From positions 2,790 to 66,789 of the forward strand of contig JADFXQ010000001.1 of NCBI GenBank assembly GCA_015233495.1: DNA of 64,000 nucleotides, given 5' to 3'. Origin of the DNA: Candidatus Omnitrophota bacterium (GTDB lineage Bacteria; Omnitrophota; Gorgyraeia; Zapsychrales; Zapsychraceae). A model generated the notes under the pieces. It saw nothing but the letters and a program-made list of their open reading frames with translations. It ran no database searches and had not been told where the DNA came from. The translations under genes were made by a program, and so were the position numbers. Shown here piece by piece: positions 1 through 64,000 of the stretch; position 1 is the stretch's first letter, and the number at the start of each line of letters is the position of its first letter.

Positions 1-81
1 TTCCTGTTCATAGCTAGGCATAGATTCCAGCTTACAACGTTCTGCGTAATACAATTTTTTAAGTTGATCGATATAGGACAT
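1..81 (-). CDS. hypothetical protein, 5' end only (gene continues beyond window start); MSYIDQLKKLYYAERCKLESMPSYEQE...
   Basis: Minus-strand ATG at 81 preceded by AAGGAAG Shine-Dalgarno; open frame runs off the window edge. Confidence 0.3.
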   Translation of the reverse strand, partial: MSYIDQLKKLYYAERCKLESMPSYEQE

Positions 82-147
82 AAACTTCCTTGACGAGAAA
101 AGCGATCTATCGGCAAATTGTTTGCTTTTCGCCTGCGGCGAAAAATG

Positions 148-221
148 TCGGGGAGGGGGGATTCGAACCCCCGACCCCATGCTCCCAAAGCACGTGCGCT
201 AGCCAGCTGCGCTACTCCCCG
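148..221 (-). tRNA. tRNA-Pro (anticodon TGG), 74 nt, CCA not encoded
   Basis: Folds by hand into a cloverleaf: acceptor CGGGGAG/CTCCCCG, D-arm GCGC/GCGC, anticodon stem CGTGC/GCATG with loop TTTGGGA, T-arm GGGGG-TTCGAAT-CCCCC. Confidence 0.85.
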
Positions 222-250
222 AAATTGAGCCCCAGTATATCACGGCGATT

Positions 251-2410
251 TTAGGCTGGGAAATGATTATTTTTTGGGAAAAATTTGTCGCGGCAAGCCA
301 GCCAACAAACGGCAAACAACACCGCGTAAGCCGCATAAATTAAAAAACAACCAATCCAGAATCGAAATGGGTCCTCATAACGAAAAGCCACAACATTATC
401 TCCCGCGGGAACCCACACTCCTTTAAAAGCGAGATTGGCGCGCAGGAGCGGAGCTTTGCGTCCATTGATTCTCACCACCCATTTGGGATCAAAAGCATCA
501 TTGTAGACTAAAAATTTGCTGACCCCGGATTTGATTTTAAAAGTCACGGAATTGCTGTCAAAATGCGTAACCTGAAACGCGAAGCTATCCCCGGTGACCG
601 GCTGAGGATGGGCAGGCACGAACGGTGCGGCAACGGTTTCTCCCGTATAATCGCCAGGAACCAACGCCACATTGGCATCTTTGCGCCAAAGGGATTCCAA
701 TAATTTAAAATCTTTTATCCCGTCTCCAGTCGGCTGTACCCGATCGTAAAAGACCAGATTATCCGCAAAATATTTTTTCAAAATACCGGGATCAATGTTT
801 TCATGGAGCTGCAAATATTTTGTGGTCGAATAATATATATTAATATTGGTTCCGGTATTGCCGGAATAATTAAATACATCAAAACCTCCGGGAGGCGACA
901 GCCGCCAGTTATCCGGATAATTTTTGCTAAATCCCTGAAACGCCGCCGCGGATTGAAAAAAAATCATTATAAAAATCAACAACAAAGCCGAGGGAGAACC
1001 CGGTTGAATTTTTTTAAGGCACAGCAAAACGAAAAAAATCAAGCTCAGAATCACCGTCAAATACGCGGTGATCGATTGGTTGCCTTGCGAAAGCAGAAAT
1101 ATAACAAAGCCCGCATGCACGGCGACCAGATAAACCAAAAAAGCGAATGGTCTTTTTTGCTTTGCAATGCCTCGGCATAATTCCTGCAAAAATATAGCTC
1201 CGAAAAGGAAAATCATCGGCAGGAAAAAAATCCATATGTAATGATACGCGTTGCGGAAATATTTGAAAAAAAAGACGTGTTTATACAGGAAAGGATACAC
1301 CGGCGTCCCGGTGTTTTGCGCGATAACAAAAAGCAAAAAAAACCAAATTAAGAGCATACCGATCCGTCGATTCGTCTTTAGCCCCACGGCTAAAAGGACC
1401 AGCAAACAAACAAAATACGAAAAAAATACCGTACTGATTCTCGCCCGCGACATATCGGCAAACAACTGCTGGGCCAAAACAGGGACCAGGACACCTTGCT
1501 CACCCAAAGATTGGATCTTCACTTGCGCGCTGCTCTCGACCCGCGGCCCACTTAAAACGGCAGTTCCCTTGCCGGCCGTATCTAACGCCTTTTGCCGGGC
1601 GGGGAGCATGATTTCTTTATTTTTTCCCAACTGCCAAAAACGGTATCCGGGAATAATGGACGCAAAAACTAAAAGGCCGCATAACGCTGTCACCCATTTA
1701 TAGCGAAGAAAAAATTGCCGATAATTTTGGGAAAGCCTCGTCCATCCCCCTCCATAAACCAGGGCGCTCGCCAGCAGACCGGTGCTCGCAATGGTTATAA
1801 AATAAAAAGGCAAGTACGTGCCGAATAAAATGATGACACATAAAGTCAAGCCCAAAAAATCTTTGACCCGAAATTTTTTGTTCCAAGCCGTAAAAAAATA
1901 AAAAAACCAGATAAGCGGCACTGCCAAAAGCACGGAAAAACAAAAAAATATCCGCGTGCCCACTGGAGAAAAAAGCAGAAAGAAAAACCCTGTCAAGGCT
2001 GACTGACGGTCCGTCAACGCGCGGCACAACAGATAAAACCCGCAACAGCCCAGAAAAAAATAAAACGCCATAAACACCAGATAGGCATTGTTAAAATCAA
2101 CGCCTATCCCCCAGTGCAAAAAAAGCAGAACTCCATAAGCGGGATTGAATTCGCAAATCCGGCGTAAATAAAATTCATTTGGCACTCCCCCCGATTCCAT
2201 CGGAAACCACAACGGATAATCTCCGTGCATAAACCGTTTGATCAAATAAGCAAAATGCCCAAAATAAGCAGGCGCGTCCACTTCCAACCATTTGCGCCCA
2301 AAGAAAAAATCGCGGCAAAAGAATATCCAGCTGCCAAATGCGGCAATCATAAGCAGGCCGATATAATGTTCACGCCAGAAACGCTGTAAAAAACCTATGC
2401 ATCGATTCAT
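251..2410 (-). CDS. large polytopic membrane protein, putative GT-C-fold (family 39/ArnT/PMT-like) glycosyltransferase
   Basis: 719-aa ORF with more than 10 hydrophobic helices in the N-terminal two-thirds and a soluble C-terminal domain; the function is inferred from architecture only. Confidence 0.55.
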   Translation of the reverse strand: MNRCIGFLQRFWREHYIGLLMIAAFGSWIFFCRDFFFGRKWLEVDAPAYFGHFAYLIKRFMHGDYPLWFPMESGGVPNEFYLRRICEFNPAYGVLLFLHWGIGVDFNNAYLVFMAFYFFLGCCGFYLLCRALTDRQSALTGFFFLLFSPVGTRIFFCFSVLLAVPLIWFFYFFTAWNKKFRVKDFLGLTLCVIILFGTYLPFYFITIASTGLLASALVYGGGWTRLSQNYRQFFLRYKWVTALCGLLVFASIIPGYRFWQLGKNKEIMLPARQKALDTAGKGTAVLSGPRVESSAQVKIQSLGEQGVLVPVLAQQLFADMSRARISTVFFSYFVCLLVLLAVGLKTNRRIGMLLIWFFLLFVIAQNTGTPVYPFLYKHVFFFKYFRNAYHYIWIFFLPMIFLFGAIFLQELCRGIAKQKRPFAFLVYLVAVHAGFVIFLLSQGNQSITAYLTVILSLIFFVLLCLKKIQPGSPSALLLIFIMIFFQSAAAFQGFSKNYPDNWRLSPPGGFDVFNYSGNTGTNINIYYSTTKYLQLHENIDPGILKKYFADNLVFYDRVQPTGDGIKDFKLLESLWRKDANVALVPGDYTGETVAAPFVPAHPQPVTGDSFAFQVTHFDSNSVTFKIKSGVSKFLVYNDAFDPKWVVRINGRKAPLLRANLAFKGVWVPAGDNVVAFRYEDPFRFWIGCFLIYAAYAVLFAVCWLACRDKFFPKNNHFPA

Positions 2411-2411
2411 T

Positions 2412-3701
2412 TTATGAATAAAATTTTAAATTGCCGCCGAGTTCACGCAAATCCTCCCAAAATCCCGGATAGGATTTGTTAACACAATCCCGATCCTTGA
2501 TCCGGACGCCCAGCTTGAGTCCCAAAATCGCGAAAGCCATGGCTAAACGATGGTCTTGATGCGGGTCCAAAAGACAGCCTTCCTTATACTGATGCTTCGG
2601 GGTAATGACCAACTCATCTTTTTTTTCACTGATATCCGCCCCGACTTTTAATAATTCTCTTCGTAAATCGCTGATCCGGTCTGATTCTTTTACCCGAGCG
2701 TGGCCAATATGCCGCAAACGGGTAGGGCCGCGGCCAAATAAAGCCAGGACGGTCATGATTGGGACTAAGTCCGGGCAGTCTTGCAAAGAAAACTCGCCGC
2801 CGCTTATCGCAAAGGGGCCTTTGATCCGCAGCGACCGCCCAGTGGACGTAAAGCGCGCCCCCATTTTTTTAAAAAATTCCAAGATGCGTCCATCCGCCTG
2901 AATCCACCGATCCGCAAAATGCCCTTCTAAAATCACGTCGGATTGAGTCAAAGCCGCAGCGGCGAGCAAAAAAGCGGCTAAACCATAATCGGACGGCACA
3001 GCAAATCGTTTCAACCCGCGGAATTTCTGTCCGCCCTTGATCAAAAAATCCCTCGGTCCGTCTTGCGTGATAATCACCCCGGCTTCCGCCAGGACTAAAC
3101 GCGTCATGGTGATGTATTCAAAAGAAACAACTGATTTCCCGGTTAAGGAGAGACGCGTATCTTGCGCTAATTGGGGACAGGTGATCAATAATCCGGAAAT
3201 AAATTGCGAACTTAAAGACGCGTCGCATTTAACGCGGCCTCCAGTTAAAGCGCCTCCCAAAATCCGCACCGGCACGCTTGCTCCCGCGCCCGTGCCTTGA
3301 ATCCGCATCCCCATTGCGGCCAGAGCCCGGATTAAATATAGATTAGGCCTGCCCCGCAGCGTTCCCCGGCCTTCGACAGTCACCGCTTTTCCCCGCAGAC
3401 ACAAAAGCGGCAATAAAAAACGCAGAACCGTTCCGGATTCCTGCACCTGAATCCGGGAAAATTTTTGGGGTATCCGCGGAGCTTGTATCGCCAATTGGTC
3501 AGAGGCTCGACGCTTGATAACCGCGCCTAAACGCTGGGCCACGGCGAGGGCGGCCTGAGCGTCCGCGCAATCCGAGGGGTGCATGATGATGGATGATCCC
3601 CCGCAAGCCGCGACCATAAAAGCGCGAATCGTGTACGATTTTGAGGCGGGAAGAAATATTTTACCGCGCAGGACGGAAGTTTTATTGATCAACGCGGTCA
3701 C
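2412..3701 (-). CDS. aroA: 3-phosphoshikimate 1-carboxyvinyltransferase (EPSP synthase)
   Basis: 429 aa; LPASKSYTIRAF N-terminal motif and DHRLAMAFAILGL C-terminal motif are typical of AroA. Confidence 0.75.
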   Translation of the reverse strand: MTALINKTSVLRGKIFLPASKSYTIRAFMVAACGGSSIIMHPSDCADAQAALAVAQRLGAVIKRRASDQLAIQAPRIPQKFSRIQVQESGTVLRFLLPLLCLRGKAVTVEGRGTLRGRPNLYLIRALAAMGMRIQGTGAGASVPVRILGGALTGGRVKCDASLSSQFISGLLITCPQLAQDTRLSLTGKSVVSFEYITMTRLVLAEAGVIITQDGPRDFLIKGGQKFRGLKRFAVPSDYGLAAFLLAAAALTQSDVILEGHFADRWIQADGRILEFFKKMGARFTSTGRSLRIKGPFAISGGEFSLQDCPDLVPIMTVLALFGRGPTRLRHIGHARVKESDRISDLRRELLKVGADISEKKDELVITPKHQYKEGCLLDPHQDHRLAMAFAILGLKLGVRIKDRDCVNKSYPGFWEDLRELGGNLKFYS

Positions 3702-4555
3702 TTCTTCACCACAACCTGGTCATTCTGCCGCGCCTGACTACTCGACAAGGGCGGAATTAAATCCGCCGCAGACATTTTGGTCTGAACGCGCGTGACCCGG
3801 ATATCACCCAAATATTCCTTACCGCGATATACGGAAAAATCCATGCCCGTGACTACGCCGTCTTTTTGTCCCAAATCAATGATCACAAACTCCGTGTCTT
3901 TATCGACACTGACTATCCGTCCTTCCGGGATATTCGCCGGATTGACAATAATTTTATCCAAATTAACCCGCGGCTTCGCGGTCGTTGCCGCGGGAACGAT
4001 ATTTTCAGCTGGAACGACTCCCTCTACTGGCTGCGGCGCTGCCGCGGCCGCCAATTTTTTTTCCAAATCGCGCGCCTTGGTCTCCGTTTCTTTTAATTTC
4101 AATTCTATTTCACGTTTCGCGCTCTTTTCTTGATCGATTTGCGCATTCAAATCGCGGACCTTTTGCTCTGTATCGGCGATTTGCTTGTCCAACTTATCTT
4201 GCAGAGATTTATTGTTCTGTTTCATACTGCTCAATTCCGCGTTTAACTTATCGCTCTCTTCTTTCAGCTTTTGGTTCACGGCGATTTTTACATCCAGGTC
4301 TTCCCTGACGCCGTTTAAACTGTCATCCGCTTCTTTCAATTTACTTTGCAGAACCTCAATCTGTTTGCGCAAATCACGGCCATCCTCTTCCTGCTTCAAT
4401 TCGCTCGCGTGGCTTTTCAACAATAATTTTTCCGTTAATTTCCGTTTTTCAATTTCTTTTTGCCAAAAAAACAGGCATAAAACCATCATACTTACTAACA
4501 AAATCGCAATGATCGTTAAAAACACGGTCAAAATTTTCCCGGAAGACTTGGCCAT
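3698..4555 (-). CDS. membrane-anchored coiled-coil protein, unknown function
   Basis: N-terminal TM helix, about 170 aa of heptad-rich Glu/Lys/Leu coiled coil, and a small C-terminal beta-rich domain. Confidence 0.55.
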   Translation of the reverse strand: MAKSSGKILTVFLTIIAILLVSMMVLCLFFWQKEIEKRKLTEKLLLKSHASELKQEEDGRDLRKQIEVLQSKLKEADDSLNGVREDLDVKIAVNQKLKEESDKLNAELSSMKQNNKSLQDKLDKQIADTEQKVRDLNAQIDQEKSAKREIELKLKETETKARDLEKKLAAAAAPQPVEGVVPAENIVPAATTAKPRVNLDKIIVNPANIPEGRIVSVDKDTEFVIIDLGQKDGVVTGMDFSVYRGKEYLGDIRVTRVQTKMSAADLIPPLSSSQARQNDQVVVKK

Positions 4556-4677
4556 CTGTCACCTCCGTCCGACACTATCGCCAAAAAGCGTTAATCTCAA
4601 AATTTTCTATTTTTTTATTCTTTTTTTTATTATAAACAAATTGGCCTTTATGTAAAGAAAGGAGTAAAAAAAGTAGG

Positions 4678-5589
4678 TTAGCAACCAACTCTCTTTAAAA
4701 ACTCCGCTGGCGTGCGGCTGCTGAATTCTACCCATTGCCGGGTGTGAGGGTGCTTAAATCCGATCGCTTTCGCGTGTAAAGCCAACCGGGGGAAATTATG
4801 CGGATGACCATATTTATCATCGCCAAGAATCGGATGTTTCAAATACGCCATATGCACGCGCAACTGATGCGTGCGCCCGGTTCGCGGAAAAAGCGATATC
4901 AGCGTAGCGTCGGGAAAACGCTTGATCACCTGATAATAAGTAAGGGCCGCCTTAGCTTTGGGGTCATCCAAACAAACCGCTTTTTTTTCAAAATCCCGGA
5001 TATGTCTTCCTAAAGCCGCGTCAATACGGCCTTGATCAAACGACACTTCGCCTTCCACCAAGGCGACATAGTGTTTGCGGATTTCATGCCGTTCAAACAA
5101 CCTCGCTAACCGGGCATGGGTAATATTATCCTTAGCGATCAAAATCAACCCGGAAGTCTCTTTGTCCAAACGATGCACAATTCCGGGACGGATCACATCG
5201 TCATTGCAGTCCGACAAGGTTTTAGCGTGATGCAACAAAGCGTTGACCAAAGTGCCGTTCGGACTGCCCTTAGCCGGGTGTACCACCATGCCGCTGGGTT
5301 TATTGATGACGAACAAATACTCGTCTTCATAAAAAATGTCCAAAGGGAGGTCTTGTGCCAAGGCCTCGGGCGGCTTTAAAAAATCCGCCGGAAGATCAAC
5401 GCAAATATTGTCGCCGGGGCAAACCTGGTAATTCGACTTGACGATCTTGCCATTGGCAGTCACGTGACCAGCCGCAATCAGTTTCTGCACAAAAGCGCGG
5501 GACTGTCCATCCGCAAGCCGCGCAACAACATAAACATCTAAGCGATTTTGATCTTGTGTCGCATCGGCAATGAATGTAAATACCGGCAT
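4678..5589 (-). CDS. rluD: RluA-family 23S rRNA pseudouridine synthase (RluD-like)
   Basis: S4-like N-terminus; catalytic HRLDKETSGLILIAKD motif. Confidence 0.8.
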   Translation of the reverse strand: MPVFTFIADATQDQNRLDVYVVARLADGQSRAFVQKLIAAGHVTANGKIVKSNYQVCPGDNICVDLPADFLKPPEALAQDLPLDIFYEDEYLFVINKPSGMVVHPAKGSPNGTLVNALLHHAKTLSDCNDDVIRPGIVHRLDKETSGLILIAKDNITHARLARLFERHEIRKHYVALVEGEVSFDQGRIDAALGRHIRDFEKKAVCLDDPKAKAALTYYQVIKRFPDATLISLFPRTGRTHQLRVHMAYLKHPILGDDKYGHPHNFPRLALHAKAIGFKHPHTRQWVEFSSRTPAEFLKRVGC

Positions 5590-5626
5590 GATCTTTTTAT
5601 CAAATCCCTTCCCCTTAAGCCCGCGC

Positions 5627-6151
5627 TCATTCCTTACCGGTCATCTGAAAACACTTGAATCCGATGATCATCGCTCCAATGGTGATCGCGCTGTCCGCGA
5701 TATTAAAGACCGGCCATACCCGCAAGTCAATAAAATCAATGACATAGCCGTAGCTCATCCGGTCAATCAAATTGCCGATCGCGCCTCCGACGATCAGAGA
5801 AAAAGCGAATATATAAGCGCGGCTTAAGGCCTCGTTGTTTTTACGGTAGTAATAAATGTTGAAAATCAGCAAGGCTAGCGCGATGACCGGAACAATGATA
5901 AAAACCGAACCGTGGTTTTTGAAAAAACCAAAAGCGATTCCGGTATTATGAATCAAGGTGAAATGAAAGATATCTTTGATGACCGGGATAGATTCACCAT
6001 AACGCAATAGACTGGAAAAAAAATTTTTGGTAAACCGGTCCGAAAGAACTACCGCGGCAATACTGAACACCGCGAGAAAAACATCAACCTGCGACCGAGC
6101 CCAACCGAGCTTCATGATTTTTTCTCGATATTTTCCTGGCATTTCAAACAA
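5627..6151 (-). CDS. lspA: lipoprotein signal peptidase II
   Basis: Four TM helices; NTGIAFG and FNIADSAI motifs. Confidence 0.8.
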   Translation of the reverse strand: MFEMPGKYREKIMKLGWARSQVDVFLAVFSIAAVVLSDRFTKNFFSSLLRYGESIPVIKDIFHFTLIHNTGIAFGFFKNHGSVFIIVPVIALALLIFNIYYYRKNNEALSRAYIFAFSLIVGGAIGNLIDRMSYGYVIDFIDLRVWPVFNIADSAITIGAMIIGFKCFQMTGKE

Positions 6152-6459
6152 GTCTCAACGTAAGGAATCGCCTTCAAGCGCGCCGAGGCAATGGCTTTTT
6201 TACATTCAGTGCACAGACCGTAAGTTCCATCCTCCAAACGACGCAGGGCAGTGTCAATTTTTCCCAAAACCTCCCGCTCACTTGAGGCTAAACCCAGATT
6301 GAATTCCCGGTCATACATATCGGTAGCCACATCCGCCATGTGCATCACATGACCCGAATCCGTCTCTCCGCCTTCGGGGTTGATGGCCATATTGGAGATA
6401 TCATGCGATAAATCTTCCTTGAGTTTTAACAATGTTTTTTTATAACCGTTTTGGGGCAT
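6112..6459 (-). CDS. DksA/TraR-family C4 zinc-finger protein
   Basis: C-terminal CTECKKAIASARLKAIPYVETCLKCQ four-cysteine finger after a coiled-coil region. Confidence 0.6.
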   Translation of the reverse strand: MPQNGYKKTLLKLKEDLSHDISNMAINPEGGETDSGHVMHMADVATDMYDREFNLGLASSEREVLGKIDTALRRLEDGTYGLCTECKKAIASARLKAIPYVETCLKCQENIEKKS

Positions 6460-6633
6460 TCATAACCTCCTTAAAAATGTTTGATTTTAGTACGCAGTAT
6501 ACGGGATACGGTAAAACTGTATATGTCTGACTAGATGGGTATCCTGTCTATCAAAATTCATTTTTTTTCAAAAGATGAAATAAGAAACACAATATATCTG
6601 ATTTGCCTCACATAAAAAGTATTACCCTATGCC

Positions 6634-9444
6634 TTATTCTGTATACCGTAAAACTTTCGCGCATCTGCCACAGACATCCGGATAAGCCGCAGACGCGCCA
6701 ATATCGAGACGATAATTCCAACAACGCGGGCACTTCTCGCCTTCGGCTTTTCGGATCTCGACGGTGGTCTGCCCGTGTTTTTCGCTTAATCCCGACGCGA
6801 CAGCGGCGACCCGTTCCACTTCGACCTGAGACACAATAAACACGGCCGGTAAAAAAGCGGCGTGTTGCTTAAAATACGCGGCGTCGCTGTCGCTGGCCGT
6901 CTGAAAAATCACTTTCGCCTCCAAAGAACTGCCGATCATGCCTTCGCGCCGCTTCTCCTCCAGCGCCTTGAGCACCTGAGGACGGATGTCTACCAGCACC
7001 GCGAATTCCTGTTCCAGCGCCGGATCATCCCAGACGGACGGCGAATTTTTCCACGTCAATAAATGGACACTGGCCGCGCGGCTCATTTCCGCGGTTCGCG
7101 GCAAAAATTTAAAAATTTCGTCCGCCGTAAAAACCAAAATCGGAGCGAGCAAACGGGTCAAATGATCCACTATCTCATAAAGAACAGTCTGGCCGGAGCG
7201 TCTTTCCGCCCCGCGAGTGGAGCAAGTATACATTCGATCTTTTAAAATATCAAGATAAAAACTCGAAAGGTCGTTATTGCAGAAATCATACAGAGTTTTA
7301 TACGCGCCGGCAAAATCATAAGCCGCGTAATAAGCTTTTACAGCGTAGATAGTGCGGGATACACGACCCAGAGCCCAGCGGTCAAAGGGCAAAAGTTTAT
7401 CATAAGCCTGCGCATCCTGATCCGGATTAAAATCAGAAAGATTTCCTAAAAGATAACGGAACGTGTTGCGGATTTTCCGGTAGGCGTCACTCAGCCGATT
7501 CAAGGTTTCCGTGGAAACGCGGATATCTTCATTATAGGAACTCGACGCTACCCACAACCGCAGAATGTCTGCCCCGCTGTTTTTGATAATATCTAAAGGC
7601 GAAACCACATTGCCTAATGATTTGGACATTTTACGGCCTTCGCCATCCACCACAAAACCATGCGTCAGCACCGACTTAAACGGCGGATGGCCCTCCATAG
7701 CCACGGCCGGAATCAAAGAGGACTGAAACCAGCCGCGGTGTTGATCCGAGCCTTCCAAATACATCTCCGCCGGCAAAGTTTCCCCTAATTTCCCTTTGAT
7801 CACCGCCTGATGGCTGACCCCGGAATCAAACCAAACATCTAAGATATCCTGAGTTTTCGTAAAATCATTTTTCCCGCAATCCGGGCAAACAAAACCTTGC
7901 GGAACAAAAGCGTCAACCGGCATTTCAAACCAGGCATTCGTGCCTTTTTCCTTCGCAATGTCCGCGAGACGCTCAATGACCTCAGGAAATAATTTATGAT
8001 CTCCGCCGCATCCAGCGCATTGCAAGGCCGGGATAGGCACTCCCCAATACCGCTGCCGGGACAAACACCAATCCGGACGCAGTTTAACCATGCCCAGGAT
8101 ACGCTCTTCACCTTTCTCAGGAATCCATTGTACTTCATTTTTAATCGCATCCTGTAATTTCCCGCGCAGTCCATTGTGATCAATCGCCATGAACCATTGC
8201 CGGGTCGCGCGGAAAATTACCGGACTTTTACAACGCCAGCAATGCGGATAAGAATGCGTAATATTTTTCGCGGCGAACAATAAACCGCGGCCGCGTAAAT
8301 CTTCAATTATCCTCGGGTTGGCTTTAAAAACCTGTTCCCCGGCGTAAACGCCCGCTTTGGCGGTGTAACGGCCGCTGTCGTCAACCGGCATCAAAACTTC
8401 CAAACCATATTTACGGCCGGTTTCAAAATCGTCCTGGCCGTGTCCCGGCGCGGTATGCACCAACCCAGTGCCGTCTTCTTTGGTAACATAATCCGCGGTA
8501 ACTACCACGCCCTGGTTAAGCATTCCAAAAGGATGCTCGTAATTTAAGGAGGTCAATTCTCTACCCTTAAACTTTTTTATAATCACCGTCTCCGGGCCAG
8601 TCAATAATTCCCGGCAGCGGTTTTCTTCCAAAAGCAAAATTTCGCCGTCCGTTTGCGCGGCGATATAATCAAAATCCGGATGCGCCGCTACCGCCACATT
8701 AGCCAAAAGCGTCCAGGGCGTGGTTGTCCAAATTAACAAAGCTGTTTTTGGATCGCGGGGTAAACCAAGAGCTTGCGGATTATGCACCTTGAATTTAACA
8801 TATACCGACGGCGAAGTATGGTCTTCATATTCCACTTCCGCTTCCGCGAGCGCGGTTTCGCATTTCGCGCACCAATTCACCGGCTTTACCCCGCGATAAA
8901 TATACCCTTTTTCCCGCAAAGCCAATAAAGACTTTAAAATCCAATATTCATACTCCGGTTTAAGCGTCAAATACGGATCATCCCAATCGCCAAACACGCC
9001 AAGGCGTTTAAATTGTTCCGCCTGGATTCCAACGTATTTCAAAGCGTATTGTTCGGCTTTTTTTCGAAATTCCACGCAATCCACTTCCGACTTGCGTTTA
9101 TTCATTTCCTTGAACAAGGCGTGCTCGATCGGCAGACCGTGGCAGTCCCAGCCGGGAACATAATGGCAATCATGTCCGGACATGGTCTTGGACTTAACGA
9201 CTAAATCCTTGAGGATTTTATTTAAGGCATGGCCCATATGAATGGGGCCATTGGCGTAGGGCGGCCCGTCGTGCAACAAAAACCGCGGTTTGCCTTTGGC
9301 CAAGGCGCGCAATTGACCGTAAATATTTTTTTCCGCCCAAGCGGCCAGCATTTCCGGTTCCTTCTGCGTCAACCCGGCCTTCATCGAAAAATCGGTCTTA
9401 GGAAGATTTAAAGTGTCTTGATATTTATTATTTTGATCTGCCAT
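6634..9444 (-). CDS. ileS: isoleucine--tRNA ligase
   Basis: HMGH (HIGH-class) and KMSKS motifs; N-terminus MADQNNKYQDTLNLPKTDF; C-terminal Zn-binding cysteines. Start set at the internal Met, which has better N-terminal conservation than the longer ORF start. Confidence 0.9.
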   Translation of the reverse strand: MADQNNKYQDTLNLPKTDFSMKAGLTQKEPEMLAAWAEKNIYGQLRALAKGKPRFLLHDGPPYANGPIHMGHALNKILKDLVVKSKTMSGHDCHYVPGWDCHGLPIEHALFKEMNKRKSEVDCVEFRKKAEQYALKYVGIQAEQFKRLGVFGDWDDPYLTLKPEYEYWILKSLLALREKGYIYRGVKPVNWCAKCETALAEAEVEYEDHTSPSVYVKFKVHNPQALGLPRDPKTALLIWTTTPWTLLANVAVAAHPDFDYIAAQTDGEILLLEENRCRELLTGPETVIIKKFKGRELTSLNYEHPFGMLNQGVVVTADYVTKEDGTGLVHTAPGHGQDDFETGRKYGLEVLMPVDDSGRYTAKAGVYAGEQVFKANPRIIEDLRGRGLLFAAKNITHSYPHCWRCKSPVIFRATRQWFMAIDHNGLRGKLQDAIKNEVQWIPEKGEERILGMVKLRPDWCLSRQRYWGVPIPALQCAGCGGDHKLFPEVIERLADIAKEKGTNAWFEMPVDAFVPQGFVCPDCGKNDFTKTQDILDVWFDSGVSHQAVIKGKLGETLPAEMYLEGSDQHRGWFQSSLIPAVAMEGHPPFKSVLTHGFVVDGEGRKMSKSLGNVVSPLDIIKNSGADILRLWVASSSYNEDIRVSTETLNRLSDAYRKIRNTFRYLLGNLSDFNPDQDAQAYDKLLPFDRWALGRVSRTIYAVKAYYAAYDFAGAYKTLYDFCNNDLSSFYLDILKDRMYTCSTRGAERRSGQTVLYEIVDHLTRLLAPILVFTADEIFKFLPRTAEMSRAASVHLLTWKNSPSVWDDPALEQEFAVLVDIRPQVLKALEEKRREGMIGSSLEAKVIFQTASDSDAAYFKQHAAFLPAVFIVSQVEVERVAAVASGLSEKHGQTTVEIRKAEGEKCPRCWNYRLDIGASAAYPDVCGRCAKVLRYTE

Positions 9445-9460
9445 GGTTCTTCCGTTTTTT

Positions 9461-9484
9461 GTAGGGACGCCCACGAGGGGCGCC
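9461..9484. repeat. truncated copy of the GC-rich palindromic element family (GTAGGGACGCCCACGAGGGGCGCC), 17-40 nt upstream of the ileS start
   Basis: Shares GTAGGG(G/A)CGCCCACGAG and GGGCGCC arms with the copies at 12307, 18147 and 22948. Confidence 0.55.
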
Positions 9485-9505
9485 ATCTTAACTACGACAT
9501 ATCGT

Positions 9506-10366
9506 CTATTTAATATACTTCCCGATAATCGGTTCCAGCTCTCGCAAATGTTGGTTTGTTAATTTATCCTGCGCTGTGATGATCGCGTATTTCATGGCGT
9601 CTTGCGCGCTGAAATTTTCCAATTTACCGATCAACGGAATCGCGGTTTTTAATATTTTTTTGGCATTCGCCACATTCGCGGTCAAATTTTGGATGATCAT
9701 TTCAACAGTAACCGAATCATGGGCCGGGTGCCAACAATCATAATCCGTGACCGCGGCCAAAGTCGCATAGGAAATCTCCGCTTCCCGGGCAAGTTTCGCT
9801 TCGGTCGCGTTGGTCATGCCAATTATGTCCATGCCCCATTGCCGATAAAGATTCGATTCCGCCTTGGTTGAAAATTGCGGACCTTCCATGGTGATATAAG
9901 TTCCGCCTTCGTGCACCGTGGCGCCGCTTTCCCTTCCTGCCTGGGCCACAATATCCGCGACCTCGCGGGAAATCGGATCCGCGAACGAGGCGTGGGCCAC
10001 AATTCCGCCTTCGAAAAACGTTGATTTTCGGCCCTTAGTCCAGTCCACAATCTGATGCGGCACGACAAAATCCATGGGCTTAAGTTCTTCACGCAGACTA
10101 CCGCAAGCGGACACGGAAATGACCGCGTCCACGCCCAATTTTTTCATTCCGAAAATATTCGCGCGATAATTGATCTCGCTCGGCGAAATCCGGTGGCCCC
10201 GGCCGTGGCGCGACAAAAACACGACTTCAATGCCATCGAGCTCTCCGGTGAAAAAACTATCCGAAGGCTGGCCGAACGGCGTGTCCCACATCTGAAGCTC
10301 TTGCAATTGCGCGACCCCGTCAATGCTGTACAACCCGCTGCCGCCAATGATCCCGACTTTTGCCAT
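9506..10366 (-). CDS. mtnP: S-methyl-5'-thioadenosine phosphorylase / purine nucleoside phosphorylase family
   Basis: MAKVGIIGGSGLY N-terminus and PNP-family core; start taken at the internal Met. Confidence 0.75.
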   Translation of the reverse strand: MAKVGIIGGSGLYSIDGVAQLQELQMWDTPFGQPSDSFFTGELDGIEVVFLSRHGRGHRISPSEINYRANIFGMKKLGVDAVISVSACGSLREELKPMDFVVPHQIVDWTKGRKSTFFEGGIVAHASFADPISREVADIVAQAGRESGATVHEGGTYITMEGPQFSTKAESNLYRQWGMDIIGMTNATEAKLAREAEISYATLAAVTDYDCWHPAHDSVTVEMIIQNLTANVANAKKILKTAIPLIGKLENFSAQDAMKYAIITAQDKLTNQHLRELEPIIGKYIK

Positions 10367-10381
10367 GAGATCCCTCCTTTT

Positions 10382-10514
10382 AAGACACAAGACACAAGTT
10401 TCTGTTTGAATGTCTTGTTTGAAAAATAAAATTGAGGCTGATATCACAAGATATTATTTATACGTTAAGGCCGGTGTCTTGTGTCCTGTGTCCTGTGTCA
10501 TGTGTCCTTGTGAC
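10382..10514. repeat. inverted arrays of the heptad GACACA(A/G): 2 copies at 10382-10398 and 5 copies on the other strand at 10474-10514, flanking an AT-rich 75-bp spacer
   Basis: Direct reading of the sequence; the downstream array is translated as the C-terminal tail of the proC ORF. Confidence 0.7.
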
Positions 10515-11299
10515 AATTCACCGGCGCGTGCAGCCGCCGCTTGTAATGCTTCCGTAAAAATCTTCTGCATACCGCGCTGGGCGAACACCTCCAGCGCCGC
10601 TTGAGTTGTTCCGCCTTTGGACGTGACCCGCTCTCTCAACACCGCCGCGTCTTCTCCCGACGATTCAAGAAGCGCCAAACTGCCTTTTAACGTCTGCGTC
10701 ACTAAAACTCGGCTCGCCGCGTCGCTCAACTTTAAATTTTTCGCGGCTGCCAAAAGACATTCGACAAATAAAAATAAATACGCTGGTCCGCTCCCAGACA
10801 CGGCGGTCACCGCGTCCATCATTTTTTCTTCCACAACCACGGTTCGGCCGATTTTGTCAAATAACTGACAGGTCGTTTTCACATCCGCGACGGTCGCATT
10901 GCGCCCCGCGCTGACCGCGGTCATGCCTTGCCCAACTTGCGCCGGCAAATTCGGCATAGTCCGGACAACCCGCTGACCTTTCCCCAACTGTTTTTCGATA
11001 AACGCGGCAGTCACGCCCGCGGCAATCGACACAAATAATTTGCGCTGATTCGCGTAAGGTTTAACCGCGGTCAAAACCTCGGCCATCATCTGCGGCTTTA
11101 CGGCAAGGATAATCCTATCCGACGCCGAAATAACATCCGCCAAATCCCCGGAAGTCACGCCGTATTTTTTCCGTAAAAACTTGATCTTCTCCTGGTCCGG
11201 ATCACATACGCTCACCTGATAAGAAGCATGAATCCCCGCAATGATTGCGGCGCCCATATTCCCGCCGCCAATGATACCGACCCGCAATTTAGTTTTCAT
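10454..11299 (-). CDS. proC: pyrroline-5-carboxylate reductase
   Basis: N-terminal VGIIGGGNMG Rossmann motif; ProC dimerisation domain. The last roughly 15 codons read through the heptad repeats. Confidence 0.8.
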   Translation of the reverse strand: MKTKLRVGIIGGGNMGAAIIAGIHASYQVSVCDPDQEKIKFLRKKYGVTSGDLADVISASDRIILAVKPQMMAEVLTAVKPYANQRKLFVSIAAGVTAAFIEKQLGKGQRVVRTMPNLPAQVGQGMTAVSAGRNATVADVKTTCQLFDKIGRTVVVEEKMMDAVTAVSGSGPAYLFLFVECLLAAAKNLKLSDAASRVLVTQTLKGSLALLESSGEDAAVLRERVTSKGGTTQAALEVFAQRGMQKIFTEALQAAAARAGELSQGHMTQDTGHKTPALTYK

Positions 11300-11984
11300 G
11301 AAACAACGCCCTCCCGACGCGCACCATATTCGCGCCTTCTTCGATCGCGATCAAATGGTCCGCGGACATACCCATAGATAAATATTTCATAGTGACGGAC
11401 GGACGATCCCGAAACTGTGCGGAAATTCGATCCCGCAATTCCCGCAACTGCCGGAAACTCTGCCGCACCGCGTTGACGTTATCGGTCAGCGCGGCCATGG
11501 TCATCAGTCCTTGCACGCGAATATTTTTTAATCCGGATATTTGCCCGATCAAATCCGACGCCGCCGCAGGATCAACCCCCGACTTCTGCTCTTCCGCCGA
11601 CTCATTCACCTGAACCAAAATACCCATCACCTTTCCCAACCGGGCCGCGTGTTTATCGATTTCCTCGGCTAATTTCATACTGTCAACCGATTGGATCATA
11701 TCAAACAGCTCAACCGCGATCTTGGCCTTATTCGTCTGCAAATGCCCGATCATATGCTTCTTGACCCGGGCTACGTCTCCACCCAGGGCGGCGAACTTCT
11801 CTTTGGAGTCTTGAACCCGGTTCTCCCCGATATCCGTCAATCCAGCCGCGATCGCGTCCCGGATCCCAACCGCGTCCGTATATTTAGAAGCCCCGACCAC
11901 AACAATCTCACCCGGATCCCGCCCGATTTTCCGGCAAGTTTCCCCGATCGCTTGCTGAATTTTAAAAAGATTATCCTTAATCAT
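11289..11984 (-). CDS. yggS: YggS-family pyridoxal-phosphate homeostasis protein (alanine-racemase-fold)
   Basis: VVGASKY..IGENRVQD motifs of the YggS/PLPHP family; start at internal Met MIKDNLF. Confidence 0.7.
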   Translation of the reverse strand: MIKDNLFKIQQAIGETCRKIGRDPGEIVVVGASKYTDAVGIRDAIAAGLTDIGENRVQDSKEKFAALGGDVARVKKHMIGHLQTNKAKIAVELFDMIQSVDSMKLAEEIDKHAARLGKVMGILVQVNESAEEQKSGVDPAAASDLIGQISGLKNIRVQGLMTMAALTDNVNAVRQSFRQLRELRDRISAQFRDRPSVTMKYLSMGMSADHLIAIEEGANMVRVGRALFHEN

Positions 11985-12018
11985 CAGGCGCACAAAATAC
12001 CACAAAAACCGAACGGCG

Positions 12019-12243
12019 TCAAACTTCCGTGCGTTCGTCAAAAATCAGAATGGAAATGCGTTTGCCGATCCGAAACGTCGCGTATCCGGAAGCCACAATA
12101 AAAACCCCAACCGGCAAATTGACCGCGTTGCGCGTCACGACATCCAACAGCACAACCGCCAATCCCAAAAACACGGAAGCCGCTCCCGAATAACTACAAA
12201 ACGCGCTCAACCTCTGCAAATGCTGAACATTTTCCGCTTTCAT
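12019..12243 (-). CDS. small two-TM membrane protein, hypothetical
   Basis: 74-aa ORF with two hydrophobic helices; no recognisable family. Confidence 0.3.
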   Translation of the reverse strand: MKAENVQHLQRLSAFCSYSGAASVFLGLAVVLLDVVTRNAVNLPVGVFIVASGYATFRIGKRISILIFDERTEV

Positions 12244-12271
12244 ATGCCTCTCCTCTTCTTAATATGCTCCC

Positions 12272-12353
12272 CTTGTGGGTGCCCGTTGTTCTGGCGCGAT
12301 CGCATAACGGGCGCCCACGAGCCTGCCTGCCGAAGGCAGGGGGCGCCCCTACA
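12272..12353. repeat. GC-rich palindromic element, full intergenic copy with an extra inverted arm; its CTAC end supplies the serpin stop codon
   Basis: AACGGGCGCCCACGAGCCTGCCTGCCGAAGGCAGGGGGCGCCCCTACA, preceded by inverted arm CTTGTGGGTGCCCGTT. Confidence 0.7.
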
Positions 12354-13563
12354 TTGCCGACGGGTCATTGACCCGGCCGATGAATAAGATCAACCCGGTT
12401 TTGCGGTCTTGGATGATAAACAGAAATGGATGATCCGCCTGGAATATCTTGGGCGGTACCGACATATGGGTGACAGTTCCTTTCAGCATCATCACCACCG
12501 TTGCCGCGGCCGCTTCCGTTCCTTCTTCATTCACCTCCACAAACGCCTGATGAATCACCGCGGAAATAAACAAATCTTTTTTGCCGGTCATCCCCGAAAA
12601 ATCCGCGTCAACATCGCTAAATGCCGCTTGCATTCCCAGAGAATTCAAATCCTGCCTCATAAAATATTTAGTCCCGAATTTGAACTTAGGCAAATAAATA
12701 ATGACTTTTTCCTGCTGCAATAATTTTTGCCATTCCGCCACCTTGGCCGCGTTCAAAGACGCTTCCACGGATTCCAGAGTTTTTTTCCCCGGCAAAAGAA
12801 TCAGCATGGACAGATCTTCTCCCTGATAAGGCAACTCAAGAATCTGCAGTCCGTCTGCCTCCGCGTAGGATTTGTTCTCGGACAAATACATGGTCGGGAC
12901 TTTAACTGTTTTTTGATCGCCGGTCCTAAAATTCGCTTTCCGAGTATGCTGGGCGTCAAACGGCGTCCGCCAAGACCCTTTAAAATATACGACATTAGTA
13001 AGAATCAATTTTGTATCCGCGCCGATCATTCCCGACGGGATCAATTCCTCGATTTTATGATTCGTCCGCTCCTCTACCCACAGATTAATCGTCTGCCGCG
13101 ATTCCTCCGACCGAATCCGGAAATCCAAATTCGTCGCCTTCCCGCCGTAATATTTCTCGATCAGACTAAAATATTCTTCCAAAAACGGATAACCCTCCTG
13201 CGCCCACAAGGCATTCGCGGTATTCAGCGTGTATTTTTTGTCTGCCTTATTGATCTCCTGATAAATCGCCAAATACGCCTCCCGCCGGGCCGCCGCGTCC
13301 GAAGGAAAATGAAACACCTTTTCCATCTCCGCCGCCGTCTGCCCCCGGCCGCCTTCATACGTCATGGCCAAAGCCGAAGAAATGCTGTAAGGCGAATAAA
13401 AAATATTCCCCGGTAGGGACTTATACCGCGCATAAAGCTCAAACGCGAACTGATTGTTCGCCGCGACCACAGCGCTGACATCCGCCGCGCCGGCCGGGAT
13501 AGGCGCCAAGAATACTGCAATGAGTAATAAAACAACCAACGGCAAAAAAATCCTTTTTATCAT
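12349..13563 (-). CDS. serpin-family serine protease inhibitor, secreted
   Basis: Signal peptide; FYSPYSISSALAM, NAVYFKGSW and reactive-centre-loop-like GTEAAAATVV..PKIFQADHPFLF motifs. Confidence 0.8.
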   Translation of the reverse strand: MIKRIFLPLVVLLLIAVFLAPIPAGAADVSAVVAANNQFAFELYARYKSLPGNIFYSPYSISSALAMTYEGGRGQTAAEMEKVFHFPSDAAARREAYLAIYQEINKADKKYTLNTANALWAQEGYPFLEEYFSLIEKYYGGKATNLDFRIRSEESRQTINLWVEERTNHKIEELIPSGMIGADTKLILTNVVYFKGSWRTPFDAQHTRKANFRTGDQKTVKVPTMYLSENKSYAEADGLQILELPYQGEDLSMLILLPGKKTLESVEASLNAAKVAEWQKLLQQEKVIIYLPKFKFGTKYFMRQDLNSLGMQAAFSDVDADFSGMTGKKDLFISAVIHQAFVEVNEEGTEAAAATVVMMLKGTVTHMSVPPKIFQADHPFLFIIQDRKTGLILFIGRVNDPSAM

Positions 13564-13790
13564 GATTTGCCCTTTCGTTGAGTTTCTTTCTTTAAATACG
13601 CCGCGCCCTTTTTCGTAAGACGGTATTTCTGCATACGGCTATTTGCTTTTGCCGGGATGGTATATTCAATCCATCCGGCTTTTAAAGCCGGATGCAAATA
13701 ATTATCACGAAACGTCGGCCGATGCCTCAATTCCAGCGCTGTCCGGATCTCTCCGGAAGATAATTCCCTGTTTCTCAATAAGTCGAGCAT
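13560..13790 (-). CDS. winged-helix domain protein (fragment resembling Fic/RecG-associated C-terminal wHTH); likely a gene remnant
   Basis: 76-aa ORF with a KYRLTKKG-type wHTH tail; no upstream continuation. Confidence 0.3.
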   Translation of the reverse strand: MLDLLRNRELSSGEIRTALELRHRPTFRDNYLHPALKAGWIEYTIPAKANSRMQKYRLTKKGAAYLKKETQRKGKS

Positions 13791-13962
13791 CCGACGGACT
13801 GGGTCGGTGGCTCAGGCTGTCGCGCCGGTTTTTTCCGCCAGATTGTTAAAATAAAAACCTTTCAATTAACCTATGAACAGTTGCCATATTGACAGGTTAG
13901 TTCATAGGTTGCAAGCTCGAAGCCGTCAAAAGATTTTCCGCGCTCCTCAAGTTTCGGCAACT

Positions 13963-14030
13963 ACGCCGACGGATCACTGACCCGGCCGATGAATAAAATC
14001 AACCCGGTTTTTCATCTTGAATGATCCTCC
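13963..14030 (-). pseudogene. degraded fragment of a second serpin gene (3' end only)
   Basis: About 85% DNA identity to 12355-12420, the 3' end of the intact serpin gene, with no ORF around it. Confidence 0.5.
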
Positions 14031-14300
14031 GTAATTTGGTCGCTGAATGGGTCGTTTACTGCCTTTCATCTCTGACGGCGCATTCTATGCTCGATTTTAT
14101 ACAACACGTCCAATTTTTCCACAACCGATTTTCTTTGCATGACAATGGTCTTGATGAATCAGACTCCCCTCGTAAAGATACAATTTTTTTATTCATAAGT
14201 CCCCTTTAATTGTATAGGAAAATCTCTTCGATAAAAATCTATTTCCCAACCCAGGCTTGTGTTATACTTCTAATAGAGAATGCTTATTGGAGATCTTATT

Positions 14301-14519
14301 ATGAAACCCATGGAAATCATATTTCTTGTTGAGCAAGACCCGGAAGGCGGCTTCACAGCCAAGGCCCTTGAATATTCCATTTTTACCCAAGGCGAAACGC
14401 TTGAGGAATTAAAAACAAACATCAAAGATGCCCTTCTTTGTCATTTTGATTCTAAAGACGGCATTCCGGCATTGATTCGTTTACATATTGTCCGCGAAGA
14501 AACCCTGATTTATGCCTAA
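14301..14519 (+). CDS. hicB: HicB-family antitoxin (UPF0150 fold)
   Basis: Short HicB-like N-domain (FLVEQDPEGGFTAKALEYSIFTQGETLEELKTNIKDAL); GGAG Shine-Dalgarno; overlaps hicA by 8 nt. Confidence 0.6.
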   Translation: MKPMEIIFLVEQDPEGGFTAKALEYSIFTQGETLEELKTNIKDALLCHFDSKDGIPALIRLHIVREETLIYA

Positions 14520-14757
14520 AATCCCTCGCGATCTATCCGGTCAAGATCTCGTTAAAGCCTTGCGATCATTCGATTACAAAATTGCTCGACAATCGGGGAG
14601 CCACATTCGCTTGGTTTCTCAATATAAAGGCAACGAACACGCCATCACGATCCCGGATCATTCCTCCATCAAAATCGGAACACTCAACAATATTCTCAAT
14701 GACATCGCTGTATATTTATGCATAAGCAAAGACTCTCTCATCGAAAAATTATTTTAA
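14512..14757 (+). CDS. hicA: HicA-family mRNA interferase toxin
   Basis: GSHIRL...HAITIPDH..IKIGTLNNIL matches the HicA (YcfA-like) pattern. Confidence 0.65.
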   Translation: MPKIPRDLSGQDLVKALRSFDYKIARQSGSHIRLVSQYKGNEHAITIPDHSSIKIGTLNNILNDIAVYLCISKDSLIEKLF

Positions 14758-14758
14758 C

Positions 14759-15415
14759 TCATTCACCGACCTTCCCTGCATAAGTCTTTTCAAACTCCCG
14801 AACAACTCCCTCTCGGGACAGGACAATCTCACGAATTATTTTTTCCTGTTGTTCCGATAAATCCCGTTTGCCGTCCTTGATAAACCCTTCGGCAATGATC
14901 TCTAGGTCAATTTCTATGTAATTTTTGTGATTGCGTAACAATTCGAACGCCTCTTCGTATTCTTTCTTTTTAACCAAATCCCGCATCTTGGCCCAATGAT
15001 CTTGAATCTCCTGCGGAGGATAATAGGAATTCCCGTCGAAATAACCACGAAGTACATCAGTATAGGCGTTTACCCATCGCTGTCTCTGAAAATTTGAAAC
15101 CTCTTTATACAATTTGGCGCTATCTTCCAAGGCATATACACTCCACGCAGGCACAATATGATTATCCTTATATCCCCTATACGCCATAGTAACAGCGATC
15201 CATACGATACAATCACTAAGTCTTGTCACTGCGTCTCTATTCTCTTCTTGATTAAACGCCAGAATCTCTTTCATCGGCCAATACAAATTCTGAGGAGGAT
15301 TTCGAAGGGGCAATCTGCCGGCTCGTGCAATTTGCATATTATACTTAATCATGTGAAACCCCAAACCGATAAGCACAATCAAAAACAACCAGTGTAATAA
15401 TTGCTTATTTTTCAT
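14759..15415 (-). CDS. membrane-anchored hypothetical protein, paralog of the next gene
   Basis: N-terminal TM helix; shares RWVNAY and IAEGFIKDGK..EQQEKIIREIV blocks with 15412-16341. Confidence 0.55.
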   Translation of the reverse strand: MKNKQLLHWLFLIVLIGLGFHMIKYNMQIARAGRLPLRNPPQNLYWPMKEILAFNQEENRDAVTRLSDCIVWIAVTMAYRGYKDNHIVPAWSVYALEDSAKLYKEVSNFQRQRWVNAYTDVLRGYFDGNSYYPPQEIQDHWAKMRDLVKKKEYEEAFELLRNHKNYIEIDLEIIAEGFIKDGKRDLSEQQEKIIREIVLSREGVVREFEKTYAGKVGE

Positions 15416-16341
15416 CGATTGATAACTCCTTCCTTACGCGCTACAAAGCGTTCAATCTGCGATTCCTGTTGTTTCGTTAAAGCCGCGACTTTCTGTTGAA
15501 TGAGCCCTTCCGCAATGATTTTCAAACCGTCGCGTATAGAATAATAATCTTCCATATCCAATACGGCAAATGCCGACTGATAATCTTTGTGAGCAACAAA
15601 TGCCCTGATCATATCCTCCAAAGCGCGCCACAAATCACTTTTATTGTTGTCCTGATACAACTTGATCGCCTCCGAGGCTTTTCCGGATTCAGAATACGTT
15701 TTTATAATGACCGTTAATGTGTCTCGGCGTTCATCGGAATAAATCTGCGGCGTCAGACTGCTCAATGACATTTGAATAAATCGTTCCCCCTCGAGAACAT
15801 TGCCCGATTTAAAAAAATATTCTCCCATTTTTGCCAACGCATAGGGTTGATTTTGGCATTTGGCAATCGCCATAGTTAAATCTTTTTTTAAAATCCAATT
15901 TTCAATCACCTGCCAATTTCTCACATATTCACTCGGGAAACCTTCTGGGCCCCCCGGCAAACGCCCGCACGCACGGGCGCGAAATATATTCAATTCATTT
16001 AAAAATTTATTAAGGGAGGATTTTTTCTGAAGCTGCGCTTTAAAAGCATTGACCCAGCGCATCCTTTTCTCATAACCGCCTTTCGCATATAATCCTGAAA
16101 CTTCATTGAGCTGATAAATATCACCGTCTAAATCAACGCCCCTCAAACATAAAGAATGCCCTGTGACTGCATATAACAAAACGCAATCCAAAACTTTTGT
16201 GGCTTGGTCACGGTTTACTTCGAAATTAAAATCCCATATTGTGTTAATGCGTTCCTTTAACAGCCTGCCATAAAGGCCATTGCCCGCAACAACAACGCTA
16301 ATGGCAACCAAACAAAAAATAAAAAAATAAATTTTTTTCAT
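15412..16341 (-). CDS. membrane-anchored hypothetical protein with a TPR-like middle region, tandem paralog
   Basis: Start set at the internal Met with a GGAGGAG Shine-Dalgarno; the longer ORF would overlap the addB stop by 56 nt. Confidence 0.55.
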   Translation of the reverse strand: MKKIYFFIFCLVAISVVVAGNGLYGRLLKERINTIWDFNFEVNRDQATKVLDCVLLYAVTGHSLCLRGVDLDGDIYQLNEVSGLYAKGGYEKRMRWVNAFKAQLQKKSSLNKFLNELNIFRARACGRLPGGPEGFPSEYVRNWQVIENWILKKDLTMAIAKCQNQPYALAKMGEYFFKSGNVLEGERFIQMSLSSLTPQIYSDERRDTLTVIIKTYSESGKASEAIKLYQDNNKSDLWRALEDMIRAFVAHKDYQSAFAVLDMEDYYSIRDGLKIIAEGLIQQKVAALTKQQESQIERFVARKEGVINR

Positions 16342-16357
16342 AACTCCTCCGATCGCA

Positions 16358-19249
16358 TTATCGTTGATCTTCCACAAACGGCACATCGGGGTTACAGATT
16401 TCCTGCCAGACACTGTCTAATCCAGCCAAGCAGGCCGCTTGCATGGCTTGCTGTTCTTCCGGAGTGCTGCCATTTTTGAATCTTTCCAACTTCATGGTCT
16501 TGAGGCTATAGAGCCCGCCCTGGACTCGAGCTTCCGGATAAATTTTTTTCATGCAGTATGTATATAAAGGAAGCTGGAAGGATTTGACGCGGTCGCGGAT
16601 ATTTTCGCGGGTCATTTCCATGCCGGCAATGCGCTGTACTCCTTGCGGGACTTTGTCCGTGCTCCCGGTTTTGTAATCAATGACTAAAATACTGCCGTCA
16701 TTGAGCCGGTCAACCCGGTCAACCACATAACGGAATTTCATCTCGCCGGACGGCAACACAATGCGGTCTTCAAAATGCTTTTCCAAACCGAGGATTTCCT
16801 TCACCTCGCCGTTAACGCGGCCGGCTTCGGATTCATAAAATTGTTCCAGCCGGTGTTCCAGAACCGGACGCATGAGAAACCCGTCAGACAAATTGTTTTT
16901 TCCGAACCGCGCCGTGAATTTCTGCTCAAAGATCGAAAACAACCGCTTATGAAACCCGGCATTGATTTCCGGCTGGCGTCCGATCAACGGCCCAAACGTC
17001 TCCTCCAACACCGCGTGCAATAAAATCCCGATGTCGCGGCCCTCCGGCTCGTCCAACAAATCGTCCCGTTCCCGCAAACCCAAAACATAATTGAGATAAA
17101 AATCCATCGGGTTATCCAAATACATATTCAAAGCGGACACGGAATACGGCATATCCCGCAAAAAATCAACCATGGCCGGAGTCTTGGCGATTTGCCGCGT
17201 CCCTGCCGTGACCTTGACGGCAAAAGACGCGTGCCGCGCTTTTACGCATTCAATCTCCCCGGCCTTGCGCTCCTGTTCCCAGATCAGCTCCTCGACAAAC
17301 CGGCTGCGCTCTTTCTCTTTATTTTCCTCATAAATAAGATGCACCGCCCGCGCCGGCCCGATCAGCCGCATGAATTGATACCGCTGGATTTCTTCGTCGA
17401 GCTCAAGCCGGTCGAGCCCCAAGCTGATCATCACTTCGCGCGGAATCAGCGGCTGATGCACTTGCAAACGCGGCAGTTTGCCTTCATTCACATCCAAAAT
17501 GATAACCTGATCAAAATTCAACGAGCGGGTCTCCAGCAAACCCAAAATCTGCAAGCCCTTAAGCGGCGACCCGGAAAACGAGACCATTTCCCGGCTGATG
17601 TTCTCAGTAAAAATTCGGAAAATATCTTCCGGCAAAAAACGCTCCTTGCCGAATCCGGACTCCCGCATATCCTGCGCCATGTCCAACAACCGCGAAGCAA
17701 TATTCACATTAAAAGGAAACGAGACCAAAGCGCTTTTCTCCGCCACCAGACGGGACAAATTCTCCAAAGCGTCCGCGAAAGAACAAAAATCCCCGATCTG
17801 CTCCCACGCCCGGAAAAATATCTGATGCATCCGCTTGAGCGCCTGACCCAAAGCTTCCCGCGACACTGTCGGGTCCACGGCCCCGGCCGCCTCCCGGCTG
17901 ATCGACAAGACATCCTCGTCCTGCTCAATCTCGTCGAGATTCAAAAACAATTTGCCGGACAGACCCGTGACCGTATCGCCCGACAAAATTTCCTCGATCT
18001 TATGGACTAAAATCCGGGTCACCGCCGGATCTTTAAACCAGCAAATATTTTTCACCAAAGGATGGCGCAAGACCCGCAAATAATCCCGGGCATAATACCC
18101 CTCCGACCAAATTGCATCAGCGGTGTTACTAAATGATTGTTTGTCGTAGGGGCGCCCAAGCTGCCGGCAGGCAGGCGAGAGGGCGCCCATACGTTCGCCC
18201 GTTATCCTATCTGACCGAGACAATTGGCACCGAAAAATATCATCCAGCAGAACACACAAACTGCTGCGGTTTAACGGATATCCCAATGATACATTGCAAT
18301 CCTCTACCCAGGGCCGCAGGTCCGCCAGCAAAGGCACAACCGCGTCGGAATCCGGCAAGACAATCACGGTTTGATCGCGCCGGTCAATGGTCTTGAGAAT
18401 TTCTCCGGCCTGCGCCGCTTGGCTGTGGCGGCTCGTGACAGAATACAATTGAAGTTGAAAATGCAGAGGAACCGGCTGATCGCCTTCGCGCAAAGCGCAT
18501 CCCAACCGCCGGCTGATCCGCTCCAAAACCGGCCATTTGCGCTCATCGCCTTGAAAGATCAAAACCGCCTTGCCCCGGTCGAGGAGATTTTTGACAATCG
18601 CTTCTTCCGTGCGGTGAAAATAAAAAAAGTTGCAAAACAAAATGGCGTCAAATTCCTCCAAAGCCGCGGAGCCGACTTTTTGGGCTGCTTCGCGATAACG
18701 GAATCCCCGGGCCGTCATACCCGACGATCGCAATGCCTCATGATAGGCCAGCCGCAATTTAGACAAATACGTTAACAGCTGATTGATGCCCTGCGGCACG
18801 TCATAACCGATGCGCGCGTTCGCCTCGACTGCCGAAAGACGGCGGTTGTCAATATCCTCCAAATCCAATTGCTCAATAAACGCCAAAATCTCCCGCGCCC
18901 ACGGCAAAAAATCCGCAAAGGTTTTTCGTTTCTCCAAAATCTCCGGCGCGACAGTCAGGGCCAACTGATAAATCAAATAACACTGATCCAAATCGCCCGC
19001 GCCCGGCCGGGCGGCGTCTTGGGCAAGCCGGTCAACCAACTCATCAATCGTGAACATGACCGGCGGGAAAAACCCCTGCCCGATCCGCTTAGCCAAAGCC
19101 CGGCTCAAAAACAAACGCGGCCGCTTCCCGCCAAACACCACAGCCACCCGCCGCAAATCCTTGCCCGGCTGAATAAAATTAACATCCAAATATTCAGCCA
19201 GCCGGTCGATAAACGGCTCTGCGAAATTAAAAGTGATTATTTTTTGCAT
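16358..19249 (-). CDS. AddB/RexB-like helicase-nuclease subunit (PD-(D/E)XK nuclease, no Walker A)
   Basis: 963 aa; C-terminal ILVIDYKTGS nuclease motif; lies in tandem with the AddA-like gene. Confidence 0.65.
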   Translation of the reverse strand: MQKIITFNFAEPFIDRLAEYLDVNFIQPGKDLRRVAVVFGGKRPRLFLSRALAKRIGQGFFPPVMFTIDELVDRLAQDAARPGAGDLDQCYLIYQLALTVAPEILEKRKTFADFLPWAREILAFIEQLDLEDIDNRRLSAVEANARIGYDVPQGINQLLTYLSKLRLAYHEALRSSGMTARGFRYREAAQKVGSAALEEFDAILFCNFFYFHRTEEAIVKNLLDRGKAVLIFQGDERKWPVLERISRRLGCALREGDQPVPLHFQLQLYSVTSRHSQAAQAGEILKTIDRRDQTVIVLPDSDAVVPLLADLRPWVEDCNVSLGYPLNRSSLCVLLDDIFRCQLSRSDRITGERMGALSPACRQLGRPYDKQSFSNTADAIWSEGYYARDYLRVLRHPLVKNICWFKDPAVTRILVHKIEEILSGDTVTGLSGKLFLNLDEIEQDEDVLSISREAAGAVDPTVSREALGQALKRMHQIFFRAWEQIGDFCSFADALENLSRLVAEKSALVSFPFNVNIASRLLDMAQDMRESGFGKERFLPEDIFRIFTENISREMVSFSGSPLKGLQILGLLETRSLNFDQVIILDVNEGKLPRLQVHQPLIPREVMISLGLDRLELDEEIQRYQFMRLIGPARAVHLIYEENKEKERSRFVEELIWEQERKAGEIECVKARHASFAVKVTAGTRQIAKTPAMVDFLRDMPYSVSALNMYLDNPMDFYLNYVLGLRERDDLLDEPEGRDIGILLHAVLEETFGPLIGRQPEINAGFHKRLFSIFEQKFTARFGKNNLSDGFLMRPVLEHRLEQFYESEAGRVNGEVKEILGLEKHFEDRIVLPSGEMKFRYVVDRVDRLNDGSILVIDYKTGSTDKVPQGVQRIAGMEMTRENIRDRVKSFQLPLYTYCMKKIYPEARVQGGLYSLKTMKLERFKNGSTPEEQQAMQAACLAGLDSVWQEICNPDVPFVEDQR
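18144..18208. repeat. GC-rich palindromic element inserted in-frame in the addB-like gene (encodes ITGERMGALSPACRQLGRPYD)
   Basis: GTAGGGGCGCCCAAGCTGCCGGCAGGCAGGCGAGAGGGCGCCCATACG is the inverted orientation of the intergenic copy at 12307. Confidence 0.7.
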
Positions 19250-19291
19250 TTAAAATCCGCCGGAAATTATTTGTTTTATTATATAATTTAA

Positions 19292-19319
19292 TTGACAAAT
19301 TATATAATCATGATATGAT
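19292..19319 (+). promoter_or_regulatory. sigma70-like promoter (TTGACA-16 nt-TATGAT) about 16 nt upstream of the orphan tRNA
   Basis: Direct reading of the sequence. Confidence 0.45.
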
Positions 19320-19335
19320 CATTTGTAAATTTAAC

Positions 19336-28180: not shown

Positions 28181-28835
28181 TCAACTCTCCTTCCAAGTAG
28201 AGGTAAACGTCTTTTAAATCTTTAAAAGCCGCGCACTTGATCTTTTTCGCTTGAAAATATTTTAACAAGGTGTCTTTGGCAAAAACCACATCCGCGAACT
28301 GGGCGGCGCAAATATCCGAGCGGCCGTCCCCGATATAAACACAATGTTTGCCCCGGCCCGTCTTGTCCACGACGTGGCCGCGCTTGCAATTGGCGCATTT
28401 TCCGCAAGCCGCGCTATGATGCGGAAATTCCGGAATCAACCGGTCGGCGCGAAACCACAGACGATTGGAAAAAATTTTTAAGCCGTATTGGCCGTTGATC
28501 CCGTTATTTTTTAAAATAGTTTCAATCAAAAAAGAAAAACTGTCACTGACAATCACCGGGGCGATACCGCGGCCTTTAAGCAAATCAAGAATCGGGATAA
28601 AATACGGATCAACCTTAATCTGCGACAAATAGGAAAGCAAACGCGGTTTATCCACCCGAATCGAGCGCAATTGACCTTCCAGACATTGTTTGGAAGTGAT
28701 GCGGCCCTTTGCCCAGTCCGCCTCCAGGATCTCCCATTCTTTGTCCTGGGAAAACCGCTGAATCAGGTCATCCAAAACGTCAAACGAGGTAATAGTATTG
28801 TCAAAATCCAAAAATACCCGGGTCTCCCGATCCAT
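28146..28835 (-). CDS. HAD-IB-type phosphatase (PSP/MtnX-like) with a Cys-rich insert
   Basis: N-terminal FLDFDNTIT (DxDxT) motif; CGKCANCKRGH cysteine cluster; GDGRSD motif IV. Confidence 0.6.
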   Translation of the reverse strand: MDRETRVFLDFDNTITSFDVLDDLIQRFSQDKEWEILEADWAKGRITSKQCLEGQLRSIRVDKPRLLSYLSQIKVDPYFIPILDLLKGRGIAPVIVSDSFSFLIETILKNNGINGQYGLKIFSNRLWFRADRLIPEFPHHSAACGKCANCKRGHVVDKTGRGKHCVYIGDGRSDICAAQFADVVFAKDTLLKYFQAKKIKCAAFKDLKDVYLYLEGELNDSAQTKKTRR

Positions 28836-29101
28836 TACGCCTTTTCCTCTTCGGCCGGCGACGCAACGCGTCCGGCAATATAAGCAACGATGTCTTTAAC
28901 CGTTTTGGCTTTCTCAATATCCGCGTCGGAAATCTTGATTTTAAATTGCTCTTCCAGCTCAAACACCGTCTCAATCGAACCAAAAGAATCCATGCCCAAA
29001 TCTTCCAATAACAAAGAATCCGCTTTAATTTTTGCGATGTCCATGCTTAATTTATCCGCCAACACTGCCTTGACTTTCGCTTCCACATTCGGTTGATTCA
29101 C
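28835..29101 (-). CDS. acyl carrier protein
   Basis: LGMDSFGSIE phosphopantetheine-attachment site; GTG start with GGAGGG Shine-Dalgarno, overlapping the fabF stop as GTGA. Confidence 0.7.
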   Translation of the reverse strand: MNQPNVEAKVKAVLADKLSMDIAKIKADSLLLEDLGMDSFGSIETVFELEEQFKIKISDADIEKAKTVKDIVAYIAGRVASPAEEEKA

Positions 29102-30354
29102 GGCAAACCCTCCTTGGTTAGCAGAATACAAACATTACAACTTCCAAATCCGAATGAATTGGATAAAACATTTTTCAACTTCGCCGCCCTCGCCTCATTC
29201 GGAACATAATCCAAATCACATTCCGGATCTTGGTGCCGGTAATTAATGGTTGGGGGAATCACCTGATTTTCCAAAGCCAAGGCGCAGACCACCGCCTCGA
29301 TTCCGCCGGCCGCGCCGATCGTATGCCCGATCATGGATTTTGTCGAAGACACCGGAACGTGTCGCGCGTGTTCGCCGAAAACTATTTTAATCGCCCGGGT
29401 TTCGGCGCGGTCATTCGCCTCGGTCGAAGTCCCGTGGGCATTGATATAATCAATATCGCGCGGCTCCCGGCCGGCATCACGCACAGCCGCGGCCATGACC
29501 TCGGCCGCATCTGTGCCGTCCGGCATCGGCATCACAATATGATACGCGCCGGAATTTGCCGCGTAACCGGCAATCTCCGCGTAAATTCGGGCATTGCGCC
29601 GCTGGGCGCGCTCGAAATCTTCTAAAATCAAAATCCCGGCGCCTTCCGCTAAAACAAAACCATCCCGTTGTGCGTCAAACGGCCGCGAGGCCTCCTGCGG
29701 CGCGGCATTGCGTTTTGACAAGACTCGCAAAGCCGCATACGCGCCAAACGTCGCCGGGGTTAACGGCGCTTCCACGCCGCCGGTGAGACAAATATCCATT
29801 TCGCGGTTTTGAATTTTTCGAAAGGCCTCGCCGATGGCGTGCGTGCCGGAGGCGCAGGCGGTTGAGATCACCATATTCGGTCCCCGCAATCCAAACCGCA
29901 CGGCAATATGACTCGCGACCGCGTTAGGCGTGATCCGGGGAACCGACAAAGGATGCAACCGATTAATGCCTTTCGCGTATAAAGCCATAATCTGTTCTTC
30001 ATGATAAAGCAAACCGCCTAACCCGGAACCAATGACCACGCCGGCCGTCTGCTGGTTTTCCTTTTCCAAATCCAGACCGCTGTCCGCCACCGCCATGATC
30101 GCCGCGGCCAAACCTAAATGAACGAACCGGTCCGTGCGTTTCACCATATCCGCGGGCAAATATTTTAGCGGATCAAAATTCTTGATCTGCCCGGCGATTT
30201 TCACGTCCAACGCGGCAGTGTCAATCCCATCAATAATTCCGACACCGGATTTACCGGCAATATTCGCCTGCCAAAATTCCGCTTTCCCGATCCCGTTCGG
30301 CGCGGCCACGCCAACCCCGGTGACCACTACCCGTCGTTTTTGACAATTACCCAT
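29098..30354 (-). CDS. fabF: beta-ketoacyl-ACP synthase (KAS I/II, Cys-His-His triad)
   Basis: STACASG, HGTSTEAND and KSMIGHTIGAAG motifs. Confidence 0.85.
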   Translation of the reverse strand: MGNCQKRRVVVTGVGVAAPNGIGKAEFWQANIAGKSGVGIIDGIDTAALDVKIAGQIKNFDPLKYLPADMVKRTDRFVHLGLAAAIMAVADSGLDLEKENQQTAGVVIGSGLGGLLYHEEQIMALYAKGINRLHPLSVPRITPNAVASHIAVRFGLRGPNMVISTACASGTHAIGEAFRKIQNREMDICLTGGVEAPLTPATFGAYAALRVLSKRNAAPQEASRPFDAQRDGFVLAEGAGILILEDFERAQRRNARIYAEIAGYAANSGAYHIVMPMPDGTDAAEVMAAAVRDAGREPRDIDYINAHGTSTEANDRAETRAIKIVFGEHARHVPVSSTKSMIGHTIGAAGGIEAVVCALALENQVIPPTINYRHQDPECDLDYVPNEARAAKLKNVLSNSFGFGSCNVCILLTKEGLP

Positions 30355-30364
30355 GCGTTTTCCT

Positions 30365-31243
30365 TCAATGACCGATCCGCGTAAAAAAATCTTTCATCCG
30401 ATCCACGACTTTGCCTCGTTCCTGATCTGCAGTTATAATGTGATAAGAATCCTCCAGCAGAACAATCTCCTTTTGCCGGGAAGCAATCCGGTCATAAATA
30501 AATTCCGCGTTCTTGACGCTGGTCATGTCATCTTCCTTGGCCTGAATAATCTGCACAGGCGCGGCGATGTGCGGCAAACGCGTCTTTAAGCGGCGCACCA
30601 AAATCTCTAATTGGCGCAAAAGACTGACCGGAAAAAGCGGATATCCATAACGGTCAATATCCGCGGCGTGTCCGGTGTGCATGCGCGAAAAATACTCATG
30701 CGCCTTTTGCTGGATCGCTTTATTCTTGATGCCATAGGGTGGATTTTCTTCAAAATAAATAAATCGATGCAGCTGCGTCCAATAAGCGACCGGCAGAAAA
30801 CAACGGTACCAAGGGCAGTTCCAACCGTCGTAAAATAAAGTCGGGGACAAACAACTGACCCCGGCAATGGCTTGAGGAAATTCATCCGCCAGCAAAAGCG
30901 CCAGCAGAGCGCCCATGGAAAGGCCGCTCACAAAAATTGTATCGCTGTATTCCCGCGCTTTAAAAAAAGCCTGGCGGCCAGTTTCATAAAAATCCTGCCA
31001 GGGTGTGTTTTTAAGAATCTGAAGCGGACGATCGTGATTGGCCAAACGCGGACACAATACGGAGAACCCGGCGCCGTTTAGCCGGTTAGCGAGAAAACGC
31101 ATTTCATTCGGCGTGCCGGTCAACCCATGCAACAAAATCACCGCCGCGCCATTTTTGCCGCGCATCGCGATTCCCTGATTCATCAAGGCCGACCCGGATG
31201 TCGGCTCCAACTTCGGCACTTGAAAAGAAAATTTAACCGCCAT
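30365..31243 (-). CDS. alpha/beta-hydrolase (lysophospholipase/thioesterase-like)
   Basis: GLSMG nucleophile elbow; Asp and His are spaced appropriately. Confidence 0.6.
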   Translation of the reverse strand: MAVKFSFQVPKLEPTSGSALMNQGIAMRGKNGAAVILLHGLTGTPNEMRFLANRLNGAGFSVLCPRLANHDRPLQILKNTPWQDFYETGRQAFFKAREYSDTIFVSGLSMGALLALLLADEFPQAIAGVSCLSPTLFYDGWNCPWYRCFLPVAYWTQLHRFIYFEENPPYGIKNKAIQQKAHEYFSRMHTGHAADIDRYGYPLFPVSLLRQLEILVRRLKTRLPHIAAPVQIIQAKEDDMTSVKNAEFIYDRIASRQKEIVLLEDSYHIITADQERGKVVDRMKDFFTRIGH

Positions 31244-31328
31244 AAAAGCACCCGCCGCGCCATAAACCGGCGCCTTTCATAAATACTAATTAAATAGATA
31301 AATAGATTAAAGGCAGGAAGATTAACTT

Positions 31329-31361
31329 AAGATTAAGAAATTCTTTAATTTTCTTAATCTT
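31329..31361. promoter_or_regulatory. AT-rich perfect 12-bp inverted repeat AAGATTAAGAAA-N9-TTTCTTAATCTT between the histidine kinase and the hydrolase (terminator or operator)
   Basis: Direct reading of the sequence. Confidence 0.35.
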
Positions 31362-31402
31362 TTAATTCTGGCGAATTCGGAAGATAAAAATTTATGAGCT
31401 GA

Positions 31403-32848
31403 TTAAGATTGCCGCAGGGGAAGGGAAACAATGAAAGTGGCTCCTTGGCCTACCGCGCTCTCAACGCGGATCGTGCCTTTATGCGCAGTCACAACCGACT
31501 TGGCAATGCTTAAACCCAGACCGAATCCCGGACTGGTGCGGGATTTTTCCGCGCGATAAAAACGGTCAAACACCCGGCCCAATTCTTCCGGCGCGATTCC
31601 CGGGCCGGTGTCATTGACCGTGAGTACGACGTGGCCGGCCCTCCGGGAAACCCGCAGAGCCACGGCGCCCTCAGCCGGGGTGTATTTCAGAGCATTATCA
31701 ATAATATTCGTCAGCACCCGTTCTATCTGGCGAATGTCTGCCTCAATCGCGACCGCGTCACTGGTGAGCAAACGTAACGTAATCCGTTTTTGTTCCGCGA
31801 CCGGACGAGCCGCATCAATAATCTGCCTTGTCAAATCCATTAAATCCACTTTTTCAATATTCAGCTCATATTCCACCCGGTCGAGCTGTGCCAGATCAAG
31901 CAAATTCTCAACCAGGGCGTTCATTTTATCTATCTCCTCGAGATTGACGGCCAGAATCGCTTCATATTCTTCGACCGAGCGCTGTTTATTCAGCGCGACT
32001 TCCTGTTTGCCTTTTAGCGCGGTCAAAGGCGTGCGCAGTTCATGCGACACATCCTGAATCAACTGCTGCTGCAGAGAAAACGCTTTATCCAAACGGCCCA
32101 ACATATCGTTAAAGGTTTCCGCCAGTCTTTTGGTTTCGTCATTTACCGCCGGCATCTTGATCCGCTGTTTTAAATTGCGGGAAGTTATCTGGCGCATCGC
32201 CTTGGTCATTTCATCGACCGGGCTCAAAGTGGTCCGGGTCAAAAAGAAACCCATCACCGTGACCAAAAACATGGCGGAAGGCAGAAAGATCAGCAAAACG
32301 GTTTTTATCCGACGAAGTTTAACATACAAGGGCCTTAAGGAGGCGCTGACTTGCACAAAATATTCCGCGCCGTTTTTATCAATCGGCCGGACCAGTGTCC
32401 GCACCGGCCAGACCTCTTCGGATTTAGGGACCACCCGGCCCGGGCTGTCAAAAAACCGATTCTTCTTGATGCCGGCAACGACGCGGGGCAAAATCTGGGG
32501 AAAAGGCCGGGCGCGCGAAGCGATCATTACCGACCCGTCCGGCTGGAACACTTGAATATAAATACCGCTGCCGCGGCTCCACTCCAAAGCGTTACGCAAG
32601 GTGTTCAAAAAATCCGCGTTAGTCTGCTCTGACTTGATACCGGCTAAACTGTCCCGGTCACGGTCAAGCATTGCCGCGTCAATGACCTGGGCAATGTCTT
32701 CTGCCCGGGACTCCAGCAAAAGATTAAAATCTTTGTTTAACACCCGGCTAAAATTGGCGTACAAACAGGCGCTCAAAATTCCGGCGATCAGGCCGACTGC
32801 CAGCACATACCAAAACGTCATCCGGAAATAAATTGATTTCGTAGGCAT
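31403..32848 (-). CDS. sensor histidine kinase (HAMP-HisKA-HATPase)
   Basis: Two TM helices; H-box HELRTPLTAL; N, G1 and G2 boxes. Confidence 0.8.
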   Translation of the reverse strand: MPTKSIYFRMTFWYVLAVGLIAGILSACLYANFSRVLNKDFNLLLESRAEDIAQVIDAAMLDRDRDSLAGIKSEQTNADFLNTLRNALEWSRGSGIYIQVFQPDGSVMIASRARPFPQILPRVVAGIKKNRFFDSPGRVVPKSEEVWPVRTLVRPIDKNGAEYFVQVSASLRPLYVKLRRIKTVLLIFLPSAMFLVTVMGFFLTRTTLSPVDEMTKAMRQITSRNLKQRIKMPAVNDETKRLAETFNDMLGRLDKAFSLQQQLIQDVSHELRTPLTALKGKQEVALNKQRSVEEYEAILAVNLEEIDKMNALVENLLDLAQLDRVEYELNIEKVDLMDLTRQIIDAARPVAEQKRITLRLLTSDAVAIEADIRQIERVLTNIIDNALKYTPAEGAVALRVSRRAGHVVLTVNDTGPGIAPEELGRVFDRFYRAEKSRTSPGFGLGLSIAKSVVTAHKGTIRVESAVGQGATFIVSLPLRQS

Positions 32849-32849
32849 A

Positions 32850-33518
32850 TTAAATTCTTATGGTGTACCCGCGGCCGCGGATAGTCTGAATCAGCGGCGG
32901 TTCCCGGCCCGCGTCGATTTTGCGGCGTAAAGCATTGATATGCACGTCAATCACGTTGGTAGTCGTGTCAAAATTGATGTCCCAAACATGCTCGGAAATC
33001 GCGGTCCGCGTCACCACCTCATTGGCGCGGCGCAGCAGGTATTCAAGAAGGAAAAATTCTTTGGTAGTCAGAAATATTTCTTTTCCCACCCGGGTCACTT
33101 TATGACCCAGCACATCCACGGTCAAATCGCCCGCCTGCAAAACTGTGACGGATTTGCCCGCGCCCTGACGCAATAGTACCCTGATCCGGGCGAGCAATTC
33201 CTTAAACGCAAACGGCTTGGTCAAATAATCATTCGCGCCGGATTCCAAACCGCGCACCTTATCATTAACGCTGTGCTTGGCGGTCAACATGATTATCGGC
33301 GTTTCGATTTTATCCCGCCGCAGGTTGCGGCAGAGCGTTACCCCGTCAATCTTGGGGATCATCAAGTCCAGCAAAATCAAATCGTAAGTTTCCGTGCCGG
33401 CCAAAAAATAGCCCTTCTCGCCTTCATAAGCCACGTCCACGGCGTAGCCTTCTTCCTTCAAACCCTGACGGATAAAATCCGCGATGTGTTTTTCATCCTC
33501 AATGACCAAGATGCGCAT
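32850..33518 (-). CDS. OmpR/PhoB-family response regulator
   Basis: REC domain MRILVIEDE...D; C-terminal winged-helix domain; start at the internal Met. Confidence 0.8.
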   Translation of the reverse strand: MRILVIEDEKHIADFIRQGLKEEGYAVDVAYEGEKGYFLAGTETYDLILLDLMIPKIDGVTLCRNLRRDKIETPIIMLTAKHSVNDKVRGLESGANDYLTKPFAFKELLARIRVLLRQGAGKSVTVLQAGDLTVDVLGHKVTRVGKEIFLTTKEFFLLEYLLRRANEVVTRTAISEHVWDINFDTTTNVIDVHINALRRKIDAGREPPLIQTIRGRGYTIRI

Positions 33519-33583
33519 AAACTGCTGCCCCCGCCTTGCCCTCCCCCGCAACGCGGGCGAAGAAAAAATCGACTTAACGCCTT

Positions 33584-33889
33584 CTACCTTAACTTTTTTT
33601 CGAATCGGCTGAAAGCCAATTCCAACATTTCATCCGGCGAAGCGCCGTTTTCGATAAGCAACTCCATACATAAGACAAACAAGTCTCCGGTTTCCGCTAA
33701 AAAATGGGCGTCGCCTTTGCTCTGTAATTCGCGAATTTCCTCGGCGTGATGCCAAATCATTTCCAAAAGTTTCTCCTGATGCGGTTTGCCTGCCGCCGTA
33801 TTTCGGCGTTGCGATAAAGCGTGAATCTGCCGCAGTCTTGCCAAAGCCCCTGCCGAAAAATTGCGATCCAACCCGGATATTTGATTCAT
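33584..33889 (-). CDS. MazG-like nucleotide pyrophosphohydrolase (small, single domain)
   Basis: EExxE..GDLLF-like helix pair; weak match. Confidence 0.4.
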   Translation of the reverse strand: MNQISGLDRNFSAGALARLRQIHALSQRRNTAAGKPHQEKLLEMIWHHAEEIRELQSKGDAHFLAETGDLFVLCMELLIENGASPDEMLELAFSRFEKKLR

Positions 33890-33936
33890 AAATTTTTACC
33901 GGCGACTGTACAATGCCGCGTCAAAACACTGTTTTC

Positions 33937-35316
33937 CTATCGCCTTAAACGCGCCAGCCCGGCAAGGGCCGCGGTCAAAGGCAGCAGAATCAAGATAAGC
34001 ACAACCAATTGCTTCTGCCGGTTTGTTAAATCCAGACGGCTGACTTTTATTTTTTTATCGCCAAGAAACACCTGATAATCCGCTTCCGAAACCCAATTGA
34101 TGACATTCAGCGCCATAGCCGCGTTGCTGTATTGATCAATAAAGGCGTTGGACAAAAAATCCGCGTCCGTAAACACGGCCAGCCGCGTGTCGGAGTCCTT
34201 ATTTTTATCTCTCGGCTCCCAGGCGACAAAAGCGATCATCACCGGGCCGGGCCGATCTTCGCTGGGATCGTATTTGATGGTTAAATAACGATTGGTCTCC
34301 CCCCAACTGCGTTCTTTTGAAGCGGTTAAAACTAAAGGCGCGACCTTCACGTTCGGCCGATGTTCCGCAAACAGGGATATCGAGCGCGGCCGGATATAAT
34401 AAGTGTAATCCAAATCCGCGACAATCGCCCGATGCGATAAATAATTGCGGGTTGCCGGGCACCCCACATCGCCGCCCACATGACTATCCAGATCAATCAC
34501 GACATCATCATTGACCTGAAGTCCCCATTCCCGCAAAATCCCGTTTAACGACGGGTTCAAAGTGAGTTGTTCCGCAGTCAACGGTTTGTCCAAAGTAGAA
34601 ATCAAAATATTTTCGATCAAAAATAAAGCATCGCCGCCCCGGCGCAGATAAGCCGAGATCTTTTCCTCCGTCGGTTGAGGCAAAGGTTGATGGGGGCCGG
34701 GAATAATCAGGATATCGCAATCACGAGGTATCGCGGTTGTCGCTTCCAAAAAAAGCGGTTCCACCCTAAAATGATTCGCGGCTAATTTCGCGGCCAATTT
34801 GCTTAAACCCGTGTCGGTTTCATCGTCCAACCGATATTCGCCGTGTCCGGTCAAAAAATACGCTTTACGGGCCGGCCGGGTCAAGCGGACAATCTCATTG
34901 GTCAATTGCTCTTCCGTCAACGGCTGTTCGGTAAAATCAATAATTTTGCGGCCCTGGGCAGTAGTCACGAAAACTTTCTGCTCTTTGCCGTTGATCACAT
35001 GGCCAAACTGGGCGGCATAACTGATTTGCGCCAGAGGGTCAATAATCTCCGCTTTCACTTTGCTGCCGCCGAGGCGCTCATATTCCCGGAAAAGATCCTC
35101 AATATAACGCGGCGCCAACCCGACGTAAAACGCGGTAAGCTTGACTTCGGTTTGCAATTGCCGTAAATATCCCCGGGTCGTGTCCGACAAGGTATGCTGT
35201 TTTGCCCGGGTAAAATCCCAGCGTTTTTCCCAGCCCGCCGCGAGCCAGTTGATCTCTGCTGCTAAAATCAGCAGTAAAAACCCGCTTAAGCATCGTCCGG
35301 AAAGATTCGGTTTCAT
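33937..35316 (-). CDS. GldG-like ABC-transport auxiliary component (N- and C-terminal TM anchors)
   Basis: Membrane anchors at both ends around a large central domain; lies upstream of an ABC-2 permease and an ATPase. Confidence 0.55.
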   Translation of the reverse strand: MKPNLSGRCLSGFLLLILAAEINWLAAGWEKRWDFTRAKQHTLSDTTRGYLRQLQTEVKLTAFYVGLAPRYIEDLFREYERLGGSKVKAEIIDPLAQISYAAQFGHVINGKEQKVFVTTAQGRKIIDFTEQPLTEEQLTNEIVRLTRPARKAYFLTGHGEYRLDDETDTGLSKLAAKLAANHFRVEPLFLEATTAIPRDCDILIIPGPHQPLPQPTEEKISAYLRRGGDALFLIENILISTLDKPLTAEQLTLNPSLNGILREWGLQVNDDVVIDLDSHVGGDVGCPATRNYLSHRAIVADLDYTYYIRPRSISLFAEHRPNVKVAPLVLTASKERSWGETNRYLTIKYDPSEDRPGPVMIAFVAWEPRDKNKDSDTRLAVFTDADFLSNAFIDQYSNAAMALNVINWVSEADYQVFLGDKKIKVSRLDLTNRQKQLVVLILILLPLTAALAGLARLRR

Positions 35317-36014
35317 CGTTTCCTCAAAAAAATTATCGAGAGTAATAAAAATATCAAAATGCCGCTACCCAAATACGCGAGGTCAGCGGCAGCGATAATC
35401 CCGACGAAAAAATTCTCCGAATGCGTCATGACCGCCGCGTAGCGCAAAACGGTCTCCGCCGGACCATGCAGGTAAGAATTAAAACTCTTCAAAAAATACA
35501 ACCCGAACAAAACCGCGTAAGCCAAAATCGCGGCGAGCAAATGACTGCCAGTCAAACCGGAACAAAAAATCCCGACCGCGATAAAAAAAGCGGCCTCCAG
35601 CCAAATCCCCAAATAACCGGCAAAGGCCATGCCGGCCTCCGGCGAGGCAAATGACGCCAATATCCCATAATAAATCCCCGTAATCGCGACCAAGATCGAA
35701 ACAAAAAAAAGCGTGCCCAAATATTTACCGCAGATTATCTGCCCTTCCGTGGTCGGCGTAGTCAAAAGAAATTCTAAGGTCCCGGTCTGTTTTTCTTCGG
35801 CCAAGGTTTTCATGGTCAGCAAAGGGATCAAAAAAACAAACATGAATTCCATTACCCGAAAAACATCGGTGAGCGCCGCTTCCCGGTTCTGATCAATAAT
35901 CAAAAAGAAAAACGCGTTGAAAACCGTGAGCGCCACGGTCAAAATCACGTAAGCCAACGGCGAGCGGAAGTAACCCGCTGATTCTTTCATCGCGATGTCG
36001 AATGTTTTCAGCAT
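35313..36014 (-). CDS. ABC-2-family transporter permease (GldF-like)
   Basis: Six TM helices; 233 aa. Confidence 0.6.
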   Translation of the reverse strand: MLKTFDIAMKESAGYFRSPLAYVILTVALTVFNAFFFLIIDQNREAALTDVFRVMEFMFVFLIPLLTMKTLAEEKQTGTLEFLLTTPTTEGQIICGKYLGTLFFVSILVAITGIYYGILASFASPEAGMAFAGYLGIWLEAAFFIAVGIFCSGLTGSHLLAAILAYAVLFGLYFLKSFNSYLHGPAETVLRYAAVMTHSENFFVGIIAAADLAYLGSGILIFLLLSIIFLRKR

Positions 36015-36039
36015 ATTCTTGCCTCTTGAGCCATTCCTC

Positions 36040-36290
36040 TCCCCTGCGCTATTCCGTACTCAAAGCCAGCTTGGGGAACAGCTGATTCGGCGGATACCCC
36101 GTAACGCCCCGCAAATAAATCTTCTCAACCCCGGCGCGGAAAATCGATCCCACATTATACCCCAAACATATGTCATTCAGAACTAAAACTAAAGGCAAGA
36201 CTTGCACAGGGGAATTTTGTTGCTGCCGGAAAACTAATTACAGATGAGTCAATTTTCGCATGCGGCATTAGTCTTCGGGAAGGCGAACGT
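36040..36290 (-). pseudogene. disrupted duplicate of the 5' end and upstream region of the trmH-like gene (reads MRKLTHL*)
   Basis: About 80% DNA identity to 37950-38200, with an early stop and frame breaks. Confidence 0.6.
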
Positions 36291-36304
36291 CAGTTGTTCC
36301 TACT

Positions 36305-36589
36305 TTATTTATATCCCCATTCTTGAAATTTTTTCTGTAATTCAGGAACATTTTTAAATGCTCTGAAATAAACGGACTCCGGAGCCAAATCAGCTCCATT
36401 GGGCCAAGCAATCGTCGCTAATGTTTTGTCTACCCGCAATTGAGAAAAAAGCTTCTTATCTTTGAGCGGATCAAAAACAGGCCCATGCAAAAGATCTGAT
36501 AGATCAGCCGTGCCTTGTTTACCATCATTAAAAGACACTTGAACTTTATAATCTTGAATATATTTAGCGTTAACAATATGCAATATCAT
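36305..36589 (-). CDS. DUF2442-domain protein
   Basis: Small protein whose layout matches the DUF2442 family; paired with a DUF4160 gene upstream. Confidence 0.55.
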   Translation of the reverse strand: MILHIVNAKYIQDYKVQVSFNDGKQGTADLSDLLHGPVFDPLKDKKLFSQLRVDKTLATIAWPNGADLAPESVYFRAFKNVPELQKKFQEWGYK

Positions 36590-36592
36590 GTT

Positions 36593-36850
36593 TTATTCCA
36601 ACGGCTTAATTTGTTTCGGCAGTTCTTGTTTACGGCACAATTCCCAATCTTCCATCAAGGCTTGTTCGTTAAGAATGCGCCACTCCTGAACAAGACCCAA
36701 CACTCTGGCCGGGAGTTTACCACTGGCCGCCCCGGATTTTATATCGACAACAGCTTCATATTCGCCGTATCGCGCGTGAAAATGTCCCGGGTTATGATCG
36801 TCCCAATACATTGTAATGACAACACCTAAAAATTGAGAAATGATTGGCAT
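36593..36850 (-). CDS. DUF4160-domain protein
   Basis: YWDDHNPGHFHARYGEYEA motif typical of DUF4160. Confidence 0.55.
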   Translation of the reverse strand: MPIISQFLGVVITMYWDDHNPGHFHARYGEYEAVVDIKSGAASGKLPARVLGLVQEWRILNEQALMEDWELCRKQELPKQIKPLE

Positions 36851-36905
36851 ATTTGGAATATACCATAAATAAAAATTAGCGGCAATTTATTTAAAAGCCG
36901 GGATG

Positions 36906-37625
36906 TTATTCCTCCCCTCTCACCGCCGCCAAAAACAATTCTTCCAAATTTTTCTTTCCCGCCCGCGCCAGCAAATCCGACTGCTTTCCATCCGCGATAA
37001 TCTCCCCCTTTTGAATAATCAAAACCCGCGGCGCGACCTGTTCAATCTCGGATAAAATATGCGTACTAAGCAAAACCGTGCGCTCGCTTCCCTGCTGTTT
37101 TATCAAATCCCGCACCTGCAAAATCTGTACCGGGTCCAGCCCATTGGTTGGCTCGTCGAGAATCAAGACCGGCGGTTCATTTATCACCGCCTGAGCCAGC
37201 CCGACTCTTTGTTTAAAACCTTTTGATAGCGCGGCAATCAGCCGGTCGCGTACCGCGCGCAAAGAACAAGCAGCGATCACCTTATCAACTTGCATCTTCT
37301 GCTTTCGAGCCGGAACATCCTTCAGCCTCGCCGCGAAATAAAGATATTGTCCCACTGTCAGCGCCGGATAAAGCGGCGGATTTTCCGGCAAATACCCGAT
37401 TTTCCTGCGGACATCCAACGGCCGGCGCAAGGCGTCCATCTGTGCCACAAACACCTCTCCCGAAGCCGGCCGCAAAAAAGTGGTTAAAATCCGCATTAAA
37501 GTGGTTTTGCCCGCGCCGTTACAGCCCAGAAATCCGACAATCTCGCCCTTGCCAATGGCCAGGTCCACATCAGCCAGCGCGCGCTGTTTCCCATAGAAAT
37601 GATTTAATTTAGAAACCCTGATCAT
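36906..37625 (-). CDS. ABC transporter ATP-binding protein (GldA-like)
   Basis: Walker A GCNGAGKTT, signature LSKGFKQR, Walker B ILDEPT. Confidence 0.8.
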   Translation of the reverse strand: MIRVSKLNHFYGKQRALADVDLAIGKGEIVGFLGCNGAGKTTLMRILTTFLRPASGEVFVAQMDALRRPLDVRRKIGYLPENPPLYPALTVGQYLYFAARLKDVPARKQKMQVDKVIAACSLRAVRDRLIAALSKGFKQRVGLAQAVINEPPVLILDEPTNGLDPVQILQVRDLIKQQGSERTVLLSTHILSEIEQVAPRVLIIQKGEIIADGKQSDLLARAGKKNLEELFLAAVRGEE

Positions 37626-38170
37626 ATTTTTGCTGTAATCCCGGACAACCGTTTTTGCAATTCATTCCTGATATGATAAGCGGCTATCCCCGCCGCGACC
37701 GCCACATTCAAGGAATTCTTCAATCCCGCCATTTCAATCTCAATGGCCTGATCGCAATCCGCGAGAATCGTTTCGCTCACCCCGGAAATTTCATTGCCGA
37801 CGACCAAACACACCGGCCGCTTGGGATGATAATCCTGATACAACACACTCGATTCCATTTGCTCCAAGAGGACAATCTCATACCCCTCCTGCCGCAAACG
37901 CCGCACCACAACCCGCACATCCCGCTCGTGTTCCCAGGGGACGCGCTGTTCTGCGCCCAAAGCCGTCTTGGAAATCAGCTGATTCGGTGGATACCCCGTT
38001 ATCCCGCAGAGAAAAATCTTCGCGACTCCCGCGCCGTCCGCGGTGCGGAAAATCGAACCTACATTATACCCGGAGCGGATGTCATTGAGAACAAAAACAA
38101 ACGGCAAAACCGAAGCCCCGTTTTTTTGCTCCTGACGAAAAACTAATTCCTGATGAGATAATTTGCGCAT
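37622..38170 (-). CDS. SpoU/TrmH-family RNA 2'-O-methyltransferase
   Basis: NVGSIFRTADGAG and VGNEISGVS / NSLNVAVAAGI SPOUT motifs. Confidence 0.7.
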   Translation of the reverse strand: MRKLSHQELVFRQEQKNGASVLPFVFVLNDIRSGYNVGSIFRTADGAGVAKIFLCGITGYPPNQLISKTALGAEQRVPWEHERDVRVVVRRLRQEGYEIVLLEQMESSVLYQDYHPKRPVCLVVGNEISGVSETILADCDQAIEIEMAGLKNSLNVAVAAGIAAYHIRNELQKRLSGITAKI

Positions 38171-38245
38171 GGGCGTATTATAGCAAAAAAAAGGCGCTCC
38201 GAAATTAAAGAGCGCCTTTTTATTCTCCAGCAAACCTATTAGGGT

Positions 38246-39382
<1,137 letters not shown>

Positions 39383-39471
39383 TTATTTAAAATATACTGC
39401 CCTGGGCTCATTGTCAACAAAAATCACTTTTCCGGCGAAAATCAATCAGAGGGAAAGAAAGGACCGACGCG

Positions 39472-40797
39472 TCATGACAAAAAATCTTTGGCATTTTCCA
39501 AGCTCAAGGCTTGCCATTGAATTTTATAACGGGGATAATCGGCGGTGAGTCGTTGGGCTTTACGTTTTAGTTCTTCGAGATTGATCTTGCGTTTGTTGAT
39601 TTTTACTTCCGCGATCAGCATTTCTTGTTTAAGATCGTTGACCGCCACGATATCGATTTCATTTTCATTGCCCTTTTCCCAATAAGAACCAATGTTATTA
39701 AACTTTTTGGATTCCGCGCATAGATCGCGATAAAATTGTTCCAAGACTTTTCCGGAGTAAACCGCGTAATCCCGCTTGATGATCTCCTTAATGTATTCAA
39801 AATTTTCCGATTCCACCGCCGAACGGTGGCGATAAATAAACCGGAACCAAAAATTTAAAAAATGATCGTTGATTTTGTATTTCTGCGACCGGGAATTGGG
39901 TTTGGCGTTGATGGGTTTATATTTGGCAATGATCGCGTAATCGTTTTCCAAACGGTCCAAGTAACCTCCCGCGTTCCCGCCCAGCAGAGACTCAATCTCC
40001 GATCGTCCGATCTTTCCTACGGAAATCAATTCCAAAATCGAAAAATAAGTGCCATATTCCTTGCCAAATTCCTCGATCAAAAGATTCCTTCCTTCACTCA
40101 AAAACGGCGAATTCGGGGCAATCATAAAATCAAGAATCTGATCCAATGAAAACGCCTTATTCCCGACCAACAGGTCAATATACTTGGGGCTTCCGCCGGT
40201 AAACAAATAAAAATCAAACAAGGCTTTCGTATCCTTGATTTTATGATCTTTAAGGATGTCTCCGATCGTCGCGATCGTGAACGGCTTGATCATAAAAATC
40301 CGATCAGCCCGATTGAACAGCGGCTCTTTGGAATGTTGAAATATCTTGTGTATCAAGGAATAGACGGACCCGACCACAATGACATTCAGCCGGGATTTTC
40401 GCTTATGCAGGTCCCACAATTTCTGAATGTCCGAATAGACCGCGGGATTTATATGATAAAATTCCTGAAACTCGTCCATGATCACCGTGAGCGGCTCGGT
40501 TTTGGCTGCCTGCAATAAAAGCAAAAAGATATCTTTGAAGGTGTGAATTTCGCCCACAAAAGGCAAATCGGGAAGCATCCGCTTGATCTCGGCAAGAAAC
40601 TCGGCGCACAACAAGGCCTCGGATTTTTTCGCCGTAAAAAAATAAAGGTGCCGCGTGTCTTTAACAAATTCCAAAGACAACAGCGTTTTTCCGACGCGTC
40701 GGCGTCCCGTCAAAACCGCCAAACGCCCCTCATCCGGAGATTGGGAAAAAAGCCGCTTTAAATCTTTTAATTCCTGCCGGCGATCATAGAATTTCAT
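39472..40797 (-). CDS. AAA-family ATPase of the 'archaeal ATPase'/DUF234 type
   Basis: Walker A GRRRVGKT; C-terminal DUF234-like region. Confidence 0.6.
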   Translation of the reverse strand: MKFYDRRQELKDLKRLFSQSPDEGRLAVLTGRRRVGKTLLSLEFVKDTRHLYFFTAKKSEALLCAEFLAEIKRMLPDLPFVGEIHTFKDIFLLLLQAAKTEPLTVIMDEFQEFYHINPAVYSDIQKLWDLHKRKSRLNVIVVGSVYSLIHKIFQHSKEPLFNRADRIFMIKPFTIATIGDILKDHKIKDTKALFDFYLFTGGSPKYIDLLVGNKAFSLDQILDFMIAPNSPFLSEGRNLLIEEFGKEYGTYFSILELISVGKIGRSEIESLLGGNAGGYLDRLENDYAIIAKYKPINAKPNSRSQKYKINDHFLNFWFRFIYRHRSAVESENFEYIKEIIKRDYAVYSGKVLEQFYRDLCAESKKFNNIGSYWEKGNENEIDIVAVNDLKQEMLIAEVKINKRKINLEELKRKAQRLTADYPRYKIQWQALSLENAKDFLS

Positions 40798-40941
40798 TAT
40801 AGTAACCTCCGTTACTGTAACTAAGGTTACTATATAAATATAATTTTGTCAAGGATTGGCGCGACACAAAAATTACTTTTCCCTCAACTCCACTCCCCTC
40901 AATGGAATCGCTCAACAGATTGACCTTAAATTTTACGCTTT

Positions 40942-43536
40942 TTAAAATTTTTTCACATCCGCCGGCATTTCCCGGTTGTTCAGGCCCAACAGCGGCAAAA
41001 CGCTGGGCAAAGGCGTGATTCCCAGAAAAATCGCTTCTAAACCCCGAAAATGTCCCGCCCGCAGCTCTGCGCCAACCGCCGGGTCGAATTTAAATTCAAT
41101 GCCTGATCCTTCTTTAGCGATTTCCATTCCCATTCGTTTTCCATTAAACGCCACACCGCCGAGCGGCGTCATTTCAGCCGGCGAAGATTGCTGCGCGCCT
41201 GCGGCGCTCACCTCATGAATAGCTTCGCTATTGACCGCCAGTCCTTCAAAGGCGAGTCGCAACGCGATCAATTCTTCCGGCAACATATTCGGGAATTTAA
41301 AAATATTAAAACGCCATTCAGATCCAAAGGGGGCCTGTAATAAATAATCAGACAGCGACGAAATTGGACGCCGATTGCCATTAGGCGCCACAATATCGAT
41401 CGACGCGTAAACACCGGGGTTAACCGATGAATCTTTATCACCCATTTGCGGCGCGCTCTGATATTCCACTCGATATCCTTCCGGGAGTTTGGGGTATTCC
41501 CGAACCTGGTTTAATATAGAGTCTGGCGCACTGTCCCCACTTAAAACACCTCCCAAAGCCTGAAAAATTCCCGCATAATGTATAATGCTTAGTTCCCATA
41601 TTGTTTTTTCCCAAATACGGATTTGCATTTCCCGATAAGCATCTACCACTGCTTTATTGACCAGTTCCAAGACTTTGCCTCTGGGCAAAGCCAGAATGAC
41701 ATCATGCTGCTGCAGCCCGGGATCACTCGCCACGGTTGTTTGGAATGTAAAAAACAACGTGTGTTTCTCTTTCGCCATATCGGCTATGCCCTGCTCAGAA
41801 GGGGACGGATCGATTCCATCTTTCCTTACAACTGACCTGATGCTTCCGTCTCTGAGCTGGATGCCATCGACCACCACCCCATCAACAGCCTGACGTTCCC
41901 GTAGAAAAAATTGCAAGGCAGGAGCCGTGGTTTGTTGTCCCCAATATCGGTTACTGGCGCCATAAGTGAACTTGATTTCATTTTGAAGCTTGGGCAATAA
42001 GCTTTTTATATCTTTTTCCAAAGCCAGCACTGGCGGTCTAACCACCACCACATTTTGATTTGGCAGAACCACTGTCACAATCACACTCTGACGAATTTGG
42101 AGGGCCTTTTCCCAATCTTCCGGCTTTGGATCAGTATTAAGATGCAATTCATCTCCTGTCCCTGCTAACAAAAACATATCTTTACCCGGATCTTCCTGAA
42201 TGCCGACTTTGACTTCAGCAGCATACCAACCTCGTAAAATCTTTTGATAATCCCCCGCGGTTTTTGTCCCGGGATAACTTAAATTTCGCAGAATGTCCGA
42301 CATGATCGACGCATCGCGTTGAGTCAACTTCGCGGGCGATGATTGCGCCGCTTTGGTTAATTTGGTGTATCCTATGGGCTGCATCCTTTCTGTCACAAAA
42401 ACGGCGTCCGAGACGAGCAAAAGCGCGGTTTCCGCCGGAGAACTGCTATACGCCGTAACGGGGTCTGGTAACATATGTAATCCGCCGGAAAAATATTTGC
42501 GGGAAGTGGTCTCTTCCGTGACCGGATCCGTGTCTTCTTTGATATAGTTAAAAACCCCCTTGGAAAATGCGTGTAAATACCGTTCATAAATCTTGTCTTT
42601 TTCAGCAGGATCCGCGGTTTTGACGCCTTCGATTTTGCCGGTGTTGCTGTATACCTCATTGATCAGGGCGTTTTTTAAGGTTTTTTTGTACCACGAAGCC
42701 AGAATCATCGCATGAAACATCTGGCGCAATTGGGTGAAATTCTTGCCTTGATTCACTTCTTTTTCAATTTCGGGAATGACCACTTCCTTGACAGCCGAAG
42801 CCGCCATGCTTTGAGCGGAGCGAAATAGCGGCGGAGTGCCGAACCCAGTCAGTTCGGCTGTTGTTTTCTTTTGAATCGCCACATAATCCTCTTCCATCAT
42901 CACCTTCAACTTCCAGCCGATCACAAAAGCCGTATTATTTCGTTCCAAGACCTTGGCATGGTCCGCCACGATCCAGACTTTATTAAATGTATCCACCGGG
43001 ATATCCACATTGCCGTATTGCTTACGCACCTTGGCATAAACAGTATCCCAGAATTTTTTCCCCAATTCTTTTTCCGGGTACATCAAGGAAGCGGTCAATT
43101 GTTTCAAAACATAATCCTGCGCTAACATATCCCGCCCCATTTCCGTTTTTCCTAAAGCATCCGGAACGATCCGGTTTTTTTCATACGGCGAAAAGTTCAC
43201 CCAGAGATCTTCGTCCTTAATCGTAAGGCTGGCCAAAAAATACTTAATCAGTTTTTGCGCCTCCGCCTTGAATTCCGGGCTATTGGTCTTATATCCGGAA
43301 TGGCCGGAATCAATAATAAAATCAAACAACAACGGATTATCCGGATGGACGACCAGTCCTTTCATCATGACCGGCGTGTACATAGGTGTCAATCCGACCA
43401 TTGCTCCCGGCGCCGGCAAAAGCAAAGGCCCGGCAAATACGCTTTGTCCCGGACCAAAAGCCCATCCGCAGAAAAAGATTAACCATACGGTAAAAATACG
43501 ATAAAAAAGAGTTTTTTTGAATTTGCTGATGGACAT
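40942..43536 (-). CDS. secreted 864-aa protein, paralog of the N-terminal domain of the giant protein
   Basis: Signal peptide; blocks LWVNFSPYEKNRIVP and FWDTVYAKVRKQYGN..VWIV align with the giant ORF. Confidence 0.65.
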   Translation of the reverse strand: MSISKFKKTLFYRIFTVWLIFFCGWAFGPGQSVFAGPLLLPAPGAMVGLTPMYTPVMMKGLVVHPDNPLLFDFIIDSGHSGYKTNSPEFKAEAQKLIKYFLASLTIKDEDLWVNFSPYEKNRIVPDALGKTEMGRDMLAQDYVLKQLTASLMYPEKELGKKFWDTVYAKVRKQYGNVDIPVDTFNKVWIVADHAKVLERNNTAFVIGWKLKVMMEEDYVAIQKKTTAELTGFGTPPLFRSAQSMAASAVKEVVIPEIEKEVNQGKNFTQLRQMFHAMILASWYKKTLKNALINEVYSNTGKIEGVKTADPAEKDKIYERYLHAFSKGVFNYIKEDTDPVTEETTSRKYFSGGLHMLPDPVTAYSSSPAETALLLVSDAVFVTERMQPIGYTKLTKAAQSSPAKLTQRDASIMSDILRNLSYPGTKTAGDYQKILRGWYAAEVKVGIQEDPGKDMFLLAGTGDELHLNTDPKPEDWEKALQIRQSVIVTVVLPNQNVVVVRPPVLALEKDIKSLLPKLQNEIKFTYGASNRYWGQQTTAPALQFFLRERQAVDGVVVDGIQLRDGSIRSVVRKDGIDPSPSEQGIADMAKEKHTLFFTFQTTVASDPGLQQHDVILALPRGKVLELVNKAVVDAYREMQIRIWEKTIWELSIIHYAGIFQALGGVLSGDSAPDSILNQVREYPKLPEGYRVEYQSAPQMGDKDSSVNPGVYASIDIVAPNGNRRPISSLSDYLLQAPFGSEWRFNIFKFPNMLPEELIALRLAFEGLAVNSEAIHEVSAAGAQQSSPAEMTPLGGVAFNGKRMGMEIAKEGSGIEFKFDPAVGAELRAGHFRGLEAIFLGITPLPSVLPLLGLNNREMPADVKKF

Positions 43537-43666
43537 AGCCCGCTCTCCTGTTGAAATTGCTGGTTAATTTGACCGCCGCTCGAAAAGAGCATCGGCAATG
43601 TAACTGGTTACATGGCAAATATGCCATATGATCCGAGGTTTGTCAAGGCAACCAGGCAAACTTTTT

Positions 43667-44701
43667 TTAAATATTTTGGGAAAAGACGGATTTCCGCTCT
43701 ACGAACTGAACCGGAAGGATCGTTTTACAATGGAAGGATTCCAACAAAACGCGCGACTCCAGATGAGTTATGAGCGACCGGACTGCTTCTTGCGCCAAAT
43801 GATAAACCGGCATCCTAACGGTCGTTAACGCGGGCCGCAATCCGGCAGACCGCCAATCATCATCAAAGCCGACTACGGATATTTTTTGCGGGCAAAGGAT
43901 CTTTTTTTCCTTCAAGCGATTCATCACCATAATAGCCATATTATCATTACAACAAAATATAGCAGTTATCCGCGGCCGGACGCTTAATAATTGATCCAAC
44001 GCGCCGGCAGTGATCTTTTCATTATCAAAATCGCCGGTTTGAATCAAATCTTTTCCTAAACGAAAGCCTTTTTTTAATAATCCGCCGCGAAACCCCTCCA
44101 GGCGTTCGCCGGAATCGCGCGACCAGTCCGGACCGGCCAGACAGGCCACGCAATGATGGCCTTTTTCTAATAAATGCTCGGCGACCATTTGCCCTCCGGC
44201 CAGATTATCGGCGCAAACAAACCGCGCCTTGATCCCGGCTTCGTAATCATTGATAATCACGCAAGGAATCTTCATCTGATTAATAACTTCCCGGTTGGCG
44301 AAAAAACGAAACCACTGGGTGGAAATCAAACCATCCACCCCTTCCCCGGCATAAAAATCAGAATTGGCCCATTTTTCCTTTTCCTGCTTTAATAGAATCA
44401 ATTTGAATTGATATGCGGTCCTTAGCAGATAATTGGAAACCCCGGCCAGGATATGTGCATAGTAAGAACTATAAAAAATATTCTCCACATAAGGAAAAAC
44501 GATCCCGATAGTTTTCGTTGAGGTCTTCCGCAGATTTTTTGCCGCGAAATGCGGCGTGTATCCCAGCTCTTGAATCAGGGTGTCAATCCTTTGCCGGGTT
44601 GCGCCCGCGACCCGATGCCGGGTATCCGGATTGATCACCCGGGAAATCGTCGCTACCGAGACGTGGGCTTGTTTCGCTAATTGCCGAATGTTCAGTTTCA
44701 T
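43667..44701 (-). CDS. LacI-family transcriptional regulator
   Basis: N-terminal HTH MKLNIRQLAKQAHVSVATISRV; periplasmic-binding-fold effector domain. Confidence 0.8.
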   Translation of the reverse strand: MKLNIRQLAKQAHVSVATISRVINPDTRHRVAGATRQRIDTLIQELGYTPHFAAKNLRKTSTKTIGIVFPYVENIFYSSYYAHILAGVSNYLLRTAYQFKLILLKQEKEKWANSDFYAGEGVDGLISTQWFRFFANREVINQMKIPCVIINDYEAGIKARFVCADNLAGGQMVAEHLLEKGHHCVACLAGPDWSRDSGERLEGFRGGLLKKGFRLGKDLIQTGDFDNEKITAGALDQLLSVRPRITAIFCCNDNMAIMVMNRLKEKKILCPQKISVVGFDDDWRSAGLRPALTTVRMPVYHLAQEAVRSLITHLESRVLLESFHCKTILPVQFVERKSVFSQNI

Positions 44702-44799
44702 AATATCGTCCGGATTTGAATGTAACTAATTACTTAAAATATACCTGATTCCGCAACAAACGTCAATATATTGGGCAAATAAATAGTGACGGGAAAATT

Positions 44800-44975
44800 A
44801 TTGCTGGATCAGAAGCAGAAAACTAATCAGCCAAACTAATATTTTCGATCTTGAGCCGATCCAGGATCTGCGTAAAGTTAAATAAGTCCTCATAATATAA
44901 GTATAAAATATAAATCGACGGAAAATAAGGGCGGGACCGGGGGGTTGGGAAAGCGTTTTCTTTATGGCAGCACTA
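44800..44975 (-). pseudogene. duplicate of the giant-gene promoter plus first 31 codons (MRTYLTLRRSWIGSRSKILVWLISFLLLIQQ*), upstream of lacI
   Basis: About 85-90% DNA identity to 54167-54320. Confidence 0.6.
44949..44960. promoter_or_regulatory. LacI-type operator-like half-palindrome GAAAGCGTTTTC (AANCGNTT core)
   Basis: Sequence motif; a counterpart, GAAAAAACGCTTTC, is present at 54304-54317. Confidence 0.3.
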
Positions 44976-45063
44976 TAATGGAGAATCCGCTGAGTTAAGA
45001 TCAGAGAGAACATTGACAAACCAACAATTTCATGTTAACTTAATAAAAAATAGGAGACAAACC

Positions 45064-45234
45064 ATGAATTCCAAAACAACCCAAGCGCTCAAACATTTGC
45101 ATAAAGCGCGGGAACTGGCGAAAAACTTAGATAATCCGTTCAAAGGTCTCACCAAAGAAGGAATCATTAACCAATTACGCGCTTCCCGGGAAAAACTCTG
45201 GTTGGAAAAGTATGCGGTTAGTTCTCGACACTAA
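45064..45234 (+). CDS. putative antitoxin (VapB-like)
   Basis: Small basic/helical protein with a TAGGAG Shine-Dalgarno, overlapping the downstream PIN gene. Confidence 0.45.
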   Translation: MNSKTTQALKHLHKARELAKNLDNPFKGLTKEGIINQLRASREKLWLEKYAVSSRH

Positions 45235-45619
45235 TGTCTTCATCTTCGCGTTCGGCGAAGCCGAAAATGTATCTTGCGTGAGACTGATTGAAACTTTGAC
45301 AGTCCTCAAGGCATCCATTCATATTCCCCGCACAATTATCCGCGAAGTCCAAAATAGCCTGCGCCCTATATTGTTCAAAGAATTCATTCTCTTTCTGAAT
45401 AAAGCGGCGCATATCGAAGAAGATCACGTTGTCTCTTTTGAGCTCGGCATGAAATACGAAGCTATGGGACTAAAACCCGCCGATGCTTTTATCGGCTCAT
45501 TTACGGAATGGGTTGGCGCGGAAATTCTCGTGTCGGAAAACCGCCATTTTCTTTCCCGGCAATCCAATTTGCCGTTTAAAGTCTTAACGGCTGAAAAATG
45601 CCTCAAATTTTTTAAATAA
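45212..45619 (+). CDS. vapC: PIN-domain toxin (VapC family)
   Basis: LVLDTNVFIFAF N-terminal acidic motif and further conserved Asp residues. Confidence 0.7.
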   Translation: MRLVLDTNVFIFAFGEAENVSCVRLIETLTVLKASIHIPRTIIREVQNSLRPILFKEFILFLNKAAHIEEDHVVSFELGMKYEAMGLKPADAFIGSFTEWVGAEILVSENRHFLSRQSNLPFKVLTAEKCLKFFK

Positions 45620-45688
45620 TTCTTGGAAATCAAAAAAACTTCGCGATATTTCCTCGAAATTAGCTCGAGCTCAACTGATTCCTCCCAA

Positions 45689-48600
45689 TTATTCCGAATG
45701 CAGCATCACCAGCATCTCCCGCATCTCAGGATCAGTGGGGGATTGTTCGTCTTCTTCAAGGCGCAGGATGTCCGCGATACAGCCCAAGACCGCCGGGCGT
45801 TCTTTTTTCAACCGGCCGTTTTGATATGACGCGGCCACATAATTTGCAATCCGCCGGATCGCGGGGATGCCCCCTTCCGCCAACATGGCCTGGATGGCAG
45901 CCCACTCGTCTCGAGAATTAAAATCCGCGGGCAGCTTAGCCGCCATTTTTCGCCACCCGTATAGAGAATTGGTTCCTTTCTCAAAGGGGGACAACTCCCG
46001 CAAGTCAACGCCGCCGGGATTCTCCGCGGATTCCGCCGGGGCCGGCGAACTTTGGCGCCGGGTTGCGCCTAATTGCGTTGTTACCGGCGAACCGGCCGCG
46101 TCAGCCCGCGCCGGGTCTATTCCCGAATCTTCACCCTCCAGAACAAACCAGTTGCATGCAACCCATTTCATCATTTGAGCGAACGGGCCGACCGGTTGGT
46201 GGGTAAAACCGCTTTTGGAATCCGTTGACACAAAACCCCGGCGCAACTGCTCCCGGACATCCAGGTTCGTCCTGACCGACTCTTCCAATAAATGCGCTAA
46301 TTCATGAATAATAACATCCGTAGCTTGACAAATCACGCCCGGACCAGCAACCCCAATTTGTCCCGCCAAAGCACGGTTCAGAAACATTGTCGGCTTTTCC
46401 TGGCCTTTGGGGCCATAATACCCGAACGCGCCCGCGAACCGCAGTGACTCATCAGGTAAATCACTCAACAACACAACCTGCTCTATGCCGAAATGCCTCG
46501 CCCCGGATAAAGCCAAATCCCGCAATTCCTTTTCCCGATCAGTATAGGCGCTGGTATTGATCATAAATTTTTCAGGATGAGAAATTTGTTCAATACCGGT
46601 TGTCACATCAATTGACTTGCTGACCATCTCATCAAAATCCGCTATATCTTCGGCCTGCGGTACGGCTTCCAAAATATATCCGGCTTGCTCTGCCGCGCGT
46701 TGCAGCGCTTTGGATGCTTTTCCCAAAAATGACGGCCGCTGCTTTTCCCGTTCTATTTGCAACTTCATACGCCGTCCAAATAAACTGATTGTTTTCCCGG
46801 GCCTATCCGGATTCGGCACATTTAACATTAAAATCAATTTAACAAAGTTCGGAACCACAAGGTCTTTTTCCCCATACTGCGCCGGCAGAGATTCTAATTC
46901 CTCAGAGCTAATCAAGGAAAATTGACCGGCATTGATCTTGTTCGCCAACGCGCTGATGGCCCGATCGTGTTGATCAATGGCTAACGAATAATGTTCTCTC
47001 GGCTCTCTTTCCCATTCGACAGGAAAACCCTCAAAAGTAAATTGACCCTGCTCTGCCGTGGCTGGCATCATTGTCCGCAAAGCCAAAGCCTTATAAAATT
47101 CGATTGCCACATATCTCTGAACTATGGATTTATAATGTTCGTCAAAATGCGCGAACTTGTCGCGATTGCCGGTCAGCGGCAACGGGACCTGCACGATCAA
47201 CCCCAGTTGTTGAATATGCTTGCGTAAGGCCGGCGGGACGAGCGCGAAATACTGGGCTTCATCCAACTCGCATACCCGGCGGCCAAATTTGTCTACGACC
47301 TGCGACGGCATATCCCTAGCGCTAATGATTTTAAATTTGCCGTCAAACGTATGGGTTTGCGACGCGATAAGAAAATCCCAAGCCTGGGGAAATTCTTTCT
47401 CCAATGTCCGCCGGATAGCTTGCTCCGCTTGGTCCCAACCCTCCCGCAGGGTGATCTCATTGTCGCCAACCCGATACGCCCACCCGCGCTCCACCATGAT
47501 CCCCGCAAACCTGGACCACTCCCAACTGCGGGGCGCCCACCCGGCCCACCAACGGCGCGGTCGAGGCAATTGCGTCTCAAATTCCTGCCGGGTGATCGGC
47601 TTGCCTCCGGCAAGTATGGCCTTAAAATCGGTTTCACTTAAAACCTGATGATCCACAGTCAGCAGTTCATTGTGAGTCTCGCCGTCGATACCGCGCCGGA
47701 AATATATCCCAAATCCGCCGCTGGTTCGCGGCCCATCCGCAGTGGAAGAAAGTCCGGAAAATATCTTATACGCGCGCTCGGACAGCATCGCGTCAAATTC
47801 CGGGATCGTGTCTTTCGCTTTTTTGATCCGCCGAATCAAAACCCCATCCTGCACATTGGGGTCGCTAATCTTCCGGATCCGGGTGAGCTTCACGTGAAGC
47901 GGGTTGCCAAACGCGTCTTTGGAAACTTGGATCACAAACATATAACCCGTCCCTTGCCGGCAGGTAATGATTTCCACGCGGTCCACCCCGGCCAAAAAAG
48001 TATATTTCCCTTTCCCAAAAAAACCGGCAGAATGTTCTTGCTCATCCGCTTCTTTAGTCGACACCTTGATCAACAACGCTGCCGCGTAAGCCGCGCCGGG
48101 TCCGTCGTCCTGGAAAGCCTCCACATATTCTTCTTCGCCGTTATTGTCCTGCAAATAATGGTCAATGACCAAGGTTTTCGCGCCCGCGTCCTGGGCGTTG
48201 GCCGGACCTTCGCGAGCGGCCGCGTCAGCTTCTCCCTGTACCTTGACATCGAACAGCACATCCTTTTCAGATTGGGGATCGGTTTCCGGCAAAGACACCG
48301 CAGGGTCCTGAATCGCGGCTATCAAATCGTCCATCGCAATAACCGGCTGGCCGTTCTTGGGCCGGCGTCGTTCCAAATCGTTCAATCGGGAAAGGTCAAT
48401 TCCCTGCGGATAATGCCCAGTGCCGTCCGCCAACAAAACGTCTTCGCCATTCGGCAAAACCGGTTGCCCGCGATGCGGCAATTCATCGATCTCTTGAGTC
48501 AAAAAAGCCACGACCGGACGCGCGTATCCCATGTCATGGCCGGCCAGCGGATCATCCGCGTAGGCCAACAAGAGCCGGATGCCAACAGTCTGGAAACTCG

Positions 48601-51600
48601 AACATAATTTTTTCAGAAAATTGACTTTGCTTTGCTCTTCCGCTGTGAGGATCCGGCTGATTTGCTTGGTCATGATCGGGATATGATGAACCGGATCATT
48701 GCCGGCAAACCGGGCCAAGAACGCCACCGCATCTAAAAGCCCAGACGTGTTGATTCCCGTAAACGTAGTAAGCGCTCTGATCAATTGAATCACCGCTTCC
48801 AGAGCCCGGACTTGTTCAACAGTGTCCATTTGCCAGCCGCCGCCTAAAGCGAGTACCGCTTCCAAAGATAAATCCGTCGCGGCATCCTCGTCCAGAGCCA
48901 TTTGAAATAAACTGCCAAACAATTGCGTATAAAAAGCTCGCCGCGTTTTATGGACATTGGGTAAACGTTCGGCAACTGTTTCCAGATAACCCGGCAAACC
49001 GGACATGATCCGGGCCATCCGCCGCTCAAATAACTCAAACGGCAGTCCGGTCAAATCTAATTCCTGCCCTTGTGCCGCCGCGGCAAAACGCCGCCGGATT
49101 TCCGCGGTCTGCTTTGCAAACAACCGGTCAATCCCCGCTTCGATCCGTCCGTTGATTTCATCTTGATAATCCGCGCACTCCTCGGGAACCAAGGCCGCGA
49201 ACCCCAAATAAGCCGCTCTGGCCTGAGCAATCCAGGCTTCACCCTGACTCATAATTTTTTCCTGCCACAAAGCATCTTCGCGGCGCTCCGGCTCTACTGG
49301 AGCAGCTGCCGGCAGCTCAATTGGGACCTCAGACACCGCTCTTATTCTCTCCGATAAGTTCGCATAAAACGCTCTTATAATTTCCTCGTAAATAGCCGTC
49401 GGCGGCGCCAACGCCGAAGTTCGAACCCGGGTGCGCCGCGGGTCCAAATAAATACTCTGGCCCGTGCTCGCGTTGGTGAAAACAAAATACTCCCCGTTCA
49501 CATGCACATAAGCAAAAGCGTCGGGTACACCCTGGGGAATTTCCCGAACGTTTCCTTGCGCGTCGAATATTGCGAGTCTACCCTGTAAAATAAATTCGCG
49601 GCTCTTTGTTATCGTAATAGAAAGCGATGATAAGTTTACGCTATGGAATTTTTGGGTTCCCTCATCCCAAACCACCAACATCGAATCATCTTTCCGGTCA
49701 ACCCACCAACTCTTGCCGCCTTTTAAAGGTAAGATCTCCGTGGTTATACCGCAATCAAATTGTTCTTCCTCTACCTCGCTTTTTAAATTTCGGAATAATG
49801 TGTCACCCTGCACATTGCCAATATTCCGCCAAACAGCCACATTACCGAACAATTCCACAGTTGTACGGTCCTGTTTCGTCGGCGGATTGGAACTATAATG
49901 TATCCTTGTCCCCATAATCATGAATAAGCCGAACCTATCCGCAATTTGGTATATGTTGCTCCCCGAAATATCATACCCTTGCCAGAATTCCGGGCTGGCT
50001 TGGCCGGACGGAAACTCCGGAATTGATTGTTCATTATACAATTGCCTTAGGACAAGTGTGTTTTTATTCCTTAGAAACGTCAACATTTCATTTTTGTCGC
50101 GGCCTTCGAAAACTACATAAACAAATCCCGCATCATTACTGATAAAAATTTTTTCTTTGAAATCTGGCATCCTGGTTGTAACCGGTTCTCCTGACTTTAA
50201 ATTGATCAAACCTAATTTATTCCCTATTTTATAAATCGCAATCATGCCGCTGGCGTCGATCTCAATATGCTCCGCGTTCCAAATCAGCGGTTTACCCGAT
50301 TCCAAGGAAAAAAGGCCATAGGTATTATTCCTTTGCTTGGCAATGACCACATCCGCTTTGTCGTGAACAACGTATTCACTGATCTCCCTGAATGACGTGA
50401 ACCCAGTCAGCTGGGGAAGCGCGGCGTCATGATCGCAATATTTGATCTCATTTTTAAACCGCTGGACGGAAAACCGCCCGGAAGCGGACAGTTGAATGTC
50501 CCAGGCGCGCTTCCGCGCAGACCTGGTCGTAGGTAAATTTCGAATATCTATGATCTCTTTCCCGCCCGCCTGATCAACATATTCCACAATCAAAAACCGA
50601 TCCGTATGCGACACCATATAGCAATCGTGCACCGTCCAGAGCAGTTCACCCGCGGGATTATAGATATCAACCTTTCGAGAAAATATTCTCATGAAATAGT
50701 TGTCTTCCATTCTAATGAATCGTGCTATTCCTATCTCAATATGGTCTTCTGCTGGAGCGTCTGACGGTTTACTGAACAAAAATATAGAATCCGCTGGCGC
50801 GGCCTGTGACCCTTCAGCAAACGGCGCCACAACCGTTTGGGAAGGTCCCGGAACAAAAGCAGTTGCCGGAGGGCGGCTTAAATCTTCCCGAAACCTCTGC
50901 TCTGCGGCGGCGCCTATGCTGCCTGCGTTGGAAACAGCCGGCCAAGCCGGTTTCGCCGGCGCGGCCGTCGGGGCGTCGATAACATTCGCTTCCGCGAATC
51001 CCGGCCGCATTTCATATCCCGTGACAAGGGCCTCCCCCGTCATCTTATTGATCTGCTCCCACATATGCGCCAATTCTTTGCGTTCCTGCGCATTCAGACC
51101 CGTTGATTTTTTCGCCAACTCAAACAACCTTTGCCCAAAAGAATTGCGCCCCTTGCCTGAGGGCACAGCCACAAAATCTTTGGCACGGACCAGCGCCAAA
51201 TCCCGGTCAACTTGTTCGCTGGATACCGCCTTTCCGTTTACCGCAGCCAAACTTTCCGCGGTGAACGGCAAAACCACCACTGACAACTCGCCTTTCAACA
51301 GCTTATCCGGGATCACCTGGCCGCCCAATTGACTCGCGATAAACGTGGCAGTGCTGTCAAACAAATCTTCATGCAGCCAAATCACTTTGTCTTCTTTTCC
51401 CTTCGGAATTTGCACCTTGCGAAAATCCGTATAATACGGCAAAAGCAGATATCCCTGCGCTTGATATTCTTTTAACCAAGGCTTAAGCGCTTTCTTGATC
51501 TCCATCTTTATTTGATCGATGACATTAGCATGCTTGCCGTTTTCACCAATCAATCCATCCAAACCGCAAACCAGCATATTGATGTACCGGATCTTATCCG

Positions 51601-54250
51601 GTGTCAGGATATCCGGATTCGTTAAAATGCCCTGAACTGCGCGATTGACCGCAAACTGAAAATTCCCTTCTAACCTCGCTTCTTCCGGAAGCTTGACCTC
51701 GTCCCGAGCTTCCGGCACATCCAAAAATCCCGCCAAATCCACCAATAGGCCTCCCTCCGCCACCGCCTGCGGCAATACCCGGTCCGGGATTTGCACAGCT
51801 TTAATCACTTCATACCTGCGGCCGAATGAAACCTCTCTTTTGGAAGACAAGGGGTCAAAAACGACACTGATCCGCTTGGCTTCTTGGTCCCGTTTTGCCC
51901 CGTCCAATTCATCCGCTTGTTTTGAACCCTTCACAAACATCCGTGACAAAACACCCGCGTCCATGCCTTTTCCATTATCCACAATCACAATTTCCCCGTC
52001 GTGAGACCAGATATGCACCCGCCGGGTTGCCGCGTCCGCCGCCCTTTGGGCCTTTCCGGTGTGGGGAACAAGCACAACCTTGCGGTCAAAATCGTTCAAT
52101 TTTTCGCCCTGCACATAAATCGTGACATCCGGCACATAAGCAAACCGGTTGGCCAACTCGGTGATCATTGTGTTTTGAAACGCCGCGTCCGCGTCTTTTT
52201 TTCCCGGCGCCCAATCCTGACTTTTAACGCGCACCACTGTGCCCTGAGTGATTTCATTTTCTCCCAGCGCCGCCTGTTGAAACACAGACCGGTCAATGGC
52301 TTTAATCTGAATATAATTTTGCCCGGACCGGCTTTTTAAAATCGTGAGTTGATAATAATCTCCGTCCCGGGCGCGCGTCAGCACTTCAATGCGGTCCTGT
52401 CCGCTGGGGCCCAACCATTCCAAGATCTGCTTCACGCCTTTTCCAAATTGTCCGATATCGCACCCCAAGGCATCCAAACTGTTGGACACCGCTTCAAAAA
52501 TAGCTTGGGTTTTAGGTTTTTGGCTTTGTTTATCCGTGAGTTTTTTCAGATAAGGATTTTTGTAAGTGTCTTGATTTATGCTGTCAATGATCGCTTTATT
52601 GTATTTGCCGCCGGATAATTCTTTTAAAAGGTCTTGGATGGCTGCGGCAAACGCTTGTTCCCGTCTCGCTTTATTCATAGCATCCAAGTCATAAGCTTGC
52701 GGAGCCAAACCCGCCAAAGTCAATACCTGCTTAAGGTGATCCGCTTGCATACCCAAACTCAATTGTTGCTGAGCGTGAAAAAAATGCTCTAAATCAATAC
52801 CAGAAAAACCCAATTCCGGGTCTTCATAAGCAAAGGCTTCCGAACTGATTTGGACTTCAGCCGGTTTCGGTCCGGAGAACGACTCTTCATCTTTATTGAC
52901 GTTTATTGTTTTTCGGAATAACGACTTTAGTTTATCGAGCCAGCTCGCTGCCGGGGATGAAGACGACTTCATCTCCGTTACCTCCGAGGATACGGCCGAA
53001 ACCGCCGGGATCTGTTCTGCGTCCAGCCCGCCCCTGATTCCAATCGGAATGACGGACGGAGAAATCGGCAAAACATTGGCCGGGTTCGGAATATAAACCG
53101 CGGAAGAAACTGTCAAATCAAACCCGCCGCTCACATAGGTCCGCACGGTTTGGCCGTCGGGAGTGTCAACTGATTTTTCGCTGTTATATTCGCCGTTTTG
53201 AAAAGATTTTTTGTAGGCTGAGAAATAAGTGTCTTTGGACCAGGTTGTCTTAGATTCAAGACCCGTGAGGTTTTGTTGATCGATCAGGTTGGGATAAGTT
53301 CCGGATTGGTTTTTATATCTTTTTTTGAACCATTGCGCCAAGATCAGCGAGTAATAAACTTGCCGAAATTGCGCATACCGTTTGGCTGTGTTGACTTCCT
53401 TGGTCAGCCGCGGAATTATGAGTTCGCGAATCTGCTGGGACGCGTATTCATTGATGGCTTTTAATTTTGGGTCAGTAAAATTGTAGTCCGGGTCGTTTTT
53501 GAGATGGTCCTGCTGTAGCATGACTTTGAGCGTGGCTTTGTAAATGTAGGCGCCCCCCTCCCCTCCCCATGCTTCGCGGGGGAGGGGTTTTGCATACTGC
53601 TTTTCTTTTCGGATTCGTTCGCTCTCTATCTTTTCCTTTCTATTTTCACTAATGATAATTTCCCCCGGCACGATCCACGGCCGGGTCATAGTCGGGATAG
53701 CGATTTCCTGATTGCCGTAGATTTCACCGGCTTTTTTATAGACCCGGGTCCAATATTCCCGGCCTTCCGGGGTTTCCTGGGACACGTATTTGGCCATGTC
53801 CTTCTTCAACTGCAAATCCGCGGCCAGCAAAATCCGCCCGATATCCGTGCGCGCTAATTGCGGGTCAATGCTATGATCTTTGTCTTCCGGCCGCAGGTTC
53901 ACCCAGAACATACTGTTCGGCAAAGTCAGGCCGATAAAAAAATAATTCAGCAGGTCTTTGGCAGTGGATTCGATTTCCGGCGACTTGACATTTTTCTGAT
54001 CGCCTTTATCCAACAGCAAATCAAACTTATTAAGGGGAATGTTGTAAGCTAAATACCGAAAATGCAAAGGCCGAAACTTGTCCGCGACCAGCATATTCCC
54101 CAACCCGGACATCGCGCCGGCCACATCCAAAGACACTGCCAACTGCGCCAATCCGGTCTGCTGGACCAGAAGCAGAAAACTAAGCAGCCAAACTAATATT
54201 TTTGACCGAAAGCAGATCCAGGATCTGCTCAAGGTAAAATTAGTCCTCAT
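45689..54250 (-). CDS. giant secreted multidomain protein (2853 aa) with GHKL-ATPase-like motifs and a C-terminal HExxH zincin-like motif
   Basis: Signal peptide; N-domain paralogous to 40942-43536; EAVSNSLDA...DNGKGMD and DAGAKT..DDGPG..GFFGKGKYT Bergerat-fold motifs; IIHELAHLLEE. Confidence 0.8.
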   Translation of the reverse strand: MRTNFTLSRSWICFRSKILVWLLSFLLLVQQTGLAQLAVSLDVAGAMSGLGNMLVADKFRPLHFRYLAYNIPLNKFDLLLDKGDQKNVKSPEIESTAKDLLNYFFIGLTLPNSMFWVNLRPEDKDHSIDPQLARTDIGRILLAADLQLKKDMAKYVSQETPEGREYWTRVYKKAGEIYGNQEIAIPTMTRPWIVPGEIIISENRKEKIESERIRKEKQYAKPLPREAWGGEGGAYIYKATLKVMLQQDHLKNDPDYNFTDPKLKAINEYASQQIRELIIPRLTKEVNTAKRYAQFRQVYYSLILAQWFKKRYKNQSGTYPNLIDQQNLTGLESKTTWSKDTYFSAYKKSFQNGEYNSEKSVDTPDGQTVRTYVSGGFDLTVSSAVYIPNPANVLPISPSVIPIGIRGGLDAEQIPAVSAVSSEVTEMKSSSSPAASWLDKLKSLFRKTINVNKDEESFSGPKPAEVQISSEAFAYEDPELGFSGIDLEHFFHAQQQLSLGMQADHLKQVLTLAGLAPQAYDLDAMNKARREQAFAAAIQDLLKELSGGKYNKAIIDSINQDTYKNPYLKKLTDKQSQKPKTQAIFEAVSNSLDALGCDIGQFGKGVKQILEWLGPSGQDRIEVLTRARDGDYYQLTILKSRSGQNYIQIKAIDRSVFQQAALGENEITQGTVVRVKSQDWAPGKKDADAAFQNTMITELANRFAYVPDVTIYVQGEKLNDFDRKVVLVPHTGKAQRAADAATRRVHIWSHDGEIVIVDNGKGMDAGVLSRMFVKGSKQADELDGAKRDQEAKRISVVFDPLSSKREVSFGRRYEVIKAVQIPDRVLPQAVAEGGLLVDLAGFLDVPEARDEVKLPEEARLEGNFQFAVNRAVQGILTNPDILTPDKIRYINMLVCGLDGLIGENGKHANVIDQIKMEIKKALKPWLKEYQAQGYLLLPYYTDFRKVQIPKGKEDKVIWLHEDLFDSTATFIASQLGGQVIPDKLLKGELSVVVLPFTAESLAAVNGKAVSSEQVDRDLALVRAKDFVAVPSGKGRNSFGQRLFELAKKSTGLNAQERKELAHMWEQINKMTGEALVTGYEMRPGFAEANVIDAPTAAPAKPAWPAVSNAGSIGAAAEQRFREDLSRPPATAFVPGPSQTVVAPFAEGSQAAPADSIFLFSKPSDAPAEDHIEIGIARFIRMEDNYFMRIFSRKVDIYNPAGELLWTVHDCYMVSHTDRFLIVEYVDQAGGKEIIDIRNLPTTRSARKRAWDIQLSASGRFSVQRFKNEIKYCDHDAALPQLTGFTSFREISEYVVHDKADVVIAKQRNNTYGLFSLESGKPLIWNAEHIEIDASGMIAIYKIGNKLGLINLKSGEPVTTRMPDFKEKIFISNDAGFVYVVFEGRDKNEMLTFLRNKNTLVLRQLYNEQSIPEFPSGQASPEFWQGYDISGSNIYQIADRFGLFMIMGTRIHYSSNPPTKQDRTTVELFGNVAVWRNIGNVQGDTLFRNLKSEVEEEQFDCGITTEILPLKGGKSWWVDRKDDSMLVVWDEGTQKFHSVNLSSLSITITKSREFILQGRLAIFDAQGNVREIPQGVPDAFAYVHVNGEYFVFTNASTGQSIYLDPRRTRVRTSALAPPTAIYEEIIRAFYANLSERIRAVSEVPIELPAAAPVEPERREDALWQEKIMSQGEAWIAQARAAYLGFAALVPEECADYQDEINGRIEAGIDRLFAKQTAEIRRRFAAAAQGQELDLTGLPFELFERRMARIMSGLPGYLETVAERLPNVHKTRRAFYTQLFGSLFQMALDEDAATDLSLEAVLALGGGWQMDTVEQVRALEAVIQLIRALTTFTGINTSGLLDAVAFLARFAGNDPVHHIPIMTKQISRILTAEEQSKVNFLKKLCSSFQTVGIRLLLAYADDPLAGHDMGYARPVVAFLTQEIDELPHRGQPVLPNGEDVLLADGTGHYPQGIDLSRLNDLERRRPKNGQPVIAMDDLIAAIQDPAVSLPETDPQSEKDVLFDVKVQGEADAAAREGPANAQDAGAKTLVIDHYLQDNNGEEEYVEAFQDDGPGAAYAAALLIKVSTKEADEQEHSAGFFGKGKYTFLAGVDRVEIITCRQGTGYMFVIQVSKDAFGNPLHVKLTRIRKISDPNVQDGVLIRRIKKAKDTIPEFDAMLSERAYKIFSGLSSTADGPRTSGGFGIYFRRGIDGETHNELLTVDHQVLSETDFKAILAGGKPITRQEFETQLPRPRRWWAGWAPRSWEWSRFAGIMVERGWAYRVGDNEITLREGWDQAEQAIRRTLEKEFPQAWDFLIASQTHTFDGKFKIISARDMPSQVVDKFGRRVCELDEAQYFALVPPALRKHIQQLGLIVQVPLPLTGNRDKFAHFDEHYKSIVQRYVAIEFYKALALRTMMPATAEQGQFTFEGFPVEWEREPREHYSLAIDQHDRAISALANKINAGQFSLISSEELESLPAQYGEKDLVVPNFVKLILMLNVPNPDRPGKTISLFGRRMKLQIEREKQRPSFLGKASKALQRAAEQAGYILEAVPQAEDIADFDEMVSKSIDVTTGIEQISHPEKFMINTSAYTDREKELRDLALSGARHFGIEQVVLLSDLPDESLRFAGAFGYYGPKGQEKPTMFLNRALAGQIGVAGPGVICQATDVIIHELAHLLEESVRTNLDVREQLRRGFVSTDSKSGFTHQPVGPFAQMMKWVACNWFVLEGEDSGIDPARADAAGSPVTTQLGATRRQSSPAPAESAENPGGVDLRELSPFEKGTNSLYGWRKMAAKLPADFNSRDEWAAIQAMLAEGGIPAIRRIANYVAASYQNGRLKKERPAVLGCIADILRLEEDEQSPTDPEMREMLVMLHSE
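53546..53594. repeat. related palindromic element (GTAGGCGCCCCCCTCCCCTCCCC-N9-GGGGGAGGGG) inserted in-frame in the giant gene (encodes PLPREAWGGEGGAY)
   Basis: Direct reading of the sequence; the paralog at 40942-43536 lacks this segment. Confidence 0.6.
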
Positions 54251-54303
54251 ACTATAAGTATAGAATATAAATCGACGGAAAATAAGGGCGGAACCGGGTT
54301 TTC

Positions 54304-54317
54304 GAAAAAACGCTTTC
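54304..54317. promoter_or_regulatory. LacI-type operator-like site GAAAAAACGCTTTC about 55 bp upstream of the giant gene
   Basis: AANCGNTT core; duplicated at 44949. Confidence 0.3.
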
Positions 54318-54389
54318 TTGCTCGCGACTAAATTTCATATAACTATAATTTAGTCTTGACTAAAATAACCTTAGGTATAATATAGTCGT

Positions 54390-55604
54390 ATGTCAGATCG
54401 GCCTATGTATACTCATTTATGGCAAGAACTCTCCGCTACCAAGCCGATGGTTTTTTTAAGCGGACCGCGTCAGGCGGGAAAAACCACTCTGGCCCGATCC
54501 ATCTCATCTCTGTATGCCAACAACCTTTATACCAACTGGGATATTCAAACCGACCGGAAAACAATTCTTCAGAATCCATATTTTTATGAAAATCTGGAAC
54601 AAAAAGACGCGTCCCCCGCTTTAATCATCTTCGATGAAATTCACAAATACCGCGGCTGGAAAAATTATCTAAAAGGGGTTTACGATAAAAGCCACTCGAC
54701 CAACCGCTTCTTGGTTCTCGGCAGCGGACGGTTGGATATTTTCCAAAAAGGTGGCGATTCCTTGGCCGGACGTTATTACCTGGCTCATGTTTTTCCACTG
54801 ACCTTGGCGGAATTAGGAAACCGCCGTAAAACATTCCCTGCCTTCTGGCAAAATCCGCTGGATTTGGCGCCGGCGGGAAATTTGGAAAATGTTTGGAACA
54901 ACCTCAAAAATCTGACCGGATTTCCCGAGCCATTTTTCGCCGCTGATGTGAAAAATTATCAACGCTGGTCTAATACTTACAGCCATCAATTGATCCGGGA
55001 GGATATCCGCGATCTGACAAAAATACGAGATTTGGACAATGTGGAGGCCTTGTATTATCTCCTTCCTTCCAAAATCAGCAGCCCGCTTTCGATCGCCAGC
55101 CTCAGCCGGGACTTGCAAGTATCATTTAACACAGTTAAAGATTGGCTTGCCGTTTTTGAAAGATTATATCTCACCTTCCGTATTACTCCCTGGACCAAAA
55201 AACTATCCCGGGTTGTCACCAAAGAACAAAAATTATACCTGATGGATTATGGCCAAATTCCCGATCCGGCCGCGCGGTACGAAAATATGATTGCCGTCGA
55301 ACTTTTACGCGCCGTATCCCATTGGACCAACCTGGGTTTCGGCCGGTTCTCGCTCCACTTTTTACGCAGTAAGGAAGGCCAGGAAGCTGATTTCCTCATC
55401 GCTGATCGAAACACGCCGCGGCTCATCATCGAGGCTAAACTTTCCGATCCCGCGATCTCCGCCCCACTCTTGAAATTTCAAAATATGCTCAACCTCCCCG
55501 CGGTCCAACTCGTCGATAAAAAAGGTGTTTTTCGGATCAGCGCCAACGGCGCCAACCGGATCTTGACCGCTTCCGCGGCCGATTGGTTATCGCAATTGCC
55601 ATAA
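54390..55604 (+). CDS. AAA-family ATPase (AAA_14 + DUF4143-like architecture)
   Basis: Walker A GPRQAGKTT; Walker B IIFDEIH; long C-terminal domain. Confidence 0.65.
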   Translation: MSDRPMYTHLWQELSATKPMVFLSGPRQAGKTTLARSISSLYANNLYTNWDIQTDRKTILQNPYFYENLEQKDASPALIIFDEIHKYRGWKNYLKGVYDKSHSTNRFLVLGSGRLDIFQKGGDSLAGRYYLAHVFPLTLAELGNRRKTFPAFWQNPLDLAPAGNLENVWNNLKNLTGFPEPFFAADVKNYQRWSNTYSHQLIREDIRDLTKIRDLDNVEALYYLLPSKISSPLSIASLSRDLQVSFNTVKDWLAVFERLYLTFRITPWTKKLSRVVTKEQKLYLMDYGQIPDPAARYENMIAVELLRAVSHWTNLGFGRFSLHFLRSKEGQEADFLIADRNTPRLIIEAKLSDPAISAPLLKFQNMLNLPAVQLVDKKGVFRISANGANRILTASAADWLSQLP

Positions 55605-55789
55605 AGTTTACGGTACAACGTAAAAAAGTCCTGACTTTTTTACGTTAAACTTTATTTTTGTCTTAACGAAATTAACTTCGAGTCTTATTTAATTCCGCAT
55701 TTTCCTAAACTTCTTTATTGACATTCCCGGAAAAGAATTGAAGATTAGTAGTGTTCCAGATTTATCATTCTTCTTACATTAGGAAAACT

Positions 55790-57319
55790 ATGGCACAAAA
55801 AACCGCGATTATTATCGGCGCCGGACCCGCGGGACTTACCGCGGCTTATGAACTGCTCAAACGCACGGACATTAAACCCATTGTTTTGGAAGCGACGCAA
55901 GACATCGGCGGGATTTCCCAGACGATTGTGTATAAGGGCAACCGCATTGATATCGGCGGGCACCGGTTTTTTTCCAAGTCCGACGTGGTCATGGATTGGT
56001 GGCAAAAGATCATGCCTTTGGCCGAGCCGCCGGACGGGCCGAAACTTGACCCGGCAAAAACTGACTTGCTGCTGCTCGTCCGTCACCGCTTGTCCCGGAT
56101 TTATTTTCTGCGGAAATTTTTTAAATATCCGATCAACTTGGATATGGAATCCTGCCGCAACCTCGGCTTAGTCCGCTTAGTCAAAATCGGATTCAGTTAT
56201 ATCCGGGCGCTGATCTCCCCGATAAAAACCGAAAAATCTCTCGAAGATTTTCTCATCAACCGGTTCGGCCGGGAATTGTACAACACGTTTTTCCGCGATT
56301 ACACCGCCAAGGTCTGGGGCGCTCCCTGCTCCCAAATCAATCCCGAATGGGGCGGGCAGCGCATTAAAGGACTTTCCATTTCCAAGGCAATCGGCCATGC
56401 CTTGAAAAAAATGTTGAAACGCGACCAATCGATTTCCCAAAAATCCACGGAAACCAGTTTGATCGAACGCTTCCTCTACCCCAAATTCGGCCCCGGCCAA
56501 ATGTGGGAAGAAGTGGCCCGCTTAGTCCGGGAACAAGGCGGCGAAGTCCGCATGAGACAGAAAGTTACATCTCTAAAATTGGAAAACAACCGAGTCGTTT
56601 CCCTCGTCGCGCAAGACGCGGCTGGCAAGCAGCTGATCACTTTGACCGGGGATTATGTGATTTCCACTATGCCAGTCCGGGATCTCATTGCCGGGATAAA
56701 CAGCCCGGTCCCGGATGACGCGCGTGCCGTAGCCCAAGGTTTAATCTACCGCGATTTTATGACTGCCGGCTTTCTGCTGAATAAGCTGAAAATCAAAAAC
56801 CAGACGGATATTCCCACTGCCCATGACCTGGTGCCGGATAACTGGATTTATATTCAGGAAAGCGACGTCAAAATCGGCCGTTTGCAAATTTTTAATAATT
56901 GGAGCCCCTATTTGGTGGCTGATCCCCAAAAGGCGTGGATCGGGCTGGAATATTTTTGTAATGAAGGCGATGAACTCTGGCGGATGCCCGACGGGGACTT
57001 CATTCAATTTGCCGCCGGAGAACTGGAAAAAATCGGCATCATCGACCGCGCTGATCTTTTGGACTCGGTGGTGATCCGCAAACCCAAAACCTATCCCGCT
57101 TATTTCGGCACCTACGATCAGTTTGACAAAATCCGCCTTTTTACCGACCGCATTGAAAACCTTTTTCTGATTGGCCGCAACGGTATGCACCGCTATAATA
57201 ATCAAGACCATTCCATGCTCACCGCGATTGCCGCGGTGGACAATATTATCGCGGGCAAGACCACTAAAGATAATCTTTGGCAGGTCAACGCGGAAGACTC
57301 TTATCACGAATCAAAATGA
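55790..57319 (+). CDS. FAD/NAD(P)-binding oxidoreductase (amine-oxidase/phytoene-desaturase-like fold)
   Basis: N-terminal [15 protein letters not shown] Rossmann motif; start at the internal Met with an AGGAAA ribosome-binding site. Confidence 0.7.
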
Positions 57320-58968
57320 AAAATCATCTCCGGTTAGTCCGGATCAAAACTGCCGCGTGTCTCTTACTGCTTTTGATCTTCACTACCGGCGTTTTCCGGT
57401 ATACCGTTTCAATCCGCAAGCCCTGGTTCGGCGGTCTATCGATGGAACATCATCACTGGCTGACCGCCAGCACCGTCAAATTCACTCAATATTGGCTCGC
57501 GGAAGGGCCGGTAAAACTAAAATTCGGCTTGATCGAAAATCCCGCCTCGATTGAGTTTCCAACCCTGCGCAGCCGCGGCCCTTATCCGTCTTATCCGCCG
57601 GGAACCATAATTCCGCTATATCTGATTTGTAAAATATTGCGTCGGCCGCCCACGCCGGCATTAGTCATGCAATATAATTTAACCAATCATTTTTTCATCG
57701 CCCTTCTCTTAAGCGGACTGGCATTCGCCTTTTGCCGCCGAATGGATATCAACCGGCTTGCGGCTTTGCTCTTTTCCCTGATCCCTGCGGGGATAGTCTT
57801 GCTGCTGCCCTCGCCGCTGTTTTTCTTTCAAAATGTCTTTTGGAGCGATCAGGCGATTATTCTGCCGTTTGTCCTGTTGGTCGGAATCGAATGGTTCCGC
57901 GACAACCAGGCCGGCGGCAAAAATATCGCGACTGCCGCAGCGAGCGGATTTTTATTATTTTACGGCGCGCTTACGGATTGGTTTTTTATATTCTTGGCGC
58001 TCGCGCTTTACGGCAAACGCTGGCTGCACGGGGAATACCGCGGCGGATTGAAAAAATACATCCTGCGATCCTTGGCGTTTTGGCTCCCCGTTCTGTTGGC
58101 AATGGGATTTTTTCTCTGGCAGTTGCACGCTTTAAAAATGCTCCCGGAACTCAAGGACCATTTTCTGCAGCGCGTCGGCCTTAACAGTGTCGGCAAAACT
58201 GAGGCCGATCATTTTTTTACCCGGGTATGGCAGGGACACTGCGTAGACGCCTTCGGCCTAACCGGCCTGCTGTTGTTAGCCGCAAGCTTGATCTTGTTCG
58301 GTTTAGGATGCGCCGCTTCCCGGCTGGACAAAAAAAAACGACTTCCTCAGGAGTTCAACGCGGCGCTCACTTTAACCGGTATGCTTTTGCTCCCCGGTCT
58401 GGCGCAGATCTTTTTTTTCCGCGGCCATTCCGCCGTGCATGATTTCTCGGTATTAAAACTCACCCCGGCCTTAAGCGTGGTCCCTTTTGTCCTCATCCCC
58501 GTCACGGCGATCTATTTATTGGCCCGGGGAATCCCGCCCGGGAAAATCAAACAGTTCGGCGTTGGCGCAGTGGCGCTGTTGCTTTTTAGCGCGGCCGGGT
58601 TCTACGTAAAAAAAGAACATCCGCGATTCAAAACATTTTTCCGGACGCCCAATCATTTTTTTGCGGAATTAGGGACTTTCATCGCGGCAAACACCCAGGA
58701 ACAAGACGTGGTTTTTTCAACCAAAGGCGCGATCGGCGCCAATCCGCCGCTGTATATCATTTATTCAAAAAAACGCGTTTATCCTGTCACGAAAGCAGGG
58801 CAAATTTTTTACTTAACCAAAGATATTCCCGGCAATTTTACCCTAAACATCTTAAGCAATGGCGTTCCCGAAACTGATCCGGGCATCAACGCTTTTATCC
58901 AATTGGCAGGGGAAAAAATTATCGGGCCCGGCGGGCTGATCTTATATAAAATCAAAGTGCGGCGCTAA
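57316..58968 (+). CDS. polytopic membrane protein, putative GT-C-type glycosyltransferase
   Basis: More than 10 TM helices; ATGA start/stop overlap with the upstream oxidoreductase. Confidence 0.55.
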
Positions 58969-58999
58969 AAATCAAAGACGGCGTGCGATTTTTTAGCGG

Positions 59000-59959
59000 C
59001 TATTCAAAATGATCGTCAACGGATAAATGACAGCCATGAATAAAATCTGCGGCTTCCATTAGCCGCGAAGATTCCGGATGCACAACAGAAATCAACAATC
59101 CCTCCCGGCCGGTTCCCACTAAAAATCCCGCTTTTTGAATTTCAAAAATCTGTCCCGGTTTTGCCGCTTTCCCGGGAACAACCGCTGCCCGCAGAATTTT
59201 TAACAATTTGCCTTTAAACGTTGTATGTGCGCACGGCCAGGGCTGCAACCCCCGGACCAGGCGTTCTAACTCGACGGCAGACCTAGCCCAATCCATCCTG
59301 CCGTTTTCTTTGTAGAGTTTAGGCGCGAAAGTTACCGCGTTTGGGTCTTGCGATTTTCCGGCCAGCCGGAGCGCTTCCCACTCCCGTAAATACGTCAAAA
59401 GAAAACCCGGACCCGCTTGCTTCATCCGTTCCCGTAAAGACACCGCGGTTTCATCCGGCGCTATCTGCATTTTGTGCTGAGCCAATATTTCACCTGCATC
59501 CATTTGGGGATTCATTTTAATCAGGGTGAGACCGGTTTCCGTTTCACCATTGATGATCGCCCAATTGATCGGAGCCGCGCCGCGGTATTTCGGTAAAAGC
59601 GATCCATGCACGTTGATCGCGCCCAGACGAGGCAGCGCCAATAATGTGTCCGGCAAAAACCGGCCATAAGCAATGACCAGAAATAAATCCGCGGCCAAAT
59701 TCGTCAACGCCGTAAGCAGCCTGGCGTCCTTAATATCTTCAGGCTGCAATACCGGAACGCCCTGTTGCAACGCCGCGGTTTTCACCGGGGAGACCGCCAC
59801 CTTCATCCCGCGGTCTTGCGGCTTATCCGGCTGAGTGACACAACCGACCACCCTATGCTCCGAGGTCAGCAATGCCTGAAGATGCGCCGCCGCGAAATCA
59901 TCACTGCCAAAAAAAACGATTTTCAATGCAGGATCCTCCAACACTAAATTGGCGGCCAT
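59000..59959 (-). CDS. fmt: methionyl-tRNA formyltransferase
   Basis: KIVFFGSDDFA; HGSLLPKYRGAAPINWAIING; C-terminal Fmt domain. Confidence 0.8.
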   Translation of the reverse strand: MAANLVLEDPALKIVFFGSDDFAAAHLQALLTSEHRVVGCVTQPDKPQDRGMKVAVSPVKTAALQQGVPVLQPEDIKDARLLTALTNLAADLFLVIAYGRFLPDTLLALPRLGAINVHGSLLPKYRGAAPINWAIINGETETGLTLIKMNPQMDAGEILAQHKMQIAPDETAVSLRERMKQAGPGFLLTYLREWEALRLAGKSQDPNAVTFAPKLYKENGRMDWARSAVELERLVRGLQPWPCAHTTFKGKLLKILRAAVVPGKAAKPGQIFEIQKAGFLVGTGREGLLISVVHPESSRLMEAADFIHGCHLSVDDHFE

Positions 59960-60021
59960 AAATTATCTCCTTTTACAATTCTCCCATGTTAGTGTTGGGA
60001 TCAATAATTACTTTTTCAAGA

Positions 60022-64000: not shown

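What the first reader, a model, noticed from the sequence alone, without database searches (positions are those of the whole stretch)
9461..53594. Family of GC-rich palindromic repeat elements scattered through the window (five or more copies)
Copies at 9461-9484, 12272-12353, 18144-18208, 22948-22994 and 53546-53594 share the architecture GGGCGCCC(AC) - CCTGCCTGCCG - loop - GGCAGG - GGGCGCCCCTAC. Each has self-complementary arms able to form a long GC-rich hairpin. The copies occur in both orientations and in intergenic, stop-codon-overlapping and intragenic contexts. That distribution is the behaviour of a miniature mobile or recombinogenic palindromic element (REP/BIME/RPE-like), not of a regulatory motif. 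It could mark a lineage-specific repeat family that has not been catalogued.
Basis: seen in the sequence. Interest (0 to 1): 0.75.

Follow-up and report, generated by a model that had tools for sequence, protein, structure and literature searches.

The report
REP-like palindromic repeats, some intragenic
A small family of about 49-base GC-rich hairpin repeats, of the well-known bacterial REP type, lies within 14 kb of an uncultured Omnitrophota genome, and two copies sit in-frame inside the DNA-repair genes addA and addB; the repeats are real but of an ordinary kind.

Summary
Three copies (12304-12352, 18146-18193, 22946-22993) share one 48-49-nt design: GT(A/G)G, GGGCGCCC, an inner CCTGCC/GGCAGG hairpin, a 9-nt bulge, GGGCGCCC, then a short tail (GTYAT in A and C). 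A fourth copy (9461-9489) is a short form without the inner hairpin. The fifth (53546-53594) is a different palindrome.

The form and contexts match GTAG-tagged REP elements as already described:
- one copy supplies the TAG stop codon of a serpin gene;
- one lies in the PNP-ileS spacer;
- two are in-frame insertions in AddB (116 of 120 homologs have a 4-aa loop there; the window has 39 aa) and in AddA.

Mobilisation by a RAYT transposase is inferred, not shown. The window has no RAYT gene, and the rest of the genome could not be reached. The exact composite motif is absent from the three public collections scanned.

One lead remains open. The inner hairpin matches a 20-nt palindrome (CCTGCCTGCCGGCAGGCAGG). 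This palindrome occurs in-frame three times in one gene of a distant Omnitrophota and at 42 sites in IMG/VR contigs, once exactly within a tRNA variable loop.

Verdict: a new member of a known kind, of moderate interest.

The parts
12304..12352 (-). Copy A, long form. Sequence: GTAG GGGCGCCC CCTGCC-TTC-GGCAGG CAGGCTCGT GGGCGCCC GTTAT. The TAG of its GTAG head is the stop codon of the serpin gene (12349..13563, -).
   Evidence: -33.6 kcal/mol; 74.3 bits
12274..12289 (+). Degenerate extra arm plus tail (GTG GGGTGCCC GTTGT), inverted relative to the arm and tail of copy A. It may be the remnant of a partner REP.
   Evidence: (I2); read directly from the sequence; weak
18146..18193 (+). Copy B, long form, in antisense orientation inside the AddB-like gene (16358..19249, -) and in frame. 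It has a head at both ends (GTAG on +, GTAT on -). Its inner hairpin is shortened to CTGCCGGCAG.
   Evidence: 61 bits on +, 22.7 bits on -
18098..18214 (-). The 39-aa loop of AddB (residues 346-384, SDRITGERMGALSPACRQLGRPYDKQSFSNTADAIWSEG) that contains copy B. This loop is 4 aa long in 116 of 120 homologs.
   Evidence: in the AF2 model residues 347-381 are the longest stretch with pLDDT<50
22946..22993 (-). Copy C, long form with a GTGG head, in sense orientation inside the AddA/UvrD-like gene (22620..25808, -) and in frame. It encodes RGGAPCHGRQDSGRP.
   Evidence: about +13 aa against three homologs; 70.9 bits
9461..9489 (+). Copy D, short form: GTAG GGACGCCC ACGAG GGGCGCC ATCTT. It lies in the 61-nt spacer between the PNP-family gene (stop codon at 9506-9508) and the true ileS start (ATG at 9444).
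   Evidence: -12.4 kcal/mol; 17.2 bits, E about 0.06; homologs place the ileS start at M15
53546..53594 (+). Not a family member. This is a different GC-rich palindrome (CCCCTCCCC-N9-GGGGAGGGG) lying inside a 33-aa in-frame loop (53552-53650) of the 2853-aa gene. Its adjacent GTAGGC is the native Ala-Tyr codon pair.
   Evidence: the loop is 6 aa in 74 of 82 homologs

Best explanation
The four elements are GTAG-tagged REP-type repeats (repetitive extragenic palindromes) of an uncultured Omnitrophota bacterium.

Anatomy. Each has an unpaired GT(A/G)G head followed by an 8-bp self-complementary stem (GGGCGCCC). The short form (D) closes with a 5-nt loop. In the long form (A, B, C) the loop is replaced by a second, nested hairpin (CCTGCC...GGCAGG) and a 9-nt one-sided bulge. 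This gives a bulged stem like that of the E. coli group-2 REPs.

Inferred mechanism. The single-stranded hairpin plus GTAG is recognised and cut by a RAYT/TnpA-REP enzyme (a HUH Y1 enzyme related to IS200/IS605 transposases) encoded elsewhere in the genome. That enzyme copies the element to new sites without target duplications.

Fate of the copies. Where a copy lands decides what happens to it:
- After a gene (A), or between genes of an operon (D), it is transcribed as a stable stem-loop without a U-tail. It may buffer mRNA decay or translation.
- Inside essential genes, only in-frame, stop-free copies in tolerant surface loops survive (B in AddB, C in AddA). There they are translated as 15-16 extra residues.

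Shown here: the repeat, its structure, the GTAG head, the contexts, and the insertion status relative to homologs. Inferred: the enzyme, the mobility, and any RNA-level effect.
For: Repeat and structure:
- Three units align end to end at 71-88% identity. The covariance model finds the short form as the next best hit.
- Folding energies are -31 to -33.6 kcal/mol. The elements are 73-75% GC in a 49% GC window.

REP hallmarks. GTAG is present in A, B and D, and GTGG in C. [quoted passage not shown] A GTGG variant is known in Opitutus terrae of the PVC superphylum (PMC3733652). Published REP sequences have the same form as D, for example GTAGGGTGGGCTTCAGCCCACC (PMC2817692).

Contexts match those published (PMC3733652):
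- The REP's TAG serves as a stop codon, as in copy A.
- A REP appears to lie in an ORF N-terminus but is really upstream, as in copy D.
- Intragenic REPs occur in UvrD/RecBCD-type repair genes, as in copies B and C.

Insertion status:
- The AddB loop is 4 aa in 116 of 120 homologs and 39 aa in the window.
- AddA is about 13 aa longer than three homologs at this point.
- The AF2 model has low confidence across exactly the AddB insert.

Conservation is at the DNA level, not the protein level: the copies lie in opposite orientations and different frames. None has a U-tail, and none is called terminator-like. No Rfam family matches. GTAG-GGGCGCCC-N5-GGGCGCCC hairpins occur elsewhere, including in 40% GC viral contigs where chance matches are negligible.
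Against: - No Y1/RAYT gene is present. None was found among the window's ORFs of 150 aa or more or in the gap ORFs read by eye. A HUH...Y-x3-NP motif scan of the window and all fetched loci was also negative.
- Genome-wide copy number is unknown, and REPs normally number above 100. The exact composite motif was not found in GTDB representatives, JGI metagenome contigs or IMG/VR.
- All copies lie within 13.5 kb.
- No inverted doublets (BIME/REPIN) are present.
- Two of the four copies are intragenic, which is atypical for REPs although it has precedent.
- The related elements in another Omnitrophota (L090) share the inner hairpin but have no GTAG.
- In IMG/VR, GTAG is only modestly enriched next to GGGCGCCC-N5-GGGCGCCC, and the sample was biased.
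- The stems are invariant, so there is no covariation support.
Confidence: 0.6

Rival explanations
1. A RAYT-independent palindromic insertion element. On this reading the propagating unit is the nested CCTGCCTGCC/GGCAGGCAGG palindrome with whatever arms it has acquired. It spreads by an unknown mechanism, such as hairpin-mediated template switching or an unidentified enzyme. The GTAG is incidental or is a target preference.
For: - The same core, with different arms and no GTAG, occurs three times in frame in one gene of a distant Omnitrophota (L090).
- The exact 20-mer occurs at 42 sites in IMG/VR with unrelated flanks, against 0 for two control palindromes.
- It is inserted exactly, without duplication, in the variable loop of a tRNA-Met.
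- No RAYT was found anywhere in the sequence held.
- At the two sites where it can be judged, the GTAG looks native. In the REP-less serpin remnant it reads gcGTAGttg. At site E it is the GCC TAC Ala-Tyr codon pair.
Against: - All four window copies keep GT(A/G)G at the same end of the unit, including the short form that lacks the core.
- The window copies match the core over only 15-16 nt.
- GTAG plus a GC-rich stem is the published signature of RAYT substrates.
- RAYT genes are single-copy, so absence from 64 kb says little.
Confidence: 0.22
2. A local, low-copy duplication or gene-conversion product confined to this plastic 14-kb region, not a genome-wide dispersed family.
For: - All four copies lie within 13.5 kb, P about 0.03.
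- The region carries other signs of rearrangement: an island with 36-nt direct repeats, a duplicated serpin 3' end, and toxin-antitoxin cassettes.
- The exact motif is absent from every collection scanned.
Against: - The copies sit in four unrelated contexts with no shared flanks, which duplication or conversion of a segment would not give.
- Two are precise in-frame additions inside conserved genes.
- The source genome appears to be missing or withheld from the collections, so its absence there is uninformative.
Confidence: 0.08
3. Functional RNA hairpins (terminator, attenuator or mRNA stabiliser) selected independently at each site.
For: - A lies directly after a stop codon, and D lies 16 nt upstream of the ileS start.
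- A relative has a different hairpin in the same PNP-ileS spacer (L088 11810-11861).
Against: - Loop and bulge sequences that have no pairing role are conserved between copies.
- Two copies lie inside coding regions in opposite orientations.
- There is no U-tail, no covariation and no Rfam match.
Confidence: 0.05
4. A conventional MITE: a deletion derivative of a DDE-transposase IS, mobilised through its terminal inverted repeats.
For: The GGGCGCCC arms are inverted repeats. MITEs such as Correia elements and RPE-like elements can sit in frame in genes.
Against: - At 29-49 nt the elements are far shorter than known MITEs.
- No target-site duplications flank any copy.
- The ends are asymmetric: GTAG at one end and GTYAT at the other.
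- The window has no IS with matching ends.
Confidence: 0.03

Closest known systems
GTAG-tagged REP superfamily (Di Nocera et al. 2013, PMC3733652; Nunvar et al. 2010, PMC2817692)
   Same: - An unpaired GTAG (or GTGG) at one end, followed by a GC-rich stem of 6-13 bp.
- Short-loop and complex-loop variants coexist within one family.
- The TAG of the tag is used as a stop codon.
- Copies occur just upstream of real start codons.
- In-frame copies occur in UvrD/RecBCD-class repair genes and next to tRNA-synthetase genes.
- The superfamily is present in the PVC superphylum.
   Different: - The GGGCGCCC stem and the CCTGCC/GGCAGG inner hairpin were not found in that paper's text or held supplements.
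- Copy number here is unknown.
- No dimers are seen.
- I found no REP description for Omnitrophota.
E. coli REP/BIME with TnpA-REP, group 2 (Corneloup et al. 2021, PMC8266576; Messing et al. 2012, PMC3479197)
   Same: A long REP (up to 50 nt) whose stem is interrupted by an irregular zone or bulge and is preceded by GTAG. It is a single-strand hairpin substrate with no target duplication.
   Different: - There is no sequence similarity.
- The bulge here is one-sided, 9 nt long, and lies next to a nested hairpin.
- No BIME arrangement is seen.
- The cognate enzyme was not observed.
Rickettsia palindromic elements (RPE; RPE-4 and RPE-6 are classed as CGTC REPs in PMC3733652)
   Same: Palindromic repeats inserted in frame into conserved protein genes and translated as extra surface peptides. 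Repair and translation genes are among the hosts.
   Different: - RPE-1 is longer. From my own knowledge it is about 100-150 bp; PMC3733652 says only 'longer palindromic insertions'.
- The RPEs classed as REPs carry the CGTC tag, not GTAG.
- They belong to a different lineage and have no sequence similarity.
REPINs (Bertels and Rainey 2011, cited in PMC3733652)
   Same: A REP-derived mobile unit thought to be moved by a single-copy RAYT.
   Different: A REPIN is an inverted doublet of REPs. The window holds singletons only; the sole hint of a partner is a degenerate arm at 12274-12289.
Palindromic element of a distant Omnitrophota
   Same: It shares the inner palindrome CCTGCCTGCC/GGCAGGCAGG and has the same layout of arm, one-sided spacer, core and arm. 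It lies in frame in a conserved gene, at the very loop where the window carries palindrome E.
   Different: Its outer arms are GGGACTGTC rather than GGGCGCCC. It has no GTAG. Three copies sit in one gene, all in the same orientation.

Membership tests
GTAG-tagged REP | Short (20-50 nt) palindromic unit able to form a stem-loop | tested here: met
   Units are 29-49 nt with an 8-bp outer stem. Long forms fold at -31 to -33.6 kcal/mol and the short form at -12.4.
GTAG-tagged REP | Conserved unpaired tetranucleotide GTAG (variants GTGG, GTRG) at one end of the palindrome | tested here: met
   GTAG is present in A, B and D, and GTGG in C, always directly 5' of the first arm.
GTAG-tagged REP | High copy number dispersed over the genome (usually >100) | not testable with these tools
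   Only 64 kb of the genome is available, with 4 copies all within 13.5 kb. The source contig is not retrievable. The composite motif is absent from the three scanned collections.
GTAG-tagged REP | Mostly extragenic, close to the 3' ends of genes | tested here: inconclusive
   Copy A is at a stop codon and D is intergenic. B and C are intragenic, which is a documented minority behaviour (PMC3733652). Four copies are too few to judge.
GTAG-tagged REP | A cognate RAYT/TnpA-REP gene (PF01797-type HUH Y1 enzyme) in the genome, typically flanked by REPs | not testable with these tools
   None is present in the window. Because the gene is single-copy, the whole genome is needed.
GTAG-tagged REP | No target-site duplication | tested here: met
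   No direct repeats flank A, B, C or D. The caveat is that the arms are self-complementary, so they are both direct and inverted repeats.
BIME / REPIN | Two REPs in inverted orientation separated by a short linker, repeated as a unit | tested here: not met
   All copies are singletons. The only hint of a partner is a degenerate arm 14 nt from copy A.
Rickettsia palindromic elements (RPE) | In-frame insertion into conserved protein-coding genes, translated | tested here: met
   B and C are in frame and free of stop codons, and lie at loops that are short in homologs. Translation itself was not tested.
Rickettsia palindromic elements (RPE) | RPE consensus sequence or length class (CGTC tag, or the longer RPE-1) | tested here: not met
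   The tag is GTAG, not CGTC, and the length is 29-49 nt.
MITE (DDE-type) | Terminal inverted repeats plus target-site duplication, with ends matching a parent IS | tested here: not met
   There are no duplications, the ends are asymmetric, and the window has no IS.
Intrinsic terminator | GC-rich hairpin followed by a U-run | tested here: not met
   None of the four copies is among the 18 terminator-like sites in 9000-24000.

The most novel reading that the evidence does not exclude
The inner hairpin may not be just part of a REP loop. It may be a separate, extremely small (about 20 nt) palindromic insertion module, CCTGCCTGCCGGCAGGCAGG, shared between Omnitrophota chromosomes and many uncultivated viral genomes. 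On this reading it can land precisely in REP loops, in tRNA variable loops, in intergenic repeats and in frame in protein loops. The window's long-form elements would then be a nested composite that went on to spread.
Probability: 0.25. Interest if true: 0.65.

Novelty: new member of a known kind. Interest (0 to 1): 0.4.

Why it matters
If confirmed genome-wide, this would extend GTAG-type REPs to Omnitrophota, a candidate phylum known almost only from metagenomes. It would also add a clean example of REPs tolerated in frame in AddA and AddB, an association with DNA-repair genes that was noted in 2013 and never explained.

There is a practical lesson for annotation. Three conserved proteins in this window carry palindromic DNA as 13-35 extra residues, which should not be read as protein features. 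ORF callers also extend ileS by 14 codons across one copy.

The more open question is the 20-nt palindrome shared with viral contigs, a tRNA and a distant relative. If it is a discrete mobile module, it would be among the smallest known.

Tried and rejected
- **Locating the source genome.** Exact look-ups of two window proteins found nothing on record. The identical AddB is known only as MBF0531482.1, on a 187-kb contig. Copy number and RAYT presence therefore could not be tested.
- **Public scans with GGGCGCCC-N5-CCTGCCTGCCG.** These gave 32 single hits in genomes, 52 in metagenomes and 0 in viral contigs. None has the second half of the element, and most lie in high-GC DNA, so I take them as chance.
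- **Close relatives.** The next AddB homolog is only 49% identical, so no empty-site comparison at the DNA level was possible. Four syntenic relatives (L085-L088, 72 kb) contain no copy and only one GTAG-hairpin candidate.
- **Generic GTAG-plus-hairpin scan of the window.** It was not enriched (9 hits against 16.6 expected). Only this specific family stands out.
- **Peptide search.** I searched the 5.8-billion-protein collection with a pseudo-protein built from six-frame translations of A, B and C, hoping to catch other intragenic copies. Nothing scored, not even the known positive control P0001, so the test is uninformative.
- **Shared flanks between A and B (inverted repeat I2).** The B side is conserved AddB coding sequence (IFRCQLSR), so most of that similarity is chance. 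The extra non-palindromic parts of the AddB and giant-gene inserts are not repeated anywhere in the window.
- **RAYT near related hairpins.** A motif scan of all loci was negative. Ten ORFs of the six-copy viral contig gave only a weak phage adaptor hit.
- **GenBank phages and PLSDB plasmids.** There was no match in phages and only chance-level partial matches in plasmids for the L090 element and core.
- **Literature.** I found no paper with the 20-mer and none on REPs in Omnitrophota.
- **Rejected readings.** These were a protein motif, an intrinsic terminator, a CRISPR array (no array is present) and an assembly artefact. Against an artefact: the copies have diverged, and the same sites recur in independent samples, L091/L120 and L095/L117.

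Full report
**What is in the sequence**

At three of the five reported places the + strand carries the same unit. In GTAG-first orientation the copies read:
- A (12352 to 12304, - strand): GTAG GGGCGCCC CCTGCCTTCGGCAGG CAGGCTCGT GGGCGCCC GTTAT
- B (18146-18193, + strand): GTAG GGGCGCCC AAGCTGCCGGCAGGCAGGCGAGA GGGCGCCC ATACG
- C (22993 to 22946, - strand): GTGG GGGCGCCC CCTGCCACGGCAGG CAGGATAGT GGGCGCCC GTCAT

Pairwise identity is 43/49, 36/49 and 35/49. The 11-mer CCTGCCTGCCG occurs exactly three times in 64 kb, each time between two GGGCGCCC octamers. Each copy folds into an 8-bp outer stem, a nested 6-7-bp stem and a one-sided bulge. Energies are -31 to -33.6 kcal/mol, z = -2.1 to -3.6. The stems never vary, so there is no covariation evidence either way.

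The 9461 element (GTAG GGACGCCC ACGAG GGGCGCC) has the head, both arms and a 5-nt loop, but no inner hairpin. A covariance model built from A, B and C and run without filters over both strands ranks it as the best independent hit (17.2 bits, E about 0.06). It finds nothing else.

The 53546 element is not found by the model. It shares only GTAGGCGCC, and its hairpin is CCCCTCCCC/GGGGAGGGG.

The family in this window is therefore three long copies and one short copy, all within 13.5 kb. For four random sites the chance of so narrow a span is P about 0.03.

**Organism and gene context**

The AddB-like protein is identical to MBF0531482.1 of a Candidatus Omnitrophica MAG, on a 187-kb contig. The next homolog is only 49% identical.

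Almost all genes lie on the - strand. The backbone addA-addB-yggS-proC-PNP-ileS-dksA-lspA is syntenic with distant Omnitrophota (L086, L088).

- **Copy A.** It directly follows the serpin gene, and the TAG of its GTAG head is the stop codon (...GRVNDPSAM*).
- **Copy D.** It seems to lie in the first 14 codons of ileS. However, homologs start at MDYQKT, which aligns with KYQDT in the window. The real start is therefore the ATG at 9444, and D sits in the 61-nt PNP-ileS spacer.
- **Copy B.** It lies inside AddB and is read in the tail-first direction (GALSPACRQLGRP).
- **Copy C.** It lies inside AddA and is read head-first (GGAPCHGRQDSGRP).

B and C are in different orientations and frames and give different peptides. 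What is conserved is therefore DNA, not protein.

**The intragenic copies are insertions**

In an alignment of 120 Omnitrophota AddB proteins, the segment between the conserved QLSR and YYxxDY is 4 residues long in 116 of them. It is 39 residues long in the window. In the AlphaFold2 model, residues 347-381 are the longest stretch with pLDDT below 50, between two confident helices. AddA is about 13 residues longer than three homologs at copy C.

The 53546 palindrome is not a family member, but it is also an insertion. The loop between RPWIVPGEII and AYIYKATLKV is 6 residues long in 74 of 82 homologs and 33 in the window.

**What kind of element this is**

The GT(A/G)G head directly 5' of a GC-rich palindrome is the published signature of REPs. 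[quoted passage not shown] Published REP sequences such as GTAGGGTGGGCTTCAGCCCACC have the same form as copy D (PMC2817692).

Di Nocera et al. (PMC3733652) describe every feature that looked odd here:
- families in which simple and complex self-complementary loops coexist;
- GTGG variants in Opitutus terrae (PVC superphylum);
- REP termini that provide the TAG stop codon;
- REPs apparently at ORF N-termini that are really upstream;
- intragenic REPs concentrated in DNA synthesis and repair genes, including UvrD/REP helicases and RecBCD, and also found in tRNA synthetase genes.

None of the four copies has a U-tail or is called terminator-like. No Rfam family matches. There are no target-site duplications.

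I therefore file the family, by form and behaviour, as GTAG-type REPs. Di Nocera et al. list no GGGCGCCC-stem family in the text or the held supplements, and I found no report for Omnitrophota.

**What is not shown**

The REP model implies a RAYT/TnpA-REP enzyme. None is encoded in the window:
- Pfam scans of all ORFs of 150 aa or more found none.
- ORFs in the gaps between genes showed none by inspection.
- A HUH...YxxxNP motif scan was negative.

RAYT genes are single-copy, so this says little. The rest of the genome could not be reached.

The exact composite motif gave only single, half-element, mostly high-GC chance hits in GTDB representatives and JGI metagenome contigs, and none in IMG/VR. 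The window itself was not recovered in those scans. A peptide-level search for other intragenic copies failed its own positive control.

**A wider context found on the way**

One homolog of the giant protein (P0195, locus L090, from a 43% GC Omnitrophota contig) has an insert at the same loop as the window's palindrome E. Its DNA reads GGGACTGTC TCCCGAAGG CCTGCCTGCCGGCAGGCAGG GGACTGTCCC. Three such copies lie in frame in that one gene.

The central 20-nt perfect palindrome matches the inner hairpin of A, B and C over 15-16 nt. The layout is also the same: arm, one-sided spacer, core, arm. The L090 elements have no GTAG.

The exact 20-mer occurs at 42 sites in 35 IMG/VR stretches, in contigs of 38-68% GC and with unrelated flanks. 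Two control palindromes of the same design gave no hits. Several features of these sites stand out:
- Independent samples share the same sites (L091/L120, L095/L117).
- One 29.5-kb phage-like contig has six copies, two of them preceded by GTAG.
- In L115 the 20 nt sit exactly in the variable loop of a tRNA-Met. With the palindrome, the tRNA folds as a cloverleaf with an extra arm. Without it, it is a normal 72-nt tRNA.

Separately, the short-form hairpin GTAGGGGCGCCC-N5-GGGCGCCC occurs 13 times in IMG/VR, including in 40% GC contigs where chance matches are negligible. One example has the loop CTCGT, as in copy A's bulge. In a biased sample, GTAG is only modestly enriched next to this hairpin overall.

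Both modules of the window's long form therefore exist independently elsewhere, and the long form looks like a nested composite. Whether the 20-mer is a REP of another specificity or a distinct micro-element is unresolved.

**Two weaker observations bearing on mechanism**

- A frameshifted remnant of the serpin 3' end (13965-14011) has no REP and ends ...DPSA-TAG as gcGTAGttg. At site E the GTAG is the native Ala-Tyr codon pair. In both testable cases the tetranucleotide may therefore have been present before the hairpin arrived. This could be coincidence or a target preference.
- The AddB loop of another relative (L088) carries an unrelated 44-nt palindrome. The same protein loops are thus hit repeatedly by palindromic DNA in different lineages, through tolerance or through targeting.

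**Verdict**

My best explanation is a GTAG-type REP family, presumably moved by a RAYT encoded elsewhere (confidence about 0.6). The main rival is a RAYT-independent palindromic insertion module (about 0.2).

It is a new member of a known kind. Interest is moderate and comes mainly from the in-frame AddA/AddB copies and the widely shared 20-nt core.

Noticed in passing
window 19558-22645: A 3-kb island lies between addA and addB, which are adjacent in relatives. It carries AbiEii (19607-20731), DUF6577 (20697-21470) and RhuM (21659-22444). It is bounded by a 36-nt direct repeat (19558-19593 and 22610-22645, 94% identical) that includes the last six addA codons and its terminator. The window has no integrase. 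A tRNA-Val with the unusual anticodon AAC (19335-19409) lies beside it.
   Followed up: partly
window 12356-12402 and 13965-14011: The 3' end of the serpin gene is duplicated 1.6 kb upstream (94% identical). The duplicate is a frameshifted remnant ending DPSA-TAG, with no REP after it. The serpin, an HTH gene and a HicAB-like pair (14280-14757) are extra relative to the addB-yggS synteny of relatives.
   Followed up: partly
window 44802-44962 and 54159-54319: A 161-nt repeat (85% identical) covers the upstream region and first ~30 codons of the 2853-aa gene. It is duplicated just beyond that gene's 3' end, next to a PIN/VapC-like pair (about 44929-45616).
   Followed up: no
window 53552-53650: The 2853-aa protein carries a 33-aa loop where 74 of 82 homologs have 6 aa. 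The extra DNA contains a strong palindrome (CCCCTCCCC-N9-GGGGAGGGG) that is unique in the window. On the antisense strand it is followed by TTTT, so it looks like a terminator.
   Followed up: yes
L090 341-392, 737-788, 1037-1088: A distant Omnitrophota contig has three in-frame copies, in one gene, of a ~50-nt palindromic element built around CCTGCCTGCCGGCAGGCAGG. They encode GLSPEGLPAGRQG. One copy sits at the same protein loop as the window's 53552-53650 insert.
   Followed up: partly
L091-L125 (IMG/VR), e.g. L115 2239-2330, L111 2648/9001/10422/10690, L099 8396: The exact 20-nt palindrome CCTGCCTGCCGGCAGGCAGG occurs at 42 sites in viral contigs of 38-68% GC, against 0 for two control palindromes.
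- One site is a precise 20-nt insertion in a tRNA-Met variable loop.
- Some sites are flanked by 7-14-nt direct repeats.
- Some lie among heptamer tandem repeats.
- One contig has six copies.
No paper contains the sequence.
   Followed up: partly
L088 7496-7539: Another Omnitrophota relative carries an unrelated 44-nt palindrome (GCGAAAGTCCGTCCAATCCG / CGGATTGGACGAGATCTCGC) in exactly the AddB loop that holds copy B in the window. Two further homologs (P0045, P0115) have shorter inserts there.
   Followed up: partly
L131, L139, L140, L148, L157-L160, L167, L169, L172 (IMG/VR): A conserved phage locus has the hairpin GTAGGGGCGCCCC-loop-GGGGCGCCC. Among related contigs the loop appears in both orientations (CACAGTGCGTG and CGCGCACTGTG), a flip/flop polymorphism. 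This parallels the inverted 5-nt loop of copy D (ACGAG) against copy A (CTCGT).
   Followed up: no
window 36015-36905 and 36046-36262 / 37943-38171: A DUF4160/DUF2442-like small gene pair lies in a gap between genes. Separately, three adjacent repeat segments (75-81% identical, 1.9 kb apart) suggest that the 3' end of the SpoU methylase gene and its downstream region have been duplicated.
   Followed up: no

Follow-up and report, generated by a model that had tools for sequence, protein, structure and literature searches.

An Omnitrophota MAG carries a short and GC-rich palindromic repeat that is probably a non-autonomous element of the REP class, inserted in frame into protein-coding genes and tolerated in loops of the encoded proteins. 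In the window, which is the whole 64-kb stretch of DNA analyzed here, a family of three copies of this element was identified. One copy, c18 (18146..18211, − strand), lies in frame in an AddB-like gene, and a second, c22 (22946..22995, + strand), lies in frame in an AddA/UvrD-like gene on the − strand. The third copy, c12 (12298..12352, + strand), is essentially extragenic and located directly 3′ of a serpin gene (12349-13563, − strand). For the AddB-like gene, the original prediction had placed a palindrome at 18144-18208, which deviates by no more than 3 nt from the refined boundaries of c18 at each end. The second in-frame copy in the adjacent AddA-like gene was missing from it.

The copies share the structure GGGCGCCC-N5-CCTGCCTGCC-N7-8-GGGCGCCC. 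The element has a length of ∼55-66 nt and a core of 43-47 nt with two nested stems, i.e. a self-complementary outer stem of 8 bp (GGGCGCCC/GGGCGCCC) and an inner stem-loop of 6-7 bp (CCTGCC(T)...GGCAGG), and with a 5-nt asymmetric bulge. Its tail is short and reads GTTAT(S)C.ATC. In c12 and c18 a GTAG tag adjoins the stem, and c22 has the degenerate form GTGG; the tag reads cGTAGGGGCGCCC in c18, tGTAGGGGCGCCC in the reverse complement of c12 and cGTGGGGGCGCCC in the reverse complement of c22. On the + strand, c18 is organized as GTAG-GGGCGCCC-[inner hairpin]-GGGCGCCC-ATACGTTCGCCC-GTTATCCTATC. This copy contains an extra segment of 12 nt that is missing from c12 and c22, and its 13-nt palindrome arms (18145-18157 and 18181-18193) are 92% complementary. 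Extended inverted termini could be identified in c18 only, and in neither c12 nor c22. Copies c18 and c22 are intragenic and c12 abuts a stop codon, the serpin stop TAG (12349-12351) doubling as the TAG of the c12 GTAG tag. A similarity between the flanks of c12 and c18 beyond the element was rejected as not significant (p = 0.17), and the element boundaries were therefore kept at ∼GAT.G.ATAAC ... CTAC.

When compared with 100 dinucleotide-preserving shuffles, the pattern GGGCGCCC-N4-12-CTGCC-N0-30-GGGCGCCC was found 3 times in the window versus 0.00 expected. An nhmmer profile of the element retrieved exactly c12, c18 and c22 from the window, with E-values of 1e-13 to 4e-16. Folding of each copy as ssDNA resulted, for both strands, in energies of −17 to −20 kcal/mol (z = −2.3 to −3.9). 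The GC content of the core is 0.79 versus 0.49 for the window, and the core is free of stop codons in four of the six reading frames. All copies are singletons, 4.7-5.8 kb apart, and no inverted dimers (REPINs/BIMEs) are present in the window. No target-site duplication, in the form of a direct repeat of ≥5 nt, was observed at the junctions of any of the three copies, and analysis of the window with Rfam identified two tRNAs only and no match at the element. The element DNA is read in another orientation and frame in AddB than in AddA, and past the serpin gene it does not code at all; the conserved unit is therefore the DNA and not the peptide.

The AddB-like gene (16358..19249, − strand) belongs to the PD-(D/E)XK nuclease family. 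It is intact, encodes 963 aa and has conserved nuclease motif residues. As predicted, the ORF crosses c18 as ...SRSDRITGERMGALSPACRQLGRPYDKQ... without a stop or a frameshift. The profile of the AddB-like family gave no detectable match to any chain among the PDB sequences, and the assignment to AddB therefore rests on fold comparison. The best PDB matches obtained with Foldseek, 4cej_B and 3u4q_B, are both AddB chains (E = 5e-24 to 1e-23, with a TM of about 0.5 and an identity of 13%), in agreement with the AddB-like host that had been proposed, and Pfam PDDEXK_1 was detected on residues 702-960. This agrees with the AddB-type fold, in which an N-terminal region resembling an inactivated SF1 helicase is combined with a C-terminal RecB-family PD-(D/E)XK nuclease; a four-cysteine iron-sulphur cluster around the nuclease domain is a further trait of AddB proteins.

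The peptide encoded by c18, DRITGERMGALSPACRQLGRPY, corresponds to 66 nt or 22 codons (D347-Y368). The whole insertion compared to orthologues is larger and comprises 35 aa (residues 346-380; 18110..18214, − strand), of which 22 are element-coded and ∼13 (DKQSFSNTADAI...) are of other origin. The latter are encoded by ∼13 AT-rich codons at 18110-18145, which have a GC content of 0.36 and are not common to c12 and c22. An indel of roughly 20 residues had been expected, which is right for the element-coded part but too short for the full gap. Alignment with orthologues, as had been suggested, showed that the 35-aa insert is missing from 31 of the 33 aligned sequences, and in a 120-sequence AddB alignment the insert columns are filled in <15% of the sequences. 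The AddB residues are thus an indel relative to the orthologues. Conservation of these residues in proteins without the repeat, which had been named beforehand as evidence against an insertion, was not observed. In the AF2 model, residues 351-382 have a pLDDT of 35-41 and their neighbors have values of ∼93 and 77-93, which places the insert in a predicted low-confidence loop and bears out the expected position of the peptide. Unrelated inserts occur at the AddB site in the orthologues P0017, P0045 and P0115.

The closest orthologues of the AddB-like protein are just 49-51% identical to it, so that there is no true empty site at the DNA level and the exact boundaries of the AddB insertion are uncertain. 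A 3′ remnant of a serpin paralogue without the repeat (13965-14030) was rejected as an empty site, as the downstream DNA is unrelated. An origin of the 13 AT-rich residues from an ancestral loop in common with P0045 or P0105 was likewise rejected because the likeness (KxxF..ADA) is too weak and the insert of P0105 sits in another loop.

The AddA-like gene (22620..25808, − strand; 1062-aa ORF, 1058 aa as annotated) encodes a UvrD helicase with a C-terminal nuclease and has conserved Walker A, DExx box and nuclease motifs. Here c22 encodes the peptide VRGGAPCHGRQDSGRPSS. The AddA indel, RGGAPCHGRQDSGR, comprises 14 aa (22953-22994), is located exactly at the element and appears as a clean gap in all 33 of 33 orthologues. 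In the AF2 model, residues 934-952 have a pLDDT of <50 and lie between helices 917-935 and 958-965. As expected of an AddB gene, the AddB-like gene has a gene for an AddA-type UvrD helicase-nuclease nearby. Both are on the same strand in the window, where a tRNA gene and an island of 3.05 kb separate them; at the orthologous locus L204 the AddB and AddA genes are 44 nt apart. Different in-frame inserts, GC-rich and partly palindromic, were observed in the Omnitrophota AddA orthologues P0172 (aa 559 and 929) and P0187 (aa 54), and a 17-nt word, TTTGGGCGAGCCTCGCC, is common to AddA orthologue inserts at non-homologous positions.

The copies inserted into the AddB-like and AddA-like genes and directly past the serpin stop codon. 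Both intragenic copies add a multiple of 3 nt, at sites that AlphaFold2 predicts to be low-confidence coil between confident helices, and the pLDDT falls below 50 at the inserts only. As the catalytic motifs of both host proteins are preserved, the AddB and AddA inserts may most simply be regarded as tolerated, near-neutral loop decorations.

REPs described in the literature are single stem-loops of 20-40 nt that occur in many dispersed copies per genome, are usually extragenic near gene 3′ ends and often form inverted dimers. Those with a GTAG tag are thought to be mobilized by RayT (RAYT) tyrosine transposases, whose gene (HUH-Y1, PF01797) is located in the same genome and is usually flanked by the repeats, and for elements of the HUH/Y1 type a target-site duplication is not expected. 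The element studied here fits the GTAG-tagged REPs in the position of the tag by a GC-rich stem, in its length of ∼55-66 nt and in the absence of a target-site duplication. In-frame REPs were catalogued in 2013 (Di Nocera et al., BMC Genomics 14:522; PMC3733652), most of them from R. conorii and from Opitutus terrae, a PVC bacterium. The intragenic copies were concentrated in UvrD/Rep helicase, recBCD and uvrA genes, and a degeneration of GTAG to GTGG was reported for O. terrae GTAG-20 (PMC3733652). Many in-frame palindromes are listed in this survey, and the original statement that they are rare outside Rickettsia was therefore too strong (PMC3733652).

Like the GTAG REPs of O. terrae, the element, of which three dispersed copies lie in the 64-kb window, is a GC-rich imperfect palindrome with GTAG at one end and GTGG in some copies, one copy (c12) is positioned few nt from a gene 3′ end, and target-site duplications are lacking. 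Also in common are in-frame copies that add about 8-30 residues and that are located in UvrD/Rep helicase and recBCD-type repair genes, and Omnitrophota, like O. terrae, is part of the PVC superphylum. The element differs from usual REPs in its core, which is longer and more complex than a single stem-loop of 20-40 nt, as it has 43-47 nt and two stems, one nested in the other, plus an asymmetric bulge. Two of its three copies in the 64-kb window lie inside genes, which in this small sample would run counter to the extragenic bias. Unlike REPINs, it forms no inverted dimers in the window. The sequence GGGCGCCC was not found in the text supplementary files of the 2013 catalogue (PMC3733652), and no description of a REP family in Omnitrophota was found in the literature searched. 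Since in-frame REPs had already been described in other bacteria, the element represents a clean new example and not a new phenomenon, and it reveals no new mechanism.

A different explanation, which we consider unlikely, is that the insertions are adaptive and that REP-type palindromes are preferentially retained in genes for double-strand-break repair (AddAB/RecBCD, UvrD). This might act through changed enzyme behavior, as in the mutator or hyper-recombination phenotype speculated on by Di Nocera et al. (PMC3733652), or through an mRNA hairpin that tunes the expression of both subunits. It would account for the finding that the sole two intragenic copies in ∼60 kb of coding DNA are distributed one per AddAB subunit (P ∼0.005 for random placement, a post hoc probability with n = 2), and it agrees with the different GC-rich in-frame inserts of P0172 and P0187 and with the over-representation of intragenic REPs in repair genes (PMC3733652). 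However, the insert positions differ, are not conserved and lie in low-pLDDT coil, and no insert is common to the orthologues. AddA and AddB are moreover long, multi-domain proteins with several indel-prone loops, as indicated by the inserts in P0017, P0045 and P0115, and neither a U-tract nor another regulatory signature could be seen 3′ of the hairpin. Slightly less probable still is the broader claim that REP-type palindromes are recurrently and non-randomly fixed in both AddAB subunits across Omnitrophota, in addition to recBCD and uvrD elsewhere (2013 survey, PMC3733652). If this holds, RayT-borne repeats that form hairpins would be functionally tied to the end-resection machinery, and this tie could consist in the targeting of break-repair genes or in selection for altered recombination.

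Rickettsia palindromic elements (RPEs) were reportedly described by Ogata et al. in 2000 as RPE-1 to RPE-10. To our knowledge they are confined to Rickettsia, and each codes for a family-specific conserved peptide. Small mobile sequences with ORFs, among them intragenic ERIC/IRU, were reportedly described by Delihas in 2007/2008. Like RPEs, the element is a selfish palindrome that is tolerated in frame by housekeeping genes, and the inserted segment, at the surface or disordered, is compatible with the host protein fold. In-frame placement in intact genes is, however, a common behavior and no sign of shared descent, and the descriptions of RPEs set them apart by length (∼55-66 nt here), by tag (GTAG here and not CGTC) and by host. 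ERIC/IRU and the other sequences of this group are longer MITEs, measuring about 70-130 nt or more, which have terminal inverted repeats and often target-site duplications (cf. the MITE review PMC10969869) and which, unlike the element, lack a GTAG-tagged short hairpin.

The reading of the element as an RPE-like MITE with terminal inverted repeats, a DDE transposase and a conserved peptide module is largely refuted, and its probability is very low. It is compatible with the in-frame position in the ORF, with the ends of c18, which can be read as 13-nt inverted termini, and with the hydrophilic, loop-forming peptide. Against it, the element measures 55-66 nt versus roughly 100-150 nt for RPEs (review PMC10969869), and the short RPE-4 and RPE-6 were assigned a CGTC tag by Di Nocera et al. 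(PMC3733652), versus GTAG here. Target-site duplications are absent, extended inverted termini are present in c18 alone, the peptide varies with orientation and frame, and the host is an Omnitrophota MAG. By the same differences in length, tag, target-site duplication and host, the link to the RPE family that had been drawn originally is not upheld.

The least probable explanation, hardly credible in our opinion, is that no insertion took place and that the palindrome arose by chance in an ancestral or lineage-specific AddB segment or is an artefact of MAG assembly. It can draw on the lack of a DNA-level empty site in orthologues of ∼50% identity, on the ∼13 of 35 extra residues that do not stem from the repeat, and on the tendency of this loop to carry indels in other orthologues. 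Against it, ∼50 nt of DNA recur in both orientations at three loci that are unrelated, versus 0 occurrences expected by chance, and the element is a GC outlier (0.79 versus 0.49) and is absent from 119 AddB-like and 119 AddA-like orthologues. Sequencing reads are moreover longer than a 50-nt repeat, and the repeat leaves both ORFs intact, which is unexpected under misassembly.

As a tolerated REP-class insertion, the element illustrates, with good controls, how selfish palindromic DNA turns into protein sequence. Within 11 kb, one family is present in three states, i.e. in frame in AddB, in frame in AddA in the opposite orientation, and non-coding at a gene 3′ end. It would extend the range of GTAG-type REPs to the candidate phylum Omnitrophota, including their tendency to decorate genes for break repair. 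For annotation, such elements can account for odd Gly/Ala/Pro/Arg-rich inserts in otherwise conserved proteins.

That the element was mobilized by RayT can be given about an even chance. The repeat might spread as single-stranded hairpin DNA on which a RayT (RAYT, HUH/Y1 IS200-like) transposase would act in trans from elsewhere in the genome, and selection would purge intragenic insertions save those that are in frame, stop-free and in permissive loops. No RayT/Y1 transposase (PF01797) was detected in the 64-kb window by Pfam analysis of 30 ORFs or by phmmer, seeded with an E. coli RayT sequence and with the RayT-like proteins of the metagenome loci L193 and L103. The exact element pattern gave single chance matches in GC-rich genomes, and none in Omnitrophota, in a scan of 185,579 reference genomes, among which the source MAG is not included. 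The strict composite pattern had 0 matches in the JGI metagenomes, i.e. there are no relatives with the same inner hairpin in this set.

The 12-nt head GTAGGGGCGCCC together with a second GGGCGCCC arm was identified at at least 120 metagenome loci, many of them with REP singletons, dimers or arrays. At three metagenome loci (L193, L144 and L103), Y1_Tnp (PF01797) ORFs contain or abut palindromes with the same head, and database homologues of these ORFs are named ‘REP element-mobilizing transposase RayT’ by JGI. Among the best 120 matches of a RayT-like profile search, which covers a huge family, none of the named RayT homologues is from Omnitrophota. The association of same-head palindromes with RayT in these loci is suggestive and no independent proof, because the loci were chosen by the head motif itself. 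In many RayT-like transposase genes a GTAG-GGGCGCCC palindrome was observed in frame in their own HUH-to-Tyr linker, where it encodes the peptide AHVGAPLRGRP; no paper describing this was found. On contig L189 (43% GC), a same-head palindrome is located in frame in a Cu-oxidase_4/PgeF gene.

The 963-aa AddB-like nuclease ORF (16358-19249, - strand) continues through the palindrome at 18146-18211 (c18) as ...LSRSDRITGERMGALSPACRQLGRPYDKQSFSNTADAIWSEGYYARDYL..., and sequence and translation confirmed that the palindrome is read in frame there, as was originally predicted. On the + strand, positions 18145-18193 read cGTAGGGGCGCCC-aagctgccggcaggcaggcgaga-GGGCGCCCATACg, and the palindrome arms comprise 13 nt each with a complementarity of 92%. 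The palindrome is a member of a repeat family and not isolated. The pattern GGGCGCCC-N(4-12)-CTGCC-N(0-30)-GGGCGCCC matched three times in the window, at 12309-12348 (+, copy c12), 18150-18188 (-, c18) and 22951-22989 (+, copy c22), while 0.00 matches were expected by chance (100 dinucleotide-preserving shuffles), and an nhmmer profile built from the copies recovered only these three in the window (E-values 4e-16 to 1e-13).

When aligned, the copies share a tail GAT.G.ATAAC, GGGCGCCC, 5 nt, CCTGCCTGCCG, 7-8 nt closing an inner stem, GGGCGCCC and CTAC, with 12 additional nt between stem and tail in c18. Read on the opposite strand, the element begins with GTAG in c12 and c18 and with GTGG in c22, immediately followed by the stem. 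In the ssDNA fold of each copy (-17 to -20 kcal/mol, z = -2.3 to -3.9), an outer stem of 8 bp is followed by a one-sided 5-nt bulge and then by an inner 6-7-bp hairpin. The GC content of the core is 0.79 compared to 0.49 for the window. Neither target-site duplications at the copies nor significant further similarity of their flanks beyond the element were found.

In the AddB-like gene, c18 codes for 22 residues (D347-Y368). The in-frame observation extends to a second gene, since c22 is read in frame by the neighboring AddA-like UvrD-helicase/nuclease ORF (22620-25808, 1062 aa), where it runs opposite to c18 with respect to transcription and yields the peptide VRGGAPCHGRQDSGRPSS. The third copy, c12, is located just beyond the serpin gene, and its GTAG tag (12349-12352) includes the serpin stop codon (TAG, 12349-12351). 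Four of the six frames of the core are free of stops; those closed read the TAG of GTAG and the TAA of ATAAC. The same element DNA is translated in two orientations/frames and is untranslated once, and therefore the conserved unit is the DNA and not the peptide.

The AddB-like protein corresponds to MBF0531482.1 from a Candidatus Omnitrophica/Omnitrophota MAG, encoded on a 187,318-bp contig, and its closest orthologues share 49-51% identity with it. When 34 sequences were aligned, it showed 35 additional residues (346-380), which are absent in 31 of the 33 orthologues; at this site, the orthologues P0017 and P0115 contain unrelated insertions. The insert columns were filled in <15% of the sequences of a 120-sequence alignment. 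The element codes for 22 of the 35 residues, and the other ∼13 (DKQSFSNTADAI, 36% GC) are not common to the other copies. The AddA-like insert comprises 14 residues (RGGAPCHGRQDSGR) and is a gap in all 33 orthologues, exactly over the element. Thus, repeat-less orthologues do not keep the residues in either gene, and judged from these alignments the indel evidence is cleaner for AddA than for AddB. Since D844, D858 and K860 of the AddB nuclease motif, and the nuclease residues D998 and K1013, Walker A and the DExx box of AddA, are invariant alignment columns, both host genes look functional.

AlphaFold2 modeled the AddB-like protein with a mean pLDDT of 81; the sole long stretch below 50 comprises residues 351-382 (pLDDT 35-41), which follow a helix at 330-343 (pLDDT ∼93) and precede a segment starting at residue 385 (77-93). 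In the AddA-like model (mean pLDDT 78), residues 934-952 in the C-terminal nuclease region are coil with pLDDT <50, between helices 917-935 and 958-965. Based on the low pLDDT of both inserts, they are predicted to be flexible loops, in line with the loop originally proposed for AddB. In Foldseek, the AddB-like model was nearest to 4cej_B and 3u4q_B, both AddB chains from the B. subtilis enzyme AddAB (E = 5e-24 to 1e-23, TM ∼0.5, identity 13%); no PDB relative was found by sequence profile.

The element shows the features that define GTAG-tagged repetitive extragenic palindromes (REPs): a GTAG/GTGG tag abutting a GC-rich stem, a small size, the lack of target-site duplications and one copy hugging a gene 3' end. 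Di Nocera et al. (2013, PMC3733652) found GTAG REPs in the PVC superphylum and, in Opitutus terrae, the GTGG form as well. The original prediction likened the palindrome to the Rickettsia palindromic elements (RPEs). However, classical RPEs are ∼100-150 nt long and found in Rickettsia only (PMC10969869), and the short RPE-4 and RPE-6 carry a CGTC tag (PMC3733652), whereas the element carries GTAG/GTGG. Therefore, the RPE label fits the behavior of a selfish palindrome read in frame within a loop, but not the family, which by tag and size is REP. In-frame insertion had also been regarded as rare outside Rickettsia, which does not hold, as in-frame REPs were catalogued in 2013 (Di Nocera et al., PMC3733652): the supplementary list of REPs within genes has ∼70 mentions of O. 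terrae, and UvrD/Rep helicases, recBCD proteins, UvrA and polymerases account for many of the REP-decorated proteins. Both the phenomenon and the class of gene affected were thus known; new here are the sequence family, the composite two-stem architecture and the phylum. The element is best explained as a GTAG-tagged repeat of the REP type that AddB and AddA tolerate in disordered loops; a RayT (REP-mobilizing Y1 transposase) encoded elsewhere in the genome presumably spreads it.

A metagenome scan with GTAGGGGCGCCC-N(18-30)-GGGCGCCC matched at least 120 loci (contig GC 37-72%), many of them simple GTAG-GGGCGCCC-loop-GGGCGCCC hairpins, dimers, arrays or long symmetric hairpins; the inner hairpin of the window element was present in none of the matched loci listed. 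Three loci contain Y1_Tnp (PF01797) ORFs. In L144 (28.1 bits) the repeats lie just downstream, in L193 (659-1318, 28 bits) they lie in frame inside the ORF and separate the HUH motif from the half with the catalytic Tyr, and L103 (10040-10657, 17.9 bits, below the Pfam cut-off) has the same layout as L193. A database search with the RayT-like proteins returned a very large family (JGI name 'REP element-mobilizing transposase RayT'). The GTAG-GGGCGCCC palindrome translates into an AHVGAPLRGRP-type peptide. This peptide occurs in the HUH-to-Tyr linker of 52 of the best 120 homologues (P0241-P0360; a biased ranking, as the query holds the motif), often with tandem ERGRPxx units after it. In the literature searched, 'GAPLRGRP' occurred in no paper. 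These matches link the head-plus-stem of the window element to RayT-type enzymes, but the link is circumstantial: the loci were picked by motif, no RayT gene was found in the 64-kb window (Pfam on 30 ORFs, phmmer) and no named Omnitrophota homologue was among the best 120 matches. An independent instance of the in-frame behavior is a GTAG-GGGCGCCC...GGGCGCCC palindrome (L189:2982-3022, contig 43% GC) in a Cu-oxidase_4/PgeF-family gene (ORF 2715-3359, Pfam E = 1.9e-38), with the peptide ...SVGAPSAMNCGGGRP....

For random placement of two copies in the ∼60 kb of coding sequence, one intragenic copy per AddAB subunit has P ∼0.005 (post hoc, n = 2). The AddA orthologues of two other Omnitrophota also have GC-rich, partly palindromic inserts in frame, but of different sequence: GRPLGEPRHSARTSLRA and LPAAIGPPGGRSLWP in P0172 (aa 559 and 929; L204:2865-2963 and 3975-4067) and EAARQGRRPLGEPRRSAG in P0187 (aa 54; L205:2469-2570). 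The 17-nt word TTTGGGCGAGCCTCGCC occurs in both loci, at positions that are not homologous in the protein, and the inserts probably represent another palindromic repeat family. They agree with the repair-gene enrichment noted in 2013 (PMC3733652). The length of these proteins and their several indel-tolerant loops would explain the pattern equally well. An adaptive role of the AddAB inserts is quite improbable.

The addA-like and addB-like genes are separated by a 3.05-kb island (19558-22645); the orthologous pair in L204 is 44 nt apart. The island encodes a RhuM-family protein (21659-22444), a DUF6577 protein (20697-21470) and an AbiEii toxin (19607-20731), and is flanked by 36-nt direct repeats (19558-19593 and 22610-22645, 94% identical), the latter spanning the final 8 addA codons. 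A tRNA gene (19336-19408, +) adjoins the island, in which no integrase was seen.

Upstream of the intact serpin gene lies a ∼65-nt remnant of a serpin 3' end (13965-14030, 94% identical to 12356-12402). This paralogous remnant ends ...DPSA-TAG without the repeat, and its ...GCG TAG gives GTAG at the stop there as well. Beside it, a 76-aa ORF (13560-13790) has a Fic-like C-terminal domain only, and the region resembles decayed gene duplicates. A 161-nt direct repeat (44802-44962 and 54159-54319, 85% identical) is present at both ends of a 2853-aa ORF (45689-54250), one copy overlapping its start and the other lying within a downstream 73-aa ORF. Two adjacent repeats (36046-36201 and 37943-38110) are 75-81% identical; the apparently non-coding stretch matches the SpoU rRNA-methylase gene (37622-38233) and is probably a pseudogene fragment derived from a paralogue. 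Toxin-antitoxin-type genes are dispersed across the window (14280-14757, 45212-45619), with a HicA toxin (14512-14757) preceded by a 79-aa ORF without Pfam match, and a PIN-domain ORF at 45212-45619.

What the first reader, a model, noticed from the sequence alone, without database searches (positions are those of the whole stretch)
44800..44975. Promoter and first 31 codons of the giant gene are duplicated upstream of lacI; both copies carry LacI-type operator-like sites
Positions 44803-44975 are about 85-90% identical to 54167-54320. This duplicates the giant gene's upstream region and the start of its signal peptide, which is truncated by a stop after 31 codons. The copy sits directly upstream of, and co-oriented with, the LacI-family regulator gene. 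Both copies contain a near-palindromic AANCGNTT-core site (44949-44960 and 54304-54317). This suggests that the LacI protein autoregulates and also controls the giant gene. Alternatively, the short copy may be a scar of cassette replacement at the giant-gene locus.
Basis: partly seen in the sequence, partly recalled or inferred. Interest (0 to 1): 0.65.

Follow-up and report, generated by a model that had tools for sequence, protein, structure and literature searches.

The report
Orphan promoter-plus-leader copy upstream of lacI
A 161-base piece holding the complete promoter and first 31 codons of a 2853-residue secreted-protein gene is repeated just upstream of a LacI regulator gene in an Omnitrophota genome, and its small palindrome is a conserved control site of that whole gene family, not the neighbouring LacI's usual operator.

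Summary
The repeat is real: 44802-44962 and 54159-54319 align without gaps at 137/161 (85%). It covers 68 nt of upstream DNA and 31 codons; copy A then hits TAA 97 nt before lacI.

In 82 loci encoding relatives of the giant protein's N-terminal domain, the upstream layout is fixed: GAAAGCGCTTTC, 19-20 nt, TTGAAA, 17 nt, CATACT. In 728 kb, 41 of 42 perfect GAAANCGNTTTC matches lie upstream of a family gene.

The neighbouring LacI probably works elsewhere. In 14 orthologous lacI loci the operator is TGTAANCGNTTACA, placed just after the -10 of lacI and of the downstream gene. The window has these at 43599-43612 and, degenerate, at 44721-44734, after lacI's own TTGACG-17-TATATT promoter. None of the 82 family loci has a lacI within 6 kb.

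Best reading: copy A is an orphan 5' fragment of a paralogue or duplicate. It keeps an intact family-type promoter that may read into lacI. LacI binding to the palindrome is possible but unproven. This is a new member of known kinds, of moderate interest.

The parts
54159..54319 (-). Repeat copy B: promoter region plus codons 1-31 of the giant gene
   Evidence: Ungapped 161-nt alignment to 44802-44962, 137/161 identical
44802..44962 (-). Repeat copy A: the same promoter region plus 31 codons, orphaned upstream of lacI
   Evidence: homology ends exactly at codon 31
54306..54317 (-). Family palindrome in copy B, GAAAGCGTTTTT (1 mismatch, at the otherwise invariant last C)
   Evidence: family matrix
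44949..44960 (-). Family palindrome in copy A, GAAAACGCTTTC (perfect GAAANCGNTTTC; the only perfect match in the window)
54257..54285 (-). Copy B core promoter: -35 TTATTT (54285-54280), 17-nt spacer, -10 TATACT (54262-54257); 20 nt after the palindrome, 6 nt before the ATG
   Evidence: matches the family layout TTGAAA-17-CATACT. The generic sigma-70 scan did not call it
44900..44928 (-). Copy A core promoter: -35 TTATTT (44928-44923), 17-nt spacer, -10 TATACT (44905-44900); differs from copy B by one spacer base
44798..44893 (-). Truncated ORF of copy A: 31 codons (n- and h-regions of a family-type signal peptide) plus TAA
45689..54250 (-). Giant gene, 2853 aa: signal peptide, about 360-aa Omnitrophota-specific N-domain, long middle part, family-conserved C-terminal about 130 aa
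   Evidence: no Pfam family above cut-off
45064..45619 (+). Toxin-antitoxin-like pair (56-aa ORF 45064-45234, PIN-domain ORF 45212-45619) between the giant gene's 3' end and copy A, divergent from copy A
44738..44766 (-). lacI's own sigma-70-type promoter, TTGACG-17-TATATT, downstream of copy A
44721..44734 (-). Degenerate LacI operator AGTAATTAGTTACA, 3 nt after lacI's -10 and starting 33 nt before the ATG; same position as the operators of orthologous lacI genes
   Evidence: It scores only 1.8 bits on the orthologue PWM because the centre is TA, not CG
43667..44701 (-). lacI (344 aa; MBF0531506.1)
   Evidence: Pfam LacI + Peripla_BP_3
43599..43646 (-). Promoter TTGACA-17-CATATT (43646-43618) followed by palindrome TGTAACCAGTTACA (43612-43599) in front of the 864-aa gene
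   Evidence: top PWM score in the window; same layout in L003, L004, L081, L082, L083, L085
40942..43536 (-). 864-aa secreted protein whose N-domain is a distant paralogue (about 30% identity) of the giant's N-domain; conserved partner of lacI
54211..54229 (.). Perfect 9+1+9 palindrome AGCAGATCCAGGATCTGCT inside leader codons 8-14 (copy A equivalent 44855-44871, 1 mismatch); role unknown
   Evidence: 0.18 matches expected at 3 or fewer mismatches

Best explanation
The repeat is a lineage-specific duplicate of the 5' end of a gene from a large Omnitrophota family of secreted proteins. That family has a stereotyped promoter: a 12-bp palindrome GAAAGCGCTTTC, 19-20 nt, a -35 (TTGAAA), 17 nt, and a -10 (CATACT). 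Copy B drives the giant gene. Copy A is an orphan: homology stops at codon 31, a stop codon follows at once, and no gene body remains.

Copy A most likely arose by tandem or paralogue duplication followed by loss of the body, or by recombination between paralogous 5' ends. This history is inferred, not shown.

The palindrome would be centred near -61.5 if transcription starts 7 nt after the -10. That spacing is fixed across the family, as for a class-I-type dimeric factor. It is the family's trans-acting regulator site, not an operator specific to the adjacent LacI. The adjacent LacI has its own sigma-70 promoter. It most likely represses itself and the downstream 864-aa paralogue through TGTAA-N-CG-N-TTACA-type operators placed just after the -10 boxes (44721-44734, 43599-43612).

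Copy A keeps every promoter element intact, and no terminator separates it from lacI. It therefore probably still fires and adds a second, family-co-regulated promoter upstream of lacI. This last step is inference.
For: - Repeat extent and identity.
- Family layout: 55 of 76 distinct upstream regions have the palindrome at 1 mismatch or fewer. Of 42 perfect matches in 728 kb, 41 lie 40-240 nt upstream of a family gene. The palindrome-to-TTG spacing is 19-20 nt in 41 of 49. Anchored alignment.
- Both window copies fit exactly: palindrome, 20 nt, TTATTT, 17 nt, TATACT.
- The block from CCCGGT to ATGAGGACT differs at 3 of 57 positions, against 21 of 104 elsewhere in the repeat (post hoc Fisher p = 0.011).
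- Copy A has the perfect palindrome. Copy B has a mismatch at a position invariant in 54 of 54 family sites.
- The leader is a family-typical signal peptide.
- lacI has its own promoter, and no minus-strand terminator lies between copy A and lacI.
- Orthologue operators TGTAANCGNTTACA sit 20-63 nt upstream of lacI and in the promoter of the downstream p864-like gene.
- On the PWM the window's top site is 43599, while the repeat's sites score 4.1 and -2.5 bits.
- No lacI is found in the 82 family loci, and their conserved neighbours are housekeeping genes, not regulators.
Against: - There is no transcription or binding data.
- The -35 in the window (TTATTT) is weak, and the generic promoter scan did not call either copy.
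- The ATG sits only 6 nt after the -10, unlike the 27-80-nt 5'UTRs of the family. Either the mRNA is leaderless or the true start lies further in (TTG at codon 7 in copy B only).
- Copy A has lost part of the A-tract that follows the palindrome in the family.
- The conservation test within the repeat is post hoc and could reflect gene conversion.
- No close relative of this genome was available (best LacI orthologue 59%, best N-domain relative 57%), so the rearrangement history cannot be reconstructed.
- Many of the 80 metagenome loci come from related populations, so the counts are not independent events.
Confidence: 0.55

Rival explanations
1. One reading: the adjacent LacI binds the GAAANCGNTTTC palindrome in both copies. 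It would thereby autoregulate through copy A and control the giant gene through copy B. By extension, the LacI orthogroup would regulate the whole N-domain family in trans.
For: - The palindrome core equals the CcpA high-affinity cre core, and CcpA accepts both TGTAA and TGAAA half-sites (PMC3463425).
- Orthologue operators occasionally use the same half-site: L009 TGAAAACGTTTTCA and TGTAAACGTTTTCA, L083 TGTAAGCGCTTTCA. The recognition helix VS[VI]AT[IV]SRA is unchanged in these.
- Copy A's site ranks 16th of 64,000 positions on the orthologue PWM.
- Below the LacI orthogroup, homologues drop to 35% identity or less and come mostly from other phyla. Omnitrophota may therefore have few other LacI-family proteins.
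- Both LacI-linked (p864-type) and palindrome-linked genes belong to one superfamily.
Against: - Copy B's site ranks 151st at -2.5 bits, while true orthologue sites score 15-23 bits.
- Family palindromes never have T at the position where LacI operators mostly have T: 0 of 54, although G and C variants occur there. They also lack the outer T...A.
- The site position (about -61.5, upstream of the -35) differs from the operator position used by this orthogroup, which overlaps the start site.
- 0 of 82 family loci have a lacI within 6 kb.
- None of the other 14 lacI loci has a family-type promoter upstream of lacI, apart from L009's own operator.
Confidence: 0.25
2. Copy A is a dead scar: a neutral leftover of a deletion or recombination. 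It is no longer transcribed and has no effect on lacI.
For: - Homology ends at codon 31 with an immediate stop, and only 35 nt separate it from lacI's own promoter.
- lacI has a complete promoter and operator of its own, in the same layout as its orthologues.
- Orphan family promoters are otherwise not seen: 41 of 42 perfect palindromes precede real genes.
- The copies have diverged by 15%, and copy A's A-tract after the palindrome has eroded.
Against: After 15% divergence, copy A still has a perfect palindrome, the exact 20-nt and 17-nt spacings, and -35/-10 boxes identical to copy B's. The differences avoid the core promoter. This pattern is suggestive only.
Confidence: 0.3
3. The two copies are attachment-site-like direct repeats flanking a mobile 9.2-kb cassette (giant gene plus toxin-antitoxin pair). 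The cassette would have been inserted by site-specific or Campbell-type recombination.
For: Direct repeats bracket the giant-gene body and a TA module, a gene type common on islands and cassettes.
Against: - There is no integrase, transposase or recombinase between or beside the repeats.
- The repeats are 85%, not near 100%, identical, and they are a promoter plus coding sequence homologous to chromosomal family genes.
- GC content shows no island boundary.
- A Campbell event would leave copy A fused to a gene body, which is absent.
Confidence: 0.05
4. The conserved block is a cis-acting RNA leader (riboswitch or attenuator), not a promoter.
For: Other members of the same family do have a structured, terminator-ending leader. 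Copy B's leader RNA folds somewhat better than shuffles (z = -2.4 for 92 nt).
Against: - There is no Rfam match.
- The two copies fold differently, and copy A shows no excess stability (z = -0.6 and +0.2).
- The conserved block aligns with the -35/-10 of the family, upstream of their 5'UTRs.
Confidence: 0.03

Closest known systems
CcpA cre / LacI-GalR-family palindromic operators (e.g. Bacillus subtilis high-affinity cre TGAAAGCGCTTTCA; PMC3463425)
   Same: A 12-nt core GAAAGCGCTTTC with a central CG and AA/TT at the same positions. Sites upstream of the -35 are known for CcpA-activated promoters (own knowledge: ackA, pta). A LacI-family gene is adjacent in the window.
   Different: - The outer T and A of the 14-mer are not conserved.
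- The site sits at a fixed position, 19-20 nt before the -35, in one gene family of an uncultivated phylum.
- The cognate factor is unknown.
- The adjacent LacI's orthologues use a TGTAA-type operator at the transcription start.
Class I activator sites such as CRP at lac (centred -61.5; own knowledge)
   Same: A dimer-sized palindrome at a fixed distance upstream of a moderately good -35, centred near -61.5 under the inferred start site.
   Different: The start site is inferred, not mapped. Whether the factor activates or represses is unknown, and the sequence is unrelated to the CRP site.
Truncated 5' gene fragments (orphan promoter and leader relics) left by partial duplication or deletion between paralogues
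   Same: Homology covers the non-coding upstream region plus the first codons and stops abruptly. A stop codon follows immediately, and a full-length copy lies nearby in direct orientation.
   Different: After 15% divergence the relic still keeps a complete, family-consensus promoter. It also points into a regulator gene whose conserved target is a paralogue of the duplicated gene.
LacI-type autoregulated repressor with an adjacent target gene (lacI-operator-target layout)
   Same: lacI and the downstream 864-aa gene each have TTGAC[AG]-17-[TC]ATATT followed within 3-6 nt by a palindromic operator. This layout is conserved in 6 or more orthologous loci.
   Different: The target is a secreted protein of unknown fold and function with no Pfam match, not a sugar catabolic operon. 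The effector is unknown.

Membership tests
LacI/GalR-family (cre-like) operator | Palindrome with central CG and AA..TT arms (TGNAANCGNTTNCA) | tested here: met
   Copy A GAAAACGCTTTC matches GAAANCGNTTTC at 12/12 and copy B at 11/12. The family consensus is GAAAGCGCTTTC, the core of the CcpA cre consensus. The outer T/A of the 14-mer are not conserved.
LacI/GalR-family (cre-like) operator | Conserved at the same place in homologous loci | tested here: met
   55 of 76 upstream regions carry it. 41 of 42 perfect matches in 728 kb lie upstream of family genes. Spacing to the -35 is 19-20 nt in 41 of 49.
LacI/GalR-family (cre-like) operator | Bound by a LacI-family protein | not testable with these tools
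   This needs EMSA, DAP-seq or ChIP. No regulator gene is a conserved neighbour of family genes.
Operator of the adjacent LacI orthogroup (TGTAANCGNTTACA) | Match to the motif shared by operators of orthologous lacI loci | tested here: not met
   A PWM from 22 orthologue sites scores copy A at 4.1 bits (rank 16) and copy B at -2.5 bits (rank 151). Training sites score 15-23 bits and the window's 43599 site 13.3 bits.
Operator of the adjacent LacI orthogroup (TGTAANCGNTTACA) | Position just downstream of the -10 of lacI or of the gene after lacI | tested here: not met
   The repeat's palindrome lies 20 nt upstream of the -35. The orthogroup's sites lie 3-6 nt after the -10. The window has sites at those positions: 43599-43612 and 44721-44734.
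Sigma-70-type promoter | -35 and -10 hexamers with 16-18-nt spacing, conserved among homologues | tested here: met
   The family has TTGAAA-17-CATACT and the window has TTATTT-17-TATACT. The generic consensus scan misses it because of the weak -35. The transcription start is not mapped.
Partial gene duplicate / 5' pseudogene fragment | Homology to the 5' flank plus the start of a full-length gene, abrupt end, premature stop, no remaining body | tested here: met
   161 nt at 85% identity, ending at codon 31 and followed by TAA, with 35 nt to the lacI promoter.
Mobile-element attachment repeats (attL/attR, cassette boundaries) | Recombinase gene associated; near-identical core; element found in other contexts | tested here: not met
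   No recombinase lies among the ORFs between or beside the repeats. Identity is 85%. The 22-nt core is absent from metagenome contigs, and there is no composition break.
Known structured RNA leader (Rfam) | Covariance-model match or a shared stable fold | tested here: not met
   No relevant Rfam match at E of 1 or less. The folds of the two copies differ and are not more stable than shuffles for copy A.

The most novel reading that the evidence does not exclude
The cre-like palindrome fixed at about -61.5 would define a phylum-wide regulon of Omnitrophota secreted N-domain proteins, run by a CcpA-like global factor, possibly the LacI orthogroup itself. In this genome the orphan promoter copy would have rewired lacI into that regulon. 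The regulon's signal would then also set the level of the repressor of the paralogous 864-aa protein, giving a switch between alternative secreted paralogues.
Probability: 0.15. Interest if true: 0.65.

Novelty: new member of a known kind. Interest (0 to 1): 0.42.

Why it matters
Omnitrophota are uncultivated, and nothing is known about how they control their large secreted proteins. The papers on Omnitrophota giant genes held in the library do not mention promoters or regulators.

This work gives three testable things:
- A precisely defined promoter layout with a conserved factor-binding palindrome for one abundant secreted-protein family.
- A separate, well-supported LacI operator (TGTAANCGNTTACA) with a conserved target gene of unknown function.
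- One genome in which a stray copy of the first promoter sits in front of the regulator of the second system.

The duplication itself is an ordinary kind of genome scar. Its value is as a pointer to these two regulons and to a possible link between them.

Tried and rejected
- Exact-protein lookup of LacI and of P0133 for the source contig: not on record. The rest of the HQL23 genome could therefore not be searched for further copies.
- A 22-nt core of the repeat searched in metagenome contigs: no match, so no close relative is available at DNA level.
- The generic promoter/terminator scan did not call a minus-strand promoter in either copy. The promoter was recognised only by comparison with the family.
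- RNA-element idea: no Rfam hit and no shared fold; rejected.
- Island or cassette idea: no recombinase and no GC break; rejected.
- Search for a conserved regulator gene next to family genes: the neighbours are rsmI-like methylase, glmS, gyrA, EF-G, mgsA-type ATPase and cyclophilin genes, with no transcription factor.
- dN/dS on 31 codons (7 replacements, about 5 synonymous codons, counted by eye): too little data and no outgroup, so not used.
- Operator-to-operator phasing for looping (227 nt between 44954 and 44727, not an integral number of turns): considered and dropped.

Full report
**1. Locus layout.**
The window comes from a Candidatus Omnitrophica MAG. LacI is MBF0531506.1, the 864-aa protein is MBF0531505.1 (HQL23_00230), and the contig is 187 kb.

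In the gene orientation (minus strand), the order from high to low coordinates is:
- an AAA_14/DUF4143 gene, divergent on the plus strand (54390-55604);
- repeat copy B;
- the giant gene (54250-45689, 2853 aa);
- a convergent PIN toxin-antitoxin pair (45064-45619, plus strand);
- repeat copy A;
- lacI (44701-43667);
- an 864-aa gene (43536-40942);
- a DUF234 ATPase gene and GAPDH.

**2. The observation.**
One ungapped direct repeat joins 44802-44962 to 54159-54319: 161 nt with 137 identities. Its 28-nt core occurs nowhere else in the window, even with three mismatches allowed.

It spans 68 nt upstream of the ATG plus codons 1-31. Copy A then reads TAA.

**3. What the giant gene's 5' end belongs to.**
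Residues about 40-400 of the giant protein belong to a large family found almost only in Omnitrophota. There are 331 hits at E of 1e-5 or less, and the listed best 120 are 44-58% identical. C-terminal parts vary widely. The signal peptide is strikingly conserved (K-I-L-S-L-L-C-F-L-L-I-F-E-Q-S-G-F-A-Q), and the window's leader fits it.

A family-conserved C-terminal domain of about 130 aa is also present in the giant protein. An AlphaFold model of the N-domain (pLDDT 77.5) has no match among solved structures, so its function is unknown.

The 864-aa protein downstream of lacI carries a distant paralogue of the same N-domain, about 30% identical. A third family member of the same genome (P0133, HQL23_04670) has a different leader.

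**4. The promoter is real and family-wide.**
I fetched 80 metagenome loci plus two others that encode relatives of the N-domain and extracted the DNA before each start codon.
- 55 of 76 distinct upstream regions carry GAAANCGNTTTC with at most one mismatch.
- 48 of those lie within 140 nt of the ATG.
- In all 728 kb there are 42 perfect matches, and 41 lie 40-240 nt upstream of a family gene.

Anchoring on the palindrome shows a fixed layout:
- WW-GAAAGCGCTTTC-YYAAAACCCC;
- 19-20 nt in total from the palindrome to TTGAAA or TTGTAA (41 of 49);
- a 17-nt spacer ending in TTACCTATATAG;
- CATACT;
- a 27-80-nt 5'UTR, often containing GGCTGATAAACC;
- the ATG.

Both window copies fit base for base: palindrome, 20 nt, TTATTT, 17 nt, TATACT. 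If transcription starts about 7 nt after the -10, the palindrome is centred near -61.5. That is the textbook class I activator position (own knowledge).

One difference from the family is that the window's ATG follows the -10 by only 6 nt. Either the mRNA is leaderless or the true start lies further in: TTG at codon 7, preceded by GAGGA, exists in copy B only. This point is inferred.

**5. State of the two copies.**
The 24 differences are unevenly spread:
- 9 lie in the first 34 nt (palindrome flank and spacer);
- 2 lie in the 35 nt from the -35 to the ATG;
- 13 lie in the 92 coding nt.

The block from CCCGGT to ATGAGGACT has 3 differences in 57, against 21 in 104 elsewhere (post hoc Fisher p = 0.011).

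Copy A has the perfect palindrome. Copy B has T at the last position, which is C in 54 of 54 family sites. Copy A has lost part of the A-tract.

Copy A is therefore at least as well kept as the copy in front of the intact gene. This suggests it is still functional, or that recent gene conversion occurred, but it is not proof.

No terminator-like site lies between copy A and lacI, so any transcript from copy A would enter lacI.

**6. Where the neighbouring LacI most likely acts.**
LacI has a clear orthogroup in Omnitrophota at 39-59% identity. In 14 orthologous loci, TGTAANCGNTTACA occurs at two places:
- 20-63 nt before the lacI ATG;
- 8-250 nt after the lacI stop (mostly 30-150 nt).

In six of these loci the downstream gene is a p864-type gene. 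Its promoter reads TTGACA-17-GCATATT followed after about 3 nt by ATGTAANCGNTTACAT, the same as in the window: TTGACA-17-CATATT, then TGTAACCAGTTACA at 43612-43599.

Upstream of lacI the orthologues have the same layout, with a -10 and then the operator. The window has TTGACG-17-TATATT followed after 3 nt by AGTAATTAGTTACA (44734-44721). This site has one good half-site and a TA centre.

On a PWM built from 22 orthologue sites:
- 43599 is the best position in the whole window (13.3 bits);
- the repeat's sites score 4.1 bits (rank 16) and -2.5 bits (rank 151);
- 44721 scores 1.8 bits because of its centre.

LacI autoregulation and control of the 864-aa gene through these sites are well supported by position and conservation. 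The giant gene has no such site.

**7. Could this LacI still bind the family palindrome?**
For:
- The palindrome's core is that of the high-affinity CcpA cre, and CcpA accepts both TGTAA and TGAAA half-sites (PMC3463425).
- Three orthologue operators contain TGAAA/TTTCA half-sites with an unchanged recognition helix (L009, L083).
- Omnitrophota seem to have few other LacI-family proteins.

Against:
- No T occurs at the discriminating position in any of 54 family sites, although G and C variants do occur.
- The sites occupy a different position class.
- No lacI lies within 6 kb of any of 82 family genes, and no other regulator is a conserved neighbour.
- No family-type promoter lies upstream of lacI in the other lacI loci.

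I put this at about one in four.

**8. Origin of copy A.**
Orphan family promoters are otherwise absent from the sample, and the arrangement is not seen at other lacI loci. It is therefore a lineage-specific accident.

Two simple histories fit:
- a tandem duplication of the unit [promoter-giant-TA], followed by loss of the second body;
- a former paralogue upstream of lacI that was deleted from codon 32 onward.

Tandem p864-type pairs exist in L004 and L083, so local duplication does occur in this superfamily.

A mobile-cassette origin is unlikely: there is no recombinase, identity is only 85%, and there is no composition break. An RNA-element reading is also rejected.

Without a close relative the history stays inferred. 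The best N-domain relative is 57% identical, and the core 22-mer is absent from the metagenome collection.

**9. Verdict.**
The promoter and a real, conserved, cre-like site are duplicated, but the evidence points to other operators for the neighbouring LacI.
- The duplication is an ordinary kind of relic. It is noteworthy mainly because it still carries an intact promoter aimed at a regulator gene, and because following it exposed two conserved cis-regulatory systems in an uncultivated phylum.

Noticed in passing
L086, L088-L090, L102, L103, L113, L126, L141, L146, L152 (about 60-160 nt before the family gene's ATG); variant in L129, L131, L134, L135, L156: A second class of 5' region in the same gene family: a promoter followed by a structured leader of about 90 nt. 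It reads AATCCGG, a hairpin with a GGAGG loop, TTGCCACGGTAA, AAGCCGGATT, then a terminator hairpin and T-run. The 5' AATCCGG can pair with the CCGGATT that also forms the terminator's 5' arm, as in a riboswitch or attenuator. There is no Rfam match. RNAalifold shows a few compensatory changes in the first hairpin.
   Followed up: partly
Family loci, e.g. L101, L095, L098, L139, L144 (5'UTR, 20-50 nt before the ATG): A conserved 5'UTR motif, GGCTGATAAACC (variants GGCCGATGAGCC, GGCTGGCAACC), occurs in many family members. It is absent from the window's copies, where the ATG follows the -10 directly.
   Followed up: no
window 54211-54229 and 44855-44871: A perfect 9+1+9 palindrome, AGCAGATCCAGGATCTGCT, lies inside leader codons 8-14 of the giant gene and is kept with one mismatch in copy A. 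It contains two GATC and one CCWGG. Only 0.18 matches are expected at 3 mismatches or fewer. Its role is unknown.
   Followed up: partly
window 45064-45619 (+): A PIN-domain toxin (135 aa) overlaps a 56-aa upstream ORF with a good Shine-Dalgarno sequence and a TTGACA promoter. This toxin-antitoxin-like pair is wedged between the giant gene's 3' end and copy A. It has no homologue in the 82 family loci.
   Followed up: partly
window 45689-54250 (-); L087:9331-14448; L147:7360-13008: The giant protein has a GHKL-like DNGKGMD box near aa 757, a weak HATPase_c_3 match at aa 2018-2110 and an HELAH motif near aa 2639. In L087 the N-domain is a separate 440-aa protein, followed by a 1705-aa Peptidase_M48 protein. 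L147 encodes a relative 38% identical over aa 455-1081.
   Followed up: no
L145:1844-5014, L136:36-3167 (neighbours of family genes): GlmS and GyrA genes next to family genes carry inteins (Intein_splicing plus LAGLIDADG_3). A syntenic block of rsmI-like methylase, glmS, gyrA and EF-G flanks many family members.
   Followed up: no
P0158, P0173, P0238: Some N-domain family proteins carry precomputed Pfam hits to glycolytic enzymes: PGK, GAPDH C-terminal domain and enolase N-terminal domain. In the window a GAPDH gene (38246-39376) lies two genes after the 864-aa paralogue. These could be true fusions, gene-call run-ons or linkage.
   Followed up: no
window 39472-40797 (-) and 54390-55604 (+): Two ATPase genes bracket the lacI / giant-gene region: DUF234/ATPase_2 and AAA_14/DUF4143.
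   Followed up: no

Follow-up and report, generated by a model that had tools for sequence, protein, structure and literature searches.

Omnitrophota are widespread, uncultured and very small bacteria, which are believed to live on other cells or to prey on them. In the window analysed here, a stretch of 64,000 nucleotides from such a bacterium, a reading frame encodes a giant protein in which a sequence-only reading had noticed a signal peptide, motifs of GHKL ATPases and an HExxH motif of metalloproteases. This raises the question of what an ATP-dependent machine would be doing behind an export signal. The 2853-aa ORF is one real gene of an Omnitrophota bacterium. Its product is 100% identical to the MAG protein HQL23_00250 (NCBI, Candidatus Omnitrophica, hypothetical protein), whose annotation is 6 residues shorter, and it is collinear with the homologue P0007 over residues 15-2212, 2283-2698 and 2778-2853. 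Because collinear homologues exist in independent assemblies, the ORF is no misassembly, and the artefact that the earlier reading had considered is largely refuted. That assembly or gene calling fused several genes is now hardly credible: the source is a metagenome assembly whose read coverage could not be checked, but the identical domain order recurs in dozens of proteins from unrelated assemblies, the 8.5 kb of the frame run without stop codon or break, and the sole query-specific piece is an in-frame insertion of 85 residues. Downstream of the gene lies a duplicated copy of its leader with 77% amino acid identity to residues 1-31 (tblastn; DNA alignment; ORF listing). The parts of the protein and these neighbouring features are located in Table 1.

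Table 1. Features of the giant protein and related elements; nucleotide positions are those of the window.
Feature	Residues	Position	Strand	Remarks
Giant-protein ORF		45689..54250	-	ATG start; 2853 aa and stop codon
Predicted Sec-type signal peptide	1-35	54146..54250	-	Cleavage predicted between GLA and QLA
N-dom type 1	~36-385	53096..54145	-	Ends in invariant YxSGG; phylum-specific
Module A	455-1130	50861..52888	-	Rearranged GHKL-like ATPase module and conserved downstream region
Variable region	1131-1650	49301..50860	-	Probably beta-propeller-like, from sequence pattern only
Conserved linker	1651-1959	48374..49300	-	Precedes Module B
Module B, GHKL ATPase domain	1995-2180	47711..48268	-	Motifs, profiles, AF2 model
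Module B, middle region	2181-2544	46619..47710	-	Transducer-like
Trp-rich insertion (~85 residues)	~2215-2300	~47351-47608	-	Query-specific, in Module B middle region
Zincin-like domain	2545-2712	46115..46618	-	HExxH at 2649-2653
C-dom type 1	2745-2853	45692..46018	-	Begins GGVDLR
Duplicated leader of the giant gene		44798..44950	-	~45 nt upstream and first 31 codons, then stop
864-aa paralogue		40942..43536	-	Signal peptide, N-dom type 2, unknown cargo, C-dom type 2

A C-terminal region of the protein had been said to carry all three Bergerat motifs in order, and in this respect the earlier observation held well. The motifs of what is here called Module B (NAQDAGAKT, 2018-2026; DDGPG, 2048-2052; GFFGKGKYT, 2076-2084) are joined by Glu 2014, a residue of catalytic type that completes ExxxNxxD, and the positions that define them (E2014/N2018/D2021, D2048/G2050/G2052 and G2076/G2079/G2081) stand in the canonical order and are kept in 100-122 of 118-122 relatives. 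Taken one at a time, the motifs are no rarity in shuffled versions of the giant protein (HExxH, P = 0.05; ExxxNxxD, 0.07; DxGxG, 0.21); motifs I-II-III, ordered and canonically spaced, appeared together in 0/5000 shuffles. Module B is predicted to adopt the Bergerat alpha/beta fold. Its AF2 model (pLDDT 70.8, with 80-89 over most of the ATPase domain) was matched by Foldseek, with probability 1.0, to the solved GHKL ATPases GRP94 (1.4e-9), HtpG, TRAP1, MORC2, Topo VI-B and GyrB, and the alignments to full-length Hsp90s, MORC2(1-603) and Topo VI-B, of 500-800 columns, extend beyond the ATPase domain. In the middle region R2363 is kept in 130/131 relatives, and the Trp-rich insertion, which is modelled with low pLDDT, is missing from all 11 aligned homologues. 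At the sequence level, the family profile of Module B reached the Hsp90 N-domain with an E-value of 5e-4 and the Pfam family HATPase_c_3 matched below threshold (7.5e-5; 23.2 bits against a cut-off of 25); a single-sequence search of the PDB returned nothing.

A second module of the same kind is suggested for the mid-region, where an N-box-like and a G1-like motif had been reported. The GHKL-like character stood, but the count of two motifs did not, as all three are present: EAVSNSLDA (586-594), IGQFGKG (599-605) and DNGKGMD (758-764). They are invariant in 67-74 of 72-74 relatives (ExxxNxxD, 586-593; GxFGxG, 600-605; DxGxG, 758-762), and their order is I (586), III (600), II (758), which is not that of canonical GHKL domains. 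When the modules were compared by hhalign, residues 560-720 of Module A aligned to the GHKL domain of Module B with 93% probability (E 2.8e-7) and left out the G1 segment, and residues 721-830 aligned to precisely that missing segment (35%, E 3.9e-4). The whole-module comparison was weak (23%), a clear result being obtained only from sub-profiles of deeper alignments. In the distant relatives P0321 and P0324, the Pfam family HATPase_c scored 28.6 and 30.2 bits at the site that corresponds to Module A, above the whole-protein cut-off of 26.4 bits, although no individual stretch passed by itself. Together, the alignment to Module B and the HATPase_c scores argue that Module A is homologous to a bona fide GHKL domain. 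Its best curated match was the NCBIfam sacsin ATP-binding-like family (6e-5, below cut-off), HtpG was matched at E 0.049, and the sub-profile found nothing significant in the PDB, where Topo VI-B stood at E 0.7. Module A is best read as a GHKL-like module with a transposed G1 segment, placed after G2 instead of before it, and not as a canonical GHKL domain.

The HExxH motif lies between Module B and the C-terminus, within the sequence IIHELAHLLEE (2647-2657). Its resemblance to metalloproteases, proposed earlier from the motif, gains support from about 110 relatives in which HExxH and a downstream His are near-invariant (H2649 and E2650, 108/110 each; H2653, 109/110; E2656, 103/110; H2684, 95/98). 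Both H2684 and E2656 are candidates for the third metal ligand, the model having a pLDDT <50 around H2684. AF2 places three strands before the HExxH helix (module residues 683-702), a layout like that of minimal zincins (Zincin_1 / PDB 3e11, SprT-like, Tox-MPTase3, Peptidase_MA_2), whose HExxH helix comes after a small sheet. In contrast to this likeness of layout, no match to them is significant, and a conserved motif downstream of HExxH, FTH-x-x-x-G-x-F-A-x-x-M, is specific to the giant-protein family. The best PDB sequence match was 3e11, a 'predicted zincin-like metalloprotease' (E 0.12, over the strand and HExxH helix), and NCBIfam HEXXH_WD0702 was matched at E 0.15. The weak Pfam matches of family members were to metallopeptidase families in 7/12, none of them significant, and membership in a curated peptidase family was not reached, with best E-values of 0.0055-0.7 in single members. 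The HExxH domain is probably a zinc protease.

These modules form a unit that recurs well beyond this locus. An exhaustive homologue search returned 199 cluster representatives, 95 of them at E <= 1e-30, and a search with Module B alone returned one protein. Modules A and B occur together in 75/77 proteins, A always first and 395-2981 residues ahead of B, and the A+B unit is found in ~100-200 clusters, mostly of Omnitrophota. The variable region between them is common only to P0002 and P0007; P0004 has TPR-like repeats instead, P0011 lacks the region and the distant relative P0324 shows WD40/Kelch matches at this position. BLASTP between the query's region and the WD40/Kelch-bearing relative was not significant, and since Pfam had no match there either, the fold given in Table 1 is drawn from the pattern of residues. 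The linker, aligned in 10-11 close homologues, appears helical from its sequence pattern and has no family match in Pfam. Every match of the curated profiles (Pfam, NCBIfam) to the giant protein remained below threshold, and the case for the modules is made by family profiles, predicted structure and residue invariance. By these measures two GHKL-like modules and a conserved HExxH site, for which spurious matches had been considered, are supported. PADLOC found no defence-system match, and no neighbouring gene is conserved, with no secretion system or partner kept beside the giant gene.

The N-terminus is signal-peptide-like and the protein is predicted to be exported by the Sec pathway. By rule of thumb, and as read directly from its sequence, it displays the features of a signal peptidase I substrate: the n-region is positively charged (R2, R9, R15, K17), the h-region is short and carries no charge, and positions -3/-1 are occupied by small residues. 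Residues 11-29 are the sole hydrophobic segment of the giant protein. The features are consistent across the family, with a consensus n-region of net charge +3, an h-region of 12 residues and then GFA followed by QVA (45/120) or by QIA (21/120), A35 and Q36 being nearly invariant. A lipoprotein was rejected for want of a lipobox Cys after the h-region, and an autotransporter or T9SS-type C-terminal signal was rejected by eye only, the C-terminal domain having no match and no terminal aromatic residue. A clade of ~1700-2150 aa has the core of the giant protein and no hydrophobic N-terminus, and the existence of such relatives implies that the core can also function as a cytoplasmic machine. One member of this clade sits in a MAG labelled 'uncultured Gammaproteobacteria'.

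Behind the signal comes a domain (N-dom) that had been described as common to the 864-aa protein encoded nearby, which BLASTP confirmed (E 7e-40, 28% identity over ~400 aa). The sharing of N-dom extends past one paralogue to thousands of proteins, in which it is paired with a C-terminal domain (C-dom). The bracket family defined in the present analysis consists of proteins with a signal peptide, an N-dom ending in YxSGG and a C-dom of matching type starting GG[IV]D[FL], and the giant protein has all of these. C-dom lies at the extreme C-terminus in 113/119 N-dom-bearing homologues, and the N and C types were paired in 113 + 113 proteins and mixed in 0, a count drawn from hit lists biased towards proteins that resemble the query at both ends. 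Members of 500-550 aa contain hardly more than the two domains. In thousands of signal-bearing Omnitrophota proteins, N-dom (~350 residues) and C-dom (~110 residues) frame a variable cargo of glycolytic enzymes, kinases, methyltransferases or regulators, and the cargo of the N-dom family includes PGK, enolase, PFK, adenylate kinase, receiver and GGDEF domains, which are typically cytoplasmic. A PDB profile search with the N-dom alignment gave no structural match within the domain, its matches being dominated by low-complexity tails, and C-dom has no Pfam match.

The giant protein does not stand alone. Large Omnitrophota proteins that carry a signal and several enzyme domains form a class already in the literature, where HATPase ranks among the most frequent domains (West-Roberts 2023, doi 10.1101/2023.11.21.568195; 2026 preprint, doi 10.64898/2026.06.07.730766); they are also described in PMC10066038, and the giant protein is one of them. 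With these proteins, including the 'Archaeovorins', it has in common the phylum, the signal peptide and a series of enzyme-type domains. In contrast, the published giants measure 10,000 to 147,000 aa and carry many membrane helices with SecA-like and C39 domains, none of which occur in the 2853 aa considered here, and the 'Archaeovorin' features (>30,000 aa, many membrane helices and a SecA DEAD-like domain; doi 10.1101/2023.11.21.568195) are missing from a protein with one hydrophobic segment and no SecA match. No description of the shared terminal domains or of the twin-GHKL/zincin unit was found in West-Roberts 2023 or in the 2026 complete-genome preprint, and the combination of twin GHKL modules with a zincin appears in no curated family (Pfam, NCBIfam, PADLOC) and in no paper found. 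The earlier claim of an undescribed architecture is upheld to that extent, and what is new is a conserved, uncharacterised variant within a known class.

Among characterised proteins, the Hsp90 family (HtpG, GRP94, TRAP1) gives the best sequence-profile and fold matches to Module B, and Module A contains Hsp90-like strings (E-x-x-S-N-S-x-D-A, IGQFG-x-G and DNG-x-GM...G-T-K). The likeness would extend to the principle proposed here, the ATP-driven closing of two GHKL domains on a client. The giant protein is nevertheless not an Hsp90 family member by the tests of family profile, catalytic Arg in a middle domain and C-terminal dimerisation, for the sequence match covers the ATPase domain only, the HSP90 families of Pfam and NCBIfam gave no match and a C-terminal dimerisation domain was not detected. 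Unlike the Hsp90 homodimer, it has two different GHKL modules in one chain, a moved G1 in Module A, and an added zincin and export signal. For MORC2(1-603) and Topo VI-B, the Foldseek alignment with the model of Module B spans about 500 columns and takes in the ATPase and the next domain, but the DNA-binding, nuclease, CW and topoisomerase parts of MORC, Topo VI-B, MutL and GyrB were not found, TM-scores are low (0.3-0.4) and the defence-type MORC-like proteins have no counterpart in the PADLOC result. Sacsin is a giant protein with repeated Hsp90-like domains; as its match to Module A spans just 37 residues around the G1 loop, and its UBL, DnaJ and HEPN parts are absent, an orthologue was rejected. 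A two-component histidine kinase was rejected as well, with no HisKA or HAMP match; a true histidine kinase in the window, at 31403-32848, gives strong matches. MARTX toxins, in which conserved terminal regions surround a variable array of enzymes that act inside another cell, offer an analogy only, their glycine-rich repeats, cysteine protease domain and type I secretion genes not being seen.

In Hsp90, MutL, GyrB and MORC, two GHKL domains close together on ATP binding. By analogy, we give about even chances to an exported modular protein whose twin GHKL modules clamp together within one chain under the control of ATP and are coupled to a metalloprotease. The protein would be exported by Sec with its cargo framed by N-dom and C-dom, the cargo unit running from Module A through the variable region and the linker to Module B with its transducer-like region and the small HExxH domain. 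On ATP binding, Modules A and B of the single chain would close, the variable beta-rich region between them would hold a protein substrate and the attached zincin would cut it. The coupling of clamp and protease, and the site of action, are what we infer beyond the data. ATP is normally not available outside the cytoplasm, which counts against an exported ATPase; an exported protein that needs ATP should act where ATP can be had beyond the cytoplasm, more tentatively, and most plausibly, within a host or prey cell or on its surface, and with similar caution the N-dom/C-dom pair may serve export, surface attachment or delivery.

The same difficulty with ATP favours a protein that stays inside, its N-terminal segment an uncleaved membrane tether or unused, and that would serve in the cytoplasm, like its signal-less relatives, as a protease for quality control or regulation driven by ATP. 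The two ATPase sites look as if they function, the N-dom family carries cytoplasmic types of enzyme, the shorter clade keeps the core, and many such proteins are read as membrane-anchored with cytoplasmic domains (doi 10.64898/2026.06.07.730766). This reading is nonetheless rather unlikely, as a positive n-region with a neutral or acidic side after the hydrophobic segment orients that segment N-in, C-out, an h-region of 12 residues is too short to span a membrane and a small-x-small cleavage motif is conserved behind it. A toxin of the polymorphic type, with the zincin as toxic head and the upstream parts for delivery, would suit the signal peptide, the modular architecture with swapped middle regions and the weak Tox-MPTase3 matches of four members (best E 0.031). 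These matches are not significant, however, the zincin is the conserved part rather than the variable one and is not at the extreme C-terminus, and no immunity-like gene is conserved downstream, which makes a toxin improbable.

The motifs could also be relics in a non-enzymatic surface coat or adhesin, functions proposed for giant Omnitrophota proteins (PMC10066038), and the below-threshold curated matches and the rearrangement of Module A would agree with it. This is very improbable, because relics would have drifted, whereas hardly any member (50%-identity clusters) has lost the Glu of catalytic type, the Asn that binds Mg, either glycine loop or HExxH...H, residues of nucleotide- and metal-binding type being near-invariant in both ATPase modules and at the HExxH site; nor did Pfam find adhesin-type repeats or domains. 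To return to the exported clamp, a bolder extension of it can be imagined, although it is doubtful: N-dom and C-dom would be a phylum-specific cassette that exports enzymes, displays them on the surface or delivers them into host or prey cells, thousands of enzymes that are otherwise cytoplasmic would act as effectors, and the giant protein would be an ATP-driven chaperone-protease with a rearranged GHKL module, acting on host proteins with host ATP.

In conclusion, two Hsp90/MORC-like ATPase modules, one of them with its segments in an unusual order, are joined to a probable zinc protease in a conserved machine behind an export signal, and the pair of terminal domains that encloses this machine frames thousands of predicted exported proteins. 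If this frame is a device for export or delivery, it would mark out the effectors of an entire phylum and explain the presence of signal peptides on ATP-dependent enzymes in Omnitrophota. Should the proteins remain intracellular, the frame would still make up a large family, uncharacterised and worth naming.

The giant gene proved to be an uninterrupted ORF of 2853 codons with an ATG start. Its product (the query) has a 100% identical counterpart in a Candidatus Omnitrophica MAG, annotated as hypothetical protein HQL23_00250. Eleven more proteins (2671-4307 aa) from NCBI, ENA, JGI and Logan assemblies had its long middle and C-terminal parts in common, in the same order, and the homologue P0007 was collinear with query residues 15-2212, 2283-2698 and 2778-2853. 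These collinear homologues argue strongly against a chimeric assembly, and the reading of the ORF as a single gene stood. The sole part private to the query was an in-frame insertion, ~85 residues long and rich in Trp and Arg, inside the C-terminal GHKL module (module B); this insertion contains RPRRWWAGWAPRSWEWSRFAG, occurs in none of the 11 aligned homologues and was modelled with low confidence by AlphaFold2. Two long antisense ORFs (319 and 142 aa) sit in a GC-richer part of the giant gene (GC 0.52-0.53 vs ~0.46 nearby) and are probably non-coding by-products of composition.

Features of the giant protein and its surroundings in the window; the last column gives conservation among relatives found by HMMER with the module B profile
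Feature	Residues	Window coordinates (strand)	Kept in
Giant gene		45689-54250 (-)	
Signal peptide	1-35		
N-dom	36-385		
Low-complexity linker	386-454		
Module A	455-1130		
EAVSNSLDA	586-594		
DNGKGMD	758-764		
Variable region	1131-1650		
Conserved linker	1651-1959		
Module B, HExxH domain at its end	1960-2712		
Motif I	E2014		116/118
Motif I	N2018		117/118
Motif I	D2021		105/119
NAQDAGAKT	2018-2026		
Motif II	D2048		116/120
DDGPG	2048-2052		
Motif III	G2076		122/122
Motif III	G2079		121/122
Motif III	G2081		122/122
GFFGKGKYT	2076-2084		
Private insertion	~2215-2300	47351-47608 (-)	
Middle region	R2363		130/131
HExxH domain	H2649		108/110
HExxH domain	E2650		108/110
HExxH domain	H2653		109/110
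HExxH domain	E2656		103/110
HExxH domain	H2684		95/98
IIHELAHLLEE	2647-2657		
C-dom	2745-2853		
Antisense ORF, 319 aa		47648-48607 (+)	
Antisense ORF, 142 aa		47220-47648 (+)	
864-aa paralogue		40942-43536 (-)	
Leader copy		44798-44950 (-)	
73-aa and 135-aa (PIN) ORFs		45013-45619 (+)	
AAA-type ATPase gene		39472-40797 (-)	
AAA-type ATPase gene		54390-55604 (+)	

Every motif string quoted in the sequence-only reading was found in the query. Lone motifs were not rare in shuffled versions of it (HExxH, P = 0.05; DxGxG, P = 0.21); none of 5000 shuffles had GHKL motifs I (ExxxNxxD), II (DxGxG, G1) and III (GxxGxG) in that order and at normal spacing. Curated profiles on their own would not have settled the GHKL or HExxH nature of the protein: Pfam HATPase_c_3 reached E 7.5e-5 and 23.2 bits, below its cut-off of 25, Pfam HATPase_c gave E 0.085 in the mid-region, an NCBIfam sacsin ATP-binding-like model gave 6e-5, under its cut-off, and a curated HExxH family gave E 0.15.

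In an alignment of 12 homologues, the N and D of motif I, the D, G and G of motif II and the GFFGxGK of motif III were invariant in module B, as were the H, E and H of HExxH and a TH pair 30 residues downstream. The profile of this alignment matched Hsp90 N-domains in the PDB across the G1-G2 region (E 5e-4). The AlphaFold2 model built from it had a mean pLDDT of 70.8 and a pTM of 0.66, with pLDDT 80-89 over most of the ATPase domain. Foldseek comparison of the model with the PDB returned GRP94 (1.4e-9), HtpG, TRAP1, MORC2, Topo VI-B and GyrB, each with probability 1.0, and alignments to the longer chains covered 500-800 columns, extending beyond the ATPase into the next domain. Because the TM-scores were modest (0.2-0.54) and the model moderately confident, module B is read as a GHKL ATPase whose second domain is transducer-like, no single subfamily being assigned. 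An exhaustive HMMER search with its profile against 1.84 billion cluster representatives found 199 proteins at E <= 1e-3 (95 at E <= 1e-30), and nearly all matches spanned the full 627 positions, from the ATPase through the HExxH domain. The Bergerat-fold motifs noticed earlier in the C-terminal region were near-invariant in these relatives, and the predicted fold matches solved GHKL ATPases.

The HExxH helix follows three short strands in the AlphaFold2 model, which is the usual zincin layout; pLDDT falls below 50 around H2684. The best PDB sequence match of a 22-sequence sub-profile was 3e11, deposited as a 'predicted zincin-like metalloprotease', over a strand and the HExxH helix (E 0.12). 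In a Pfam scan of family members, weak matches fell in metallopeptidase families in 7 of 12 (Tox-MPTase3 in four members; Peptidase_MA_2, Zincin_1, M90, SprT-like, ATLF and M78). No metallopeptidase match was significant among the scanned members, and the scan placed the domain in no curated family. Since the HExxH...H residues are conserved, the model has the strand-helix layout and the weak matches are mostly to metallopeptidases, the site is almost certainly a conserved metal site of zincin type. The metalloprotease-like motif proposed from the sequence was thus borne out in its conservation and zincin-like layout, but not by a significant match to a curated family.

The mid-region (module A) had been credited with an N-box-like and a G1-like motif. 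Both are present and conserved, but the motifs are three, not two, and their order is I-III-II: motif I (E586 in 71/72 relatives, N590 in 72/72, D593 in 71/72), GxFGxG at 600-605 (kept in 67-72 of 72) and DxGxG (D758 74/74, G760 71/74, G762 73/74). Comparison of the whole-module profiles of A and B was weak (23%). With sub-profiles from deeper alignments, residues 560-720 matched the module B ATPase domain (93% probability, E 2.8e-7); the alignment placed motif I on motif I, skipped the strand-G1-lid segment of module B and continued with motif III and the next strands. Residues 721-830 matched exactly the skipped segment, more weakly (35%, E 3.9e-4). Two strings of module A, E-A-V-S-N-S-L-D-A and I-G-Q-F-G-K-G, are Hsp90-like, and its family consensus vDNGkGMDaevlaRmFVPkkGTKe is the stretch aligned to HtpG. 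Two distant relatives exceeded the Pfam HATPase_c whole-protein cut-off at the equivalent site, no single stretch passing alone, and a direct search of the PDB with the module A sub-profile gave nothing significant. From these profile alignments we conclude that module A is probably a GHKL-derived domain with its G1 segment shifted ~110 residues downstream, and this apparent transposition is an unusual structural feature of the query.

Module B was also present in 75 of the 77 collected proteins with module A, always after it and at a gap of 395-2981 residues, a co-occurrence that marks the two as one unit. In the query, P0002 and P0007 the stretch between them holds beta-rich repeats, which P0003 and P0005 have in multiplied form; in P0004 it holds TPR-like repeats, in P0011 it is nearly lacking, and in a distant relative it gives WD40/Kelch matches. 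No profile match was found to the variable region of the query, whose reading as 'beta-propeller-like' comes from sequence pattern only. A more distant clade of ~1700-2150 aa (P0318-P0333, P0341 and loci L039 and L042) combines module A, a WD40/Kelch region and the module B/zincin core; its members lack a signal peptide, hydrophobic N-terminus and N-dom, start with a conserved RNNFLALYWDKPL-like motif and occur in AT-rich genomes, one being in a MAG labelled 'uncultured Gammaproteobacteria' (GC 37%).

The ~400 N-terminal residues were indeed common to the query and the 864-aa paralogue (BLASTP E 7e-40, 28% identity). The homologue search mostly returned Omnitrophota proteins of 1500-4900 aa whose match to the query (50-57% identity) was confined to its first 13-15%; their precomputed Pfam cargo included metallophosphoesterases, methyltransferases, GNATs, hexokinase, PEP-utilising enzymes, HAD hydrolases and kinases, among others. 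The subfamily of the 864-aa paralogue comprises at least 3532 clusters at 90% identity and carries cytoplasmic-type domains (among them PGK, enolase, PFK, phosphoglucomutase, glutamate dehydrogenase, adenylate kinase, receiver, GGDEF) downstream of AYA/Q-type signal peptides; the ~400-residue middle of the paralogue itself had no family match. At least five N-dom genes occur in the MAG of the query (HQL23_00230, HQL23_00250, HQL23_05855, HQL23_09330 and P0155). The last ~110 residues of the query (C-dom) were present in 113 of 119 listed N-dom homologues, 0-30 residues from their C-terminus; N-dom terminates in an invariant YxSGG and C-dom opens with GG[IV]D[FL]. Each domain has two types, strictly paired among 240 proteins (N1/C1 113, N2/C2 113, mixed 0), in two hit lists ranked by whole-protein score, which favours matches at both query ends. 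P0012 carries the twin-GHKL cargo of the query within the other bracket type, and members of 500-550 aa have little apart from the two end domains. The query thus belongs to a large family, as yet without a name, whose defining features are its orphan terminal domains.

One genome per GTDB species was scanned, and the 39 loci found were mostly in Candidatus Omnitrophota MAGs, the remainder being labelled Planctomycetia, Elusimicrobia, Ratteibacteria, Pseudomonadales and similar. The genes beside the homologues vary from locus to locus and are chiefly housekeeping, and no secretion system adjoined the gene at the loci compared. At locus L040, a weak MamF_MmsF (magnetosome protein) match lies at 22474-22800, two genes downstream of the homologue P0004. 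In the window, the neighbours of the giant gene are a PIN-type toxin pair, AAA-type ATPase genes, a LacI regulator and the 864-aa paralogue. Upstream of LacI sits a ~150-bp copy of the giant gene's upstream leader and first 31 codons (~90% DNA identity), which encodes MRTYLTLRRSWIGSRSKILVWLISFLLLIQQ before a stop codon; a lost or recombined N-dom gene may have left it behind, or it may be a regulatory leader that is shared. The interval between this copy and the giant gene's 3' end holds a 135-aa PIN-domain ORF (Pfam PIN, E 3e-5) whose start is overlapped by a 73-aa ORF; the two look like a VapBC-type toxin-antitoxin pair. Two different AAA-type ATPase genes flank the pair of N-dom genes (ATPase_2 + DUF234; AAA_14 + DUF4143) and belong to families frequent in mobile or defence contexts.

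The proposed signal peptide was likewise upheld. A Kyte-Doolittle scan of the query showed a single hydrophobic segment, residues 11-29. Across the family, type 1 N-termini have a median net charge of +3 and exactly 12 uncharged hydrophobic residues, followed by E-Q-S-G-F-A/Q-V-A with a small-residue cleavage site, and the equivalent segment of type 2 ends in A-Y-A/Q; neither type has a lipobox. These are the features of a cleavable Sec signal peptide rather than a membrane anchor. A serious rival is that the query stays cytoplasmic, its N-terminus being unused or anchoring. The twin-GHKL/zincin core occurs in the clade without a hydrophobic N-terminus, so the core machine is not intrinsically extracytoplasmic; it is also found downstream of other signal-like N-termini. 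In GHL ATPases, two N-terminal domains are brought together into a clamp when ATP binds. By analogy, ATP binding may make the two unlike GHKL modules of this single chain close onto one another; the variable region between them would be the substrate holder and the zincin the executing activity. Because an ATP-dependent machine here carries a signal peptide and its family is rich in glycolytic and signalling enzymes, action in the cytoplasm of another cell or in an ATP-containing compartment seems to fit best, a placement held more weakly than the mechanism.

Large Omnitrophota proteins with many enzyme domains and signal peptides or membrane helices, HATPase being among their commonest domains, have been described and surface or predation roles proposed for them (doi 10.1101/2023.11.21.568195; doi 10.64898/2026.06.07.730766; PMC10066038). 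In a limited literature search, no mention of the shared terminal domains, the twin-GHKL/zincin unit or the rearranged GHKL was found in these three sources. In conclusion, the finding holds up and has more structure than the first reading gave it: the query, with the architecture, residue conservation, signal-peptide features and terminal bracket documented here, is a new, conserved variant within the known class of Omnitrophota multi-enzyme proteins.

Follow-up and report, generated by a model that had tools for sequence, protein, structure and literature searches.

Introduction

GTAG-tagged REPs that lie within genes have been documented in bacteria (Di Nocera, De Gregorio and Rocco 2013, PMC3733652) and are commonest in the PVC bacterium Opitutus terrae. 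These elements often occur in genes of the UvrD/RecBCD type, and they have stems of 5 to 13 bp, loops of 2 to 20 nt, and a tag consisting of an unpaired GTAG or close variant that abuts the stem with 0 to 2 extra bases (PMC3733652). Rickettsia palindromic elements (RPEs), cited in PMC3733652, lie in Rickettsia ORFs as insertions that preserve the frame. REPINs are REP doublets mobilised by REP-associated tyrosine transposases, or RAYTs (PMC3479197, PMC8266576).

This work examines a hairpin-bearing insertion in the gene for a 2853-aa protein, located in a 64-kb window (the whole stretch of Omnitrophota DNA that was analysed). Like the GTAG REPs, the insert is read through in frame in a protein-coding gene, adding about 15 to 30 residues; its 9-bp stem and 10-nt loop (3 nt if inner pairs form) fall within the published ranges, and its host, which lies in or near the PVC group, has GTAG palindromes in UvrD/RecB-type repair genes of the same genome. 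However, its GTAG is host-encoded and stands 5 to 10 nt from the stem, there is one copy in 64 kb, nearly half of the inserted DNA is nonpalindromic, and no RAYT was detected among the window ORFs scanned.

The RPEs of Ogata et al. are reportedly ~100 to 150 nt long and form well-defined multi-copy families. The insert resembles them in being palindromic, frame-keeping, absent from homologs, and located at a tolerant position predicted to be surface exposed. Unlike the insert, which has one known copy, RPEs are longer, multi-copy, and found in an unrelated lineage. With REPIN/RAYT systems, the insert element shares the general form of a tag plus a hairpin, and both the main repeat family of the window and elements of a homologous locus (L241) look like GTAG-tagged REPs in inverted pairs. 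Here, on the other hand, no RAYT was found in the window, and the insert is a singleton with an atypical tag. Omnitrophota are known almost only from metagenomes. Palindromes go unmentioned in the Omnitrophota papers that could be searched; REPs within genes, in themselves, have been on record since 2013.

Results

A 27-codon insertion in a conserved N-terminal domain

The host ORF, which also has a weak HATPase_c_3 match at residues 2018-2110, was reported in the initial annotation to contain a palindrome at 53546-53594, and both sequence and coordinates are as described. The plus strand of this element reads GTAGGCGCCCCCCTCCCCTCCCC-ATGCTTCGC-GGGGGAGGGG (full string, GTAGGCGCCCCCCTCCCCTCCCCATGCTTCGCGGGGGAGGGGTTTTGCA), and its minus strand encodes KPLPREAWGGEGGAY, residues 221-235 of ORF 45689-54250. 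The palindrome had been assigned to an inserted segment of ~25 residues that is missing from an 864-aa paralog. In pairwise alignment, the paralog matches the N-domain of the 2853-aa protein with 28% identity (E = 2e-44) and lacks 27 residues at the claimed site; BLASTP divides this gap 22 + 5, with both parts inside one loop. In MAFFT alignments with 34 and then 120 Omnitrophota homologs, a single 27-column gap falls exactly at the insertion site (none of these alignments moves it out of the loop), and the absence of the segment from 120/120 homologs makes the case stronger than a reader of the sequence could show. An extra segment is thus present as claimed, but its extent is 27 codons (81 nt) and not just the 49-nt palindrome.

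MAFFT places the insertion at residues 206-232 (nt 53555-53635), with boundaries that are ambiguous by ~3 codons on each side. The insertion is in frame and without stop codons, and no direct repeats resembling a target site duplication were seen by eye flanking the 81 nt. The spacing from PWIVP to TLKV is the canonical 26 residues in 108 of the 120 homologs and 53 residues in the query. Smaller insertions (1 to 19 aa) are present at the insertion site in 12/120 homologs, and some homologs have small loop indels of 1 to 8 aa, such as SVNTERGR and GSAALTT, with no obvious palindrome. With a best N-domain homolog of only 57% identity, the homologs found offer neither a close ortholog nor an empty site for comparison. 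Judged from these alignments, the hairpin-bearing 27-codon segment is an insertion in the host protein.

In an AlphaFold2 model (121 sequences), the insert forms the tip of the beta-hairpin made by E191-203 and E233-245, with pLDDT values of 54 to 67 in the insert versus >90 in the flanks. A Foldseek search of the PDB with the N-domain model gave no match with an E value of <0.001. As modeled, the surface loop that accommodates the insert is permissive and an indel hot spot, as reflected in the 12 homologs above.

Sequence and fold of the inserted DNA

The left arm CCCCTCCCC (53560-53568; second register at 53555-53563) pairs with the right arm GGGGAGGGG (53579-53587) in a stem of 9 bp without mismatches. 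This is the sole perfect 9-bp hairpin in the window with an 8/9 G/C arm. The CCCCTCCCC sequence occurs four times in the window (0.70 expected); three of these occurrences lie within the 53546-53594 element and one lies in tRNA-Pro (147-221). Kinship with this tRNA gene, which has CCCCCCTCCCC and CCCCATGCT in common with the element, was rejected as a low-complexity coincidence, since the two matches run in opposite orientations. The hairpin folds at -25.8 kcal/mol, which ranks ~12th among ~1280 nonoverlapping 50-nt windows, but is only moderately unusual relative to same-composition shuffles (z = -1.7 for DNA and -2.3 for RNA; range, -1.6 to -2.3). Rfam gave no meaningful match at the hairpin at either gathering or relaxed thresholds.

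At the hairpin, GC content rises from ~0.32-0.45 to 0.76-0.79 over 42 nt, and the 76-79% of this insert core is reached by 0.4% of window positions. In the other half of the insertion (53588-53641), GC falls to 0.32, with T predominating on the plus strand (TTTTGCATACTGCTTTTCTTTTCGG...) and purines on the coding strand; ~36 of the 81 inserted nt make up an unstructured, purine-rich coding-strand stretch encoding RKEKIESERIRKEKQ. Coordinates of all features are given in Table 1.

Table 1. Features of the insertion, its host gene, and related repeats, in window positions
Feature	Position	Strand	Description
Short GTAG-tagged form GTAGGGACGCCCACGAGGGGCGCC	9461..9486	+	Annotated 5' end of IleRS ORF
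Main-family copy	12304..12353	-	GTAG-GGGCGCCC-(CCTGCC..GGCAGGCAGG)-GGGCGCCC; intergenic, just after serpin gene
Main-family copy	18146..18192	+	Within AddB-like PD-(D/E)XK nuclease ORF (16358-19249, minus); in frame as MGALSPACRQLGRPY
Main-family copy	22946..22995	-	Within AddA/UvrD-like helicase ORF (22620-25808, minus); in frame as VRGGAPCHGRQDSGRPSS
864-aa paralog	40942..43536	-	N-domain without insertion (alignment)
Host gene, 2853-aa ORF	45689..54250	-	N-terminal domain conserved in Omnitrophota, ~residues 30-376
GTAGGC	53546..53551	-	Codons for Ala234-Tyr235, nearly invariant host residues outside insert
27-codon (81-nt) in-frame insertion	within 53552..53641	-	Lineage specific; absent from paralog and 120/120 homologs
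Hairpin left arm	53555..53568	.	CCCCTCCCCTCCCC = (CCCCT)x2 + CCCC; two registers of 9-nt arm
Hairpin loop	53569..53578	.	ATGCTTCGCG; two inner G-C pairs (GC..GC) closing 3-nt loop
Hairpin right arm	53579..53587	.	GGGGAGGGG
Unstructured half of insertion	53588..53641	-	Encodes RKEKIESERIRKEKQYAK; no structure predicted

Relation to the main repeat family of the window

The main GTAG-GGGCGCCC family has a tag of the form GT(A/G)G and two GGGCGCCC boxes ~32 nt apart around an inner hairpin. The short form in Table 1 is probably upstream of the true IleRS start codon. The initial annotation had tied the insert element to this family through its GTAGGC end, a link that the sequence does not support, as the hexamer is part of the conserved host sequence and not of the insert. 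A234 and Y235 are conserved in at least 90% of sequences (family motif, AYIYKATLKV), the L240 homolog has GCC TAT at this Ala-Tyr site, and GTAGGC with the next base gives rise to the apparent GTAG tag. Rather than abutting the stem, this GTAG (53546-53549) is 5 nt (alternative register) or 10 nt away from it. At the other end, GCATAC (53591-53596) agrees with inverted GTAGGC at 5/6 positions.

The proposed relatedness to the main family is likewise at chance level. The best local alignment score is 20, compared to 15.8 +/- 2.8 for shuffles, and shuffles and the window's other GC-rich 51-mers score >=20 in 9% and 11% of cases, respectively (p ~0.1). The three full family copies align almost column by column, whereas the insert element aligns poorly, with one GGCGCC(CC) box only and no GGGCGCCC. 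A search for other hairpins of the same kind had also been suggested; in the 64-kb window, no second copy of the insert or its hairpin was found. Exact GTAGGCGCCCC is unique in the window, and allowing <=1 mismatch gives 2 matches versus 0.97 expected, which is no enrichment. No match to a RAYT or other transposase was obtained among window ORFs of >=170 aa not nested in a longer ORF, or for a 135-aa PIN ORF.

Genome contigs were scanned for the main family with the pattern GGGCGCCC-N15-30-GGGCGCCCCYAC. The matches listed include GTAGGGGCGCCCCTTGTGGGCGCCC-type repeats in Chloroflexota, Acidobacteriota, Chthoniobacteraceae, and others, with chance matches in Streptomyces mixed in; none of the 80 listed is an Omnitrophota-titled locus. 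These matches help to class the main family as GTAG-REP-like but have no bearing on the insert itself. For the insert hairpin type, metagenome contigs were scanned with GCGCCCCCCTCCCC-N3-25-GGGGAGGGG. The listed matches are mostly from contigs high in GC (median, 66%) and represent several unrelated repeat families; they are not taken to indicate homology. The seven lowest-GC loci inspected among them were mostly intergenic, and the scan is uninformative on Omnitrophota.

Palindromic repeats in other Omnitrophota homologs

At the same loop site as the insert, homolog P0080 (locus L240) has a palindrome of 50 nt that encodes GLSPEGLPAGRQGTVP; none of the insertions at this site in the other homologs is larger. 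It is demonstrably a repeated element, with three copies in a single gene, and its 20-nt core, CCTGCCTGCCGGCAGGCAGG, agrees with that of the window's main family. Locus L241 has a head-to-head pair, GTAGGGGCGCCCCTTGTGGGTGCCCC ... GGGCAGGCACAAGGCCTGCCCCTAC, and a third GTAG hairpin, all in frame in domain loops, and loci L242 and L243 have other in-frame palindromes in domain loops that fold at -57 kcal/mol. In all, the 120 homologs contain at least five insert peptide types at at least four loop sites of the N-terminal domain. The inserts of these four loci resemble that of the window in occurring in the same protein family, in the same or neighbouring loops, in frame, with hairpins and Gly/Pro/Ser-rich peptides. 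They differ in being repeated (L240) or of canonical GTAG-stem form and in having stronger folds (-39 to -57 kcal/mol), and the window insert matches none of them in sequence.

Discussion

We favour, at about even chances of being right, the reading that the insert is a divergent or decayed REP/RPE-like palindromic element tolerated in a permissive loop. Under this reading, the 27 codons inserted in the turn between two beta-strands of the Omnitrophota-conserved domain would derive from a small REP/RPE-like palindromic repeat element, or from what is left of a repeat dimer and its spacer. The GC-rich palindrome takes up the 3' two-thirds of the insert as read on the coding strand and is surrounded by otherwise AT-rich coding sequence. 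Having landed in frame and free of stops in a tolerant loop, the element could have survived as a passenger, translated as a flexible Pro/Gly/charged excursion. A RAYT-type single-strand transposase may have moved it, or some other mechanism. Descent of the insert from a mobile repeat family, though the likeliest origin, is our inference, as is its manner of movement. On the side of this reading are the absence of the segment from the paralog and all 120 homologs, the G/C-rich 9-bp hairpin that is the only one of its kind in the window, the placement in an indel-prone loop, the genuine repeat elements in the same protein family (L240-L243), the main-family copies read through in AddA-/AddB-like ORFs, and the published intragenic GTAG REPs. 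On the other side are the single copy in 64 kb, the chance-level similarity to the main family, the host-codon tag, the 36/81 nt left unexplained by the palindrome, and the lack of a transposase among the window ORFs scanned.

A possible but more tentative account is local origin, in which replication slippage and/or template switching lengthened the loop and produced a purine-rich low-complexity coding tract without any mobile element. The hairpin would then be a by-product of Gly codons GGG GAG GGG lying opposite Pro codons CCC CTC CCC, or of one arm arising as a reverse-complement copy of the adjacent one. The tandem (CCCCT)x2 + CCCC structure of the left arm and the near-repeat AGAAAGGAAAAG / CGAAAAGAAAAG (RKEK ... 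RKEK) in the other half of the insert fit such an origin, as do the lack of anything else in the window that resembles the insert, the chance-level similarity to the main family, and the nonpalindromic-looking loop indels of 1 to 8 aa in homologs. However, unless some process generated palindromes, a perfect 9-bp G/C stem would be improbable in 81 nt (~0.5% for a random 81-nt segment, by our own estimate), and neither the GC jump over 42 nt nor the repeated P0080 element at the same site sits well with local origin.

It is improbable, in our judgment, that the hairpin was retained for a role as nucleic acid, either as an intrinsic terminator on the antisense (plus) strand (stem + TTTTGCATACTGCTTTTCTTTT) or as a structure that stabilises the sense mRNA or causes pausing on it. 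The plus strand is T-rich directly after the G/C stem (TTTTGCAT, then TTTTCTTTT), a promoter-like site lies ~135 nt upstream on the same strand (53391-53419), and REPs have been reported as terminators and mRNA stabilisers (PMC3733652). Yet a consensus terminator scan flagged nothing here, promoter-like matches in the region are near chance (5 versus 2.6 +/- 1.7 expected), there is no Rfam match, the folding z scores are modest, and the hairpin occurs in 0/120 homologs, so that no conservation argues for function. Equally doubtful, in our view, is true membership of the element in the main family, as a half element whose inner arms would have turned from CCTGCC/GGCAGG into CCCCTCCCC/GGGGAGGGG. 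Element and family head have GTAGG and GCGCCCC(C) in common, a C-rich arm, a TTCG/CGAAG loop, and a G-rich arm follow in the same order, and the inverted ends GTAGGC ... GCATAC recall GTAGGG ... CCATAC in the copy at 18146-18192. Against membership, the element aligns no better than compositional controls, it lacks the second GGGCGCCC box, the GTAGGC hexamer is host Ala-Tyr, and the column-wise alignment of the three true copies does not extend to the element.

Taken alone, the insert is probably a small, neutral decoration of one protein. More broadly, palindromic repeats, GTAG-type ones among them, appear to be read through in frame in Omnitrophota, both in repair genes and, time and again, in the loops of an N-terminal domain that spans the phylum and has no known fold. 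In-frame palindromic inserts inflate apparent protein divergence, give rise to spurious low-complexity peptides, and can mislead alignments and structure prediction; they are also natural markers of permissive loops. An unlikely but wider-reaching view is that the loops of this secreted or anchored domain are systematically colonised by several unrelated palindromic repeat families, the insert in the 2853-aa protein being one case. If this were true, repeat elements would regularly diversify the loops of these proteins, or would supply hairpins for internal transcription or antisense control in very long genes, and would not be neutral passengers.

Position and extent of the insertion

The GC-rich palindromic element lies in the N-terminal domain (N-domain) of the 2853-aa protein, where it codes for KPLPREAWGGEGGAY (residues 221-235). 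The initial annotation had taken the surrounding segment for an insertion, given its absence from the 864-aa paralog, and alignments bear this out. A BLASTP comparison of the two paralogous N-domains (28% identity, E = 2e-44) leaves 27 loop residues unmatched, and MAFFT alignments with 34 and then 120 Omnitrophota homologs place the segment in a single 27-column gap. The span in question measures exactly 26 residues in 108 of the 120 homologs, versus 53 in the query.

The homolog alignment also corrects the proposed element in two respects. The inserted DNA comprises 81 nt, within 53552-53641, rather than the 49-nt palindrome, and ∼36 nt of it is unstructured, purine-rich coding sequence for RKEKIESERIRKEKQ. 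In addition, GTAGGC, previously regarded as an end of the element, supplies the codons of Ala234-Tyr235, which are nearly invariant across the protein family; the homolog at locus L240 (an Omnitrophota MAG) has GCC TAT there. The "GTAG" end is therefore host sequence.

In an AlphaFold2 model of the N-domain (121 sequences; mean pLDDT 80.7, with most of the domain >90), strands 191-203 and 233-245 form a beta-hairpin, and the insert is an excursion at its tip. The pLDDT is 54-67 within the insert versus >90 on each flank, and RKEKIESER is predicted to form a short helix. Insertions of 1 to 19 residues occur at the same point in 12 of the 120 homologs, and this tip loop is permissive.

A search with the first 437 residues of the open reading frame (ORF) retrieved 322 homologs, the best being 57% identical; those with a named source are mostly from Candidatus Omnitrophica or Omnitrophota. 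The N-domain gave no match in Pfam, and its model had no neighbour among PDB structures. The domain (∼350 residues) is Omnitrophota-wide, and its C-terminal fusion partners in databases are very diverse, among them HEAT repeats, phosphoglycerate kinase, GAPDH, enolase, and HD domains. Elsewhere in the 2853-aa ORF, one GTGGGCGCCCC box sits in a 42-nt stretch of 83% GC coding for RPRRWWAGWAPRSWEWSRF, which may be another decayed repeat insert.

Coordinates and sequences of the features discussed (positions in the window unless a homolog locus is named)
Feature	Position	Strand	Sequence or remark
Element	53546-53594	plus	GTAGGCGCCCCCCTCCCCTCCCC ATGCTTCGC GGGGGAGGGG
Hairpin left arm	53560-53568; second register 53555-53563		CCCCTCCCC
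Hairpin right arm	53579-53587		GGGGAGGGG; perfect pairing with CCCCTCCCC
Host ORF	45689-54250	minus	2853 aa
Insert region, peptide stretch			KPLPREAWGGEGG
Alignment, homolog consensus			PWIVPGEIIIRETxD-SAYIYKATLKV
Alignment, query			PWIVPGEIIISENRK[EKIESERIRKEKQYAKPLPREAWGGEG]GAYIYKATLKV
N-domain	52900-54250; also paralog 40942-43536		residues 1-450 of host ORF
GTGGGCGCCCC box	47530-47540		within host ORF
Main-family architecture			GT(A/G)G-GGGCGCCC-[CCTGCC..GGCAGGCAGG]-GGGCGCCC; 3 full copies in window
Main-family copy	12304-12353		intergenic, directly past serpin gene
Main-family copy	18146-18192		in AddB-like PD-(D/E)XK nuclease ORF; in-frame read-through
Main-family copy	22946-22995		in AddA/UvrD-like helicase ORF; in-frame read-through
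Main-family short form	9461-9486
L240 element copies	340-395; 736-791; 1036-1091
L241 repeats	3220-3303; 3925-3942
L242 repeat	626-706
L243 repeat	351-455
tRNA-Pro	147-221	minus
tRNA-Val	19335-19409
161-nt repeat	44802-44962; 54159-54319		∼85% identity
36-nt direct repeats	19558-19593; 22610-22645		94% identical
47-nt direct repeat	12356-12402; 13965-14011		94% identical
Three adjoining repeat blocks	36046-36262; 37943-38171		75-81% identical

The palindrome and the main repeat family

The plus-strand sequence, the stem pairing, and the coding frame of the element are as initially described, and folding adds 2 G-C pairs in the hairpin loop. CCCCTCCCC occurs 4 times in the window versus 0.7 expected (3 times in the element and once in tRNA-Pro), and among the 17 loci with perfect stems of ≥9 bp, the element alone has 8/9 G/C in the arm. 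Its 42-nt core is 76-79% GC, a content reached by 0.4% of window positions. The 50-nt folding energy (-25.8 kcal/mol) ranks ∼12th in the window and is only moderately unusual against shuffles of the element's own composition (z, -1.6 to -2.3). tRNA-Pro has an 11-mer, CCCCCCTCCCC, and a 9-mer, CCCCATGCT, in common with the element; these matches run in opposite orientations, and kinship was rejected as a low-complexity coincidence.

Metagenome matches listed for this hairpin type came mostly from high-GC contigs and represent several unrelated C-run/G-run families; the low-GC examples inspected are mostly intergenic. These matches carry no information on the element itself. GCGCCCCCCTCCCC-loop-GGGGAGGGG hairpins (metagenome loci L120-L239) abound in high-GC environmental contigs and include several recognisable repeat families, one with GCGCCCCCCTCCCCCTTGCGGGGAGGGG then TCGGGGGTGGGGG and another type in which TGGCAGACTAACT always stands ahead.

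The three full copies of the main family, the window's GTAG-tagged palindromic repeats, rank first to third in the window for 50-nt fold stability and align nearly column for column. The best local alignment of the element to this family scores 20 versus 15.8 ± 2.8 for shuffles, a score reached by 9% of the shuffled sequences and, within the window, by 11% of the other GC-rich 51-mers. The element has a single GGCGCC box versus two GGGCGCCC boxes in the family, GTAGGCGCCCC shows no enrichment across the window, and no part of the 81-nt insert had a further copy in the 64 kb by blastn-short. Membership is thus unsupported by sequence.

The main family itself fits the published description of GTAG-tagged REPs (palindromic repeats), including its location in AddA- and AddB-like genes. 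According to Di Nocera et al. 2013 (PMC3733652), the stem of such a REP measures 5-13 bp and its loop 2-20 nt, the units often form inverted dimers, and RAYTs, the REP-associated transposases, are thought to mobilise them. Intragenic in-frame units peak in number in Opitutus terrae of the PVC superphylum, are frequent in UvrD/RecBCD-type repair genes, and have been linked with the in-frame Rickettsia palindromic elements (RPEs) (PMC3733652). Two of the three full copies here lie in repair genes, paralleling this bias. In a two-box pattern scan of GTDB genomes, GTAGGGGCGCCCCTTGTGGGCGCCC-type repeats were spread over several phyla among the matches listed, frequently in multiple copies within one MAG. 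No RAYT or other transposase gene was found in the window.

Other repeats in the window

The 161-nt repeat covers sequence upstream of the 2853-aa gene together with the gene's start codon and its first ∼30 codons (the signal-peptide region); its second copy stands upstream of a LacI-family gene, which is followed by the 864-aa paralog. By our reading, this copy reaches a stop after ∼33 codons, and it resembles a remnant 5' end of a paralog or a duplicated promoter. The 36-nt repeats surround ∼3 kb adjoining tRNA-Val that codes for an AbiEii toxin, DUF6577, and a RhuM-family protein, an arrangement that resembles a small integrated island and its att-like repeats. The 47-nt repeat lies on either side of the serpin gene, and the three adjoining blocks, ∼1.9 kb apart, are near ABC-transporter and SpoU genes.

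Palindromic repeats in homologs of the N-domain

Homolog P0080 (locus L240) carries a 19-residue insertion, coding for GLSPEGLPAGRQGTVPVTP, in exactly the loop occupied in the query. The underlying ∼50-nt element occurs 3 times in this 1.1-kb gene; its perfect 20-nt palindrome, CCTGCCTGCCGGCAGGCAGG, recurs as the inner core of the window's main family. In a different loop, P0090 (L241, GCA_043808405.1) has a head-to-head pair, GTAGGGGCGCCCCTTGTGGGTGCCCC ... GGGCAGGCACAAGGCCTGCCCCTAC, encoding VGAPLVGAP...RAGTRPAPT, and a third GTAG hairpin of this gene falls in yet another loop. P0049 (L242) and P0087 (L243) contain other palindromes, folding at ∼-57 kcal/mol. GLSPKGTVP-type peptides are found in ∼9 of the 120 homologs (P0040, P0041, P0049, P0054, P0063, P0070, P0080, P0094, and P0118), always in the loop past the conserved LLLDKGD motif, at two adjoining alignment sites. 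Peptide types across L240-L243 are GLSPEGLPAGRQGTVP, GLSPKGTVP, VGAPLVGAP..RAGTRPAPT, and VIAS..AKQS..LAPRND. Given these cases, which involve several different elements at at least 4 loop sites, in-frame palindromic repeats in N-domain loops are recurrent in the phylum.

Origin of the insert

Of the indirect evidence that the query's insert originated from a repeat element, the homolog repeats are the strongest. We give roughly even odds to its being a divergent or decayed REP/RPE-like palindromic element, possibly a single palindromic unit together with the spacer left from an earlier dimer; such an insert would be tolerated because it keeps the frame, lacks stop codons, and occupies the tip of a beta-hairpin. 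A local product of slippage or template switching is a more tentative proposal, to which the (CCCCT)n arm of the hairpin, the RKEK...RKEK near-repeat, and the complete lack of other copies in the 64-kb window all lend weight.

It is improbable that the hairpin acts at the nucleic acid level, for example, as an antisense terminator: on the plus strand the stem is followed by a T-rich tail, but a consensus terminator scan, Rfam, and conservation lend no support. Membership in the main family, as the initial annotation proposed, is just as doubtful and finds little support.

REP-type insertion inside genes is an already known kind of event, to which a REP/RPE-like insert here would add a new case, though an atypical and unproven one; the Omnitrophota literature that could be searched makes no mention of such insertions. 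The apparent phylum-wide colonisation of N-domain loops by repeats is a more interesting lead than the single insert.
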